A DNA stretch of 63,058 nucleotides, the filler included, from Bonamia ostreae (taxonomy: Eukaryota): the NCBI GenBank assembly GCA_040357525.1. It is 55 parts of 55 records of this genome, joined end to end, with 100 filler letters (N's around TTAATTAATTAA, not from the genome) between each part and the next. Parts side by side here need not be neighbours in the genome. Positions count along the whole stretch, not along the records: positions 1 to 1,055 come from JBDODL010002860.1; positions 1,156 to 2,210 come from JBDODL010002861.1; positions 2,311 to 3,365 come from JBDODL010002862.1; positions 3,466 to 4,519 come from JBDODL010002863.1; positions 4,620 to 5,673 come from JBDODL010002864.1; positions 5,774 to 6,827 come from JBDODL010002865.1; positions 6,928 to 7,981 come from JBDODL010002866.1; positions 8,082 to 9,135 come from JBDODL010002867.1; 47 more parts are not named here. One strand, given 5' to 3'. Position numbers and translations under genes: made by a program. This document shows positions 1 to 63,058 of the stretch, piece after piece. How positions within the stretch are numbered: the first letter of the stretch is position 1; every line of letters begins with the position of its first letter. Below the pieces are notes generated by a model, which saw only the letters and a program-made list of their open reading frames with translations, did not search any database and was not told where the DNA came from.

Positions 1-67
1 TTTTTTGACGACATTTTCAATTTCTTAAAATTTTGTCGTTTTGGGTCTTTAAGATATCTCTGAAACA

Positions 68-290
68 GAAAAATTTTTGTCATTTCGACCATTTTTTTCA
101 CGGTGAAAAAATTTTTGTCTAAAAAATAATTGTCATTTCAACCATTTTTTCGAGTTGAAAAATTTTTGTCATTTCGCGAAATTTTTTTTTGTCATTTCGA
201 CCATTATTTTCGAGTTGAAAAAATTTTTGTCTAAAAAATAATTGTCATTTCAACCATTTTTTCGAGTTGAAAAATTTTAGTCGATAAAAT
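68..290. repeat. AT-rich minisatellite downstream of SMG1
   Basis: Repeated units such as aaaaatttttgtc...atttc(g/a)accatt..ttttcgagttgaaaa. Confidence 0.8.
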
Positions 291-298
291 AAAATAAT

Positions 299-1055
299 TT
301 AAATCCACGGCATCCATCCTTCATACATTAAACTCAATCTCTTTTCATCAGACGCCATTTTTACCAATTTATCTACAAAATCGTTCACATTTCTTTCGCC
401 ATTAAAATTCAATTTTCTCTCGACGCGCTTCATTATATAACTCGCATAAATTCTCTCCATCTTTTTTTCCAATCTGAAACTCGTTTTAACTTTCTGTTCA
501 AAGTTTCGATTATCACCGAAAAAGACATTAGAGATGCAATCTTGTTCAGAACTGTCGACTGAATTCAATTTTTTTAGCTTTTCTACAAACAAAATTGTTT
601 CCGTCGAAAAATTTGCGTTGATTTTAATGACATTTTTGGCGGACGAGAAAAATTTTGTGATCGACTTTTTTTCTTTTTTGCCAAAAGAATAGTTCTCTGA
701 ATTGAGATGTGCTATTTTTTCGGCGTTGGTAACAAAGATTTTGAGATTTTTCTTTTTTTTCGAATTTTTTGTGAACGGAAAAAATTAGTTTTACGAATAT
801 ATTAAAATACTTTTATTGAATTGATGTAACTGATAAACGAAAAATCTTCATCGAAAATATATTTTTTGAACGACGGGAAAATGTTGCTATCCTTTGCTAT
901 CTTCAAAAATTCTGACAAAAGTTTGGAAATGTCGCCCACAATTTTCAAAATTGAAGATGTTTGTAACAGCTTTTTAAGATCTGCTAAATTTATCTCTTCA
1001 ATCTCTTTTTGCTTTTTTGTTGTGACAATAAAAATTGATGACAAAAATTGGCAGT
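299..1055 (-). CDS. SMG1: PIKK-family kinase C-terminus with FATC domain, most like SMG1 (5' partial; intron 752-810)
   Basis: Ends YASYIMKRVERKL...VNDFVDKLVKMASDEKRLSLMYEGWMPWI*, matching the SMG1-type FATC end (YA..V.KRV..KL...MYEGWTPWI). The frame is open from 751 to 299 and joins the 802..1044 ORF through a 59-nt GT-AG intron. Confidence 0.75.
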
Positions 1056-1155
1056 NNNNNNNNNNNNNNNNNNNNNNNNNNNNNNNNNNNNNNNNNNNNT
1101 TAATTAATTAANNNNNNNNNNNNNNNNNNNNNNNNNNNNNNNNNNNNNNNNNNNN
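1056..1155. other. Artificial contig linker N44-TTAATTAATTAA-N44 (first of ~54, recurring about every 1.15 kb)
   Basis: Identical 100-nt linker with six-frame stops recurs throughout; the contigs between linkers decrease from 1055 to 1042 bp. Confidence 0.99.
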
Positions 1156-2119
1156 GTATTATGGCATTAATCACTATTTGTTATCATCACTTTTCATTGA
1201 TGTTTTGGAAACAGCACAGGTAGAAAGAGAGCCCTAAAGAACAACTGAGAAACACACACTAAATCCCAAATATACTATTTACAAGATGGTTGGTATCGTT
1301 CAAACCTCGAAAACGGGATGGTCATCAGATTTTACAATGATTCAACATTCATCGTTTAAATTGTTCCAAATATGAATTACTACTTTCTTTTCATATCACT
1401 GCAAACATCGTGATGAGAAGTAGGAGGGAAAGGCAGAAGATGGGCATATATAATCACATACACTATCTATATATTCTTTATTGGGGCTGCTGCTCAAAAC
1501 GTACTTCATTTGCATTATTTTCAGAATAAAGGAAGACATTGTCAACAAAACATCATTTCGTGATCAACATCGCCCTATTCCTGGACCCGATCTCTTGGGT
1601 CAGGAAGCAGATATTTTGATGTTGGTATATATCTGAAAACATTAATGGTTATTCATAGCATGTTGCACATAATCCCGCCCAAGGGCCTTAGCCAAGGATC
1701 ACACATTTCAAAATTCTATTAGGAATGTTCATGCTCAATGTAACTATCAATCAAGTTTGCTTTCCATATATTCAGAAATTGTGAAAAATACCATATGTTC
1801 CTAGTATAATCCATATACTATTAGCGCCACTCTAAAGACCGAATCTTTGTTTGAGAGTACATGAATTTCACAATTTTTGAAGACGCATTCATTTTCAATA
1901 TAAACATATACATGGTTTGTTTCTTGGATATTCTGCAATATAGTAGAAAGTTTTCAGATATTTGATATATTTAATAAGATGATCCCTACAGCTCAGGCTT
2001 AAACTCTAAACCCCTTCCCCGGGAATCCTGAATGTTACTATTTTACTATAATCCTCAAAATCATTACGTATCTAGTTTTAAAACAATGTATTTTTACAAT
2101 AACAATGACCAGAGGACCT

Positions 2120-2210
2120 GGGCTAGAATATGTCTTCAGTACCCCTTGTTTGCCGTGTATGTAATAGACGACTAATTGGGATCTTTGGGATGATACCGCA
2201 AAACCGAGGC
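2120..2210 (+). mobile_element. Nin-domain-type SINE fragment (host)
   Basis: gctagaata..cttcagtaccccttgtttg...gacgactaa...accgcaaaaccgagg; related pieces at 48295-48345 (-) and 56183-56201 (cttgtcgtaagaggcga). Confidence 0.55.
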
Positions 2211-2949
2211 NNNNNNNNNNNNNNNNNNNNNNNNNNNNNNNNNNNNNNNNNNNNTTAATTAATTAANNNNNNNNNNNNNNNNNNNNNNNNNNNNNNNNNN
2301 NNNNNNNNNNTAACCTTACATCCGCTAAGTTAACAATGTGCATAATCCCATGATTTTAAAATTGCATATGTTTAAAAATAGCAATGGGAATAAACACGTG
2401 CTATCAACAACGTAAATGGCGGTTATTTTTTACAATTACAAGTAGAAGTGCATGAAATTCATAAAACAATCGAGTTTAGAGTTCTTGCACTACACACTCA
2501 TTAGATGATTGACATTTAGAGTCAATGCGATATTTGGGTACCCGTAAAGCGAAATATTCACTGACCCAAGTTTTTCCATACCTGTTTATCATAGACACTG
2601 ACTCCATCCTTTATGAAACGCCAAGGTCTTGTTGGGGTATTTTCTGTTCAAATAAATTGCAAATATGATAAAAATAAACCTTGTGAGACCATTTCATACC
2701 AATATATAATCCCTTACCGGAAGAACAATTCAATACAAAAATACTTATATGCATGTATAATAGCATCGGAAAAAGTGGAAAATTAATTTAAATGCTTTCG
2801 GTCACATCTATCAAAATATCCCTTTAACATGTTAACGTGTCAAACTGTTGTTTCTTTACATCAGCAAAGTGGTTTAATTGCATAGTTCACATCAGTAAGC
2901 TTGATTTCGATTTGATAAGGACTATAGTATTTTGCTAGAAAGTTCGACT

Positions 2950-3365
2950 AAGAACAGACAAACCATACGAGGACTATGTCACCTGATTTATAATGTCTGT
3001 CCCTGCCCTCGTTTTCATACCAAATTTTCATTTTGGCTTGACAGGGTGTAAACAAAACCCTTGATAGTTTTTTTTATGCCTATCCACATGGATTGTAAAG
3101 TTTCACTTTGAAATTAGATACAAAGTCTGAAATATTATGCGCGCTTTTCTGAGTCCACCACTTTTCTTTCAGCAATTTCACAGAACCTGTAAATATATGA
3201 CCAAATCCTAATTGAAAAAGGGACTGAATCCAGGAGATATCTGGGGTGCTTCTCGCAAACAAATTAAAACAAGGTGAACTCTATCATCACAGTCTCCATC
3301 ATACTGATACAATGCATTCATCATAGTTTTAAGGGCTTGGTGAAATGTTCAGAAAATGTCTGACT
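2950..3365 (-). pseudogene. Decayed Gypsy/Ty3 LTR retrotransposon integrase C-terminal region (host)
   Basis: Frameshifted segments LREAPQISPGFSPF / LGFGHIFTGSVKLLKEKW...ISDFVSNF / QAKMKIWYENEGRDRHYKSGDIVLV match the Gypsy integrase tail pattern. Confidence 0.7.
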
Positions 3366-3611
3366 NNNNNNNNNNNNNNNNNNNNNNNNNNNNNNNNNNN
3401 NNNNNNNNNTTAATTAATTAANNNNNNNNNNNNNNNNNNNNNNNNNNNNNNNNNNNNNNNNNNNNTATTGACAGAGTGCTTGTCAACACTCAGTTCAAAT
3501 CGCACTTTGTCAATCTTGAGACAAACCATTATTATTAAATTCCACTTTAATAATATTAAATTTACTATTTCAAAATATATTGCACAACATCGAAAATCCA
3601 ACCCAGCTTTA

Positions 3612-4519
3612 ATGGCAAACTCATTTGTATTTGTACCTCCAAAAGTGTTCGTTTCTCCGTACGAGTTGATCACAGTGCAAAACGCCGGAGACAATCCAAG
3701 CGACAAACCCACTTACATCAACCCCTCCGCGTTCTACAAATTTGGCGACAAGAGCCAACACGAATTCATGTCTTCCCCGGAATCCAATTCGATCGAAGAA
3801 GAAATAAACTATTCGAAAGCGGTCGCTGATTCCATCCAGAAAAAAGCCGCCGAAAATAACAAAATCGACGTCAAGCGCAACGAAATGATCAACGGAAAAG
3901 ACAAAACCGACGCCCGAAACAACCAAAACGAACCAACCCCCAAAAAGAGCGAAAACGCGAATCGGCGGAAAAACAGAAAAAGCATCAAAATCCCGAAACA
4001 AGAAATCGGCTCGAAAGGAGAAATCAGTTCAATGAGCGACCAAGACGTAAAAATCTTGCAAATTTTCGAAACTGGAAATATGTTGTTGGCTCTTCCGGTG
4101 AACATGTTTGGAGCCAAAATCATTCCTTCCGAAGGCGCCTTCACCACTTTCGCCAAGAACAACCTTCCGTTTAGTCCGCTCGGAAGGAATCCCGCGTCGC
4201 CTCTGTCGAATCAGAACGACGCCGCCGCCGCTTTTTATGGCCAATTTAAAAACCGCTTTTTCCCGAACAGTCAAAAAACACCCGCTTCGCCTGTTTCGCA
4301 GCTGAAAAACCTCGGACAGTACACTTCGAATTTGACTGTGCGAATTCCGACTTCGCCGCTGAGTCAGTTAGCGCAAAGTCCGTCTCCGCCGGCAGAAAAA
4401 ACTGCACCGAGCTTTAAGCCAGGTGCCAAAGTCGGTTTGGCCGGGAAAAGTACGGTTCCGCCCGGCGCCCGAAATATCTTCAGAGAAACTTTCAAACCAC
4501 GCACCAAAATTCCGGCGAC
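3612..4519 (+). CDS. Hypothetical low-complexity Ser/Pro/Asn-rich protein, 3' partial (microbe)
   Basis: About 300 open codons from ATG 3612; higher GC than host contigs; repeated ASPLS/ASPVS/TSPLS motifs. Confidence 0.7.
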
Positions 4520-4621
4520 NNNNNNNNNNNNNNNNNNNNNNNNNNNNNNNNNNNNNNNNNNNNTTAATTAATTAANNNNNNNNNNNNNNNNNNNNNNNNN
4601 NNNNNNNNNNNNNNNNNNNAA

Positions 4622-5565
4622 ATGCGCCAATCCCTCATCGTCCTCACGCAGCGCCTCGAATCCGAAATGCACCAAAACCACTCCAACGCCGTCAACTACC
4701 GCAAGCGCATCGAAGACCTCACCAGCCGCAACAACATGATGGAGTTCAACTTCAAAGGACTGCAGAAGAAGATTATGCTGCAGACGCGCAAGCGAGAAAC
4801 CAAAGACGGCGCCGCGCCCGACGGTGAAGTTCTGGAGAAGAGGAAGCGAAAGTTGGAGTCGACCAGACTTGAGCTGGACGAAGTCAGGAAGAAGTACCAG
4901 CGAGTTCTGGGCGAGAACCGACATCTGAAGATGGCCGGAGACAAGTGGAAGCACAAAGGAGGAGCGATCGAAAAGCCATCAGTGGCCACGCTGGAGAAGG
5001 AAATAGTGATTGCGAAGACGCTGATCGAGCAGATAATGGTCTTGAAGAACCACCAAAACATTTTGTGTCTCAACGATTCCAAAAACCTGTTTGTTTTTAA
5101 CAAAAAAGAGACTCGCCGCTGATCAAACCGGACATAACCAACATTTTCCAGCGGCTCAGAAAATGCTGCGGCCAACTCGAAAATAATTTGGGCGACGAGA
5201 AGACGGTGGAAATGTTTTTGAGCAGGAGCGAAGACGACTTTGCGAAGGAGACGCCCAAAGACGGCTTTGTTTTTTATTTGATCTCTCTTCAATAACAGAC
5301 GGTGAGCCAGATTTTGGACAAAAGAGTGTCTCCGGAGGGGAAGACGCAGTTCTACGTTTGCTGTCCAGTCAATCCAGTTTTAGCGCGGGAAGCGGTTTTG
5401 AGTGGAGCGGGACCATCTCCGGTGTCGATCGAAGAAGGGAGCGATCCGGGCGCGTTGTGCGAACGCGTTTGGGTGGACGAGCAGAGTTTGGTCGGTTGCG
5501 AAACTTTGATTGAAAAGTTTCGCAGCGCTCGGTCGATCGAAGGGGCTGTTGAGACGAAGGAGTAA
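4622..5565 (+). CDS. Coiled-coil protein with C-terminal chromodomain (introns 5089-5108 and 5269-5298; possibly 5' partial)
   Basis: Removing 20-nt and 30-nt GT-AG introns gives one ORF ending FTVSQILDKRVSPEGKTQFYV...RVWVDEQSLVGCETLIEKFR, the chromodomain pattern with an insertion. Confidence 0.75.
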
Positions 5566-5959
5566 ATGTTGATTGAAAAAGATTTTTTTTGTGATTTTTT
5601 TGTGATTTTTTTGCAATTTTTTGTAGTTTTTTTGCGATTTTTTTTTTGTGATTTTTTAATTTTTTGTAGTTTTNNNNNNNNNNNNNNNNNNNNNNNNNNN
5701 NNNNNNNNNNNNNNNNNTTAATTAATTAANNNNNNNNNNNNNNNNNNNNNNNNNNNNNNNNNNNNNNNNNNNNTACAAGATAGTCTTATAACAATATCGA
5801 TTCCTCGTATGACAAAGACCACGTTAAACAGTTTGAACTCATAATCAAACATCCTGGATGATAGATAATCTATGTCATCTTATAAGAAGGTAGGTCAGTC
5901 AGGTATGCAAATCATCAGACGTCTCTATAAAGTCGGCTACGTAGCGCTGAATTTCCCGG

Positions 5960-6290
5960 GAGTTAATGAACCCGGAATACCCCCTGGGGCTAACTCTACT
6001 TGTTGAAATCTGTCATTGCCACACGATACCCTTCGGACAACGTTTAAATTCTGCACTTAATGACCCCGGAACACCCCCGGGCAAAACTCAATATCTTCAA
6101 TGTGATATGTCGCACGCTACCCTTTGGACAACTTTTTAATTTTGCCCCTAATGACCTCGGAACACCCCCGGGTCGAACGCTGCTCGTCGAGACCTTCAAT
6201 TTGATATGTCACAGGATATCCTTTGGGCATTTTTTTTTATTTTGCACTTAATGACCCCGAAACACCAAAATTCAAAACGTGGTCTATACT
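5960..6290. repeat. Degenerate ~90-100 bp tandem repeat (host)
   Basis: Four copies of ttaatgacccc(g)gaacaccccc(g)gg near 5963, 6057, 6148 and 6249. Confidence 0.7.
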
Positions 6291-6927
6291 GACCCACTTT
6301 ACTACTCTGGGATTCCAGAAAATACTATGTTGTAGTTTCTCGGTCATTGATCGGACCTTGAGATCTGTCACGGAGCTTTTGCAATTTTTCGTCAGTCCCT
6401 TTCATTTTTTTCAGTTCTTCTGTTATCTCATTTGTGAGTCTCAGTGACTGGATGCACAGGTCTAAGCTTAGGAATGTATCAATTCATTAATCTAAATAGT
6501 TTGCAGATAATTTGATTCCAAATCATTTTCAATGATATGACCAAAATTATTTTGAGAACACTAACCAACATTCCTTGCGTGTTTTATTTTATTTTTTGGT
6601 TTATTGGGCGATCAGAACTGTTGTTATCGGCGACAACACATGGTTGTCAGAGGCAATTCGGGCAATCTGTAAATACATGTAATGATTGATAAGGAATTGC
6701 ATGTAGAACAGTAGACACGAAAGCTGGTGTTATACTACGACACGACCTTTGTAATTGTCTGAGTCACAAATTCCAACCACCATAAGCTAATCCAGAAAGC
6801 TTGACTCGCCGCTAATTTGTCCGGGGANNNNNNNNNNNNNNNNNNNNNNNNNNNNNNNNNNNNNNNNNNNNTTAATTAATTAANNNNNNNNNNNNNNNNN
6901 NNNNNNNNNNNNNNNNNNNNNNNNNNN

Positions 6928-7869
6928 TACAAAAACAGTGAATTTTTAAAATCAAAATTTGGCAAAATATTGTAAGATAAAATGGTTAACATTATTAGTC
7001 TTAACAAATTTCATTTTGATGGAAATGTCATCGTCGACGTTTTCGATCGAAAAGTTTTTAAGAAAAATTTGAATATTCTAAAAATTAGAAAATTTAACCA
7101 AAATGACCAAATCTTCGTTGCTTCCCCCAGATTCAAATATCTTATCTTGCCAATAATAGCCAAAAGGCGATTTTTCCTCTGAAACTAAAATTATGTTTTT
7201 GTCTTTATTATAGCGACTGTATCCAAAATAAACGCTCGAGTTCCAATTTCTAAGTTTTTCGCCATTTTTTGATATTACTATTTTTCATGCAAAATTTACT
7301 TTTATTGTTGATTTAAAGTTTAAATTAAAATTGTTAAAATTATAATTTTTAAATTTGCATTTATCTTTAAAATTGGTTATTTGATGTAAACCAGAAAGAT
7401 CGACGCCAAAGTCAAATCTAAACTGCGCATTTTGAGATTTTATTTTGAATGAATCGATGAATCCATTTAATTCGAAAAACCGGTTATTCAAATTTACAGA
7501 AAATTTCTTTTTAAAATTTTGTTAATTTAATTCGCAAATTTCAAGTTTTGTCAAATTTACCTTATTCCAAACAGCCATCGCGCCATTTTTGTCTATTTTA
7601 ATTTGATCCAAATTTTCAGTAGAACGCCTCAGAGATCGTTCGAAGGAGCTGAGAATGAGACTGATTATGAAAATAACATAAGAGACAAATATCAGATTTT
7701 TCATGCTTGCAGCACTCAAAATCTCAAGACGGATTATAGGATATTTCTTCAAATTCCGCCCGACCTGTTTTTCTTCGGGGAAATTGAATGAATGAAAAAA
7801 TTGAGCTGTGTGAGAGGCGTACGACTTGGCCGTGTTTATCCATCTAAAGTTTTCGTCTTCTTCCGACAT
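6928..7869 (-). CDS. Multi-exon hypothetical membrane protein, 3' partial (microbe); weak TMEM181/Wntless-like N-terminus
   Basis: ORF 7869-7522 has IRLEILS followed by a hydrophobic segment (LIFVSYVIFIISLIL), then a GT donor and further open exons. Confidence 0.4.
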
Positions 7870-10800
7870 TAGTTTACAAAAACAAATAAGCCTTATTTTT
7901 TAACTATTAGCAATATAATAAAAGTTTTCAGAGATAGCTTAAATTTTACTGCTTTTGTTGCGTAATTGCTTTTTGTTAAATNNNNNNNNNNNNNNNNNNN
8001 NNNNNNNNNNNNNNNNNNNNNNNNNTTAATTAATTAANNNNNNNNNNNNNNNNNNNNNNNNNNNNNNNNNNNNNNNNNNNNTATTTACGTCATCAGATAC
8101 GGTTGCATCCGGCTATTCCGGCCCATTGCATATTCCATCCCCCAAAAAACTTAATACATAGAAAATCATGCATGAAAATTCCAAATATATTTAACAATAT
8201 GGGCCTAGCATTGTTCGTAAATAAAATTTATCAACATAAACATCATTACAGCAGATCTAATTAACAAACAATCAAACAGCTAACGATACAGAAATAAGTA
8301 GATAAGTAGTTCAAAAATGAAGAAAAAAAATAGAAATAAAAGAATAATTTAGAAAGTGGTGTACATTTCAGTGTTTCAATTATATCTTTCATCGAAACTT
8401 CAATCGAATCGGGTAACATTAAAATATCTATAATATTCAAAAAATATATTTCAATTATTGATTAAAACAGAGAATACAACAGTGACACTCGTTATGGCAG
8501 TAAATGTTGTTATTTAAAGAAATATCCAACAATATCCTATAAAATATCGCTAAACGTCATTAAAGTAAGAACCGAACTAATTATTAGATCAACATGTCCT
8601 ACTTAATTTTACCTTGATCGTCGGTAGAAAGAAGAAAGTGTCAGATAATGCATATAAGTCCATCTGTGTAAGAAATTAACAAAACCTATGTAGAGAAAGA
8701 TATGTGACACTGTTGAAATAAGCAAATATTAATGGTGGATGCTAAACCACAGATATATTGTACAATTAATCAAATCACATTGTGTTAATTTGTCCTTTAT
8801 GCTTGTATGTTTTGTTTTGTTTTAGTTTTTTGCTTCTTCTTTTTTTACATTTACAAAGTGGAAGGGATTAAAACCATTTGACTCGCTTTTTTTATTCAAC
8901 CGACATGTTAATTTATTATGAAGTTTCCTTCTTAATTAACATCATTCCGGTCTGGGCTTCACAAAACTATCTGAAGATCTGTCCTAAGATAGATCGTAAG
9001 AGTGGCTTAATATTTTACTTACAAAAATCCTAAGACACAACAGTACGGTTTCACAGAGGTATCTTAACTTCAAGATCTAATGATTTTGTTATACTCGTTA
9101 GATTGTAAAATATTGTTTATCATTTTTTTTAACTGNNNNNNNNNNNNNNNNNNNNNNNNNNNNNNNNNNNNNNNNNNNNTTAATTAATTAANNNNNNNNN
9201 NNNNNNNNNNNNNNNNNNNNNNNNNNNNNNNNNNNTGAATTGTTGTTACTGGACTTTGAACAGTCGTTATAACGATCTAAATAACCAATGCAACATTGTC
9301 ATATGACCACCTTCCTGTAATAACAATAATAATAATGATGATAAAAACCTTTAAAACCGATATGATACAATGACAATTAAACCATGTTGTAATTGTATCC
9401 ATTAACTGCGTCTTCGTCACCACATTCACAAGTTGATGGACGTTCTAACAGTCTGAAATCCACATACGCTATTAATGGATACGCCTGCTCATCCGTATAA
9501 CTGCATAATCCAGCACTCATAATCTACTTCAGTGTCAATCACGGCTATTCCTTCTGTACACCAGTGACAACCGTCGGGATCCTCGTCATTGTCAATGTCG
9601 TAGGCAATCATCCGGAATCTCTACCCTACCTGCTACACTCCCACACAGGTCAATAAAACATACACAAGCACAATATGATAATGATCCTAACATCGAATCA
9701 TGAAATAATTATCAGTAGAGTTTTTTCTTATCACTCAACAGAATATACACACTTTATATAAAACTATGTAGTGTTATAAAAGCAAAACCGTTTGTATGTC
9801 TATACACTGTACAAACACCAAGTAGAAACACTAAGTAAATTTCCGTGCGTATTACGTATTTTTAGCTATGGGTAAGTGCTAACTGGTCCGTTAATTTATA
9901 TAAAATGACAGTACAACAGTGGGCAAAATGAAATTATTTGAACAAAGTGAATGACAATAATTGTAAACTTAACCCGTCTGGAGATTTGCTGACCATATGA
10001 CTAAGATGTCTTCACCAAATAGCGTACATGTACGTGATTCTGATATTGTTTAAGAAAACAATTGCATGCTGCTATGGTAAAATGGAAGAATTGGGTTGAT
10101 ATAAGGCCTTTTACATTGGGTAGAACGACCCAGGTATAGTTTATCATGTTGACCAATACAAGAACTGAGATCATGTGGGTTTACACGGGGTCTTCATAAA
10201 ACGAAACATTGAGGAAAAGTAAAGGATATTTATAAAACAAACTTGAATGTGACAAACCTGTCACTCGTCGAATGCTGTCTGATATGGTTNNNNNNNNNNN
10301 NNNNNNNNNNNNNNNNNNNNNNNNNNNNNNNNNTTAATTAATTAANNNNNNNNNNNNNNNNNNNNNNNNNNNNNNNNNNNNNNNNNNNNTTTCTTTTTTC
10401 CGCTAGTATATGAAATAAGATTTGAGAAGTTGCAGAACAGATGTCTTAAAGTTAACCATGGATGTATTCTAATCAATCTGTAACTGATGTCTTACTACGT
10501 GACTAAGGAAACTGCCTAAATTAGTGTGATTTTCCCGCGCTAGTTGCTTAAGTCACAAAAAAGAACGAATCCAAAGACGTTTTTAGTTGACGCTTTATAT
10601 CAAACGTGAACTGGGCAACACTTTGCAACATGGTCCAACAGATGAGCGGTCCCTCCCCACAATTGTATACAACTGCATTGTCATAAAGTCTGACTTTGGT
10701 AGAGCTTGGACTCACGTCTCTCGTTAGTTTACCATTAGACATTAATCTAAAAGAAATTGTACAATCATTTTTTTCAGGCAGTGTAATCGATTTTCAGGCA

Positions 10801-11339
10801 CACAGCAAGAGATGGGGTAGGGATCTATCCCTTCTCCCCTCTCTCTTCCCCACTTTGATGGACAATATACTTTACCCGTCCTTTTTTCTATTTTTGCATG
10901 TATATACTTTTATGTATTAAATTCAAAGTTTGATTTACCGGCTGGTAACTTCCATCCCAATAGTAATTTGGGGTAACTTTGCAATGAAGTCTACCATCAA
11001 CAAATCATACGTCATGTGCTCGTATCAGTATGCAAATGGATATCACCTAAGCGTTATACAGGTAAATTGAACACAAACTACACCGCATAGACTTATAGAT
11101 TTGCAATGATTGCGAACATTCATTCAAGCACAAAAACCATTTAAATACCAGACACCAGAAACCAAGTCGTCTTTATTCATTGTCAAAAAGCAAATTAAAA
11201 TAAGGGTAATCTAAATCACTACATCGTGCATAAAAAGGAAGGCGGACCAAACAAGAAAAATTGTCCAGTAAACGTAAAACAAAACATTCAAACCAGCCAC
11301 TGAAAAATGACGCTCAGCTGCAGAGGACTGTGAGGGGTG

Positions 11340-11442
11340 GGTACAGACATATTGAGGTGACCACATACCTCGAGAGGTGGGCATAGACCTAGAGGGATGG
11401 ACACGAACCTGTTGAGATGGACACAGACCTAGAGAGATGGAC
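11340..11442. repeat. ~20-bp tandem repeat at contig end
   Basis: Repeated ggacacagacctagagagat-like units. Confidence 0.75.
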
Positions 11443-12697
11443 NNNNNNNNNNNNNNNNNNNNNNNNNNNNNNNNNNNNNNNNNNNNTTAATTAATTAANN
11501 NNNNNNNNNNNNNNNNNNNNNNNNNNNNNNNNNNNNNNNNNNATCCAACTGTGTGCCAAATACAGACGTGTGTAATCAAATGTAGTGTTTTGTGTGTCTG
11601 ATTATCTACGTCATTGACAGGAAGAAGAAAATAGAATAACAGAAAAATCTGTGTAGTACAGAAGGTTGAAGGAATGTCAGCTACGTCTGCACTGAAATGC
11701 AGAAATTATGAAAAAGTGACTCGCTAAACCATATATTCTGGTTGTATATATCAAGATGCATCGAATATCATGATGAGCAATGTCCCCGGGGTCATACCAA
11801 CCCCATTCATGTTTGAAAGTTCAAATATCTTGAAATTCCATCCAAGGGTGTAAATGAAGATTCTGAAACCCTGTTTCACATCTGCAGGACTCCACCAATT
11901 ACTAGTACCTTCCGAAAGATGATTTGACTACGTAAATTGTAAGAGGAGTTCTGGTGTTTTTAAACGTCGTTTTTTTTACCCCAATTCGCAATTTTCTACA
12001 ACGAACCTCAACAACTTAATTTCTACATGAGGTGTTTGCGGATCTTACGGTTCCACGCGGGTCGCCGTAGACTCTCCCCAGTCTTACGTGGTTCGTATAA
12101 CGCATTAAACTGTTTAGTTAACCATGCAGGTAAAAACTGTCTATAAGACGCACAAACGTTTTAAACACAAAAAGTTTATCACTGTATCTTGGAACTATGA
12201 GGCTCACGTTTTCTCACACCTGGGTTTAACAGAGATTTTCCTAAAAATTCCCACTAATAAAATGCGTCGTGGTTTTCAATAAATGGTATATTTCCACGGC
12301 AAATAGATATTAAACGTAACGTCATATTCAAAATGTAAAATTGTGTGTGTTGAATCGTGCATGTGTTGAATAGTGGTGTTGTTTATTTTACTTTAAGAAA
12401 AAACCCAAACAGATCATTCTGACACAAACGCTGAATATGGAAATGATCATGATAGGTGTTCCATAGAAACTGACACAACAATGGATGGAAAGGTACAATA
12501 CACACTGTGATCGCATGAATGGGATAGATGACCCTACAAAATTTTACAAATTGTTAAATTTTAGCATTTACACTTAATGGCATAGGGTCTAAGATNNNNN
12601 NNNNNNNNNNNNNNNNNNNNNNNNNNNNNNNNNNNNNNNTTAATTAATTAANNNNNNNNNNNNNNNNNNNNNNNNNNNNNNNNNNNNNNNNNNNNAA

Positions 12698-12793
12698 AAC
12701 ATCGTCACAGTTCGTAACTCTATCAGCGACTGGAAGCTAGCAGATAATGTTCGCCGACTTCCAAGGTGTGTTCCAAATAATCGAATTTGTTAA
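12698..12793 (+). CDS. 3' end of a gene ending in a CCP/sushi-like W...LPRCVP motif (5' partial)
   Basis: NIVTVRNSISDWKLADNVRRLPRCVPNNRIC*. Confidence 0.4.
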   Translation, partial: NIVTVRNSISDWKLADNVRRLPRCVPNNRIC

Positions 12794-13117
12794 GAGGAAA
12801 AAAGTTATTAATACAATAAAATCCATTTTTGTAACAAGGCGCAAATTTTAGCTATTCTGAATATTGTCAAAAATTCTCTTTACTCTTGCTTCACTTAATC
12901 AAGATAACCTTAAATTTTAAAATAAGCATTTCTTCCAATAATCAGTTAATTTTTTACACGTTGAACAGAAGATGGCGGATATCCATAAAGGTCACTTTTT
13001 GAAGACCAAACAGCAACTTTATATAAAAACGACGAAACAACGTCAAAACCGTTCATTCAAAACTCTATACAAAAAACCTAATATTGAAAGCTCAGCTGAA
13101 AGCTTAAAAATCTATTA

Positions 13118-13692
13118 ATGCTGTTATTTATAGTTTGCATCTCGACAATATGGTCCATTGACGCTCCTGGTTTGAAACTTAATCTGTGTAGCCGCTTTCC
13201 CCGGACCATGCAGCGTTCCTCCTCACGGCAACGGATTCAAAACGGTTCTTTTTGAATCCGGGAAAGGAGCACTCGTCACCTGTGACGAGAACCAAGGCAG
13301 TTACATAAAAACGCCCGGGCCAGACGACAATTCGTACGGCAAAAAACATTTCGCCAGTTATGTCTGCAAATACGATTCCTGGTTCGACGTGGATTCGGAA
13401 TACTCGAGCAAACGGTTGATGTGCATGCAGGGATGCCCTCATTTACCGCGCAGCGACTTCTTGCACGCTTTTTCGGAAGAAGGCGATTGCACTCTTTTGA
13501 ACGAAAAAGACTCAACTGCGCCTCCTTCGTACGAGACTTGTATCTTTAAGTGCATGCCGGGTTACTTTTCGAACGCGAAAGCAAAAAACCACATGAGTTC
13601 GTCTAAAATGTATTGCAAGGAACTGTACGGAAAGCCTTATTGGCCAATAAAAGACGGTTATGATTTGGAGCCATTTGTGCATTGCACTGAAG
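13118..13692 (+). CDS. Secreted Cys-rich protein with two CCP/sushi-like modules (intron 13170-13191; 3' partial)
   Basis: Signal-peptide-like MLLFIVCISTIWS, a 22-nt intron, then CSVPPHGNG..G...C...C...W...C and CPHLP...CIFKCMPGY...C...W...C; phase-1 GT donor at 13693. Confidence 0.7.
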
Positions 13693-13848
13693 GTTTAAAA
13701 TTGAACTTATTGTAATAATAAGTTCAACATTGTTTTTTCGCAAAAATTNNNNNNNNNNNNNNNNNNNNNNNNNNNNNNNNNNNNNNNNNNNNTTAATTAA
13801 TTAANNNNNNNNNNNNNNNNNNNNNNNNNNNNNNNNNNNNNNNNNNNN

Positions 13849-14125
13849 AAATTTGAAAAGTTGTTTTTTTGTTTAATGGAAAAAATGGTTTCAAATTTGA
13901 AAAGTTGTTTTTTCTGTTTAATAGAAAAAATGGTTTCATATTTGAAATGTTTTTTTTGTTTAATGGAAAAAATGGTTTCTCAAATTTGTAATGTTTTTTT
14001 CTGTTTAATAGAAAAAATGGTTTCAAATTTGAAATGTTTTTTTTTGTTTAATAGAAAAAATGGTTTCAAATTTGAAAAGTTGTTTTTTTGTTTAATGGAA
14101 AAAATGGTTTCAAATTTGAAAATGG
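13849..14125. repeat. ~43-bp tandem minisatellite
   Basis: About six copies of ttttt(t/c)tgtttaat(g/a)gaaaaaatggtttcaaatttgaaa. Confidence 0.9.
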
Positions 14126-14157
14126 TTTCTCAATCGATAAAATTGCTCAACAAAAAA

Positions 14158-14448
14158 TTATTTATTTAGACAATATATTTTGGCCAAACTTTTCGACATT
14201 CTGTTTTCAGAGAGCAAGTTTTGGACATTCTTAAAATGAGCTCTTCCTTTTAAATGTTGCCCAAATTTTGGTGACTCGATCCACTTATAACAGAAAAAAC
14301 ACCAAGCCGCGCCATTATCACAGTCGGACTTCGAGAACTTGTAAAGCCTAAAGTCTTTCAATATTTTAGAAAGTTTTTTCCGATGAGTTTCTTTGTAAAT
14401 ATGGTTTCGATCTAAGACGCTCCTATCGCATACGTTACATCGCGGCAT
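14158..14448 (-). CDS. CENATAC: CENATAC/CCDC84 (TITAN-like) double zinc-finger protein
   Basis: MPRCNVCDR....NHIYKETHRKKL..IL..F...AWCFFC...FGQHLKGRAHFKNV...EN matches the CCDC84 N-terminal CxxC..HxYxxxH and WCxxC..HLxxxxH..EN fingers. Confidence 0.7.
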   Translation of the reverse strand: MPRCNVCDRSVLDRNHIYKETHRKKLSKILKDFRLYKFSKSDCDNGAAWCFFCYKWIESPKFGQHLKGRAHFKNVQNLLSENRMSKSLAKIYCLNK

Positions 14449-14689
14449 TTTCTAAATTTAACAATAAAATTTAGCCGCGTTTAAATTTACAACAATTTCA
14501 AATTTGAAAATTTTATTTGACAAAGTTTGTCATATTATTAAACATTTGAAATATCATAATTTCAAAAAATCTGAAATTTTGCAAATCAAAAATAAGCAGT
14601 TCGTAATCTCAAAATAAAATTTATATCCGTTTTTATCCATTTTATAAGTTTTCGATGATTTTTTTTTCAATTTTTCGACAATTTTTTTG

Positions 14690-14901
14690 ACATTTTTTAT
14701 AATTTTTTTTGTTAAATTTTTACATTTTTTGCAATTTTTTACATTTTTTTATTAATTTTTTGTTAAATTTTTACATTTTTTATATTTTTTTGTTAAATTT
14801 TTACATTTTTTATATTTTTTTGCGAAATTTTTACATTTTTTATTAATTTTTTGTTAAATTTTTACATTTTTTATATTTTTTTGCGAAATTTTTACATTTT
14901 T
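14690..14901. repeat. T-rich minisatellite at contig end
   Basis: Repeated ttttttgttaaatttttacatttttt units. Confidence 0.85.
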
Positions 14902-17900
14902 NNNNNNNNNNNNNNNNNNNNNNNNNNNNNNNNNNNNNNNNNNNNTTAATTAATTAANNNNNNNNNNNNNNNNNNNNNNNNNNNNNNNNNNNNNNNNNNN
15001 NCATTCATAAAAAATGTTGCACAACAGGAAAAACAAACAAACATTTGTCCCACACTGAAACACACCGCATACCTTTAGAACCGTTTATGCATTGGGCAAA
15101 AGGTAATTGACTTGCCTGTACGAAAATTGCTGCTAGAATGGTTTGTAACGAAAACTTTCAAACGAAACTCTAAAGCATATGTGTAAAACACGGAAATGTA
15201 TTCAAATGCTTAATAATATATTTTTGCTGAAAGTGGTAGGATTCTAGCAGCTTTTTTGATAAACTCTGGATGGTTTGTCGTTATCATCGCCAGCTAGATC
15301 CACGTTTATTTTACTCGGAAGTAGTGTTTCCGTTAATGTACATCTTTTATATATTCATAAAGCCCATGTAATGACGCCACACCTGCAAGCATGTCTGCTA
15401 TGATATGATACAAACTGGTTTCATGTAAACAAGCAAAAATATTTTTTTTAAATTGGCATCTTCCATTTCTGTATTAGATATGTTAAAAATTGTACGAGAT
15501 ACGTATAGAAGTGGAGTATGTCATGCCTTAGCATACTCACAAATTGTCGTGAGAATCGGATGGAATTTTACACTCAAAATATATGTCATTGATAAAATGT
15601 TTTCCAAACCCTCAGATTCAAATATTAAGTGTGTCCTTTTTCCCATTGTATAATAGTACAATAAGACGATCGCTACAGTTTATTAAGTATCCTGAATGCT
15701 GTTATTCTTTGAAAGTCTCTACGAAAGCTCCTGGCTTCTTCGTTTTTCTTTTTTTTCTCGGTTACTAAGTCGTGGCAGCAACAATCTATAAAACATTGAA
15801 AAAGTTGTACGAATTCACTCTAATTAAGAATTCAAAGTTCACTAAAGATTCACATACACAGTGATGCTAAAAATACAAAGATACATGTAGGTCAGTGATC
15901 TATACAAATGAACGATGTTCAGCTATCAATCAAGTGTAAAACTTATGCGGTGCCAATATTTAATTCAGACAGTTGATGTACTCTTTTCACGAGTAGATAT
16001 AAGACAACCATTCATAATGAATACTAAGTATATGACTGCTTTAACTTAAGACTNNNNNNNNNNNNNNNNNNNNNNNNNNNNNNNNNNNNNNNNNNNNTTA
16101 ATTAATTAANNNNNNNNNNNNNNNNNNNNNNNNNNNNNNNNNNNNNNNNNNNNTTGGAACTTACAGTTCAAATTCAACCGGGGGTATCATCGGTTCTAGA
16201 TGATAACTTGTGAGTTTCATACCTTAATACCTTAATCCATAATAGTGATGCTCAAGAACTTGAGAATTTCGTTTTTCATGTCCAATTTAAGATATGAACA
16301 ACAATATAAATTACATTCTTTTGTTGAGCAAGGTGAATATCTTGTCTTATATTATTAATGGATTAGGCTCCATAATTTTATATAACACTAAAAATCATAC
16401 AGAACACTCTTCTTGATTCTCTTCTTTATGAAACATTGATAATTTTGATACACATGTCCTTGTGCATGCACAATCTGACTTTTCTACCCATGTGTAAGGA
16501 CACGTGCTACTATGTCGTATTATGAAGAAAGGTAGTGAACTCAAATCATCGTTCCATCTTTTGGACTTGACGGAAATCGCCGATCAATGTTCCGATTGCA
16601 ACCGTACACTTGTGCATACACAAACCGACTTTTCCTCATAGGATCCGGTTTACTTTCTTATATATTTTCTGTATGGACCTCAGCGTCTACGCAATAAGTG
16701 ATTTCTGCATGTTAATTGTTATGGTCATATTGATTGTGAAATATAGTCCAAGTGATTATGAATTGATACAAAATATTTATCAGATGAACTTGACGATAAA
16801 TATGCTGCAGGAATGTATCTGAATCATTCGCTTCCCGAAAAATTTCCTCGAATGATAAGGTAGATATAAATGTGATACATATGAATGATATCAGGGATTT
16901 GGGGACAGTTTTATGTATGTGTGTGTGTATGTGTACGATTGACAAAGAAAAAACACAACTACTTTATTTTGCTAATACCTTTTGAACTATGTAATGGTTT
17001 TGTGACCTTGGATTTTCTTGTAAGCTCATGTAGTGCACGCATGTATAATCATTTCATATTTTGAAAAAAATGCAGTGCTATAATGATCATGTATTAATAA
17101 ACTACAAAACGATGGATTTTGTAGTACTGATAACCATTCATACACCAATTCATGCAATGTATATGAAGGTTGCATTGTAGCTATTCACATTAACAGTTTA
17201 CCAATNNNNNNNNNNNNNNNNNNNNNNNNNNNNNNNNNNNNNNNNNNNNTTAATTAATTAANNNNNNNNNNNNNNNNNNNNNNNNNNNNNNNNNNNNNNN
17301 NNNNNTCGAGACTGTTGAGATATATGAACTGTAAGCACAATAATAATTAAATTCATTTTGATTGAACAATATTACGGGTGTGATATTTAAAATGTCGAGC
17401 ATTTACGAAGGACATTCAATTCCTATTTTATATTTCTTTGCGTCTTAGATTTCATGTTGTCATGCATGACACGATTTGGACTAGATATCATGAGCTCCCA
17501 GTTCCTAAGCGGATGTTCTATCCACTAAGCTATCGTCAGAGAATTGCCGTGATTGGTTGTTGTTGTATATAACTAGCTACTGACTGTGCATTTGACAATT
17601 TTATGTAGTTATAAAACCCAAATCTGGTATCATTTATTTCGTTTCAGTATGGGATAAAAAAATCATATCGAAATAAAGCTAATAAATCCTTCAAAAATCA
17701 GAAAGTTGAACAGCAGCAGGGTTATGGTGGCTCAGATGGGCGACGTAGCCCATGAACCTCTTGTTATCATGTCTCGCTTTCAACTACAGTTTGTGGAATG
17801 GATGACAATAATCGCCGTAGACAATGTATGACATTAGATAATATTGCATTGACATGTACATGTATATAGCACTATCTCTTTTACATCAATTTGAATTGTC

Positions 17901-18184
17901 CTAAAGAAATATATTTTTTTGTATACCATTTCATCAAAGACATTTTTAAGCATATTAATACAATGCAATAATCATGTTTCCCTGTTATCGAAGAAAAACA
18001 AATGCGTTCTCCAGTTTTCATTCAGCATAACCCACAAAATACGTACGAGTAGTAATACTTTAATTGCTTTACTTACTAATCAATGCTTCCTTCTTGTAAA
18101 TGTCTTTATATCTCCAAACGAAATGCTTATTTCCTTGGAATATGTACGTATTTATATAGGTTCTCAAATCAATTATATACGAGT

Positions 18185-18275
18185 AGACACCTGATCCCAA
18201 CTTTGAAGTGTTCAGGGGCAAATGTTTGCCCAGTTTTTAATTTTGTATTGCTTTTATGATTTATGATTATCCACT
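18185..18275 (+). mobile_element. Interspersed host repeat (SINE-like tail), one of four copies in the window
   Basis: cacctgatcccaact...ggg...gtgtttgccca...ttttgtattgc; homologous copies at 39610-39725 (+), 48655-48790 (-) and 62200-62305 (+). Confidence 0.6.
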
Positions 18276-21200
18276 CCTCTTTATCCTTTTCACGATTAAA
18301 AAGCTGTCAAATGTGTTTCTGCATATTTAATGAGGTATTTATTCCACTGTGAATTGNNNNNNNNNNNNNNNNNNNNNNNNNNNNNNNNNNNNNNNNNNNN
18401 TTAATTAATTAANNNNNNNNNNNNNNNNNNNNNNNNNNNNNNNNNNNNNNNNNNNNCTTCATCATTTCACAAAATACGTACTTGCACCTTGGGAATAAAA
18501 GCTTACCATATTACAACATATACTTGTGCTCCCAATTCCTCACAATTTGTAGATTTGCAAAAATTTGAAAAATCGAAGAAAAAAACTTGCATTTATGAAT
18601 AATAAAATATTGTGATTTCTAATTCTATATTGAATTATAATGTATTCATAAAAAAAAAATAATAACTCGTAACATCAAGTACAGGATAATGCCATACTCC
18701 CACTACCTACTGACGTGTAGATCACAATTTTAAAAAAATACTGATTTATAAAAGTATTGTCATTTCTACTTTAAATTTGATTTTGATTTTTCGAAACGTA
18801 TTCTTGACAGAAGGCCTATAGATATCAACGGCGTACCACGTTAGGTGTTTCTGGTGAGTCATTTGACTCAAGGATGATAAAGAACTTGTAATTGAATTGT
18901 ACCGTATTTTTTTCAAATCTAAAAATAAATTATAGTTGCTTAGATTTAGATTAATTATCGTAATATTTTGGTGGACTAACTATTAGAATGAATTACTAAT
19001 ATATGTATAAGAAAGACATGAAGATAACGTTGTGTACTTTGGAAAGTTGCGATGTGTCCTTTAAGTATAAAACGCAGCTTACCTTTGACGTGAAACAGGT
19101 ACTGCAAATATCCTGCAAAAGTAAACATTTCCTTTATATTACGGCATTCATAATAATCAACAATTTACGTCAAGATATGATTACATGTATTAGCCAATAT
19201 CTAATCGTATAGCTAGTGAAATTAAACTGTTATTTCTGCATTCATAACCAAAAAACCAGTCATTTACCTGTACTTCTAGGGGATATGAAAATTATATCCG
19301 GGTATATTTTTATAACCATAAGATTGTTTAATCGATATGAATTATTGTTGATAATGGTACATGTTTTGTTAAGAACCTAGATATCAGATATTGTCCAAGC
19401 GTGTTCTGTGTTAGAAGTTAGAAGTGTATGTGGACCACGAGAAGAACAAATAACAATGGCTGCATCCCAAATAGCGTTGAAGGAGAAATACAATATTATA
19501 ATATATANNNNNNNNNNNNNNNNNNNNNNNNNNNNNNNNNNNNNNNNNNNNTTAATTAATTAANNNNNNNNNNNNNNNNNNNNNNNNNNNNNNNNNNNNN
19601 NNNNNNNAATGAAACGACACCCATTGAGAGAAAACATAATGAAACAAAATGTAATCGTGACAGAATGAAACGAAACAAAACGAAATTTATTGCATAACCG
19701 AATTATCTTTAATTATTAATACAATAATCTTAGATATAATGGTTTCACGGGCCCCTCTAAAAGCTACCACATGTAAGTGAAATTCGCCTACCTTTAGATG
19801 TGGCCTTTCGGGTTGACTTATGCGGTCCATGGGATAATTCAGGGGTTTACTTGTCCGAGGTCCGTGGAAATACACCAAAGGAGGGGAGGGGGGGGGGGTG
19901 TCGCCAACTATGGATTCGTCTTTTGATAATATACCGGGTACATGTTTATTTTTTTTTCTTTAAAAATAACTGTATCTGTATCTATACCTTTGGACATTGT
20001 TTGCTTAGAGGGGAGACAAATGAATTGGTACAGATGTTCCTGAATATATGGGTCTTGTTGAAACCCCGAACGGAAAACGGAACGGCTATTTAGGAATTAT
20101 AACAATTTGTGTTGCTAAGTTTCTTACACATACACACACAAAATAAACAACTACGCTTTATTTTTATTCAAATGAAATAGGAAATTCTTCACAAAACAAT
20201 TCTATTTAGAAATTATGTATCATAAATTGATTTGGATAAATTATGTTTGTGCAAAAGTTTTCAAAGCGTTTCCGAATAGACTTGTAATTTACTGATATGA
20301 TGTGTAGCGAGGAGAAAGTAGAGAATACAAAGAATACACGACTCGTCAGTAAAAAGGCGGTGTTATATTTGCGTAGGAAATGCATTATATGTGGACGCTG
20401 TCGTCGAAATGGGGACGTTCTGAGGTAACGTCGTTGGTTTCTTTAAAAGTGCATGTTAAGAGTAATGTGCATTTCTAAAATAAAAAAAAATCACATACTT
20501 TTCAAGATCGGGTGTTAAAAGTTAAAAGGGAATTAAAACTAGAGGTTAGTAACCATGCTTTTTAATAAGTGGCAAAATGTTAAATATTGATTTTTCGTAC
20601 AAGATTTCGAGAAAATCAATTTATTAATTTAAACGTTTTGAGAATCGGTGTTGTGTTTNNNNNNNNNNNNNNNNNNNNNNNNNNNNNNNNNNNNNNNNNN
20701 NNTTAATTAATTAANNNNNNNNNNNNNNNNNNNNNNNNNNNNNNNNNNNNNNNNNNNNCCTGTGATTTGCATATACCTGATGATGACTGTAGTGTTAAGT
20801 CTATGCACACCAGCACCGTTAAGAATCAACATTTATTCTGGAATTTGCACAATTTCTTATGAACATTTTAAAAATCTCAAGCGTACTGAAATATCCTTCT
20901 TGCAACCCTGAGGTAAAAATAACTTCTTTCCATGAAATTTTCACCAAGGTCATTTATCCTCCACCGCTTTCCACTCATAATGTTGTCATCTGCCTTGAGA
21001 TCATTCTTCCTTACTATATTCATATTCGAGTTCCACAAAGGGAGATAATTATTTGATAAAATGTTCGAAATTTATCCCCCAAACAATGACTTTCTATTTA
21101 TTTTCATAGTAAACCTGGAAAATGAACTTAAAAGTTATTTCCACTATTTCAAAGATATTCTTTAAAAAGACTATACGGGACTAAAATTGCATGTGATTAT

Positions 21201-21909
21201 TCTGTTTTTAATGTGTTCATCACAAGCTGAAAATATCCCAATTATACATGAATTCGATCCTGAATATTGTGCTAAAAATAGAACGTCACATTGGGTGTTA
21301 TTTCGGTGGTACTCATTTTTTTTTTTTGCCACAAAATATGATATAACAAGCAAAATACTTTTGAAATATCACAAAAAGGTCTGAAAATGGAACAACACCT
21401 TCCATTATATTTCTCTTTTTTTTTTTGGCTTTGCATGGTTTTATTGTAGACAGTCTCTTGAAACCTAGGCAATTCACGACCATATTACATGTAATAATAC
21501 TTTTGGGTTTGACATACAATTTCTTTATGGCAGTTTTTTTTTTTCAAAAATAACATTGTTTAATGTAAACAGTATTCTTTTAGTTTTTGATGTATATTTT
21601 ACCTTCGCATAAACATTTTCCTGGATTGCTCACCCAACTTTGTGAATACATGATCATAACTCTTGTTTCACATAACTAATACTATGCTCATTAGAGGTAG
21701 CCACATTTGCAAAGTTGCAATGCCCCTGACAGGGAAAAGGTGGGTGGTAATTAGAAAGCTGCAAAAATAGGATGGAATTCTCTCAATAACGCTTTGGCAT
21801 TCAATATATNNNNNNNNNNNNNNNNNNNNNNNNNNNNNNNNNNNNNNNNNNNNTTAATTAATTAANNNNNNNNNNNNNNNNNNNNNNNNNNNNNNNNNNN
21901 NNNNNNNNN

Positions 21910-22008
21910 GATATTGAAAGCTATGGTAAGCAATTTTATCTCTTTTATTGTCTCATCATGGACTCCTATCACTTTGATTGGAACAGAATAATTATCTCCT
22001 TTGCTCAT
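21910..22008 (-). CDS. Phage-like hypothetical protein, 3' partial
   Basis: MSKGDNYSVPIKVIGVHDETIKEIKLLTIAFNI; start overlaps the end of the upstream ORF. Confidence 0.5.
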
Positions 22009-22222
22009 TATCTTTGGCTTTAGCTGTGAAATAAAATTTTGATGGTTTGTAGGGATTACCGTGTAAATCGGTTTTCCCTGTTAGGTTTTTGTTGTAGACA
22101 TCCACTCTAATATGTGGTAGCGTAGGTCTTAGATCATCAGGTCTTGCACCACTTTCATAAGTGTATACCTTACCGTTATATTTTACCTTATTTGGCATGT
22201 TTGCCCTTTGACTTACTCTCAT
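21992..22222 (-). CDS. Phage-like hypothetical protein (76 aa)
   Basis: Start coupled to the upstream stop (TAATG); intronless; tightly packed co-oriented ORFs. Confidence 0.65.
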   Translation of the reverse strand: MRVSQRANMPNKVKYNGKVYTYESGARPDDLRPTLPHIRVDVYNKNLTGKTDLHGNPYKPSKFYFTAKAKDNEQRR

Positions 22223-22609
22223 TAGCAGTATTGTTTTTCTCTTGATTCAACTTGTTCTGTACTCACCCTATTATATATATTTAGGCATGACTTAGCTCTG
22301 AACTCATCATCTAATGAGTGAATTTGTTTCTCACCTATGAACTTTAAGTCTTCTATTTGCTCCTCTAAGTCCATAATTTTACCTAAAGAGAAATCTTTAT
22401 CATCATCCTCTCCTATTATACCATTAAGCAACTTTATTTTCTTCTTTAGCTCTAGGTTCTCAGCTAATAGTTCAGACTTCAGTGGCCTGTTTCTCTATTT
22501 TATCGGTTGCTAAGTATGCCATATCGTCAGGCAAACATCCTTCTAGTTCTTGTAACACATCCATGTCCTCGACAGAATCTATTATCTCAGCTACATCAAA
22601 TCCAAACAT
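22222..22609 (-). CDS. Phage-like hypothetical protein split across two frames (22609-22472 and 22494-22222)
   Basis: MFGFDVAEII...EKQATEV* overlaps a +1 frame reading LKSELLAENLELKKKIKLLNGIIGEDDD... Confidence 0.5.
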
Positions 22610-22610
22610 A

Positions 22611-22904
22611 TTATTCTAGTTCTATTCTTAGTTTAGTAACGTAATTTATGGCTCTCTCTTTGATAGTATTATCATATCTATCATCATTTTTCAATTGTTT
22701 TTTAATCCAATCTAGATATTCTTTTGCTTCACTTTCTGAGTAAAAAATCAACCAATTTTCAGTGCTCCATTTAAACACTTTATTGGTGGTGAACACTTTT
22801 TTTATCTCCTCACCAATCCTTTTAATCCTATATAATAGGTCATTAAAATCAAAAGACGTTAGGTATTTAGAACCTGTAACGTTCGTAATAACATACTTAT
22901 CCAT
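22611..22904 (-). CDS. Phage-like hypothetical protein (97 aa)
   Basis: Intronless ORF with 1 bp between its stop and the next ATG; contains an F.SE.EAKEYL motif of the kind seen in small phage proteins. Confidence 0.65.
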   Translation of the reverse strand: MDKYVITNVTGSKYLTSFDFNDLLYRIKRIGEEIKKVFTTNKVFKWSTENWLIFYSESEAKEYLDWIKKQLKNDDRYDNTIKERAINYVTKLRIELE

Positions 22905-22937
22905 AATGTAAATATTAAATGAGTTGTAACATATTTT

Positions 22938-22960
22938 TGTAGCTAGGTGGGGAATCGAAC
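22938..22960 (-). tRNA. 3' end of a tRNA gene (T-arm and acceptor strand), truncated by the contig end
   Basis: Reverse complement GTTCGATTCCCCACCTAGCTACA = T-loop TTCGATT, stem, 7-nt acceptor strand and discriminator. Confidence 0.55.
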
Positions 22961-23426
22961 NNNNNNNNNNNNNNNNNNNNNNNNNNNNNNNNNNNNNNNN
23001 NNNNTTAATTAATTAANNNNNNNNNNNNNNNNNNNNNNNNNNNNNNNNNNNNNNNNNNNNAAAATTTGATTTATATTCGCAGATTATAAAGCGTAACTGT
23101 ATCAAGTTAAATTATATCGTAAAACATCTGTCAAAATTACCTTCATTCCTTAAGTAAATTGATAAAGTTCTACGCTATTACAGCCTTTTTGAATTCTTAT
23201 AATGACAATCTTCAGATTACTTTGATTTTGTATTATATCAATGGATCAGGTATACAAAAAAAAAAAAACTGAGGCTACTAGTATATCAATAAGTATTTTA
23301 GTTATCCTCATTTGTGTGTACATGAACAATGTATATTTTCCATTCATTCTTTTATGAGAGTTGCACTCTTAAACAACCATTCCTTGCGCATGGTATAATG
23401 TAATACAATATTTTTTATTTTCACAG

Positions 23427-23899
23427 ATATTTTCATGAGAGATGTACCCAGACGCAATGGTTCCACTTCCATGGTGGCCTTTTACACATACATGGACTAC
23501 AATCAAAAAGAGATAGGGACGCACCATGTTTTCGTATTTGACCGTGTTGTTTTAAACTATGGAAATGGATATCATGAATATTCGGGCGTATTTTCAGCGC
23601 CAAGATCCGGACTATATATGTCTGTATGGTCACTACGAGTATGGGAGCAATCCGTTGTGTTGATCGTTGCTGGTTCCACCTACACTTCGATGTATAACAG
23701 AAGTTATCGTGAAGACTATACCCATGATGGAGAGTACAGTGATGCGGACGAAACCGCGTCATCGTTTGCGTTGGTGCATCTTAATGAAGGAGACGATGTT
23801 TATTTAAGAACCCACTCTTCATACAGTGGTACAGGCGGTGTGATAAGCAACGAATACGGAAGGTCATCATTTGGAGGATGGCTTTTGATGCACGTGTAA
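23427..23899 (+). CDS. C1q-domain-containing protein, terminal exon (host)
   Basis: VAFYTYM..VFVFDRVVLNYGNGY...SGVFSAPRSGLY...LVHLNEGDDVYLR...RSSFGGWLL*; pyrimidine-rich acceptor tttcacag at 23426. Confidence 0.92.
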
Positions 23900-24380
23900 A
23901 ATCCATCAATCAAACTGTCGCGAGTCGTCATTATACGCACGAAAACTTAATAGAACATTAAGATTTCCCCCCAAAATTATATTCCCATACCGATCTTTAA
24001 TTTGAATTCAGGGAAGATTATACTTATATTCGAAAATAAAATCACAATGTAAATTCGCAAAAAAAATTGTTGACGTGAAAGACAGCTGATCAAAGTGTAT
24101 TGTCTCGTTCNNNNNNNNNNNNNNNNNNNNNNNNNNNNNNNNNNNNNNNNNNNNTTAATTAATTAANNNNNNNNNNNNNNNNNNNNNNNNNNNNNNNNNN
24201 NNNNNNNNNNCATACAATAAAAATGTGAAAGTATAAATTCATTTAACCTGCGCTAAGTTAATAACAATAAATCACTATCATTTTTTTAATCAGCGGAATT
24301 ATTTTGATATAAAGATTTTTTTGTGTTGATAAGTTCATTTCCCTGTGCTTTGATTAGGCCTAGGTTTGGTGCCGCCAACA

Positions 24381-24443
24381 CACGAGTGGGGCTCGAATCC
24401 ACGGCCTTCCGGTCACGAAACGAACGCTCTATCCACCGGACCG
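24381..24443 (-). mobile_element. tRNA-derived SINE head (host); similar copy at 25195-25260
   Basis: Reverse complement has A-box-like ggtggatagagcg and B-box ggattcgagccc but no intact cloverleaf. Confidence 0.5.
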
Positions 24444-25714
24444 TGTGTTCTATGTCTCTTTTCGTTATTATAATGTAGGGATCAACATTTTCCTAATCTG
24501 CTAACGATTACAGAATATGACGTACACATAAGGAAGACTTCACTGAATTTGCAAACATTTCATTCTTTTATTATATTATGATCTTTGGGATATTTTAAAC
24601 AATATTATCTATCACCTCTTACAAAGATCTAGAACTCGAAAATGGTAATAAAACCAATAATTCAACTTTATGAACTGAGTATGATAAAGTTTACAAACTT
24701 AATTACCATTTGTCACGAATTGACTAAATTGCGCTTGAGATTCTCGGAGTACTTCCCTCCTGGCATATTGACCTTAGAAATGTAATGTTAAACGAATCCA
24801 GTCTCAGGTGCACTCAATCTAAATCAGAAATTGGAACACATCTCAGTAAAGCTTTGCAAAAAGAGAACCACTTTATCTGGAAAGTAGAGATCGTCACCAG
24901 CCAAAGACCATCACAATATACAGAACGTGGAAATGCACAACATTTACGTCTCAATCGAACGTTTTTCACCATAACACGCAAGGCCATTATTAGGGTTATT
25001 TTCCGTGCCGCTTTTAAGGTCATGTCCGAAGGACGCATGGCTTTCACTTCTAATGCCGGGCTTACCAATCTCTGTTGTGTCTTGTATCTACTTATTGTCA
25101 TAAATTCATTGAATAAATATTGTTTAATTAAACTAATGCCGGGCACATATCGAAAGAACATATACCACTTTCATGTAGGTTGATTGGACGTGTTGCCGGA
25201 ATCTAGAATTGAACCTGGGACATTCCGGTTACGACCCTATCCACTAGGTCACCATGACCANNNNNNNNNNNNNNNNNNNNNNNNNNNNNNNNNNNNNNNN
25301 NNNNTTAATTAATTAANNNNNNNNNNNNNNNNNNNNNNNNNNNNNNNNNNNNNNNNNNNNATTTATAAATTCTATAATATATTTTTTACTTGTTTTTAAT
25401 GTTCTTGTTATTTTAATCTGTTTTAATGTTTTTCTTCCTTTTTTTAATGTTTTTTATCGTTCATGAAAAGCAAAATTTGGTCTAATCCACACATTTTTGT
25501 CATATCATTTCCTTTTCTGAAATTTGTTATCTTAAATTTTTGTAGTTTAAAGTTTTTATGCGCCATTTAAAAATTTTTTCCTTTTTCGAACAGAAAATGT
25601 ATTCGAACAATTTATCTGAAATTTAAAGTCGACAAGAACCGATCCGCAAAAATTTTTCAAACGAACAATTAAAATATTTTAAAAATCGTTTGTAAAAAAT
25701 CAAAGTTATCGCAT

Positions 25715-26409
25715 TTAACTCTGATAAGAGAAGTTGTCTAAGTGATTGTTTTTCAGCGACATATCCGACACAAACGAATCAGCGACCGGTTCCATCGTGA
25801 ACTCGGCGTCAAAATTGGACGTGTCGGTTGTTTGTTTGCGGGTGGCGGGGACATAAGGCGGCCTCAGCTTCTTCTTCAACATCATCTCCCAATTGACGTC
25901 CTTGAAAAATTCGTGCGACATTATTTCTTCTGCGTCGCTGGGCCCGGAGCCGAGCCTGTTTTTGGGGTCTTTCTCGACCAAACGGCTTATCAGATCCTTC
26001 GCTACTTTCGAGAGGAACTTGGGATATTTGACCTCCGCGCTTTGGATCATCTTGTACATCTCGTTGGTGTCTTTGTTGTAGAAAGGAGGGTACCCGACCA
26101 TCGTCTCGTAAACGAGAATGCCGAGGCTCCACCAGTCGACCGATTTTGTGTAATTTTGGCGTTCGATTATTTCGGGGGCTTTTGTTGTCAGAAAAAAACC
26201 AAGATATTCGGGAGTGCCGCAGAAGGTGCTGGCTTCGTTGTCTTCGATTTGGTCGAAAATCTTGGAAAGACCAAAATCGGTGAGGCAAATGTAGCCGTGT
26301 TCGTCCAGTAAGATGTTTTCCGGTTTCAGGTCTCGATAGAATACCCCGTTTTTGTGGAGATGGCCAAGTGCCAAAAGTGTTTGGGCGATAATGAATTCTT
26401 TACAGATTT
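25715..26409 (-). CDS. AGC-family Ser/Thr kinase (PKB/SGK/S6K-like), 5' partial; intron 26179-26199
   Basis: YRDLKPEN, DFG, TFCGTPEYL^APE after removing a 21-nt intron, DWWSLG, and an AGC tail with NFD.EFT and hydrophobic motif LDNFSY. Confidence 0.95.
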
Positions 26410-26788
26410 NNNNNNNNNNNNNNNNNNNNNNNNNNNNNNNNNNNNNNNNNNNNTTAATTAATTAANNNNNNNNNNNNNNNNNNNNNNNNNNNNNNNNNNN
26501 NNNNNNNNNAATATATCTTATCTAGAAATGGTTAAAATGCTAATGAAAACGTTTCGTTTTCCATTCAAATCAAAAACTTATACTGTTACATATTTTTATG
26601 TATCTTAAACATTAAAATTTATTTAGTCTTTTCACCCTTTATACTTATTCTCGAAACTCCGTAATATCTACAATTAACAATGACAAATAAAACACAAATG
26701 ATGTTATTCGCATTAAAAATAAAAGAAACGATTTTTAAAATACAAAACAACAAAATCAAAATAATTCAAAAATACAAATGAATAGATA

Positions 26789-27558
26789 TTAAAATACTTT
26801 AATGTACTCGTTGATCCAACAATATCTAGAAAAGAGCACGTAAAGTTTCCTGTACCAACTAAACTGGCTGTTATGAATTCTCATCGACAGAGCGCAGTCT
26901 TTTACGCCATTAAATACAAAAAAATCACTAAACTTTATAAAATAACGTAAAATTGTCTTCATCGAAATTCCAAAGTTTGCTCAAAATAGTAAAAGGAAAT
27001 TCAATGAAGAAAATGTATTTTTGCAGTGAATTTACGGTTTTTAACTTGAAAAGCGAGACCTTGTTTTCTACAAAAAAGTCACTTTTGCTACATATATTGT
27101 CGCAAAGCAAAACCTTATAGCTTTAAAGATATCAATATGGTTGGGATGATTGGAAACGCCATTTTCGTCAAAAGTTATAACCTTAAAAATTAGTAAATTT
27201 ACATTTTTAATGCCATTTTTAGTAATATAGTCTTCTACTGTTTTTCTGATTTTCGAGTGCGGCCATTTTTCTTTTAAACCGTCCACAAAATAGTTGGTTT
27301 CGCTTATTTTTAGTTTTGAAATTCCCAAAAATTCGGCTGATGAAACCAGCTCGTTCGTTCTAACACCATCCTTCCCGCCTTTTGATAGACAAAGCAGGTG
27401 AATTTTTAGTTTGGGGTTGAGCGATTTTATCGTCGGAAGAAAAAACATTGTCTTTTATGTTGCGAAAAACCTCGTCGTCTGGATGAGCAGTGACCAATAA
27501 AATATTTGTTTTCATTTCGGTTGTGGCGAATTGTATGTTGATTGTTAAATAAGTGACG
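26789..27558 (-). CDS. PIGL: N-acetylglucosaminyl-phosphatidylinositol de-N-acetylase (PIG-L/GPI12), 5' partial; introns 27452-27470, 27182-27202, 27088-27113 and 26928-26946
   Basis: Spliced product has AHPDDE^TMFF, VITFDENGVSNHPNH, LKTVNSLQKY and SMRIHNSQFSWYRKLYVLFSRY. Confidence 0.92.
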
Positions 27559-28807
27559 NNNNNNNNNNNNNNNNNNNNNNNNNNNNNNNNNNNNNNNNNN
27601 NNTTAATTAATTAANNNNNNNNNNNNNNNNNNNNNNNNNNNNNNNNNNNNNNNNNNNNAAACACGTAGTACATCGACTATGAGATTGGTTATAATCATTG
27701 CAATCCAATCAACATTTATAGGTACTTGAAAGCTTATTTACATCAACATTTCAGGAAACGTTTTCATATCATCAATAAATTTCATGTGCAACAGTCACAA
27801 CGTACATTTAATAAAGTTCATATTTAATCTTGCTGTTGAAAATACTTGGCTGAAGCTTTTCAGAAACTCCTTGCCGGATGATTAAAGTTTCATGAGATTT
27901 GTAAATTATCTCTGATTCTACATGTAGTAGTGTGTGTTTTATAATAAACTTTTCTCAGCATCAGACAGATACATGTCCTAGATATAAGAAAGGTCCTCAT
28001 ATTGAGCTTATGATAATATGGAGAGCTCTAGTTCAAGACTCGGTATAATGATAAGGATAATGTCATTAGTATAGAATGCTGTATGGGGGAATTTGATAAT
28101 GGAATTTGTGTATGTTTTAGATTGAATGAAACTATCCGAAAGATTCATGATATGAAATACAAAAATAGTGAACATTTTCGCCGGAATTCGAACAAAAAGT
28201 GACAAGATCATGAGACGATGGGGATACTTTTGACCTATAAAGTGTAAATATATGTAATAAATGAGAGCAGCAGAATTTCTGTATCAAAGGAACAACACAC
28301 ACCTTGCAGTAACGTAAGTTTGAAATGTGATAAGTTATGTTAGGACCTTAATGAAACTCATTTCAATAATTGACTTTGAAAACAAAATTCTTCCAAACAT
28401 TTAACAGATGGCTGCTTGGGGTGGAGGTGGGGGGGTTGCATCTTTTAAAAAGGGAACGTTTTGCTACATAGCATATTATTGGAAAACATCACAATGTGTA
28501 TATGGTACAATATGCTACCACGTTAGAGATTATTCGGAACATAACAATCATGTTGTACAGATAAGAGATGATGACAAAAATAACCTTTTATCGACAAAAA
28601 TGGAAATCAAAATGCATGATATTTGGATTTCAATACTAAAACCTCATTCCGTATTAGCCTAGAGGATCAGAAATAATATTCGGAGCAATACTCCATCAAT
28701 GATTGANNNNNNNNNNNNNNNNNNNNNNNNNNNNNNNNNNNNNNNNNNNNTTAATTAATTAANNNNNNNNNNNNNNNNNNNNNNNNNNNNNNNNNNNNNN
28801 NNNNNNA

Positions 28808-29041
28808 AATCCAAAGTATTTGAACAGTGAAATATCGAAAATTGAATTTTCTTTACCTGAAATTTCATCTGAAAACGGGAAAACTTATGCATGGGAAGAA
28901 GAAAATGCATCTACAGAAGGTGAAAGATTTTCATCTGTAAAATCTGAAACTTTTTCATCTTAAAAATCTGAAACTTGTTCATCTGAAGAATCTGAAACTT
29001 ATTCATCTGAAGACAGTGATAAAACCAATTTGTCGAATAAA
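28808..29041 (+). pseudogene. Ser/Glu-rich 24-nt repeat reading frame interrupted by one TAA
   Basis: ...FSSVKSETFSS*KSETCSSEESETYSSED...; TAA at 28961 aligns with GTA/GAA/GAA in neighbouring repeats. Confidence 0.35.
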
Positions 29042-32000
29042 GGTATCCAAGTCTTTAAATGATTTAACAACTAAGTTTTATACTTTACAAATTATTTAAC
29101 AACAAAAAATCCTTTATTTTAAAAATATTGATTTGAATAAAAGAACTGCCGTGGGATTAATTTTATGATTAACTAGTTCACACAATATTGCAAAATTTAC
29201 AATTTAATAAATAATAAAACATGTTTTTAGTCAAAATTTAATAAGTTCAGTAAATTGATCAACCAACTTGCCAATCATTTATACAAAGTGTAGGCCTATT
29301 GTTCTTCTTTTTAAAACGGTTGTTCTTAGTCAATGTTAAACTGTCCATCTTTTTAGACAACTCCTTAAAAATGAAAAAAAAACGTCTTTTTCCTTTCTCA
29401 ATTTTTTATTTTCAGAGTTTATATTGACCAAAATCAGACCTAAGTTTATATGAAGTATGACCAAAATAACTATAATCACAACCTAAATTTACAATAAGTT
29501 TAATAAAATTAGAGGTAAAAACATACAAAGTTTCAAATGCCATTATGTGTTTAGAATAAAAAAGATTTTATTGTTATGATAGTTTATATTCTTGCCAAAC
29601 CATCAAGAATTTTTATATACGTTGGAACCTCAAAAAGGATCGATTTTGTCTAAGTGAATTCATATTCACTCAGATTTTCTCACTTCTTTGATTCTCTCAA
29701 TTAACATGTTACATTTTTCTTTTGATGAGAAAATTAAGCTTAGTTACAATGGGACTCATTATGAATCAAATAATTCGCTTTATTTTTGGGAAAAAGGTTT
29801 AAATTGTAAATATATAATTAGTTTGGTATTCTAAACACATTTTATTAAATTATTNNNNNNNNNNNNNNNNNNNNNNNNNNNNNNNNNNNNNNNNNNNNTT
29901 AATTAATTAANNNNNNNNNNNNNNNNNNNNNNNNNNNNNNNNNNNNNNNNNNNNATACACTTAAAATTCCACATTGATATGAAGTCTTTATGATTATTCA
30001 TAATAAATGTATTATCATATAAGGTAAAATACAATGGAAATTTTGATACCCGGAAACAAGGCATTAAGACTATAAAATCGAACTGTAAACATTTTGAATA
30101 CTTCTAGCAGAGATGTTTCAAAACCCCGCTGTTTATAAAAAAAAAATCAAATACCAAGATATGCTAGAAATTCAGTTTGTTTATGGCAATTATTTCAAAA
30201 GTTAGTTGAATTCGAAATTTAATTTAGATTCTGCTCTTAGTTTATGATCTGAAGGCCAGGCCTGGATTCATCGAAATTTGAAACTTGGACTTAAGTATAA
30301 GATCAAAACTGCTCAAATGAAAGGAAACTCAAACTTAATTTTTTTTTTTTGGGGGGGGGGGGGGGGGTTTCCAAGCCAGATATCCGGTTCCGGACACTAG
30401 CATTGTACTTAAAATTCCATATTAATTGGACGAATTGTCTTTGAAACGGATTATACTTTGTTATTTTGTATTTATTTTTTTTACGTTTCTCATCCTGGCA
30501 GTCTTTTTTCCACATCATGCACTTTTTTATTAGTGTTTTATCGCAATTAAGACTTGACATCACTGAGCAGTTGTGTTATAAACAAAGTATAAAAAAAATG
30601 CATTGTGTGAAACAAAAATGTCGTCCATATTTGAAACGTAAAAAAGTACAAAGTAACATTACAACTGCCCCGTAACGTCATATTAACGCAATAAAAAGTT
30701 GTAGTCACGACTTACTAAAGTCGTATCACTGAGATACAGTGTAAGGGGTCGTGACAAAGAGACATAATGTCGCCATTACGATTTGCGTAATGAACTACTG
30801 AGATTACAGTTATCAGCGGCTGCGAATGAAACAGATTTAAATGTAATTTAGCCACAATTCAGTCACGACTCTTGACTTCCATGTCAAACTGGAATTCATT
30901 TGTCAGATTGACCACTACAAGATTTCAAATGAATTGAGGTTTTTAGTACCTGTATAAAGCTTTCCAGAGATTGGTGTATATGTAAAACACACACACACAC
31001 ACNNNNNNNNNNNNNNNNNNNNNNNNNNNNNNNNNNNNNNNNNNNNTTAATTAATTAANNNNNNNNNNNNNNNNNNNNNNNNNNNNNNNNNNNNNNNNNN
31101 NNACGGGTGACTTTCACTAGGCATATCCTCGTTTTCCATGTTTTCCTTTATCGAATGTGATAGAGAAAGTTAGTGAATACAATAATATCGAGTTCATTCC
31201 CAAAGCTTATTGCGCATTGTTGGAGAATTTAGTGAATGAAGAAAAAGAGAAAATGACAAATACTGTAGAAAAACTATAATTTACGACCAAATATTAGGAA
31301 AGCGGTTTTTAAAATTATCCTCACATGTATACGTGGGATAAAAAACCAAAGGGTGATAATAGTAATAATAATGTTAATACCATATTTATATGGTAGACTT
31401 TTCTTACACTATGAACTCTCAAATGTTCTTTTACAATTGTAACAACATGGTCATCAGATACACGGTCTTCCAAACACAATAGAGTGAGATATTTCAACAT
31501 TGAGAGTAATTAAAAAACTGATATAATTGATTCAGAAATGAAGGAGATTTGAAAATGAAATTCGAAAATTTGTCAATTTTCTTTTTAGGAATCTCAGGTT
31601 TTTATGAACAATAATAGAGAAAGGAGGCCTTCAATTTGATCAACTACAGATTTTTTCTTTTTCTTTTTTCATAAATTCAATGCTCTGGGATTAAACATTA
31701 CACACAGTTGACGGATAAAAAGCCAATTGTATCACACGTTAATTCAACGATAAATCAACGTTAACATTAATTTAATGTTAAATCGTATTAATCTAACGTT
31801 AAATCCATTTAACGCCAAAGTAACGTAGATTGTTAATGTTAAATGTACTAACATTATATTATCATTAAACATTAAACTTTAATGTTGATTTAATGTTACA
31901 ATATCATATAATGTGTAAATAATGAAAAGAATGCAATATTACAAAATTAACGTTCATGTAACGTTAATGAAATAACGTAAATTACCCTTAAAATTAGCTA

Positions 32001-32737
32001 ACGTAAATTTGACGTGAAATATTTGTATAGTGTTCTACTTAAAAATCAGGCAATATCGCATTTTCATGATTAGTCCGTGTTCACGAAATGTTTCCCAACT
32101 TAGTATACTAAGTCATTTCGCCTTGTTCCAAAATTATGGAAAATCCACGCNNNNNNNNNNNNNNNNNNNNNNNNNNNNNNNNNNNNNNNNNNNNTTAATT
32201 AATTAANNNNNNNNNNNNNNNNNNNNNNNNNNNNNNNNNNNNNNNNNNNNTTTATAAAATGTTTTTGCTTGAAATGAAAGGTTCTTAATACATCATTTTG
32301 TTTCTTTCAGCGTCCCGTTGTTCTTCACTATTTTGACTAAATTTGTTAAAATGATCAATTTTAAAACATCATAAAACTAAAAAGCCAAAAATGGCTGAAA
32401 AGAAATCATGTTGTTGGAACTTTGTTGGCAGATTTTACGATCTATATTTTTATTCCAAAAACAAAATTATAAAATTTGCAGGGAGAGGTAAAACTCTAAA
32501 AGTTCGATCTACTTGGATTGTTTCACAAGTCTTTCTTCATAAAATTTATTGTTTTAAAATGAATATTTGTGTATTTTTGGCAAAACAATCAAATATTTGT
32601 TGCCAATTAAAATGAATATTTGTTGTTCATTGTTGTCAAAACAATTTTATTATTACAATTAACTCAAATTACAATTTTTACCAATTGCAAGTATGAAAAT
32701 TTATTGTATAAAATGACTCATTTACATTCTTTAAAAT

Positions 32738-33064
32738 ATGTACAAAAAGGCAATTGGAATAACATTAGCAATTTTTAGTTGTTACAAAATCGGTTATTTC
32801 CCAAAAGAGACGAGGGGATTAATAGCTATCTTTATAGTGCTTATCATATCTTATATACTTTTTAGCTTGTTGCATTTGATAAAGATTTCAGAATGTTGTG
32901 TGTGTTTGGGCTGTGAGGTGAACGCTACAAATCGGCATCATCTTGTCGCCGGTTACACATTTTGTCTTTCGTTTTTGTCGGTTGGATATGGCTTCTATCT
33001 TGGTTCCATCAGTTTCTTTGCGTGGATTTATTTTGTTTCAATGGTTTATTGTTTAACAAATTAA
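32738..33064 (+). CDS. Hypothetical small multi-pass membrane protein
   Basis: 108-aa ORF with 3-4 hydrophobic segments in an AT-rich contig; source genome unclear. Confidence 0.35.
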   Translation: MYKKAIGITLAIFSCYKIGYFPKETRGLIAIFIVLIISYILFSLLHLIKISECCVCLGCEVNATNRHHLVAGYTFCLSFLSVGYGFYLGSISFFAWIYFVSMVYCLTN

Positions 33065-33398
33065 CATTTTAATAAATTTACATGTTTCAATGGTTTAACA
33101 AATTTATTTTGTACATTTATTGTTTCTATGGAATTAAAATTAAAATAACAGATTTTCTTTTAATAAAAATTTAAGAAATTGTTTAATTTTTTATTGTTAC
33201 AATAGTTTTTTCTCGGATACTTGATGTTAGGTTATAAAGAAATATTGTTGTTGTATCATTGTGATCAAAAGCATTCTAGTTCAAAAAACTCACAAAAANN
33301 NNNNNNNNNNNNNNNNNNNNNNNNNNNNNNNNNNNNNNNNNNTTAATTAATTAANNNNNNNNNNNNNNNNNNNNNNNNNNNNNNNNNNNNNNNNNNNN

Positions 33399-34425
33399 CG
33401 GAGGGAGCTGGCTCGACGATCTGCACATGATCGACGTGGCAGACTCGAAAAAGCCGTGTGACCGAGCGAAGCCACTCGTTTGGCAGCGCCCCGAAGCCAA
33501 AGGGACCGCGCCCTGCGCGCGGGCAGCGGCGACGGCCGTTTCGATGGACAACATGATTTTCTATTTTGGAGGCAACAACGGAGTCAAGTTCTTCAACGAT
33601 GTCCACGTGCTCGACGTCGGTGCGTAAATTTTAGACTTTTAGAGAAAATGGAATGGCGGTGCGTCAGAACTAAAGGGACGGCGCCGTCTCCGAGAGCAGG
33701 CCACACCGCGACGCTAATGCAGAACGACAGAATGGTCGTCTTCGGAGGCGGCGTGGCCGACGGTTATTCGAACGACATTTTCGTTCTGAATTTAGGTTTG
33801 ATAGCTAATCGACGCAGAGACGGCGACATGGACGAAACCGAAAATAATCGGCACTGCGCCGTGCCCGAGAGCCGGGCATACCGCAATGCCGATTTTAAAC
33901 AGGACGGCAATGCTGGTTTTCGGAGGGGGGTTTAGCCAGAAGGTCTACGGCGATTTGCACCTTTTCGACATCGAAATGGGGAAATGGACGAGACCTTCGG
34001 ACGCGGGATATTTGCCACAAGCGCGAGCTGGCCACTCGTGCGTGACAATGTCCAACATAGCTTATTTTTTCGGAGGGGCGGACGGGGACAGCCATGTTTT
34101 CAACGACGTGTATTCGCTGGACACCGCATTTCTTCTGTTGAAGAATTTGGCGCCGTCGTCGGTCGGGTTCGAGTTGTATGAAAACAAATTTGTTGATTTA
34201 AATTTGGTGGAGAAACTGGAATCGAAGATCAGTAGTTTGGCTCTAAAAACCAGAAAATCGCATAACAACGCAATCCAGAATTTGAAGGAGTTATTGAGAA
34301 TAGAAGAGAACAGTAGAAAGAAGAACGAGAAAAAATTTAGGGAGCTTAAAGCTGATTTGGCCGTTTTGAGGAAGAATTTTTTAGAGTCTGAGAAACCGGC
34401 GAAAGATAGAAGGAATAAATTTTAA
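33399..34425 (+). CDS. Kelch-repeat protein with C-terminal coiled coil, 5' partial; introns 33620-33642 and 33796-33817
   Basis: Repeated G.AP.PRAGH...FGG...NDV..LD units restored in frame by 23-nt and 22-nt introns. Confidence 0.92.
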
Positions 34426-34545
34426 ATTTATTATTTTGTTGTAGCNNNNNNNNNNNNNNNNNNNNNNNNNNNNNNNNNNNNNNNNNNNNTTAATTAATTA
34501 ANNNNNNNNNNNNNNNNNNNNNNNNNNNNNNNNNNNNNNNNNNNN

Positions 34546-34615
34546 TATGCTTCGCACTTTAACCATTTGTCCACCATCACAAGTTGATGAGCAAGGGGTC
34601 AGTTTTTTCCATGGA
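34546..34615 (-). CDS. Thrombospondin type-1 repeat exon fragment (host)
   Basis: SPWKKLTPCSSTCDGGQMVKVRS after a tacag acceptor. Confidence 0.6.
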
Positions 34616-34854
34616 CTGTATAAACATTTTGATTCTAATGCAAAACAAAGGACGATATATTATTGATTACATTACTTATATAATCACAGCTTATTAATTG
34701 TGGAATTCCGTTTGGGTATATGAAGACCATAACTGATGCCCGTTACAAAGAGGAATAAATATTTTGGACCAAACATACATATCGCATGAATATCGCTAAA
34801 ATACTTCTTGCATATTTTAAATTTTAAAACAAAACCAAGAAAGGAACAACGCAC

Positions 34855-34974
34855 CTGATCCGCAATATCCACAGTATTCTGCACAGTTTTGTTTTGCCCA
34901 TTTTTCATACCGAGGTTGACACATTGATTTTCCATATTCATGACAATCATTTCTGTTGTTCACACATTCTTTAC
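34855..34974 (-). CDS. ShK toxin-like (ShKT) domain exon (host)
   Basis: 120-nt phase 1-1 exon bounded by AG/GT encoding KECVNNRNDCHEYGKSMCQPRYEKWAKQNCAEYCGYCGS (six-Cys ShKT pattern); not in the ORF track. Confidence 0.8.
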
Positions 34975-36044
34975 CTTCGAACATAAGTCAATTATTTTGA
35001 CTAATATAACACCGTTTCAAAATTTATCCATATGTAACACTTATCTTTACATAAAAATGTTTTAAGCAGACACAGATCGAGAACACAATCATTAACAATA
35101 CGTACAAATCTGATTGATTAATTCTTTCAAATGATCAATACTTCGCACTGTAGTATATCTAAGATATTTCCTTTTTCACAGTATAATGTGGTTTTCTTCA
35201 TGGGGTTGATGCATGGGCCGTTTCCTAGTTGTAGAGAGGGAATCATTTGGGTCGTCTAAATCCGTTCAATCAAATAGAAACACTATAACAGGTATTGTAT
35301 TCTTTCCTCGCAAGTTATCGAAATAAAGGTCGTCACGTAATCAAAATTATAGTGATGTGTACCTTTTCGTAACTTATGATAAATTTATGTACTTTGTACA
35401 AATGTATGACCTAAGGACGAAATATTTGGTGTTAAAGAATAGAATCAACTAAAATATTTTCAAACTGTAGAGAAATTGTTAGTAGTCAGTTACAATATTA
35501 CTCACAGTATGATGACAAGATTTGACCTATTCGTGTTTATAGACACAAATGTATGTTTTTAAAAAAAAACGGCGCATGTGACCGGTCAACAGNNNNNNNN
35601 NNNNNNNNNNNNNNNNNNNNNNNNNNNNNNNNNNNNTTAATTAATTAANNNNNNNNNNNNNNNNNNNNNNNNNNNNNNNNNNNNNNNNNNNNTGATGGGC
35701 GTATACAAATTCCTAGCAAAGGCTAAAGGGATTACCAAAGACGCAATGCTAAAAGCAAGACACTTCTTATTGCTGTCTAAATTTGACATGTCCGCAGTTG
35801 ACATTATAAACTCAACAATAATTTCATTCCGACATTGCAACCATGCTTTGGGAGTAAAATTTACAAGCATTTCTGTATTCTTGAATTCATTTTGGATGTT
35901 TAGCACTACCTGATACACGTTCAATTCACTGATTTTACTGTTTGTTTCAATATGCTTTACGATTTCCTCGGAAATGGGCAAGGGCATTATTCTGCCCCGT
36001 ATTAATTATTTTTCACAAATGAGTCTTTGCAGTGNNNNNNNNNN

Positions 36045-36739
36045 ACTGACCTGTCGCTTTGATTGTTGGTAATTTGGACTTGAATTTGATGAACAAATAC
36101 CAATTTTCTGAGAACTTTATAAATTCTTCCGATGTGTATTTCGGATCACAATCGCTCCGTACGATTTTAGGAATTCTGTGTCTTGCAAAAATTTATTTCA
36201 TATGTGTAATCACACATGCAGATTTGGTTTTTGTCCAATTTGGCAATTTCAAGATATCTTGATAGTCAACAATTGTGAAGTAATTGCTTTCATTCCAATG
36301 GAATGAGTATGTGCCCACTGCTTCTCATAGTAAGTCTGGTATTTCTGATAATGTCTTTGGTTCTTTTTGATTTGAAGTTCTTTTTTCTAAACAAATATTG
36401 CATGATGAATTTTTTTCTATAATTTCAGCATTCATCTCCGGCCAAAATGTATATTCTCTTGCAAGCTGTTTTGTTTTTTCGATACCCAAATGACCTTCAT
36501 GTAGGTTTTTGAGAATTCTGTTCCTCATTTTAATAGTACAAGGATTCTCTCTTTTTATGATTAATTCTTCTGCTTCTGATAGTACATTTCTGTGTAGCCA
36601 ATATCACTGTATGTCTTTAGGCAAATGTTTTGTCCTCTGGCCACTCTTCATCAATGCACTTTGATACTTTGATCCAGTTTCATGCATTAATCTTCCTTTG
36701 TTCCATTTTTTATTTGTTCAATCTGCCTGTCAGGTACAG
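36045..36739 (-). pseudogene. Decayed Gypsy/Ty3 pol (integrase zinc-binding and core region)
   Basis: MRNRILKNLHEGHLGIEKTKQLAREYTFWPEMNAEI....SCNIC; flanking frames contain stops and frameshifts. Confidence 0.85.
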
Positions 36740-37985
36740 NNNNNNNNNNNNNNNNNNNNNNNNNNNNNNNNNNNNNNNNNNNNTTAATTAATTAANNNNN
36801 NNNNNNNNNNNNNNNNNNNNNNNNNNNNNNNNNNNNNNNGAGCCACCTTAATGAAATAGTATATAGACAAAAGTTAGGCACGGCGATGGAAACCAAAGGT
36901 TGTGTCGACTAATCTCGAGCAATTAAAAATATTACTCTTACAAAGACGTTATCCTAAAGAAATTAATCAAAATCGGAATTAACGAAATGGAATAAAAGAA
37001 ACGACTTCCTTAAGATGAAAAATATATATATTGACTGTGTCATATCATACCTTTCAATACATAACCCTAAAATAAAAACCTTCCTATCTCAGAATCCCAA
37101 ATCATCACAAGTAAACGATAATGCCCTTCTTATCATTCTTATCAGAGTATGTTTTACAAATAATATTAAGGAAACTTCCATCACAAACCTCAATGAAATG
37201 TGTTAATTCTAACCTTATTTATGTAGTTGCCTGCGCCTGATGCCATTTTATCATAATTGTACATTTTTATGTAAAAGATTTTTTTATGGAACATTAAAAC
37301 CCACGTACATGTACCTAATGATTTGTTTACCGTCTGTAGATCTATTTACATTCAAAATCAATTTCATGAATCAAAGAAACCACTAGGAAGGTAATCAACT
37401 TTAAACCACTTTGGTTTTTCTACCACCATGCCGCTTGCACGATGTTTAAATATATATAGGCTCTAATTACATGTACGTGAAAAATGTTTGGAAATTTTCA
37501 TATTTGTACGAGATATAGAACTATTTTTTTTTATTCCCGTCATAATGAAAAGATGTATTTTAACAAACTGCCTTATACATGTATCAGCATTACACGTATT
37601 ACGCCAGTTAGGATAGTGGGACGATGTTATAATTATGTAAAGTAGTTAGTATCGACATGGATCATTCCATCCAGGTCTGCCCCAGCTTTAATATGGTATG
37701 TTTATGAAAGTTTTATTAACATGTATTTTACATTACATTACATTCCATCCGTACAAAAAATTCACAAAAGAATGGTCACATAATAATTGATAAATGCAAT
37801 TGATGTATTCTGGTTTGATTAGACCGGTCGATACATATACTTCGCTTCTTTACTTTTAGGGCAAGATGAGAGATTTTTCGTGAACNNNNNNNNNNNNNNN
37901 NNNNNNNNNNNNNNNNNNNNNNNNNNNNNTTAATTAATTAANNNNNNNNNNNNNNNNNNNNNNNNNNNNNNNNNNNNNNNNNNNN

Positions 37986-38150
37986 GATTTTTTTTCGAAT
38001 TGCCAAAAACATTTTTATCGATTTTTTTTCGAATTGTTAAAATATTTTTATCGATTTATTTCGAATTGCCAAAAACATTTTTATCGATTTTTTTCGAATT
38101 GTTAAAATATTTTTATCGATTTTTTTGAATTGCCAAAAACATTTTTGTCT
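37986..38150. repeat. ~33-bp minisatellite inside the CPSF1 upstream intron
   Basis: Repeated atttttatcgatttttttcgaattg(cc/tt)aaaa. Confidence 0.85.
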
Positions 38151-38193
38151 TTATATTTTTATTAACATTGTTACCACACAACATCTATAAAAG

Positions 38194-38980
38194 CTAATGC
38201 TCTATTATTGGAACGGGACGCATTTGATCGGATGCGCTTTTTTAGACCTGCAATTTTTCTCGACAAGAATAGTTTCGCTCAGAAACTATCTGCTTGTCGG
38301 AGACGCTTACCGATGCATTTACTTGTTACTTTGGGAGCCCCAAACAAGGCAACTTTTGATGATGAGCAGAGATGCTTCAAAGCAAAATGTCACCTCCGCC
38401 GAATTTCTGATCAACAAATCGAGCATCGCTTTCTTTACTTCAGACGGCGATCGCAATTTAAAGATTTTGAACTACGACCCGAAAAGTTTCTAAACGACAT
38501 TTCAAAATGTAAATTGTTTAAAAGACCCGAAAAATCGCGGAGGAAAAAGTTTGGAACAAATAGCGCACTTCCGCTCTGGTCACTTTATCACGAAAAGTGT
38601 TATGTTGAAAGCCAAAAAATCGGAAAAGAAATTTTTTGTGCTCTCCGGTAACATTTTAAAACGATAAAGGTTCCGTCGATGGATCGTTTGTGGTGACAGT
38701 GCCACTCGAAGAAAAGATATTTCGTCGTCTTAAATCTCTGGGAACTATAATGACATATTACTTGGAACACAATGGTGGAACGAATCCTCGAATGTTTAGA
38801 AAATCGGTTCATGACGGCCATTCCAATTACCAAAATTTTTTTATCGATGGCGATTTGGTGGATAAATATCGCCATTTAGACATGTACCGTCAAATCGAAC
38901 TCGCTAGAAAAGTCAAAAGCAGTCGAAAAGAAATTTTGGAGAAATTGAGATTTATTGGTGAATTGACGAGATTTTCATGA
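38194..38980 (+). CDS. CPSF1: Cleavage and polyadenylation specificity factor subunit 1 (CPSF160) C-terminus; introns 38486-38524 and 38648-38669
   Basis: LIGCAFLD..LRNYLLVGDAYRCIYLL..SRD..SAEFLI..SDGDRNL..YDP; GSVDGS; GTNPRMFR; IDGDLV. Confidence 0.92.
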
Positions 38981-40279
38981 TTAAATTTTAATTGATCGAT
39001 TCTTTGATAAAGATTTTGCAAATCTTTTATANNNNNNNNNNNNNNNNNNNNNNNNNNNNNNNNNNNNNNNNNNNNTTAATTAATTAANNNNNNNNNNNNN
39101 NNNNNNNNNNNNNNNNNNNNNNNNNNNNNNNGGATCATAAGTCTTCAGGCATGCCTTTACTTAACATGTTCCATGGTACCAATGACACGGTTATCACTGA
39201 ATGTAAATAAACTATTCATTTTGTAAAGATAAGAAGATATTAAAGGACACGAGTAGAAATAACAATAACGTTTTATGTATCTAGAACAACTAAAATTCGT
39301 CGGAAGTTGAATTTAACACTCTCGTTTAAAGTAAACAACATTTTGCACTATTTACTGTCGTCAAATCTAATTCCCATACACAACCTATTATTTGGGTGGA
39401 ATGTCGTCAGACGTTTTTCATACACATTATTAGACCACTCTTTACATACTGCTTTCAATTAAGGTTTGCAATTATTCTCTGGTCGAGAAATAAGGCTTAC
39501 AGCAGATGTAACCTGCCAANNNNNNNNNNTCCTGCCTTCAAATCCGCCTCGCACTTCTACTCTCGGCGACAAAGAAGGCTCACATCAGCTGGACCCTGCC
39601 CCTAGAGCGTGCTTACGACTCCTAAGGACCCGATCCCCCATCTGGTATGCCCAGGACTTGTGTTTGTCCTATATTCAATTTTGATGTTTTAGAGGATTCA
39701 TGAGATTGATGGCTGTTCGTTATTTTCAATTTTTATCATGTCAGGTTATTTTTCAGTATTCTACATTGTGGAATAGATCAACTATTGACAGAAGTGACAG
39801 AGATTGTTACATTTATATTTCTTTGAAACATTTAGAATGACCACTTAAAATTATCAACAATATGTGTAGGTTATTTCCACTAATTTTGAGAACACAGATA
39901 CTCATAATATGGTAGCTTAATTAGGTCAGGTATGATTCATAGCGAATTGTACAATTCCTTAACATGACTCTCATTCACGGTTAGCATTCGCTGTTACTAA
40001 TGCAAGTGTTTAATGTTTTCAATGTTTTGATAAAGCAATAAAATTGTACTACAAGTTGATGGGTTTTCCGAAATCAGTTATTTTTCAGTGCTAAGCGGAT
40101 TGTCGTGATTGTTTAGAAATGATTGAAGGTATATATCTTTTCAGATAGGATACATAATAATAATAATAATAATAATANNNNNNNNNNNNNNNNNNNNNNN
40201 NNNNNNNNNNNNNNNNNNNNNTTAATTAATTAANNNNNNNNNNNNNNNNNNNNNNNNNNNNNNNNNNNNNNNNNNNNAA

Positions 40280-40417
40280 AAGACGTTTGACTTGAACGAA
40301 GAATATTTTAGAAAAGTGTATCCTCGCTGGGACGAATGGAAAAAGCACAAAAAGACAATGGATCCGCACGCGTTGTTTGAGAACAACTGGGCAAGAAGAA
40401 TTTTCGAGCGCCATTAG
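40280..40417 (+). CDS. C-terminus of an ALO/GULO-type FAD-linked sugar-lactone oxidase (5' partial)
   Basis: KTFDLNEEYFRKVYPRWDEWKKHKKTMDPHALFENNWARRIF fits the ALO C-terminal YP.......DP..LF.N....R.F pattern; not in the ORF track. Confidence 0.65.
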   Translation, partial: KTFDLNEEYFRKVYPRWDEWKKHKKTMDPHALFENNWARRIFERH

Positions 40418-40465
40418 ACATTTCTACATAAATCTGTCCAAATCAAACCATTTCACCAAATTTAC

Positions 40466-41323
40466 TCAACGATGCATCGTCTTTTGCCACGGGATTTCAA
40501 CTCTGTATCCCGTCGGAAGATGCTCATCCCATTCTCTCTTGACCTCCATCCCGTTTTCCGGAAATCGGAACACGCCATTTCCCTTCGGCCAACCGCGCGA
40601 AAACAGCCCTTCGTAACAAGCGCCGTCACCAAAGACATATTTTCCTTTTCCTTCGGCCAAGTTGTTGGCCCATTCGCCTTCATATCGAGATTCGTTCGAA
40701 AAAGTGTACACGCCGTAGCCGTTTCGGCAATCGTCCCGCCATTCTCCGTCATAAGACGAGTCTTTTATGACGAGGACGCCTTTCCCGCTTTTCCGCCCTG
40801 ATTTCCAATCGCCTTTGTATTCCCATCCTTCTTTGTCGACGTAGACGCCATATCCTTCTTTCCGGCCGTCCTCGAAATCGCCTTTGTAGCTTTCTCCGTC
40901 CGGTCCTTTGTATTCCCCTTTTCCGTGTTCCAGGCCGTTCTTTGTTGTCAAAATTTTGTGTTGGGATATGTTGCAACAATGAAAGATGGAACTAAAATTT
41001 TGGGTCGGAACGAGCTATTTGCAACAATGACTTTGAGCAATAAAAACGGCCCAATCGCCAACATAGAGATTGCCTTCCCAGTCGGAAAATTTTCCGAACC
41101 CGTTTTTGTCGCCGTCGCGCCACTCTCCGTCGTAGAGAGAGCCGTCTTGGTGAGAGAGAATGCCGTTTCCGTGGCGTTTGTCATTTTTCCAGGCGCCTTC
41201 GTAGCGTTCGTTTTCTCTTTTTTCTTTACCGAAACCAGATTTTTCGCCTTTTTCGAAGGAGCCGATGTATTTGTATTCTTTCGTTCTTTTGTTGCAAAGC
41301 AATTTGGGAAATTTTCAAAAAAT
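40466..41323 (-). CDS. MORN-repeat protein, 5' partial; intron 40940-41047
   Basis: Many Y.G.W..D.R.G.G repeats; YVGDWA^NGLEHGKG is restored by a 108-nt intron. Confidence 0.92.
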
Positions 41324-44300
41324 NNNNNNNNNNNNNNNNNNNNNNNNNNNNNNNNNNNNNNNNNNNNTTAATTAATTAANNNNNNNNNNNNNNNNNNNNN
41401 NNNNNNNNNNNNNNNNNNNNNNNCTTACTTCAGCGACATGTATCTGATGTCTTTAATTCTATACACCAATTGATTGATTTACCAGAATACCATACTCATG
41501 TCAGAGAAGAGGCCTACATGAGTAAAAGAAAGGACATCGACAAACACTTAGACTCCAGAAATAATGATTTAATGAAGAAAGACTGCGCAATTGTATTCGC
41601 AGGTAATTTCAGATCACTGTGTAGCAGCTATATGTATTAATCATAGTTTGCAACAACAAAAATGTATCTCTTTATGAAGTCCTAATATGTTTTGTAAAAT
41701 ATAACAACACTATGACTGAAGACACTAAATAATTCGACTGAGTTATTCTCTCTAAGCATCAAGATAGATGGGACAGCGGATTTTGACGACATTTTACACG
41801 AATTATGCATACTTCAGTATTTTGATTATGACACCTTTGAAATGTGAGTTGACGTGTGTTTCTATTACAACAAGAAATCCGATTTTGTGCAAAGATTTGA
41901 TCCTCAGTAAATGTTAAAATTTCAAAATGAGTATATTAATTTTTCATTCAATTTCCTGTTCCTGTTTTACTAAGATATGTTGTGTGTAATTTTTTAAAGA
42001 TAAAATGCATTTGCTGGAACTTCTGAATACGAATTACATGTCCTTAAATACCAAAATATCTACTGAAAATTAGATTTTTTTTTTCATTTTGTGCAGAAAA
42101 ACAAACACTGGAGTAGTGCTCCTATATGATTAAATGTATAGTATATCTACTGGAATAACATTTTTAAAAAATAGAGATGTCTCATTTCATTTAAGAAAAT
42201 AAATTATAAGTTGATGCTACTACGAAAATTATGCGAGTTTTCCCGAAAACACGATCACATCAACTCTTGACTGCAATTCGTACTCCAAGTATATTCATGA
42301 TTAAGTCAAGTGTCGTCCCTTCTGTAAAGTGAAAGAAGAAATTTATGAAGGATGTCTTGGATACTTTAAGCTTGTTTAACTATTTAAATCAACTAATCTT
42401 TTTCATTTCATATTCAAATGTTCATCGGAGATCAGTATGTATTTGATGGCTAGTTTTCAATGATGGCGTNNNNNNNNNNNNNNNNNNNNNNNNNNNNNNN
42501 NNNNNNNNNNNNNTTAATTAATTAANNNNNNNNNNNNNNNNNNNNNNNNNNNNNNNNNNNNNNNNNNNNTAAAATATTTATTTTTCGTTAGTTGCAATGT
42601 TGTATTCTGAAGTGGTGCATATCAAAATTTCATTTCTTTGAAAGAAATAGATGTCCAAAGCTTACAGAGTATACATGTATCAACAATGAATAAAAGTACT
42701 TTTCACTTTCGGTTTCAAATACACAGTATGAAGTAAAAAACTGTACTCCATTATTCAAGTAACCAATATCTACTTTGTTTGCGTTGTGATAATGTAGCAT
42801 TAGAAGCTTGTAATAAGTGTAAGGGTTTGAAAATCTGCCCTTTATCTTCTCTTTTGATATTTCAAGCATTCGATCTTGTTTTAAAAACAAACACAGTTTG
42901 GGTTACCTCCCTGGTTACTTCACAAGATACACTATATTGCATAATGCATGTAATGATGCTAAACTTTAGCGATCTTAAATCCTGGCAATAGCCTAGAGAG
43001 AAAAAATGGACGAACTCAATTGCGAGAAGAAAAAAGGGAAATAATACAAAGACTTAAAAGGAAAAATACTATTTACTTTTTATGACGGACTCATTAACAT
43101 ACATGTGTATGAACATGTGTATGAGTGTTGTGTACGCTACCAAATACAAAAGCAATCAGATCAATATTTTATTAGCATTTGATTCTCCTGGAATCTATAA
43201 GATTACTGTATAAGAAAAATGAGGTCTAGAATACGAACTATATGTGATGCTTTTTTGCTTTACCTTTACCCTCTGATTTCTTAATATGGTCATTGTTTGC
43301 AGATATTGCGAGAGACATTTGATTTAATATACAAACTGTCATAATTGGGATAAGATTAGGATAATAAATTCATGAGTAATCCTCTTTAAGAACAAGTTCG
43401 TTTTCAACGAATCAGGAAACACATCTGCTATCAGTTTTGAAGCAATCTTGGAGGAACTTTGTAATTATCTTGTATTAAAAGACTTCAACGTATGTGTTTA
43501 ACTATGGTTTTCTACAAATGTAATTTTACAACTATTTATTCTAATTCATGTACCTTATTCTTCATACATGCATACAGATATTCTACAAGGAATCAATATT
43601 TTTGTTCTTTCCAACNNNNNNNNNNNNNNNNNNNNNNNNNNNNNNNNNNNNNNNNNNNNTTAATTAATTAANNNNNNNNNNNNNNNNNNNNNNNNNNNNN
43701 NNNNNNNNNNNNNNNAGTCAGCCGTTGACTGTGAAAGTCAGCTTTTCTCGTAAAAGTCTACTATACGGTGCAAAAAGTTCCTCGTACAAATTCCAGCGAC
43801 TCTCCTATTTTGTACACTAAGGTCGCCATTTGCTGAAACCCTTTACGGTAACGACAGCAAGCAGTTACATTGTAAATGTCTTTAAAATGTACATAACGAA
43901 TGGTGGAAATAACGAAACCATTTTTTTTTTATTGTTTTCGAAATCATTTGAACCTGTGTGTTTTCAGTTTGCATTGAACTTTAATGGCATATGAGACGTT
44001 GTATCGTCATCGAAAGAGTGATGTAAAATCATGAATATGCTAAGTACATGTAAATGTTTTGTGTGGGTTTTTTTTTTTCATTTGAAANNNNNNNNNNCAT
44101 TATATAAATATTTAATTACCACGAAAACGTCAGACGTTCTATTTTTTAAGATAAAATATCTATAAAAATTATATAAGTTATTTGTTAATGTATTTTATAT
44201 ATCTACGGCTAAAATCGTTTAAGAAACATGTCAATCGGAGGAAAATATGAAGTATGCAAACATATTTCAAACGGATATTGAAATTTGCAGAAATATTGCT

Positions 44301-44447
44301 ATTTTCAAAAATTTGAACCAATTGAAATAAATGACTCTATCGTTGATGAAATCATGCTCCATATAAGATACAACATTTTGGTGCAGCGATCCACCCTAAT
44401 AGGCTGACGGGCTATGTTTAGGAATTCTTGTCACTTTTCACACCTGG

Positions 44448-44700
44448 TTAAACCGACACCTACATTTATTTAAATCGGCACCTACAACATGTAGTTAAAC
44501 AGACACCTACATGTAGTTAAACCGACACCTACATTTATTTAAATCCGCACCTATATTTAGTTAAACCGACACCTACATGTAGTTGAACCAACACCTACAT
44601 GGAGTTAAATCGGTACCTACATGGAGTTAAACCGATTTAGTTAAATCCGCACCTACAAGTAGTTAAATCCGCACCTACAAGTAGTTAAATCCGCACCTAC
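44448..44700. repeat. ~22-bp tandem minisatellite (host)
   Basis: About 11 copies of agttaaa(c/t)c(g/c)(a/g)cacctaca(t/a)gt. Confidence 0.9.
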
Positions 44701-44937
44701 TTGTACATGTAGGTCATGTGCGACTTTCAGCGAGAAGGTTTGAAAACAGATGTTAGCCATNNNNNNNNNNNNNNNNNNNNNNNNNNNNNNNNNNNNNNNN
44801 NNNNTTAATTAATTAANNNNNNNNNNNNNNNNNNNNNNNNNNNNNNNNNNNNNNNNNNNNAAAATATGAAAACGAAATTTGAGATTAAAGCTTACAATTA
44901 TACAGACTTCCCATATATATCTAAAGCTCGCCAAAAA

Positions 44938-45580
44938 ATGACATTGAAAAACTACTTAAAACCAGCCAAAGTTCATCGAGAGCGAGCACAGCCAAAACAT
45001 CGAAGAAATTTTGGATTTTTAGAGAAAAAGAAAGATTACAAAAAGAGAGCGAAAAATCACAATTTCAAGAAAGACCATTTGGCGTTGTTGCAGCGGAAAG
45101 CGGAAAACAGGAATCCAGACGAATTCTATTTTTCGATGGTGAAAAGCACTTTCAGCAAAAGCGGTCACATTAGAAACAAAAAATTATTGGAACCGAAAGA
45201 GGTTTTGGCGATGGTCGAAGAGGATATAAAATATTTGGAGTTCCATCTCAATATCGAAAACAATGTTTAAAATTTGCTTTTTTATTTCAAAATTTTCTTT
45301 TCCGATAAAAATTCAAATTCAGAAAATCGAAAAACTGCAAAACGAAAATGCCGTTTTCAGATTTGACGATTCTCCAAATAATAAAGTCGATCAAAGCGAA
45401 AACAAAAAGTCTTTTTTGCAACAGAAAATGGAAAAAAGGAACAAAATCCAAAAATTGCTCAAAAAATTAAAACTGAAGCGCTGTGCAATGGTTTTCAACC
45501 ACAAAATTTAGCTTCCGGGAAGAAAACAGAAAGTCGGAGACGGCAAAAGATTTTGCTTTGACAAAATTAGAAATAAATAA
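44938..45580 (+). CDS. UTP11: U3 snoRNP-associated protein Utp11; introns 45265-45322 and 45491-45511
   Basis: HRERAQP..R..FGFLEKKKDY..RA...KAENRNPDEFYFSM; spliced C-terminus ...RFCFDKIRNK*. Confidence 0.92.
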
Positions 45581-45591
45581 ATTTTGATTTT

Positions 45592-45905
45592 TTAAAGAGA
45601 TTTAATCAACTCTTCAATTGTCAAGAAGAAGTCCTTTCCTCTTTTTAGCCTCATTTGGCGATTTTCAAATCTAATTCTCAGTTCTCCGTCTATTTTCAAT
45701 ATTTTTGCAATTTAATTTTCGATAAAATAATGGAAACTTTGTGAATTGACTTCGTTGGCCAAATTTGAGAATCTTTTTGTCGATGCGAATTTTAACGCGT
45801 TTTCTTTGTCGACGTCTTTTTCTTTTGATTGCAAAAAATTGTTCGAAAAGATTATTGTTGGGCGAGATATTAATAATTTTAGTTTGTTTCCTTCGATCTT
45901 TTTTC
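45592..45905 (-). CDS. Hypothetical protein 3' end, convergent with UTP11; intron 45690-45737
   Basis: Open frame ...NLANEVNSQ^NGELRIRFENRQMRLKRGKDFFLTIEELIKSL*. Confidence 0.55.
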
Positions 45906-48900
45906 NNNNNNNNNNNNNNNNNNNNNNNNNNNNNNNNNNNNNNNNNNNNTTAATTAATTAANNNNNNNNNNNNNNNNNNNNNNNNNNNNNNNNNNNNNNN
46001 NNNNNATAACAGAAACTTATATGAAATAGATGTTATTGAAAAGATTTAATTTCGTTTCCTTTAAAACATTCACTGTTCCCAGTTCTGTACATGAGCCCGG
46101 TTTTCCGTATATGTACTTTCAGTACTTTGACTTTTTTATCTAGATGAGACTCAGTAAATGTCTGAGAATAAATTGAGTGACTATTTTTAAAACTTGTCTT
46201 TTGTTTTTGGATTATTTAGATGGAGATAAAGGCCAACGTTTTTTAAGTTACTCCCCTTACACCGGAGGTTGGGGAACGTGCTTACCATTGTAGTCCTAAT
46301 CTTTACATAAATAGTATCAACAAGAATGTATGATAATGTTTACGCTACCAAATCCTTTATTATGTGGAGTTTTAACAGTTTATAGCATATCTATGATAAA
46401 TATATTGTTTAGTTTTTCTTCAATTTTATGAAGAATCCTTTTTAGAAGTGCATTTTGTCAAATTGTAGGGTTAAGGAACGAGGGTACAGCCGTATTCAAT
46501 ATCTATTTCTGTGCAAGTTATGATACAATTAATATAGAGAAATTCAGAATAAATCTGTTTTAAAACACCAGACACCTGGAAATAAAAGTCACGATGAAAG
46601 TATGTGATACAATCAGGCAGGAAGCACCGTATTAGCTGTAAACTCTTGACAATCAAAATATAACAAATCCTATATCGTGGGGGAGGAGGGCAAAGGTTTA
46701 TCCTTCAGTTTAATTCATCGGTTGAATAGATGTATAGGAAAAATCATTCAAAATATGACATTCTTTCTAACAGTGAGATGGTGAATTGCTAAAATACTCA
46801 TTTAGCATTGATCAAGTTCGTCTTCACCATGTATTATAGGCCAAGATAGGATCATGTATTAAGAATGTGTGCCAAACATATTCGTGAATATACATGCCAA
46901 ACAATAATCTTTATTTCAAATACATTAGAAAGATAGATTGTTTGGGATTTTACACCGTTTTTTCAATACTTCAGCCATAGAACAGTATACAGTAATTTAA
47001 AAGCATTCTCACATACACAGGTAACATGTTTGATAATAGCTTCGTATAGTNNNNNNNNNNNNNNNNNNNNNNNNNNNNNNNNNNNNNNNNNNNNTTAATT
47101 AATTAANNNNNNNNNNNNNNNNNNNNNNNNNNNNNNNNNNNNNNNNNNNNGAAAATTTTGCTTTTCAATTTGTATTTGTAAGATATTTGATGAAATAAAC
47201 AAATCACTGTAATGCTCAAATAATTATGATTATTGTCTGTTGATAACTTTATATTTAACTATGCAAATCAACTCTTTTAATGACCTTCTATAAACCATTC
47301 GAAATTAAATTCTTTGACTACCAGAATAATATATCCTTCAGAGTCGTTTGCGAATATTTTGCCTATATCATATATTTCAAATGGTACAGGAAACATTTCG
47401 ATACCTTTGTTGGGAAGTGTCTTTCTGAAAATTCAATTATTCAATCAGCAAACTTTATTCACCGATGGTGTACATCAAAAGGTGACATTATTTTTTTTTT
47501 TATTGCAAATAACTGTTACATCACTGTTCGTAATCTTCACTTTGCATCGAAACTTTATGTTTTAAATTAAGAAATTTCTTTTGCATTCACTTTACACACA
47601 AGGTCTGACTGGGTAACTAATTGAACACAAAAATATGTGCTAAATATTAAAAACTGCCTTGCTAAATTAACGTTTTAATTACTCTGCTGAATTTTGGATT
47701 TTTTCTTGGCCAATAATTCTGACCGCCATACTCTGAGACTCGGACGATAACCGTCGGTAATGTTGATATAAAAGTTACAATAAAATACACATATTACTGC
47801 AGTCTGCAAATACAACATGGACACAATATGAAGTTAATGTGAACCTATTAATAGTCATTATTATCATTGAGTGTGAGATTCATAGAAATCATATGGCTTG
47901 TTTCTCACTCTATTAAAATGCACTGTATGTAAACATTAACATCAACTGATTTCTTGATAGAAATATTGTTTAAACTATTATTAACCATACAATTTCCACC
48001 AAACTCTCGCTTCATGATGCTATTGAAGGACACATCAACCTTAACACAAACCTACTCCAACGGTATTTCATCTTGCTTGTGAGGTGTTAGCGCTACTCTG
48101 TATCTTTTGATTTCATAACAATAATACGTACATGCACTGTAATGGTATCTAGTAAAGTTTAAGTAAAGTACAATCATTGATTGTAGGAGTTATGNNNNNN
48201 NNNNNNNNNNNNNNNNNNNNNNNNNNNNNNNNNNNNNNTTAATTAATTAANNNNNNNNNNNNNNNNNNNNNNNNNNNNNNNNNNNNNNNNNNNNAGACAA
48301 GGAAGGGGTATTGGGGACCTATTCCAAGTTGGGCTCCCACGGACGTACAGAGCTTGTAATGATTTGTTGAATGTATTATTGTACTGACTTTAATGAAAGT
48401 TTACTTTACTTTTTACTGTTTTGCGTTTAAATCTAAGCATAGCGAAAGTAAACTCTAAGAATTAAGCCAGCTCTAAATTGTCTTCTTCAGTGAGGAGTGA
48501 TTGTTACACAGACATTACTAAAAAGGAGCTCAGAAATTCTAGTAACACAATAAGTCATATCAATGAAAAATCAAATCGTAACAATTACAGTTGTAATAAA
48601 TGAATAAATCAAAGTTATGGTCACGAAAAGGTGAATAAAACGAACTGTGACAAGTTTCAAACTCCTATACAGAATACAAAATTAAGAGTAATGCAAACAC
48701 GTACCTATGAATATATCAGAAGTGAGATCAGACACCTAGGAAGGAGTAAGCATTTCCTGTCAAGTGGTCACAACCGTTGTGAGTCTTATATTTCCATCGG
48801 GTAAATGAAGGAATCCGTAGCCAAACCAATGAGTAAAGAACGGTTACATTTGGTGTGAAACACGTCAGTCAGCATTTTACTCGATGATTGGTCATTTATA

Positions 48901-51900
48901 GTCATGATATTTCTCGATTCGTTTTAACAGAAATCGGTTTAAAGATCAATTCTCAATTTCAATTGAAGCAACAAAAATATTTTGAGATTTAAAACCTTAT
49001 TTAAGAATTATATGTCTTACAGTAATTTTTCTTAGCTAGAGCATCCACAGGGAAAATAATATGTTTTACGTATTCCCATCAATCAAATGCAGAAATCATG
49101 TAATATAGTTTCCATTTGAGATTCTGTCTACGTAATAAGCAACAATAGCCTCCCAACACCACCACGAATCTAAATGTTGTCATCTGAGAACATGAGAACC
49201 AGTTTTATGCAAGAATAAACTTGTAGAACACTGTCTATAAATCTTTTTTACCTTTCAGCATCTAAGCTAGAGAACTTCCTACTTCTTGCGGACAGCAATG
49301 AAGGTGCTATCTATAAACTAAATTTAACAACACTAAGGNNNNNNNNNNNNNNNNNNNNNNNNNNNNNNNNNNNNNNNNNNNNTTAATTAATTAANNNNNN
49401 NNNNNNNNNNNNNNNNNNNNNNNNNNNNNNNNNNNNNNTGTACTAATTCTGCTATCTTGTCTAAATAAAAAAATATTTATTGTTATTTTATTATTATTAT
49501 TATTATTAATGCCAATTATAAAACATTAAGATAGATATCTTAAACTTAGCATAGCTTTTTACAATTTTGTTTTCAATTTGTGTCTTCCGTTTTGTATAAA
49601 TTTACAAAGATCCTGAATCAACAGCGCATAATCAGCTGAAATTCATTCCTTTACTTTTTGTGTGTGCGTTGTTTCTGTTTGTTTGCTTTTCCCCTTTTTA
49701 TTGCTGTTTTATGCCCTTCAATACGGAAGGATGTCTCGTCTATCTACATTTGCCACAGGTAAAAACAACAACATAAAAACAAAGACGGACCAATGCGGGA
49801 AAAAGCTCTTATGATGAACTTACGTCCTATGTTTAGCTTGAAATCGATTTGTGTTAATGTATTTATGTACAGTCACTGACATTTGCGAACAGCGCATTAT
49901 TTGATACAGATACAGAAAAAAAAATGCTTGTGTGGTTCATGTTAAAATATATCCGACAGCAGGGGAAAACATACAATTTTAATAGTGTAGCCTTTGCATT
50001 TATTTGTTGCAGCATCACGATATCAGGTTATACCATTCAAGGTTTCATGTCTCACTCCTTGAATTAAGAGGATCATAATTCTTTTTTTTAAATCCTAAAT
50101 TTGTCACCCCCAAAACAAATTACAGATTAATAATACAATGTATATAAATGAACTCTTTATGAAAACCAATCCATCTTTAAAAACTCAAACACATATGCAT
50201 GAATCTGTAAATGATAGACCGAACGTACAGCTGGAATAAATATTTCTCGCGGTAGGGTATGAAGAAAACAAAACAATGTAATTTGTGATATAAAGCTTGT
50301 TATAAAATAATATGAAATCCACAGAAGAAATACACACACCTACAACTTCTCTTATCATATCGTGGTATTTTGAATCATTATTCACAATGATATATAAAAT
50401 GTTTACTCGTCGCACGCGCCTAGTTCCACCGTCTGTATGTCCAGAGTCTCATGTTTAACCTTCTCTTAGTTTTGTATTTTTTNNNNNNNNNNNNNNNNNN
50501 NNNNNNNNNNNNNNNNNNNNNNNNNNTTAATTAATTAANNNNNNNNNNNNNNNNNNNNNNNNNNNNNNNNNNNNNNNNNNNNAAAATAAAAGAAAAACTC
50601 CACTAAAAATTGTTGTTGTTTTTTCACACTGTTAATATGGAACCAAAGTGCCTTTTTGGCAGCATGTTGGTATTTAAGAAGATCACAAGAATTTCTTTTT
50701 CTGGTTATCATAAAACTCGTTTGATTGGATTTTGTATTGAAACATCCTGTATTAATTCAATGTAATCAAAATTGAAAATCGAAATTGATCTCACCCCTTG
50801 GCAATTATACTAATTTTCTGGGACTAATATTTTTTTTTTTTTCTGCATGAAGTGGAACAAAATTGATCATATATCAGAAAGTTTTTAGACGTTTTGTTTT
50901 TAGACGTTTCATGAAATGCTTGATGCTGGATAATTTTGACAATTGAATATCTGGAGTAGCAGAACATTAGTATATCGGGAATCAGTGTTCTCTCTGCAAC
51001 TGTTATACCATACAAGTATCCTTGATTGGTTCCGTTTAAACTACACTAGTATTCAACAGTACTATGTTCTAATCTTATCTTATTTAACTTTAGCGAAAAT
51101 AGTAGCCTTTCTAATATATCATACATTTTATTAGATATTGCTGTATGAACGTGAAATGTATCAGCTAAATGTAAATTGTCTCTCCACAGTATCACATGAT
51201 TTACGAAAACATATAATAGTACGAACATATAAAAAATATAAACGAATATTAGTGGTTACTCACGCCTCCTCGCTTTGTTCGTGTTATACGGTTGCTTATC
51301 ATGTTTGTATTCAATGCATTTGCATTAAACGAATGAATCGTCAGTGTGCATATAGTTTGCACAAGAATAAGAGTTCCGCTGACCCCTGACACTGCCAAAC
51401 GATCTGACTCCAAAGCAATGTTTCTGGCTAGCGCCTTCATCAGAGGGTATATGCAGCTGTGAAATAGATAATTATACTATTATATATATATATATTATTC
51501 GCATGGTACTACATTACATCACAGTTCACTGATATATACGTCTACTAGATAAAGGACGTTCCTCGTGTTATGGTTAAGTGATATTCAAGATTAGAATTTA
51601 GATAGCTATTGACTAAAATTATTTCANNNNNNNNNNNNNNNNNNNNNNNNNNNNNNNNNNNNNNNNNNNNTTAATTAATTAANNNNNNNNNNNNNNNNNN
51701 NNNNNNNNNNNNNNNNNNNNNNNNNNTCACAAATTGTGACATCCCCGTTTCGCTACTGCGGTACACGAAATAGAGTATTGATTCGTTCATTAACAACGGA
51801 GGATTTCCTTACACACATTATATATATTTTGTGTGAAAAAGTTTTCTCGAAAAAGCGTCCTAGTCATGTGAATTTTAAAAAGCGAAAGTAATTAGCATTT

Positions 51901-53022
51901 TGAATTCATCAGGTCACCACTATTCGGTGTTTGAAGTGCGTAATGAATCTCGTGATCTGCGATAATTGGACAGCGATGTCAAAATCTGGGGGGGGGGGGG
52001 GGTTATTTTAAATGTATGTCATCAAATAAACCTTTGTCGTCCTTCAATGATAAGGTAGCAATTATCCTCAATTGGGATGGTCTATAAATAGAGATGATAG
52101 AAGATAGGACTTTTGCACATCAACTACAGTAACTACTAGTGTACTACTTGAGAAAGATGTCAATGAATTTCAAGTGTTAAAAAAGAACCCTTTTAAGCAT
52201 TTCGAGAGTATCAGTACTTTCTTTTAGGATGTTAGCATTTGTCTTCTAATCATATTCCATATGCGTTCAGTAGAAAAAAAGCATGCATACAAGTTGCATG
52301 CATTTTAAAATCACCAAGTTGTATATACAATGAATGAATGAGAAATACAAATTTGAAAGATATTTCAAATAAACTCAATGGTCCATATATATTACATATT
52401 TTCTTTTCCTTTTTTGTGTCTTTTATTTACTGCAAAAAAATGAAACATCTGTAAAAAAAAAATAAAATAATAAAATCAAATTTACCTTTTCAGGAATACC
52501 ATTTTCACTGCACTTAGCGTTGTGAACATTTCATTTATATCGATAGGTCTACAGTCTTTTCTATAACTTTCCAGAACGCTTTTCACTCCACATAAAGCAT
52601 GTTCCGAGACATACCATTGCGCAAGGGTTCACTACCGGGAATCGACAAGGCTTTTCTTTAACTCTTTTCATGCTACCTAAAGTTATTGACATACGCATTG
52701 ACAAGCGCAAACATTACAACAAATATGGACTATAAATAACGAATCCATACTTCACTACACTTTGTACCTANNNNNNNNNNNNNNNNNNNNNNNNNNNNNN
52801 NNNNNNNNNNNNNNTTAATTAATTAANNNNNNNNNNNNNNNNNNNNNNNNNNNNNNNNNNNNNNNNNNNNAAAGTTTTTGCTGTTCACAAAATTAAAATG
52901 GCAATAATTCACTATTTTCTTACAAATGTGAAATTTTAGTTAATACCAATTTGAACTTCTCATTGTTCATTAAAGTTTTCGAATATAATGTTATCGATAA
53001 TAAGCTCCGCCGTTCACCGAAA

Positions 53023-53535
53023 TTAAATGGCGAACAAAAAAATTGGATTGGACAGAATAAAAACACTGAAGGCAACTGCTCCTTCGGGCAAAACAGGGCC
53101 ATCCGCGAGCGGGTCCGGCTTAAAGCCAAGTCCCATCGTCGGATCCCGCCCTTCTTTTTCTTCGCCGGGCGCGAAAGCGCGCTCGATCTCAAATTTCTCG
53201 AGGGCTTGCGCCTCAACGAGAAAATGTCTGTTCGAGACGCCTTTGATCGCGTTTTCTCTCATTATCTTTTCGCGCTTCCGAAGAGCGCGTTTTTCCAGTT
53301 CAACGGCATCGACTGGATCGTTGTCGTTTGCCGCTCTGTTGTACCAATAGACATCTCTGTCTTTCTGCCAGCGGCCATACGGCGCCCGGACAGTGCTTCC
53401 CAGATAATAGGACCTTTCTCTCGTGGCTTTGACGTCTTGCCACGAGAACTGGTCTGTTCCGCCGCGGACGCCGGGGCGAACATCGTACGGCATTCCTGGG
53501 AGACCTTCCTGTGGTTTTTTGGAAGGATAGACCAT
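53023..53535 (-). CDS. MMTAG2: MMTAG2/C1orf35-family protein (3' end probably interrupted by an intron)
   Basis: RPGVRGGTDQFSWQDVK...YLGSTVRAPYGRWQKDRDVYWY matches the conserved N-terminal block. Confidence 0.85.
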   Translation of the reverse strand: MVYPSKKPQEGLPGMPYDVRPGVRGGTDQFSWQDVKATRERSYYLGSTVRAPYGRWQKDRDVYWYNRAANDNDPVDAVELEKRALRKREKIMRENAIKGVSNRHFLVEAQALEKFEIERAFAPGEEKEGRDPTMGLGFKPDPLADGPVLPEGAVAFSVFILSNPIFLFAI

Positions 53536-53594
53536 TTTAATATAGTTCGATAATGTTCGAGCTTAAATATATTTTTTTATTGTGTAAACGATAT
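53536..53594. promoter_or_regulatory. 59-bp bidirectional intergenic/promoter region
   Basis: Divergent ATGs at 53535 (-) and 53595 (+). Confidence 0.5.
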
Positions 53595-53906
53595 ATGGTA
53601 GAAAAGACGATAAGCTTTAAAAATTATGTGCCATCGAAGGAGAGTCTAAGAGAGGACGAAAATGGAAGCAAAGCGAAGACGGTTTTGAGTACAGAAACGG
53701 TTGAAATTCCGCAAAAAAATAAAATCGAAAACTTTGAGGATTTGTTCAGAACTGCGGAAGAAGAATCGGAAAACATAAGAATTGTTCCGAAAAAAGCGAA
53801 TTGGGATTTGAAAGAAGAACTTTTGGAACAATTTGAAGAATTGGAAAATAGATCTAATTTGATTCTCGAGGAACTTAGAGGTTTCGACATAATAGTCTGT
53901 TTGTAA
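53595..53906 (+). CDS. CCDC12: Cwf18/CCDC12 splicing factor (last codons probably intronic)
   Basis: ISFKNYVP.KE.L and IVPKKANWDLK...LENRS motifs. Confidence 0.8.
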   Translation: MVEKTISFKNYVPSKESLREDENGSKAKTVLSTETVEIPQKNKIENFEDLFRTAEEESENIRIVPKKANWDLKEELLEQFEELENRSNLILEELRGFDIIVCL

Positions 53907-54267
53907 TTTTCAATNNNNNNNNNNNNNNNNNNNNNNNNNNNNNNNNNNNNNNNNNNNNTTAATTAATTAANNNNNNNNNNNNNNNNNNNNNNNNNNNNNN
54001 NNNNNNNNNNNNNNTTTACGGGATTTTTTCGGATTTTTATTTTATTTTTTGTAAATTTTACAGATTTTTTTCGGATTTTTATTTTCGGATTTTCATTTTA
54101 TTTGTAAAAATTTTTCGTATTTTCATTTATTCGTAAAAATAAAAATATTTTATTCGGATTTTCATTTTGTTAATTTTTCGTAAATAATTTTTTCTAAAAT
54201 TTCTAAAAATTGTAAATTTCAAAATTTCGCAAAAATCGAAAAAACAATTAGGAAAAAACAAACAGAA

Positions 54268-55058
54268 ATGCTGGAACATTTGAAAACGAACGGACGTTTG
54301 TCCACTAAACGCCTCGAAAGTCTCAAAACAGTCAACGAAGATTACAACAAATCGTTCATTCTGATTTCTTCGTTTTGTATTTACAAAAATAACAAGAATG
54401 GCAGAATCGCTGGGATCGTCAATGGACATGAGCGAATTCGCGCTCAAATCTGCCGAAACTTGCGATGAAATTTTAATGCAATTGTGGAAAGAAATTACTG
54501 GCGACGTCAAAGAAAACCTCTTCGAAGACGAAGAAACGAGAGCTTTTTACGAAGATTTTGCCAATCTGGAAATGTACGTCAAAAGAATCGACAAAAAAGA
54601 AACGGAGAAAAGCGAAGAGAAAATGGCGGAAGAAAAGTTAAAATTGGAAGCGCTGAGAAAACATTTGGGCATTTACGACCAAACTGAAGAACCTCCGAAA
54701 GAAAAGCTTAGCGGAATTTCTTTGTTATTGAGCGATCTTGGAAATGGTCTTTAACGATTAGAAACTTTAAAATAAAAGTAATTAGAAAATGGAAAGCTAA
54801 AATTTAATAAAAGCGAACAACAAGGCGAAGATAGATTCAATAGCGGAGAGATTTTGCGCGTTAAATAATTTGGACGCGCAAATTCAATTGATGGGAAAAA
54901 TTTTAAAAGTGAGAAAAGACAAATTGGGACAGATTTTGTTTTATTGCAGATTGATTGCGACGCTTTCCAAGTTTTTCAAAGATTTTGAGAAGCGAATTGT
55001 CGAAGTTCTCGAAAAGCAATTTTACGGAATGTTCTTTGCAAAAGATAAAGTTTTTTCG
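54268..55058 (+). CDS. UPF2: Nonsense-mediated decay factor UPF2, internal fragment; introns 54372-54396 and 54747-54813
   Basis: LFEDEETRAFYEDF..L matches the UPF2 EDE..R.FYE motif; MIF4G-2 IDSIAERFCALN...FYCRLIATL. Confidence 0.85.
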
Positions 55059-55789
55059 NNNNNNNNNNNNNNNNNNNNNNNNNNNNNNNNNNNNNNNNNN
55101 NNTTAATTAATTAANNNNNNNNNNNNNNNNNNNNNNNNNNNNNNNNNNNNNNNNNNNNGTGTGTCGAGAGGCCAATGTTTTCTCTACTCATGTTGTATTC
55201 TTTATGGTAATTATGCTACTCGTTATTTTCAGTTTTTCATACAAGAACAACTTTTCTAGCATAAGACGGCGAAATTTCCGATTTGAAAAAACAAAAGAAA
55301 ATAACAATGTCTACAGTATTTATTTATTAATTAACCTTTCATGATAATCCGCCTTCCAATTTATCGTACTTCAATTTTACTCCGGAAACCACGCACGTCC
55401 TTGTATCAGGTCCCGTGTATCATTTGTGCATTGACAACAAACATCCTTAGCGACAGTACTTTCATTAAAGAGAAAGAGTTTTTAAAAGTTGTAATGGTGT
55501 TCTACCCCAAAGTTGTAATGGCGTTCTACCCCTCCCCCATAATTTTGCAAAATATCTAAACGGCAACATCTGCTCACTTGAGTGGCGACTCTATAATGTG
55601 ATCATTGCTTTTTACTTGTATATAAGGATAATTATTTAGTTTTTGCATGTGTGTATTTAAAGAAACGCTGACTTTTGTTATCAAGGTAAAAGTTTAAATC
55701 AGCATATATTCAAATTATCCATGCATATTTGATGTCCCTCTTATTGATAGTGGAGGTTCCATTTGAAAAATTTGAATTGAATTAATGTG

Positions 55790-56030
55790 AACCTTATTGT
55801 CTGTTTTCGTAGGGTAAAACTTTATCAAATGAGACATCGGCAATTATTGGTTTTTGGTATGGATGATGTCCATGGTTACATTTCCGCCTTTGTGTATTGC
55901 CAAAAAGGATCAGCAAACCAACGCTATTTTTATGTGTACTAATCAGATTTCCCATACATATGTTGTAGTTGCATCCATATGGAAATGCAGTGTCTAGTGC
56001 CTTGATCCAGCAATCTCGTTTTCTACTAAA
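55790..56030 (-). mobile_element. Decayed Penelope-like element (region following the GIY-YIG domain) (host)
   Basis: RKRDCWIKALDTAFPYGCNYNI..GNL resembles the WI..L.T..PYG.N tail of PLE endonucleases. Confidence 0.55.
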
Positions 56031-56301
56031 CAATAGTACGTCAAACTGAACTGTCAACGTGATGATTAATCTTCTCTAGAATTCTGACAGTCATGGAATG
56101 GTTTTGGCAAGTGAAATGTTTATAAAGAGGATGATACCTTCAATAAATTAATTTAGACGCTACTATACACAAAGCATAATTGTGCTTGTCGTAAGAGGCG
56201 ANNNNNNNNNNNNNNNNNNNNNNNNNNNNNNNNNNNNNNNNNNNNTTAATTAATTAANNNNNNNNNNNNNNNNNNNNNNNNNNNNNNNNNNNNNNNNNNN
56301 N

Positions 56302-57309
56302 AATCCGAAGAATAGAAAAGCTGTTAAAGATGGTGATAATGTTTAACAACAAAATAACATAATAGATTAAAAACGATCATACCGCAGCAAATTTCTCTTC
56401 CGGAAGACAAAACGACTTTATCTTTTTCGACCTTTCGGACGAACGTCTCATAATGGATCTTTTGTGATGTTTTTAAACTTTGATGTTTCTTTTGTTTATT
56501 TCTTTTATCGTGTGTTCCTTCAGATGTTCCTTGAACATTGGCAAAATCGTTTTAGCCGCTTCGATCTTAATTATTACAATATCGTAAAATAAAAAATGCA
56601 ACTCCAAAAAATTTTTTGACAAAATTGTTAAAACAATGTGGATATTGAGGTACTTTTCGAACCCGGGGAAAAGTCTGTGCGCATCTCGCTTTACAAAATC
56701 ATATAATTCCGCAGCGAACTCGATGTTCGCTGGGCCTGCGCCGACAATGACGATCGTCAGCAATTTTCTTTTCGTGTCGTCGTCAAGGTTCGGAATGCCT
56801 TTTGTGACGAAAATAACATGCCATTTCAAAAATTTCGCTCAAGCGATTTCTTATTCTGCGCGCGTCGGACAGTTGTTTAAGGAAATAACTGTTTTCTTTG
56901 GCTCCGTCGATATTGAACGTGTTCGCTTCCGCGCCGCAAGCGATGACCAAATCGTCAAACTTTACGGATATTTTGGTGTCGGGGACGTTTTTGTTGGCGC
57001 ATTCGATCGTCCGCGAATCCGCGTCTACAGACTTGCAGGAAGCTTGTATATATTTGATGTTTTTAATGCGCCGCGCGGATTCGATTATATTTCGGAACTC
57101 CAAAGTGCCCACTGTAGTCGTAGACAACAAAGGAGTGAACAGAAAATGGTTCCTCGGTGAGACCATCGTCACTTCGCAAATCTTCTTGTTTAGTCTTCTG
57201 GCCAAACTGTAACTAAAAATGAGGTCTAAAACCCGGCCCATCCGCTGCCTAAAATGACCACCTTGCGGCGACCGGAAGGTAATCCAGATGAAAATAGGGC
57301 ATCAAACAT
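56302..57309 (-). CDS. Type II (alternative) NADH:quinone oxidoreductase, 3' partial; introns 57213-57232, 56799-56817, 56566-56634 and 56459-56478
   Basis: KVVILGSGWAG^YSL, VSPRNHFLFTPLLSTTTVGTLEFRNIIE, FDDLVIACGAEANTFNIDG, FLKQLSDARRIR and IVIVGAGPANIEFAAEL. Confidence 0.95.
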
Positions 57310-57444
57310 ACTAAATTTAGTGTTTTTGTTTTGCAGCTTTGATANNNNNNNNNNNNNNNNNNNNNNNNNNNNNNNNNNNNNNNNNNNNTTAATTAATTAA
57401 NNNNNNNNNNNNNNNNNNNNNNNNNNNNNNNNNNNNNNNNNNNN

Positions 57445-57680
57445 AATTTAAATCGAAAATTCGAAAATAAAATTTGAAAAAAAATAAAATAATTTCAAAA
57501 TCGAAAATAAAATTGAATAAAATAACAATTTCAAATCAAAAATTCGAAAATAAAATTTGAAAAAAATAATTTCAAATTCGAAAATAAAATTGAAAAAAAA
57601 CAATTTAAATCGAAAATTCGAAAATAAAATTTGAAAAAAAATAATTTCAAAATCGAAAATAAAATTGAAAAAAATTAAAA
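57445..57680. repeat. A-rich minisatellite
   Basis: Repeated aaattcgaaaataaaatttgaaaaaaa units. Confidence 0.85.
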
Positions 57681-57760
57681 TTTCCAATTTCCTAAATAAA
57701 GAAAATCAAACATCTCAAACAACCAAAAAATGGCCAAAAATTCTAATTCTCGTCTACAAA

Positions 57761-58487
57761 ATGAGCCAAAAACATCAAATCGATTCTTTAAACTTCATTT
57801 TGTCTCGTTTAATCAAAACGACTTCGGAAATAATTCTTCAAAACAAAAACTTGCCGCCTTCCGAACTTCCCAACGAAGGCTTCTTCCTTAAAATGCTCGA
57901 AAATTTTCTTTATCACAAGAGCCACGATTGTGTAGCTGTAACAATGAACTGTTTGATGCAACAGTTCATCCAGAACAAAGAGATAAATCAAGCGCATTGG
58001 CTCAGAACAGCCACAAAATTTCCGTTCGACGAAAACGTCGAACAAAATTCGATCATTTTACATCGCTTTTTAAATGCCAAAATCGATGCGCTTCTCGGCG
58101 ATTATAAAAGCGCCCTTAAAAGTATCAATATAGCCATTTCAAAAAGTCCGAAATTAAATTTTACGAAAGTCGGAGAAAATTTGGAAGACAAATTGGACGA
58201 AAGCTTTAAAACTAAAAATCAACCAAATTTGGGGAAAGCGATAAATCGATCAAAATCTGACGGAATGAAGCCGTCATCAAGAAATATTGACGAATTGATA
58301 GAAAAGCTTTTGAAACTGAGATCGATTCTAAAGTTTCTGAACGGAGATTTTAGCCAAAATTTGTTTGAAGGATATTTCGATAAAAACGATTTGGGAAAAT
58401 TTAGAGCTTATTCGGACCTTCTAAATGTCGTAAAATCTGGAAATTCTGAGGAATTTGAGATTGTTCTGGAGGCGAATAAGGATGTCT
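57761..58487 (+). CDS. RPN3: Divergent 26S proteasome lid subunit Rpn3/PSMD3-like PCI protein, partial
   Basis: AVTMNCLMQQFI...QA....TKFP....NS....RFLNAKIDALLGDYKSA...IAISKSP and AYSDLLNVVKSGNSEEFE align by eye with Rpn3. Confidence 0.65.
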
Positions 58488-58760
58488 NNNNNNNNNNNNN
58501 NNNNNNNNNNNNNNNNNNNNNNNNNNNNNNNTTAATTAATTAANNNNNNNNNNNNNNNNNNNNNNNNNNNNNNNNNNNNNNNNNNNNTTTATGACGAAAA
58601 TTTGTCGACTTTTTTTTATCAAAATTCGATCAATTTTTATGACGAAAATTTGTCGACTTTTTTTTATCAAAATTTGGTTAATTTTAATGACGAAATTTTG
58701 TCGAATTTTTGTCAAAATTCGATCAGAATGATAACAATTTAATATTGAAACCGTTTAAAG

Positions 58761-59379
58761 ATAATCGCTTTAATGATGGATATTATAAAATTGGCATTGA
58801 AACCGCTAAAAATTATTTACAAAAAATATTTGAAAATCGATTCGTTTTTCAAATATTGCATTTGCGTTTTTCGAGATCTATTTCGAGGCCGCAGAAGAAA
58901 TGTTTTGAGTGGTCGTTTTGATTATCTTCCACATCAAATTGATCAATTCATTGTTTTATATTCAACTTTTATCAATTTTTTCGTTAATTCGATAAAACTA
59001 AATTTGAAATTTTATAAATTTGGTCAATTTTAATAAATAGCTCGGAACAGTATTTTTATCATTGACGATATTTATATATCCTACAATATTCATATACAAA
59101 CTAATACTTGGATTTTTATATTTATTCAGTCTGTCGATAAATGTGTCAATGTTATTTTTACATAACATTTTATTGAAAATCGACATGTTCGCCGTTATTG
59201 CCACTATTTTTAACAAAAATTGGGATTTCGAAGATTGCAGCAATTTCTTTCTCACCTTCGACTTCGAAGAAAACTACCGAAATTCTAAAGTTTATCATTT
59301 GGAACTTCGAAGGTCAATCGATTATTTTAAAATTCTGAAATATTTGTTGCCATCGAAAAGTGATTTTACGAATTTGTGA
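58761..59379 (+). CDS. PIGQ: GPI-GlcNAc transferase subunit Q (PIG-Q/GPI1) C-terminus; intron 58953-59040
   Basis: LFRGRRRNVLSGRFD....IDQFI^LGTVFLSLTIFIYPT matches the GPI1 motif LFRGKK.NVLR.R.D....DQL..GT......FL.PT. Confidence 0.85.
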
Positions 59380-59810
59380 TTAAATATTATAAAAATACAA
59401 GAGCCGGTTTCGAAATATTTTATTAGAAATTATCAGTTTTTAAATATTAAAATCAAATTAATTTATTATCTGCGATTAGCTTGTAGACCAATTCATATTT
59501 TGATGAGGCAATTCGTGATATATAAAAAACTATTTTCAGCCAAAAATATTTTAATGAAATACAGAAAATTAGCCACCTTAAATAATGGCTCAAATCTATA
59601 TTTCCTTGGAACAAAGTTGATCTGGAATAGNNNNNNNNNNNNNNNNNNNNNNNNNNNNNNNNNNNNNNNNNNNNTTAATTAATTAANNNNNNNNNNNNNN
59701 NNNNNNNNNNNNNNNNNNNNNNNNNNNNNNATTATGAAATATTAAAGATTTTCATATTATGAATCTTGTCCACTATGTTCAGGGTTAATTGTATTTAGTT
59801 GTCTTCTAGT

Positions 59811-60773
59811 TTATGATTTATTTAATTCTTTGTATGCCTTATCGATTTCGCATTTATTTTCCTCTGTAAGGTAATTTCCACCTGTTTTTACAAAAAATGA
59901 AATGACATATGGGCCCACTAAGAAAAGTATGATTTCAAGTGGTTCTTGCACATTTCCTCCTGATGTTGACCTGCCACTCATTAGCAGTGTCTCAATGATA
60001 ATATATACGTAAATAGATACAACAACACTTTTAAACAAAAAATAAAAGAATTGTTTCTTTACAAAGAGTAACTTTCCAAAGATGAAAGTAAACAGTTCTT
60101 CATCGATAAATTTACATTCGTCTTTACTTGTATTATCTTCTTTCTGTTGACGTTCGCATTTACTCGCATCATTACTTTTACTTTTATTATCATCTTTCTG
60201 AACTGTAAATATGTACAACAGAATTTCTGAATACATGCTGACAAGTTCAGCATAGTATCTACAGATATAAAAAAGAGATGTCATTATAAGTACAAGATAT
60301 CTATATAAATGAATACGAAGCGACAATGCGATAAATAATATGTATGTTAGTGATCTGAAGACAAACGTAAAGGTCGTGATTACAGGACGTAGAAAGAAAA
60401 AATAAACAGAAATTCCGATGATTTCGAATATGGCGAGGTATATGAATTGACAACATGATATACATTTTGTACTACGATCGTTACCTGATTTACAATTATT
60501 ACAGCATGATTTACAAGCATCACATAATTTACAATCATCACAAGAACTGTATGTTGCTATTTCATACATGGATAATACAATGAGGTCAATTATAGGGAAA
60601 ATACACACAATACAATGCCATGGTATGCGAATAAGGGGACATAAAAACTGTTCAATACATTTACATGGTGACAACTTTGATTTTTTTATCATCACTTCTC
60701 TGTTCAATTGAAAACTTTGACGCTTGTTTTCTGTCCCGTTTATTATCTGATTTATGGGTTATTCTACACGAAC
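59811..60773 (-). CDS. Uncharacterised multi-pass membrane protein C-terminus, single long exon (probably host)
   Basis: 298-aa ORF with several hydrophobic helices and a Cys-rich loop. Confidence 0.6.
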
Positions 60774-60873
60774 NNNNNNNNNNNNNNNNNNNNNNNNNNN
60801 NNNNNNNNNNNNNNNNNTTAATTAATTAANNNNNNNNNNNNNNNNNNNNNNNNNNNNNNNNNNNNNNNNNNNN

Positions 60874-61395
60874 CCCCTTTGTATAATCGTCCAGGGAAGC
60901 ATTAGAGCTAATTGCATTTAGTAGAGTATCTTTTATTTGAGCCGTTATTTGCTCACCTTTCCCCAAGCGGTCAATATATGATCCTTTGATAACTTTTCCT
61001 TTCCTAAATCCGATATATGACTCAAGAAAGTTAGTTGATTTGATCACTCTATCAACCTTTGAGGCCTTGATACCTATTTTTTTGTAGTATGGTGCGGATA
61101 TTGTAGGAATATCCAGGAGAGTATTAGCGAAGTCTTTTAACATGCCTCGCTGAAAAACATTTCTGAAAGCATTAAACACTGTGTCAACCTGTGCGGTTCT
61201 TGCATAGTTCTTTACAGTCGTTTTCAACAATCCACTAGCATCAAAATCCAAATCTTTCAATAACTCAGAAAGAATCTGATTCAATAGCTTTTCTTGCAAT
61301 CCGGCAACACGTTTACCCATTTTCTTTTCTGCATTTTCCAAGAATGCAATTTTCTTTTTAATTAGATCGAGCGGTGTTCTTGCCTTTTTTGCCAT
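60874..61395 (-). CDS. Phage-like protein, possibly a minor head/morphogenesis protein N-terminus, 3' partial
   Basis: Intronless helical ORF starting 11 bp after the upstream stop; family assignment is only a resemblance. Confidence 0.55.
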
Positions 61396-61406
61396 TACTT
61401 AGATTT

Positions 61407-61625
61407 TTAGATTGTCCATGGATACTTACCATCTTTTTTACGAGAAGTAAGATCGTTCAAAGAGTTTAGTTCTTTCTCTTTTTCTTCTTTTAGTTCTGAT
61501 AGCTTTTCATCTGCCATCTTCTTTCGATCTGGATCTTTGTCGTTGGCAATCTCATTAGCTCTCATGAGAGTATAAGCATCGCTTTCGGCTCTCCACTTTT
61601 TTTCTTCGTTTGTTAATTTCGCCAT
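61407..61625 (-). CDS. Small phage-like protein with a WRAESDA.TL..A.EI..D motif
   Basis: MAKLTNEEKKWRAESDAYTLMRANEIANDKDPDRKKMA...; motif resembles small hypothetical phage proteins. Confidence 0.6.
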   Translation of the reverse strand: MAKLTNEEKKWRAESDAYTLMRANEIANDKDPDRKKMADEKLSELKEEKEKELNSLNDLTSRKKDGKYPWTI

Positions 61626-61780
61626 TTGATTAATTTTTGAATTAATATCACAAACATATGAAATCATCAAGATTTAAACAAATTCAAAAGAGAGGGATTC
61701 GAGCTGATCTATCAGCTTGATATTTTCTTCTTATTTCTTCTTTTATTTTGATTTATTTTAAGTTTATTTTATTTGTAGCC

Positions 61781-61863
61781 ATTAAGATGCGTCTAAGTTT
61801 CTTAATCTCAAATTAAGATATCTTAAAATCGAATTAAGATATCTTAATCACAAATTAAGATGC
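61781..61863. repeat. 21-bp-periodic array of TTAAGATATCTTAA palindromes
   Basis: Perfect 14-bp palindromes at 61813 and 61834; partial sites at 61792 and 61855; extra half-site at 61782. Confidence 0.85.
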
Positions 61864-63058
61864 AAAATGAAAATTAGTTGCTCATGTTCGATAAATTTTA
61901 AAACAGTGTAAAAAGGNNNNNNNNNNNNNNNNNNNNNNNNNNNNNNNNNNNNNNNNNNNNTTAATTAATTAANNNNNNNNNNNNNNNNNNNNNNNNNNNN
62001 NNNNNNNNNNNNNNNNCAAATCTCTCCCTTTACCCTTTACTCAAAACGTCCTGAGAATAGCTGCCCACAAATATTGGAGTGTCACATCATATATGAATTT
62101 CTTTGAGATAAATAATTTTTGAAACAAACACTACGACCTTTCATCGTTGTAAAAGAACGTTCAATTTTAAACACGTTATATTTCATATCAACAAGGGGTA
62201 TACTCCTTTTAGGCACCTGACCCCACTAGTGTTTTCAGCTACCCGTGTTTGTCACACTCACAGTATTGTATTCATTAGCGTTCTGAGATTGATATATGGT
62301 TGCTATCTTTATTTTTTTCATTAAAGCAAAGGTTTGCATTATCAAAGTTAAAATATATTTCTGTACAATTGACACTCATTTTATATTGGTTCAAGTTACC
62401 TATCCCAAACCTGTTGTATTTGACAACCTTGATGCACAAATATTTGAAATCGTTAAGATCCCGTTTTCAATTCTAACTAATTCTCCTATGGTTGTCACTT
62501 GGTATATCCTTTTCATGAAGTTTAGTATATCAAGTTTTACTCTAAATAATTATATTTCTTTGCTAAGATACTCAATACTCTAAATGTCTTGAGGAATTTC
62601 TTTTTAGCCGTGACATGCCCCGCAATTGGATATGTTGTATCGTAACTCTATGAATTCATAACTGAATGTTATTATTTGTTTCTCTAATCGTATTGACGTT
62701 GTATAACGTTTTCATGCTGGCAATTAAATGATACGGCTATTGTCTAAGAGAACAAACCGGACACAGTAAGGGATAATAGATAATTCAACTCCCCCGACCT
62801 GTTGTCTATTGAATACTCCTCAATATTGGAATTTTGTGTAGAAGAGCAATGGAGGGGTCTGAGATAAAACAATCAGCGACATTAAGACATGGGCTGAAAA
62901 TAATGGGGTTATTACAAACTGGATAGAATACAATTCCAGATCCCCAACTTTGGGTTTTCACCAACTGAATTTTTCGTAAGGTAATGATCGTCCTGATATA
63001 TTAAAGATTTTAAACGAATGATTGAATAGGGAACCTAAATATTTAACATAGTACAATG

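Follow-up and report, generated by a model that had tools for sequence, protein, structure and literature searches.

The introns of Bonamia ostreae carry donors of two classes, a GTT majority and a GTAA minority, and the genome appears, as judged from its sequence, to hold two U1 snRNA genes, an altered copy with an AAAAC recognition end and a canonical copy; both the donor classes and the gene pair are described here for the first time. The presence of GUUU and GUAA donors along with two U1 genes suggests two versions of the splice-site reader side by side.

The window, i.e. the whole stretch of 63,058 nucleotides analysed (assembly GCA_040357525.1), is made of 55 short contigs in which animal-like DNA is mixed with Bonamia ostreae DNA; about 17 of the 55 are of parasite type by composition, and the donor finding applies only to these parasite contigs. 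Nuclear SSU rRNA was not found in the genome search, the match found being mitochondrial. The main set of 230 short introns was obtained from 74 long contigs by a gene finder using only GT..AG ends and a length prior; outside the window, 135 calls were made with neither splice-site nor length prior. The donor search was restricted to GT. Eight junctions at one locus (L026) were read from spliced contigs of run X1, which are presumed to be RNA, and none were obtained from runs X2 and X3.

GTT opens 200 and GTTT 145 of the 230 introns of the length-prior set, as compared to a genomic background in which T follows GT in 45% (0.447; p 1e-40). GTRAG occurs once in that set and at none of the eight RNA junctions, 7 of which begin with GTT and one with GTAA, indicating that the canonical GTRAG code does not describe these introns; all eight intron-sized gaps or joints at the locus (the run being presumed RNA) are readable as GT..AG. 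The original observation of GTTT and GTT donors instead of GTRAG (17 and 19 of 24 hand-called introns) is thus borne out, also by RNA junctions, where an ordinary consensus might have appeared. In the prior-free set, GTT opens 95 and GTTT 63 of the 108 introns of up to 30 nt, and 87 of the 135 calls measure 19-23 nt, against 12/87, 12/98 and 16/106 for three decoy dinucleotide pairs.

The two donor classes (GUU ∼87%, GUAA ∼9%) are evident from the coupling of positions +3 and +4. Out of 22 GTA donors 21 are GTAA and none is GTAT, and A at +4 follows GTA in 21/22 and GTT in 13/200 (Fisher p 1e-19); the coupling also exceeds the AA rate inside introns (p 4e-6) and is complete in the prior-free set (8/8). 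The GTAA calls are unlikely to be a stop-codon artefact, as 16 of 26 GTR introns are in phase 0 and splicing of a GTAA intron is seen once in run X1. Beyond +4 the donors are loose: U at +5 is found in just 92 of 200 GTT donors, and G at +5, the base paired by canonical U1, in 1 of 21 GTAA donors. G follows GTTTT in 25 of 75 cases (background 0.21, p 0.01) and is the base that the next C of the variant U1 could pair. The G-1 excess predicted for GTAA donors is weak (13/21 vs 78/200, p 0.06) and is absent from the prior-free set (3/8 vs 42/98).

Within the window, conservative calling returned 12 introns, of which at least two look wrong; 9 of the 12 have GTT, 6 GTTT and 6 AAG. Coordinates of the three introns quoted earlier are 26179-26199, 56799-56817 and 27452-27470, all on the minus strand. 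The first (21 nt, GTTTTT..AAG) is in frame and stop-free in an AKT/SGK-like kinase, where it forms an exact 7-residue insertion between GTPEYL and APE relative to AKT2; such in-frame 21-nt introns are easily overlooked in gene models, and those of B. ostreae need species-trained donors. The third (19 nt, GTTTTT..AAG) was placed from sequence in a PIG-L gene, the PIG-L match restarting at profile position 12 just past it. The second belongs to a type II NADH dehydrogenase (NDH2), in which profile-to-genome alignment places four minus-strand introns of 20, 19, 69 and 20 nt, GTT in 4/4 and AAG in 3/4: 57213-57232 (GTTTTA..TAG; an equal-length gap 1 nt away in the site-free run), 56799-56817 (GTTATT..AAG; a 19-nt gap 2 nt off), 56566-56634 (GTTTTA..AAG; the site-free run, with its 45-nt maximum, removes 41+28 = 69 nt) and 56459-56478 (GTTTAA..AAG; a 20-nt gap 4 nt off).

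The plus-strand introns are predictions. The minority class is represented by a 22-nt GTAACA..AAG intron at 38648-38669, called by the gene finder in a CPSF160-like gene with CPSF_A matches on both sides; the same gene has a 39-nt GTTTCT..AAG intron at 38486-38524 by prediction only. Also known from prediction only are those at 5089-5108 (20 nt, GTTTGT..AAG), 5269-5298 (30 nt, GTTTTT..CAG, ahead of a weak chromodomain match), 13170-13191 (22 nt, GTTTGA..TAG) and 54372-54396 (25 nt, GTTTTG..AAG). A kelch gene has a predicted 23-nt GTGCGT..TAG intron at 33620-33642, outside both donor classes, and a 22-nt GTTTGA..CAG intron at 33796-33817 with ambiguous boundaries (the conservative pass chose 33783-33804), while a 21-nt GTTTTC..TAG intron of Utp11 (45491-45511) is predicted by one model only, with trained site weights. 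On the minus strand, a 79-nt candidate, GTTACA..AAG at 752-830 in a FATC-domain gene, was read by hand with the FATC match in the downstream frame and was not called by the gene finder.

The altered U1 copy (G000:C1288, L078) scores 47.4 bits against the U1 family (E 3.7e-9), below the Rfam gathering score of 69.5, and U1 is also the family returned when it is compared with the whole of Rfam. It displays the features of RF00003, namely four stem-loops, the U1-70K loop, the U1A loop and the Sm site, with one change in loop II (AUGGCAC), and its minimum-energy structure reproduces the whole U1 shape, leaving an Sm-like site single-stranded (z -3.27; none of 200 shuffled sequences reached the same stability). 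The canonical ACUUAC 5' end is absent and CAAAAC stands in register, so that AAAAC, complementary to GUUUU, replaces CUUAC; in an unaided alignment with the canonical copy (G000:C414, L127), AAA lies opposite CUU and A7, C8 and U10 are kept. Identification of this gene as U11 of a minor spliceosome was rejected on the Rfam-wide scan and on the lack of any RTATCC class in the set of 230.

The canonical copy is cut by the contig end (23.5 bits), beyond which its Sm site and stem-loop 4 would lie. The part seen has a perfect ACUUACCUG 5' end, a canonical loop II and paired stems (fold z +0.94, for a cut copy), a U1-70K loop changed to GAUCAACAAU, and a 17-nt insertion that folds as a UUCG hairpin. 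The motif TCCCATAAATTT..TATA stands upstream of both U1 copies and also of U4, U5, U3 and RNase P; its spacing to the 5' end is 56-58 nt for U4, U3 and canonical U1, and the AAAAC of the variant begins at 58. The contigs of both copies are of parasite type, and genes with GTT introns adjoin the canonical one; host origin of either is ruled out by promoter motif, composition and neighbouring genes. As the U1 family search missed the cut canonical copy, which the promoter motif alone revealed, other truncated copies may be present. Used as a DNA query, the canonical copy matched only itself, and a loop-I pattern search hit 9 sites, of which two are the known copies and 7 are others. The predicted alteration of the U1 pairing sequence is supported by the CAAAAC end complementary to the dominant donor; the situation is more complex than proposed, since the altered gene exists beside a canonical one.

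Among other components, U1-70K and U1-C have one clear match each and Luc7 is also present; U4 scores 94.4 bits and U5 68.2 bits, and the U2 candidate merely 21 bits, with a canonical GUAGUA and without the promoter motif. U6 was not found by family searches at E 0.001 and E 10 (48 of 1323 candidates scored), motif searches, Rfam scans of the matches or promoter-motif searches, and a search that tolerated an intron within the gene returned a single unconvincing match; the assembly being fragmented, the missing U6 shows nothing about U6 loss. Loss of METTL16 as a cause of U at +4 was rejected, the gene being present.

The acceptor is better described as one in which pyrimidines are no longer preferred at -3, G is shut out and the pyrimidine tract is absent. 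The base at -3 is A in 93, T in 75, C in 58 and G in 4 of the 230 introns; GAG ends are depleted (p 3e-6), and AAG ends show no excess over genomic NAG (p 0.74) or intron A content (p 0.17). The acceptor rule is therefore 'not GAG', the AAG frequency following base composition, and at this background level no special reader is needed. Near the 3' end C+T is 0.58-0.61 as compared to 0.55 inside introns, revealing neither a pyrimidine tract nor Y at -3. An AAAG consensus had been proposed from 13 of 24 AAG ends; A at -3 is indeed present and the Y preference gone, but the share is about 40% instead of 54% and is unenriched. The branch-like motifs placed 7-10 nt from the 3' end find agreement in the A content of GTT introns (0.65 at -8, 0.52 at -7) and in YTRAY matches, 33 of 62 of which have their putative branch A at -7 to -9.

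U2AF appears to be kept, with candidate genes for U2AF35, SF1 and two U2AF65-like loci, so that the suggested loss of U2AF is not supported. U2AF35 was sought among CCCH matches, of which those on 9 contigs, out of 26 matches, were read, and one copy was found; 73 of its residues match S. pombe U2AF23 (E 6e-22), covering the N-terminal CCCH finger and the start of the UHM. The suggested divergence gains support at one key residue, as Leu occupies the position of Ser34, where 48 homologues have Ser (34), Thr (13) or Gln (1); this apparent substitution is new here.

These observations are probably best explained by a re-tuned major spliceosome, with a duplicated U1 for GUUU(U), canonical U1 for GUAA and Leu34 excluding G at -3. 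The introns would be of the ordinary U2 type with GT-AG ends, most of them measuring 19-23 nt. U1 would have been duplicated and the recognition end of one copy changed from ACUUAC to CAAAAC, retaining the C and A that pair G+1 and U+2 and gaining pairing with U+3, U+4 and U+5, by which the altered U1 would read the GUUU(U) majority; the canonical U1 would be retained to read the GUAA minority, both genes presumably being expressed. A branch A 7-9 nt from the AG would leave no space for a pyrimidine tract. With Leu34, U2AF35 would no longer select U at -3 and would merely exclude G, so that the -3 base would follow composition; the stacking demonstrated with Tyr34 may not hold here, Leu being non-aromatic. 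The fuller proposal, of two U1 snRNPs of different specificity (derived GUUU, ancestral GUAA) with a U2AF1-hotspot substitution setting the -3 rule genome-wide, has about even chances of being correct.

It is rather unlikely that, in the manner of Entamoeba, a single co-evolved U1 serves the genome, the AAAAC copy alone working, the canonical copy being a decaying relic and GTAA introns ancestral leftovers spliced via other contacts. The truncation of the canonical copy in the assembly, its changed U1-70K loop and insertion, the GTAA donors without +5 G, and the single clear matches of U1-70K and U1-C are in line with such a reading; the promoter motif, intact and correctly spaced, the perfect 5' end, the paired stems and the hairpin folding of the insertion argue against it, as does the variant end, whose computed pairing with GTAA donors has a mean of only -0.2 to -0.4 kcal/mol. 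Duplex energies are kinder to the converse reading, that canonical U1 does everything through exon-side and GU pairing with protein help, the U-rich donors then being owed to U6, to a preference of proteins or to intron size, with an AAAAC copy that is minor or silent: the canonical end equals or beats the 8-nt variant end on GTT donors, with -2.8 kcal/mol on GTTT donors (variant -2.2 or -3.3 depending on start) and -3.5 on 55 GTT[A/C/G] donors (variant -1.1 or -1.8). U1-C, Luc7 and U1-70K are at hand for it, and standard U1 is kept in most lineages with atypical donors, according to the available part of a preprint (bioRxiv 10.1101/2022.06.08.495308); such use of canonical U1 has been reported for yeasts, Giardia and Trichomonas. 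We nevertheless regard it as improbable, because the three changed bases of the variant form an exact, in-register complement of the dominant donor, the variant is a complete, well-folded copy, and a single reader leaves the absence of GTAT unexplained.

That T runs and A runs of AT-rich sequence merely yield GTTT..AAG calls is true for the acceptor, where AAG equals background, and gains something from the frequency of T after genomic GT and from longer intron calls contradicted in part by RNA joints (6340-6391 called, 6350-6422 joined). For donors this artefact is refuted, and as a general account it is scarcely credible, by the GTT excess, the flat decoy lengths, the spliced contigs and homology gaps, and the spliced PP4 model, which equals the deposited 304-aa protein and aligns gap-free to Acanthamoeba PP4; it stands for A at -3.

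Human variant U1 snRNAs are minor species not known to be matched to the dominant donor class; like them, the Bonamia variant is a sequence-variant gene beside a canonical one, but it matches the majority class. Physarum polycephalum is credited with standard and modified U1 variants in one sentence, with no data shown, in the available part of the same preprint (bioRxiv 10.1101/2022.06.08.495308), and no follow-up was found in the literature searched; it likewise has both candidates in one genome, although its change is ACAUAC for GUAUGU. Fritillaria borealis, in the available text of PMC13326754, resembles Bonamia in duplicated, divergent U2AF subunits relaxing 3' end recognition and in two U1 versions; however, its two U1s share identical 5' ends, U1 divergence is by its authors' account not the route used for its non-canonical splicing, and its introns escape GT-AG, unlike those of Bonamia, where only GT..AG ends were searched. 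Mikrocytos mackini is also an ascetosporean parasite with very short introns (16-17 nt, n=224) and, in the part of PMC10245619 available, has a reduced spliceosome with only U2, U4 and U6 identified, whereas Bonamia has many more introns, U1 and U1 proteins.

U2AF1 S34F/Y shows 'little discrimination' at -3 'except for rejecting guanosine', accepting A, C or U, according to the available sections of PMC7505975 (with PDB 7c08). Bonamia has similarly lost Ser34 and has A, C and U at -3 with G rejected; it differs in its natural non-aromatic Leu, in the one copy found, whose effect is putative. An evolutionary check on the mechanism would come from a natural Ser34 change whose introns have the -3 pattern that the cancer mutants give in vitro. 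For Bonamia itself, no description of donors or snRNAs was found in the literature searched (subscription papers being outside its scope); its introns are called canonical in the available part of PMC11069148, and the terms 'intron' and 'splic' are absent from PMC9329632.

It is an open question how an invariant pair of snRNA and splice site can change while thousands of introns stay functional. In Entamoeba the end state is seen, a single changed U1; a genome with both old and new U1 and with intron classes to match would reveal the route and permit a direct test on related haplosporidians, and the B. ostreae genome, if the proposal is true, is a natural snapshot of a splice code rewritten through U1 duplication. 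In the available part of Roy and Bowser (bioRxiv 10.1101/2022.06.08.495308), Entamoeba has GUUUGU donors, almost universal and with +5 G kept, a co-evolved U1 (ACAAAC) for which each species has a single candidate, and a low intron density; Mastigamoeba has ACGUAC. Bonamia resembles Entamoeba in that U at +3 and +4 is matched by UU-to-AA changes of the U1 5' end, making the altered U1 complementary to the dominant donor. It differs in being an unrelated rhizarian, in the changed +5 partner (C to A), in donors loose beyond +4, and in having two U1 genes and two donor classes where Entamoeba has a single U1 and a near-uniform donor.

Introns of Bonamia ostreae were called with a self-trained gene finder on 60 contigs of the assembly, only GT..AG termini and a length of 14-70 nt being imposed. 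In this prior-free set, 87 of the 135 introns between well-scoring exons are 19-23 nt long, and such lengths make up 12 of 87, 12 of 98 and 16 of 106 calls for three decoy dinucleotide pairs. GTT starts 95 of the 108 introns of 30 nt or less. A second set of 230 introns was obtained from 74 contigs using a length prior and a coding model without site weights, excluding introns above 32 nt, weak genes and exons below 36 nt. Its donors start with GTT in 200 cases, GTTT in 145 and GTA in 22, with a single GTRAG; the GTTT donor of the original prediction therefore holds. The donor code is thus genuine, and belongs as a variant to a kind already known.

The three introns quoted in that prediction were all located on the minus strand of the window, in an AKT/SGK-like kinase (26179-26199), a type II NADH dehydrogenase (56799-56817) and a PIG-L gene (27452-27470). 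The kinase intron is in frame and forms an exact 7-residue insertion compared with AKT2. Alignment with a profile built from 40 homologues placed four NADH dehydrogenase introns on contig 50, all starting with GTT and three ending in AAG; for the three short ones among them, a run free of splice rules removed the same lengths at an offset of 1-4 nt. A pass over the window called 12 introns, doubtful ones among them, with 9 GTT starts and 6 AAG ends.

Three runs were aligned to L026, a contig of the genome outside the window. Splicing is visible only in X1 (contigs, their RNA status being guessed by the tool), as four intron-sized gaps and four joints. The eight donors, five GTTT and one each of GTTC, GTTG and GTAA, uphold GTT in seven cases; the acceptors are five AAG, two TAG and one CAG. 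Further GTTT introns fit two of the nine listed loose ends. The three short prior-free calls touched by RNA are consistent with it, two through loose ends and one through a record start only. Five X1 introns measure 18-31 nt, two 73 nt and one 323 nt; long introns thus exist, and the finder mis-set some.

At the 3' end, the A-rich acceptor stood in part: AAG is the commonest in the 230-intron set (93, against 75 TAG, 58 CAG and 4 GAG), but lies at, not above, background, while GAG is depleted. The A-rich acceptor reflects base composition plus G exclusion. No pyrimidine tract was found at the intron 3' ends of this set, and A peaks at -8 and -7. The proposed loss of U2AF was not borne out, as SF1 and U2AF35 are present, together with a U2AF65 that has RRM2 and UHM (E 1e-44) and another U2AF65-like locus. 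The U2AF65-like loci L148 (G000:C5771) and L153 (G000:C938) each carry a C-terminal UHM, a possible duplication like that of Fritillaria. Divergence of U2AF was supported at residue 34 of U2AF35 (G000:C6198, its only match being itself), which is Leu, as compared with S. pombe U2AF23 and the S34Y mutant; 48 homologues carry Ser (34), Thr (13) or Gln (1) there. In the portion of PMC7505975 consulted, Ser34 hydrogen-bonds U-3, and S34F/Y mutants barely distinguish between bases at -3, apart from disfavouring G. The B. ostreae introns share this pattern, tolerant with G excluded. Leu34 may cause the -3 tolerance; a short branch-to-AG spacing could yield the same.

Two U1 genes were found. The variant (G000:C1288; 47.4 bits, E 3.7e-9) folds to the full U1 structure, and its 5' end ahead of the first helix is UGCAAAACAUC, the standard being AUACUUACCUG (Rfam consensus). 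U4, U5 and this variant all have the motif TCCCATAAATTT upstream, with a TATA box after it. A search with the promoter motif gave 34 matches, including U3, RNase P and a second U1 (G000:C414), which carries AAACUUACCUG and is cut by the contig end. The altered U1 of the original prediction is hence present as a gene, in a genome that also has a canonical one. The motif TCCCATAAA, with TATA about 27-29 nt downstream, precedes RNA genes on L078, L079, L095, L101, L102 and L127, a layout resembling the plant USE plus TATA arrangement. Going by promoter spacing, U5 (L079:336-366, minus strand) may be extended at its 5' end by about 30 nt, a stretch that includes a small hairpin. From L035:6916 onward (G000:C34), an RNase P-like promoter motif precedes a GC-richer stretch without an Rfam match at E 2, possibly a non-coding RNA. 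U6 was not found by family or motif searches of the genome. A U2 candidate (L062:368-514, minus strand; 21 bits) has the canonical branch-pairing sequence without the promoter motif; it shows a 2-nt insertion ahead of that region and helix Ib GCC, not GCU, and is possibly a pseudogene or misassembly. U1-70K, U1-C, Luc7 and METTL16 are all present. Among the B. ostreae gains in supplement 1 of PMC11069148, as far as consulted, is one for an orthogroup with the annotation 'U1 snRNA binding' (p 0.012 uncorrected, losing significance on correction; also listed for M6MM), a possible sign that a U1 protein was duplicated.

Unaided alignment of the U1 copies keeps the bases pairing with G+1, U+2 and A-2 in both; they differ at the three facing +3 to +5, AAA (variant) versus CUU (canonical), and at those facing -1 and -3. 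The donors are likewise split: the base after GTA is A in 21 of 22 and T in none, and of the 200 GTT donors 145 continue with T and 13 with A (Fisher p 1e-19; p 4e-6 against the intron-internal AA rate). GTTTTG is modestly enriched, G following GTTTT in 25 of 75 (p 0.01). Such a split would be expected from two readers, one facing these positions with UU and the other with AA, and the sequences lean towards two U1 genes matched to two donor classes. Several points speak against this. For GTTT donors the variant has the better duplex energy only when its start is set two bases further upstream; for the 55 GTT[A/C/G] donors, pairing is stronger with the canonical end; +5 is G in only one of 21 GTAA donors; and the exon-side difference between the classes is weak. 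A dual-U1 mechanism nevertheless remains the somewhat better-favoured reading.

The window comprises 55 contigs, each about 1,045 nt long, separated by N-TTAATTAATTAA-N spacers. About 17 are gene-dense, TpA-poor and CpG-rich, a composition common to the 60 longest contigs of the assembly, an exon from one of which is 100% identical to protein P0008, labelled Bonamia ostreae. By composition and intron style, the gene-dense contigs were assigned to the same organism as the long ones. The remainder (about 38) are mostly non-coding and animal-like, one with a C1q domain. By composition most contigs of that size class look like animal DNA; gene and repeat counts from the assembly consequently mix two organisms. 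Long open frames at 59814-60758 and 60874-61625 (both minus strand), on contigs of neither clear class, gave no Pfam match. MMtag and cwf18 genes lie head-to-head about 60 nt apart (53023-53906), and the end of an ALO-domain gene (40280-40417, plus strand) converges on that of a MORN-repeat gene (40466 onward, minus strand), the gap being about 50 nt. Contig L021 (G000:C7503) carries AT-rich, mitochondrial-type SSU rRNA, tRNA and LSU rRNA.

The literature searched held no description of B. ostreae donors or snRNAs, and a comparative paper including the species terms its introns canonical in the portion consulted (PMC11069148). The new content is the U1 gene pair fitting two donor classes, together with the Leu34 U2AF35. 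In the available part of bioRxiv 10.1101/2022.06.08.495308, the donors of Entamoeba are GUUUGU, matched by one co-evolved U1 where B. ostreae has two genes, and standard and modified U1 variants of Physarum are mentioned without data. In the part of PMC13326754 consulted, the two U1 versions of Fritillaria do not differ at their 5' ends, whereas those of B. ostreae do.

Follow-up and report, generated by a model that had tools for sequence, protein, structure and literature searches.

The nuclear genes of Bonamia ostreae are very probably interrupted by genuine U2-type GT-AG introns, reduced almost to the minimum at which an intron can still work. The initial annotation had listed 15 micro-introns of 19-26 nt, and all of them were confirmed in position, length and borders, each running from GT to AG on the gene strand; the three introns added to this list (38486-38524, 45265-45322 and 56566-56634) have GT..AG borders as well. 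Excision joined open frames in all 15 cases, and for 12 of them the join was independently supported by homologs, a domain profile, repeat register, a protein model or contigs of RNA type; the other three (5089-5108, 13170-13191 and 54372-54396) rest on frame, composition and context.

The window, i.e. the whole stretch of 63,058 nt that was analysed, was made up of 55 separate pieces in order of size, 1055 nt at the longest and 1042 nt at the shortest, with 54 identical spacers joining them. The span 5089-57232, which had been presented as one stretch, is not a single locus, and readings of gene order or truncation in the window are unsafe because it is a chain of unlinked contigs. The claim that the introns are pervasive proved stronger than first thought, as the 15 introns lie on nine independent, unlinked contigs. 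Judging from their sequence, the pieces are short contigs from the nucleus of B. ostreae, a haplosporidian that parasitises oysters. With introns taken out, the window matched three NCBI proteins of this species (P0121, P0122 and P0328) at 100% identity, in line with the earlier hint at an ascetosporean (B. ostreae belongs to the Haplosporida, Ascetosporea), and a fourth (P0272) was 100% identical after removal of 45265-45322 alone. The splicing-factor gene cwf18 was the sole spliceosome component seen in the window, and no snRNA matches were found in a search restricted to these 63 kb.

The PIG-L gene (piece 24, minus strand) possessed four tiny introns within about 0.77 kb, which bears out for this gene the claimed density of at least four introns per ~0.8-1 kb. 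Two of them, at 27088-27113 (26 nt, phase 2) and 27182-27202 (21 nt, phase 0, stop-free), are skipped by the public protein P0122 (MES1922464.1), identical to the window over 157 of 157 aa. The former lies in a variable region and was exact in none of the five homolog alignments; an intron was placed at the latter by all five. The other two, both of 19 nt, are absent from the public model. At 27452-27470 (phase 0), precisely these 19 nt were left out of a 280-nt X1 contig (depth 4089), the segment itself being covered by no contig, and the intron was placed by 5/5 homologs, its excision joining AHPDDE to TMFF. At 26928-26946 (phase 2), where there is no other GT..AG choice, X1 contigs stopped at 26927 and resumed at 26947, with a 78-nt contig (depth 1824) representing the retained form; this intron was exact in one of five homolog alignments, while three needed a nearby frame change (another intron or a frameshift) and one ended earlier. 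Because these two 19-nt introns are unmodelled, the public PIG-L model is without the catalytic AHPDDE start and the conserved C-terminus.

The X1 evidence consists of contigs rather than reads, its RNA nature is a guess (labelled 'RNA?'), and it concerns one of the nine intron-bearing pieces, with 27035-27209 uncovered. This guessed label favours the idea that the segments are excised from the DNA, like the internal eliminated sequences of ciliates, or that ribosomes pass over them (translational bypassing), in place of splicing, and small ciliate eliminated sequences overlap these segments in size. Both processes are nevertheless exceedingly improbable here, as the organism is a rhizarian and not a ciliate, and the borders are GT..AG, not TA..TA. 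In the contig without 27452-27470, moreover, it is the nucleic acid that lacks the bases, so that bypassing would not produce it, and the public gene models were trained on transcript reads, according to the available portion of PMC11069148.

Splicing, the preferred reading, restores a conserved protein without gaps in 5/5 PIG-L homologs for two introns, across profile positions 164|166 of a kinase, and in 3/3 homologs of NDH2. In the NDH2 fragment (piece 50, minus strand), gapless alignments with all three homologs were obtained for 56459-56478 (20 nt, phase 0), 56799-56817 (19 nt, phase 1, no other GT..AG choice) and 57213-57232 (20 nt, phase 2). The last splits the GxGxxG codon run, and its excision yields VVILGSGWA-G-YSLAR. 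A further segment, 56566-56634 (phase 0, in frame and stop-free), is probably a 69-nt intron: it is missing in 3/3 homologs and has a GC content of 0.19 vs 0.44, only 0.9% of equal-length windows in the piece being equally AT-rich. Alternatively, it could be a 23-aa insertion. The density in the NDH2 fragment is three tiny introns plus one 69-nt candidate within 0.94 kb. No correct NDH2 model of at least 231 aa was found in the protein collection.

Domain profiles and repeats located three more introns. A fragment of an AGC-type protein kinase (piece 23, minus strand) matched the Pfam Pkinase profile at positions 102-164 in 26201-26407 and at positions 166-263 in 25718-26176; excision of the intron at 26179-26199 (21 nt, phase 1) restores the continuity of the profile, the junction codon completing GTPEYL-A-PE with no other GT..AG choice. 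In a Kelch-repeat gene (piece 30, plus strand), the Kelch profile stopped and restarted at the exon borders. Splicing of 33620-33642 (23 nt, phase 1) gives VLDVEKMEW, in register with the uninterrupted repeat LFDIEMGKW, and splicing of 33796-33817 (22 nt, phase 1) gives VLNLETATW. An alternative to the latter, 33783-33804, has equal length and frame and gives FLIDAETATW, 22 nt being removed in both cases.

Public proteins fixed the introns of two further genes, both on the plus strand. In the C-terminal fragment of CPSF1 (piece 34), P0121 (MES1922467.1), of which aa 1-240 out of 240 were placed on the window mismatch-free in the printed alignment, skips 38648-38669 (22 nt, phase 1) as well as 38486-38524 (39 nt, phase 1), which was outside the earlier list. 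The true join at 38648-38669 is in phase 1, from 38525-38647 to 38670-38977, and the largest upstream ORF is not involved. In UTP11 (piece 40), the intron at 45265-45322 (58 nt, phase 0), also outside the earlier list, is skipped by P0272, P0328 and 4/5 homologs. The intron at 45491-45511 (21 nt, phase 0), which ends in an in-frame TAG, is alternatively retained: P0328 ('variant 2', 187/187 identical) skips it, and P0272 ('variant 1') reads in and stops. The size range of 19-26 nt given at first holds for the main class but not for the whole range, as the public models also contain introns of 39 and 58 nt and one of 69 nt is probable.

Across the list, frame restoration by itself was not above chance. 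GT..AG segments bridged open frames at 54 loci, the average for the full set of 256 dinucleotide pairs being 52.3, and when at least 40 codons were demanded the intron pattern bridged 30 loci vs 29-54 for five control patterns (reversed or complemented), i.e. controls bridged as many or more. In homology-guided alignments in which a frameshift alternative was allowed, GT..AG ranked third (NDH2), first (PIG-L) and first (CPSF1) of the 256 pairs. GC content was below that of the flanks in 14 of the 15 segments vs 117 of 295 GT..AG / CT..AC controls drawn from these pieces (40%; binomial p = 2e-5). Beyond GT and AG, intron sequence is weakly conserved: when 3772 GT..AG segments were scored with a leave-one-out weight matrix, just 3 of 12 verified introns came within the top 5%. 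The standard code was upheld, with TAA (9) and TGA (2) as the stop codons at the 11 ORF ends examined and TAG terminating the retained-intron isoform of UTP11. Overall, the data support an interpretation of the segments as U2-type GT-AG spliceosomal introns in a eukaryote with the standard code.

The fragmentation of this low-coverage draft, with pieces of ~1.05 kb and an N50 published as 1417 nt (available portion of PMC11069148), might suggest that the segments are assembly artefacts, i.e. small spurious insertions or indels in frames that are really continuous. This is highly improbable, as errors would not show GT..AG borders in 15/15 cases, AT-richness in 14/15 or lengths of 19-26 nt. In addition, retained and removed forms coexist within one run, and three of the 15 segments are multiples of 3 and therefore shift no frame.

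The three introns resting on frame, composition and context are all on the plus strand. The candidate at 5089-5108 (20 nt, phase 2, piece 5) has a GC content of 0.20 vs 0.44 in its flanks and links an open stretch of 173 codons (155 without N) to one of 61; its host ORF matched no Pfam family, and its other matches were all coiled-coil look-alikes. The candidate at 13170-13191 (22 nt, phase 1, piece 12; GC 0.32 vs 0.47 in the flanks) connects a Cys-rich ORF of 173 codons, itself without an early Met, to a Met and a hydrophobic leader of 17 codons. The candidate at 54372-54396 (25 nt, phase 2, piece 48; GC 0.20 vs 0.44), in a UPF2-like fragment, joins 62 and 118 open codons. A later exon of this fragment (54801-55058) matched the UPF2 structure 4cek_A in the PDB (E = 0.018), and the PDB search gave no match for the two exons flanking the candidate. 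It is possible, though rather doubtful, that a minority of the list, at most these three, represents chance GT..AG segments where open frames overlap. The lack of enrichment in bridging at 40 codons or more is consistent with chance, as are flanking exons without a Pfam, PDB or Atlas anchor, the Met with which the exon after 54372-54396 begins, and the weight-matrix rank of this segment (top 12% of the 3772). Against chance, all three are far AT-richer than their flanks, like the verified introns, 5089-5108 and 13170-13191 rank in the top 0.08% and top 2%, respectively, 13170-13191 provides the sole Met and signal-peptide-like leader for the Cys-rich ORF, and the remaining 12 of the 15 segments were borne out. 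If 54372-54396 were a chance segment, its gene would start at the Met directly after it.

With the segments taken as spliceosomal introns, coding sequence is interrupted about 3 times per kb by introns mostly of 19-26 nt, with a tail of 39-69 nt, AT-rich relative to exons. A spliceosome that is probably reduced would recognise these introns across their length, and the branch A is predicted about 6-9 nt upstream of the 3' AG, at a TNAY-like word; such words, read by eye, occur at this distance in many introns. Splicing appears to be incomplete for some introns, 26928-26946 and 45491-45511 being also retained, and retention would truncate the protein.

The expectation that default gene finders miss these introns was met in part: both 19-nt PIG-L introns are missed, but the public models skip 27182-27202, 27088-27113, 38648-38669 and 45491-45511 (the last in 'variant 2'), together with 38486-38524 and 45265-45322. 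In common read aligners, the minimum intron length set by default is no shorter than the 19-20 nt class, which would explain an annotation that includes introns of 21-26 nt and lacks those of 19 nt.

Tentatively, and with somewhat less than even confidence, haplosporidians may be characterized by dense, length-variable micro-introns with a floor near 19 nt, intermediate toward the frozen 16-17 nt introns of mikrocytids, and the public proteome of B. ostreae may be partly truncated or missing. If so, since the usual limits of aligners and gene finders lie above the 19-20 nt class, a sizeable share of this proteome would be affected, and the published figure of ~2 introns for each mRNA, together with some of the gene losses inferred so far, would be underestimates or artefacts. 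Conclusions on gene content would change if the genome were annotated again with a lower limit on intron length. B. ostreae is the agent of an oyster disease that is notifiable, and the catalogue of its genes underpins work on metabolism, targets and diagnostics. Very few lineages are known with introns close to the physical minimum of the spliceosome, and another size class in a second order of Ascetosporea raises the questions of whether miniaturisation preceded the haplosporidian/mikrocytid split and of what sets the floor.

Comparison with ascetosporeans, proposed earlier as a way to judge novelty, showed that mikrocytid relatives were already known for such introns. In Mikrocytos mackini and Paramikrocytos canceri, introns are 16 nt long in 217 of 224 cases and 17 nt in 7 of 224, have a highly conserved sequence, occur in 179 genes with none in metabolic genes, and are spliced with partial efficiency, as reported in the available portion of PMC10245619. 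B. ostreae belongs to the same rhizarian class, is likewise a parasite of invertebrates and has GT-AG introns at the short extreme. In contrast to the sparse mikrocytid introns of fixed length and sequence, its introns measure 19-26 nt with a tail reaching 58-69 nt, are variable and weakly conserved in sequence, and are dense (four in the 0.77-kb PIG-L), including within the metabolic genes NDH2 and PIG-L. The nucleomorph of the chlorarachniophyte Bigelowiella natans, with more than 800 introns of 18-21 nt in about 300 genes (cited in the available portion of PMC10245619), resembles B. ostreae in its narrow, tiny size class and high density. However, the nucleomorph is a relic algal nucleus, whereas the introns of B. 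ostreae are in its own nucleus, with NDH2, PIG-L, UPF2-like and kinase genes, and their size range is wider and shifted upward. The heterotrich ciliate Stentor coeruleus uses the standard genetic code and, like B. ostreae, combines it with extremely short introns. These are near-fixed at 15-16 nt (cited in the available portion of PMC10245619), in contrast to 19-26 nt in B. ostreae, and belong to another supergroup, of free-living giant-celled ciliates. The code also separates B. ostreae from Paramecium, whose introns are roughly 20-30 nt and in which TAA and TAG are read as glutamine. Paramecium possesses more than 90,000 introns (cited in the available portion of PMC10245619). The micro-introns of B. 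ostreae are a new case of a known kind of oddity, captured in part by the public gene models.

All 15 micro-introns proposed by the initial annotation (5089 to 57232) had the coordinates and lengths assigned to them (19-26 nt), were bordered by GT..AG on the gene strand, and left an open frame across the joint after excision. Twelve of them also received independent support site by site; the finding is real and its interpretation was right in substance. The supported introns measured 19 (three), 20 (two), 21 (three), 22 (two), 23 and 26 nt, plus two longer ones of 39 and 58 nt. By tally, verified coding sequence carries about 3 introns per kb, with 4 in 0.77 kb of PIG-L and 3 to 4 in 0.94 kb of NDH2. 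TAA and TGA indeed served as stops, closing nine and two of the 11 ORF ends examined, in line with the standard code.

The claimed segment was the sole GT..AG solution within 40 nt in five of 15 cases, and otherwise represented the shortest or most conservative option, with two exceptions: at 57213-57232 a rival 17-nt option is shorter but its product lacks homology, and 33796-33817 competes with a twin of equal length and same frame at 33783-33804. Open-frame bridging across all 256 donor/acceptor dinucleotide pairs showed no enrichment of GT..AG (54 loci, where the pairs averaged 52.3 and reached at most 90), nor was GTWW..WAG enriched over five control patterns (58 vs 62-115 at 30 codons, 30 vs 29-54 at 40, 5 vs 4-14 at 60). 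Reversed or complemented patterns and arbitrary dinucleotide pairs bridged open frames equally or more often. Since bridging is not enriched for GT..AG, frame restoration alone proves nothing.

The class is decisively settled by border-pair rank, AT-richness and the site-wise evidence. In protein-to-DNA alignments free to choose a plain frameshift instead, GT..AG ranked first among the 256 border pairs for PIG-L and CPSF1, and third for NDH2. GC content lay below that of the 60+60-nt flanks in 14 of 15 segments (mean difference -0.156), compared to 117 of the 295 other 19-26-nt segments with GT..AG or CT..AC borders in the nine intron-bearing pieces (binomial p = 2e-5; rank test p = 5e-8). Intron sequence beyond GT and AG was poorly conserved. 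A weight matrix of intron ends, built on 12 verified introns, was weak in leave-one-out and thus unfit as a detector, and a codon-usage gene finder with introns was dropped, as it failed to find PIG-L, gave scores to antisense strands and picked odd introns.

The PIG-L-type deacetylase gene (piece 24; 26792-27545, minus strand) carries four of the introns. Contigs of sequencing run X1, labelled as RNA by guess, bear on two of them. Precisely the bases 27452-27470 are missing from a 280-nt X1 contig (depth 4089) and are covered by no contig, and X1 contigs end at 26927 and restart at 26947, marking both borders of 26928-26946. The segment 26928-26946 is also kept in a 78-nt contig (depth 1824). 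No run gave any contig cover of 27035-27209, X2 and X4 contigs matched nowhere, and X3 contigs matched only 26510-26544, none of which argues for absence. Over these first 35 bases of piece 24, X1 words reach a depth of about 106,000 and many contigs continue into dissimilar sequence, suggesting a repeat of high copy number where the contig ends.

The public B. ostreae model (NCBI MES1922464.1, 157 aa) is 100% identical to the window after skipping short segments, namely 27182-27202 and 27088-27113. Among five homologs, all placed 27452-27470, whose excision links AHPDDE to TMFF, and all placed 27182-27202. For 26928-26946, one alignment was exact, three showed a nearby frame change (another intron or a frameshift) and one stopped short, while 27088-27113, in a poorly conserved region, was exact in none. 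The model begins at the Met right after 27452-27470; with this 19-nt intron unmodelled and the next Met taken as start, it lacks the first exon with the AHPDDE motif. It also lacks the last exon, with the conserved SQF.W.RKL..FSRY, because it ends within the retained 19-nt intron 26928-26946.

In NDH2 (piece 50), the introns 57213-57232, 56799-56817 and 56459-56478 were given by all three homologs (64%, 53% and 50-51% identity to the query exon), with gapless flanks. A further in-frame, stop-free segment of 69 nt (56566-56634) is missing in all three homologs, and its GC content of 19% is matched or undercut by just 0.9% of same-length windows in the contig; it is probably an intron. Candidate proteins of 231-2000 aa included none from B. 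ostreae for NDH2; the closest of them was 64% identical. In the kinase (piece 23), Pfam Pkinase positions 102-164 precede 26179-26199 and positions 166-263 follow it, a split codon completing the GTPEYL-A-PE motif, and both joints of the Kelch gene (33620-33642 and 33796-33817, piece 30) reproduce the register of the next, uninterrupted repeat. The CPSF1 model (MES1922467.1; piece 34), 100% identical to the window, skips 38648-38669 and a 39-nt intron at 38486-38524. Two UTP11-like variants (MES1922469.1 and MES1922470.1; piece 40) are likewise 100% identical after skipping. Variant 2 (187/187 residues) omits both 45491-45511 and a 58-nt intron (45265-45322), whereas variant 1 keeps the 21-nt 45491-45511 (plus strand) and stops at its in-frame TAG. 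The isoforms differ solely by this retention, which swaps the last 22 residues for 6.

The remaining three segments, all strongly AT-rich relative to their flanks, are probable candidate introns. The first, 5089-5108 (piece 5), is situated in a lineage-specific, coiled-coil-like ORF: Pfam gave no match on either strand of pieces 4-5, and of the ORFs from these two pieces, one had no usable match in the ESM Atlas and the other only generic coiled-coil look-alikes. The second, 13170-13191 (piece 12), couples a Met and hydrophobic leader to a Cys-rich ORF without an early Met. The third, 54372-54396, lies in a UPF2-like fragment (piece 48), of which a later exon matches PDB 4cek_A (E 0.018), while a PDB search with the two exons flanking 54372 gave chance-level matches only. 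As the exon after this segment begins with Met, the gene could start there. A further frame change occurs in this gene between ORFs 54365-54754 and 54801-55106, where only the weak codon-usage finder suggested a 67-nt GT..AG segment (54747-54813, plus strand).

Far from being a single chromosomal stretch, the window strings together short contigs, sorted by size, from the public draft genome of B. ostreae (Haplosporida, Ascetosporea, Rhizaria), published at 12.24 Mb with 33.3% GC, an N50 of 1417 nt, 5253 genes and a mean CDS length of 658 bp (PMC11069148, Table 1). Its 55 pieces descend steadily from 1055 to 1042 nt, and its 54 spacers are identical (44 N, a 12-nt all-frame stop linker and 44 N; 1056-1155, 2211-2310, ... 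61917-62016). The 15 introns are spread over nine unlinked contigs. Neighbouring genes are unlinked and cuts at piece ends are not truncations in the organism: NDH2, kinase, UPF2-like and CPSF1 appear cut off merely where contigs end. This explains why the NDH2 C-terminus was sought elsewhere and not found, and why the kinase lacks its N-lobe and both UPF2 and CPSF1 lack their upstream parts. Pieces 32, 35 and 39 each contain one run of 10 N (36035-36044, 39520-39529 and 44088-44097), probably a scaffold gap carried over from the original assembly.

Among the other pieces, one ORF contains a complete C1q domain (23399-23896, plus strand, piece 21; Pfam C1q, E 1.7e-15, profile 1-127 of 127). 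Bivalves possess very many C1q genes and the assembly comes from infected oysters, so the contig could belong to the host; alternatively, the gene could be the parasite's own and of a host-like type. At 58749-59376 (plus strand, piece 52), two ORFs that differ in frame match Pfam Gpi1/PIG-Q (profile 139-208 and 202-261) and are joinable by candidate GT..AG segments of 28, 58 or 88 nt; with PIG-Q and PIG-L both seen, GPI-anchor synthesis genes are present. Piece 36 (46% GC) has an ORF with six MORN repeats (40469-41014, minus strand, E 5e-30), and long ORFs are open on its opposite strand too, so an open frame in a GC-rich piece says little about coding. Also present were the FATC end of a PIKK kinase (302-784, minus strand, piece 1), the cwf18 splicing factor (53541-53903, plus strand, piece 47), the proteasome lid subunit PSMD3/Rpn3 (57635-58540, plus strand, piece 51) and, in piece 49, which has no recognisable gene, a 24-nt unit occurring twice with 95% match (55485-55532). 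Rfam and tRNA scans of the window gave no match.

The introns are most likely ordinary U2-type introns shrunk to near minimum; their GT-AG borders, the loss of a segment from the RNA-type contig and of others in transcript-trained models, and the restored conserved protein were all observed. Recognition may take place across the intron, with the branch A 6-9 nt before AG, at TNAY-like words seen in the intron strings. Some introns may be spliced incompletely, with retention cutting the protein short, as happens with UTP11 variant 1 and at the end of the PIG-L model. The expectation that default gene finders miss such introns held for the PIG-L 19-nt introns 27452-27470 and 26928-26946, but not for the four introns examined in the 21-26 nt range, which the public models contain along with both longer ones (39 and 58 nt). 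By default, common RNA-seq aligners accept no intron shorter than about 20-21 nt, a plausible cause of such annotation gaps.

The B. ostreae genome paper mentions 'canonical introns' at a mean of 2 per mRNA, and 'intron length' has no occurrence in its main text, the supplements of which may carry such figures (PMC11069148). A 2026 paper describes, in general terms, drastically reduced intron numbers and sizes in Ascetosporea (PMC13746701). No statement on Bonamia or haplosporidian intron length was found in the literature, where supplements may hold numbers. Introns are 18-21 nt in nucleomorphs, 15-16 nt in heterotrich ciliates, and 16 nt (217/224) or 17 nt in mikrocytids, another ascetosporean order, in which they are few, conserved in sequence and absent from metabolic genes (PMC10245619). 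The size class of B. ostreae differs from that of mikrocytids (19-26 vs 16-17 nt). The B. ostreae introns already stand in public gene models without comment, and the sister order is known for even smaller ones; they depart from the mikrocytid type in length and in sequence conservation, while their way of working is the same.
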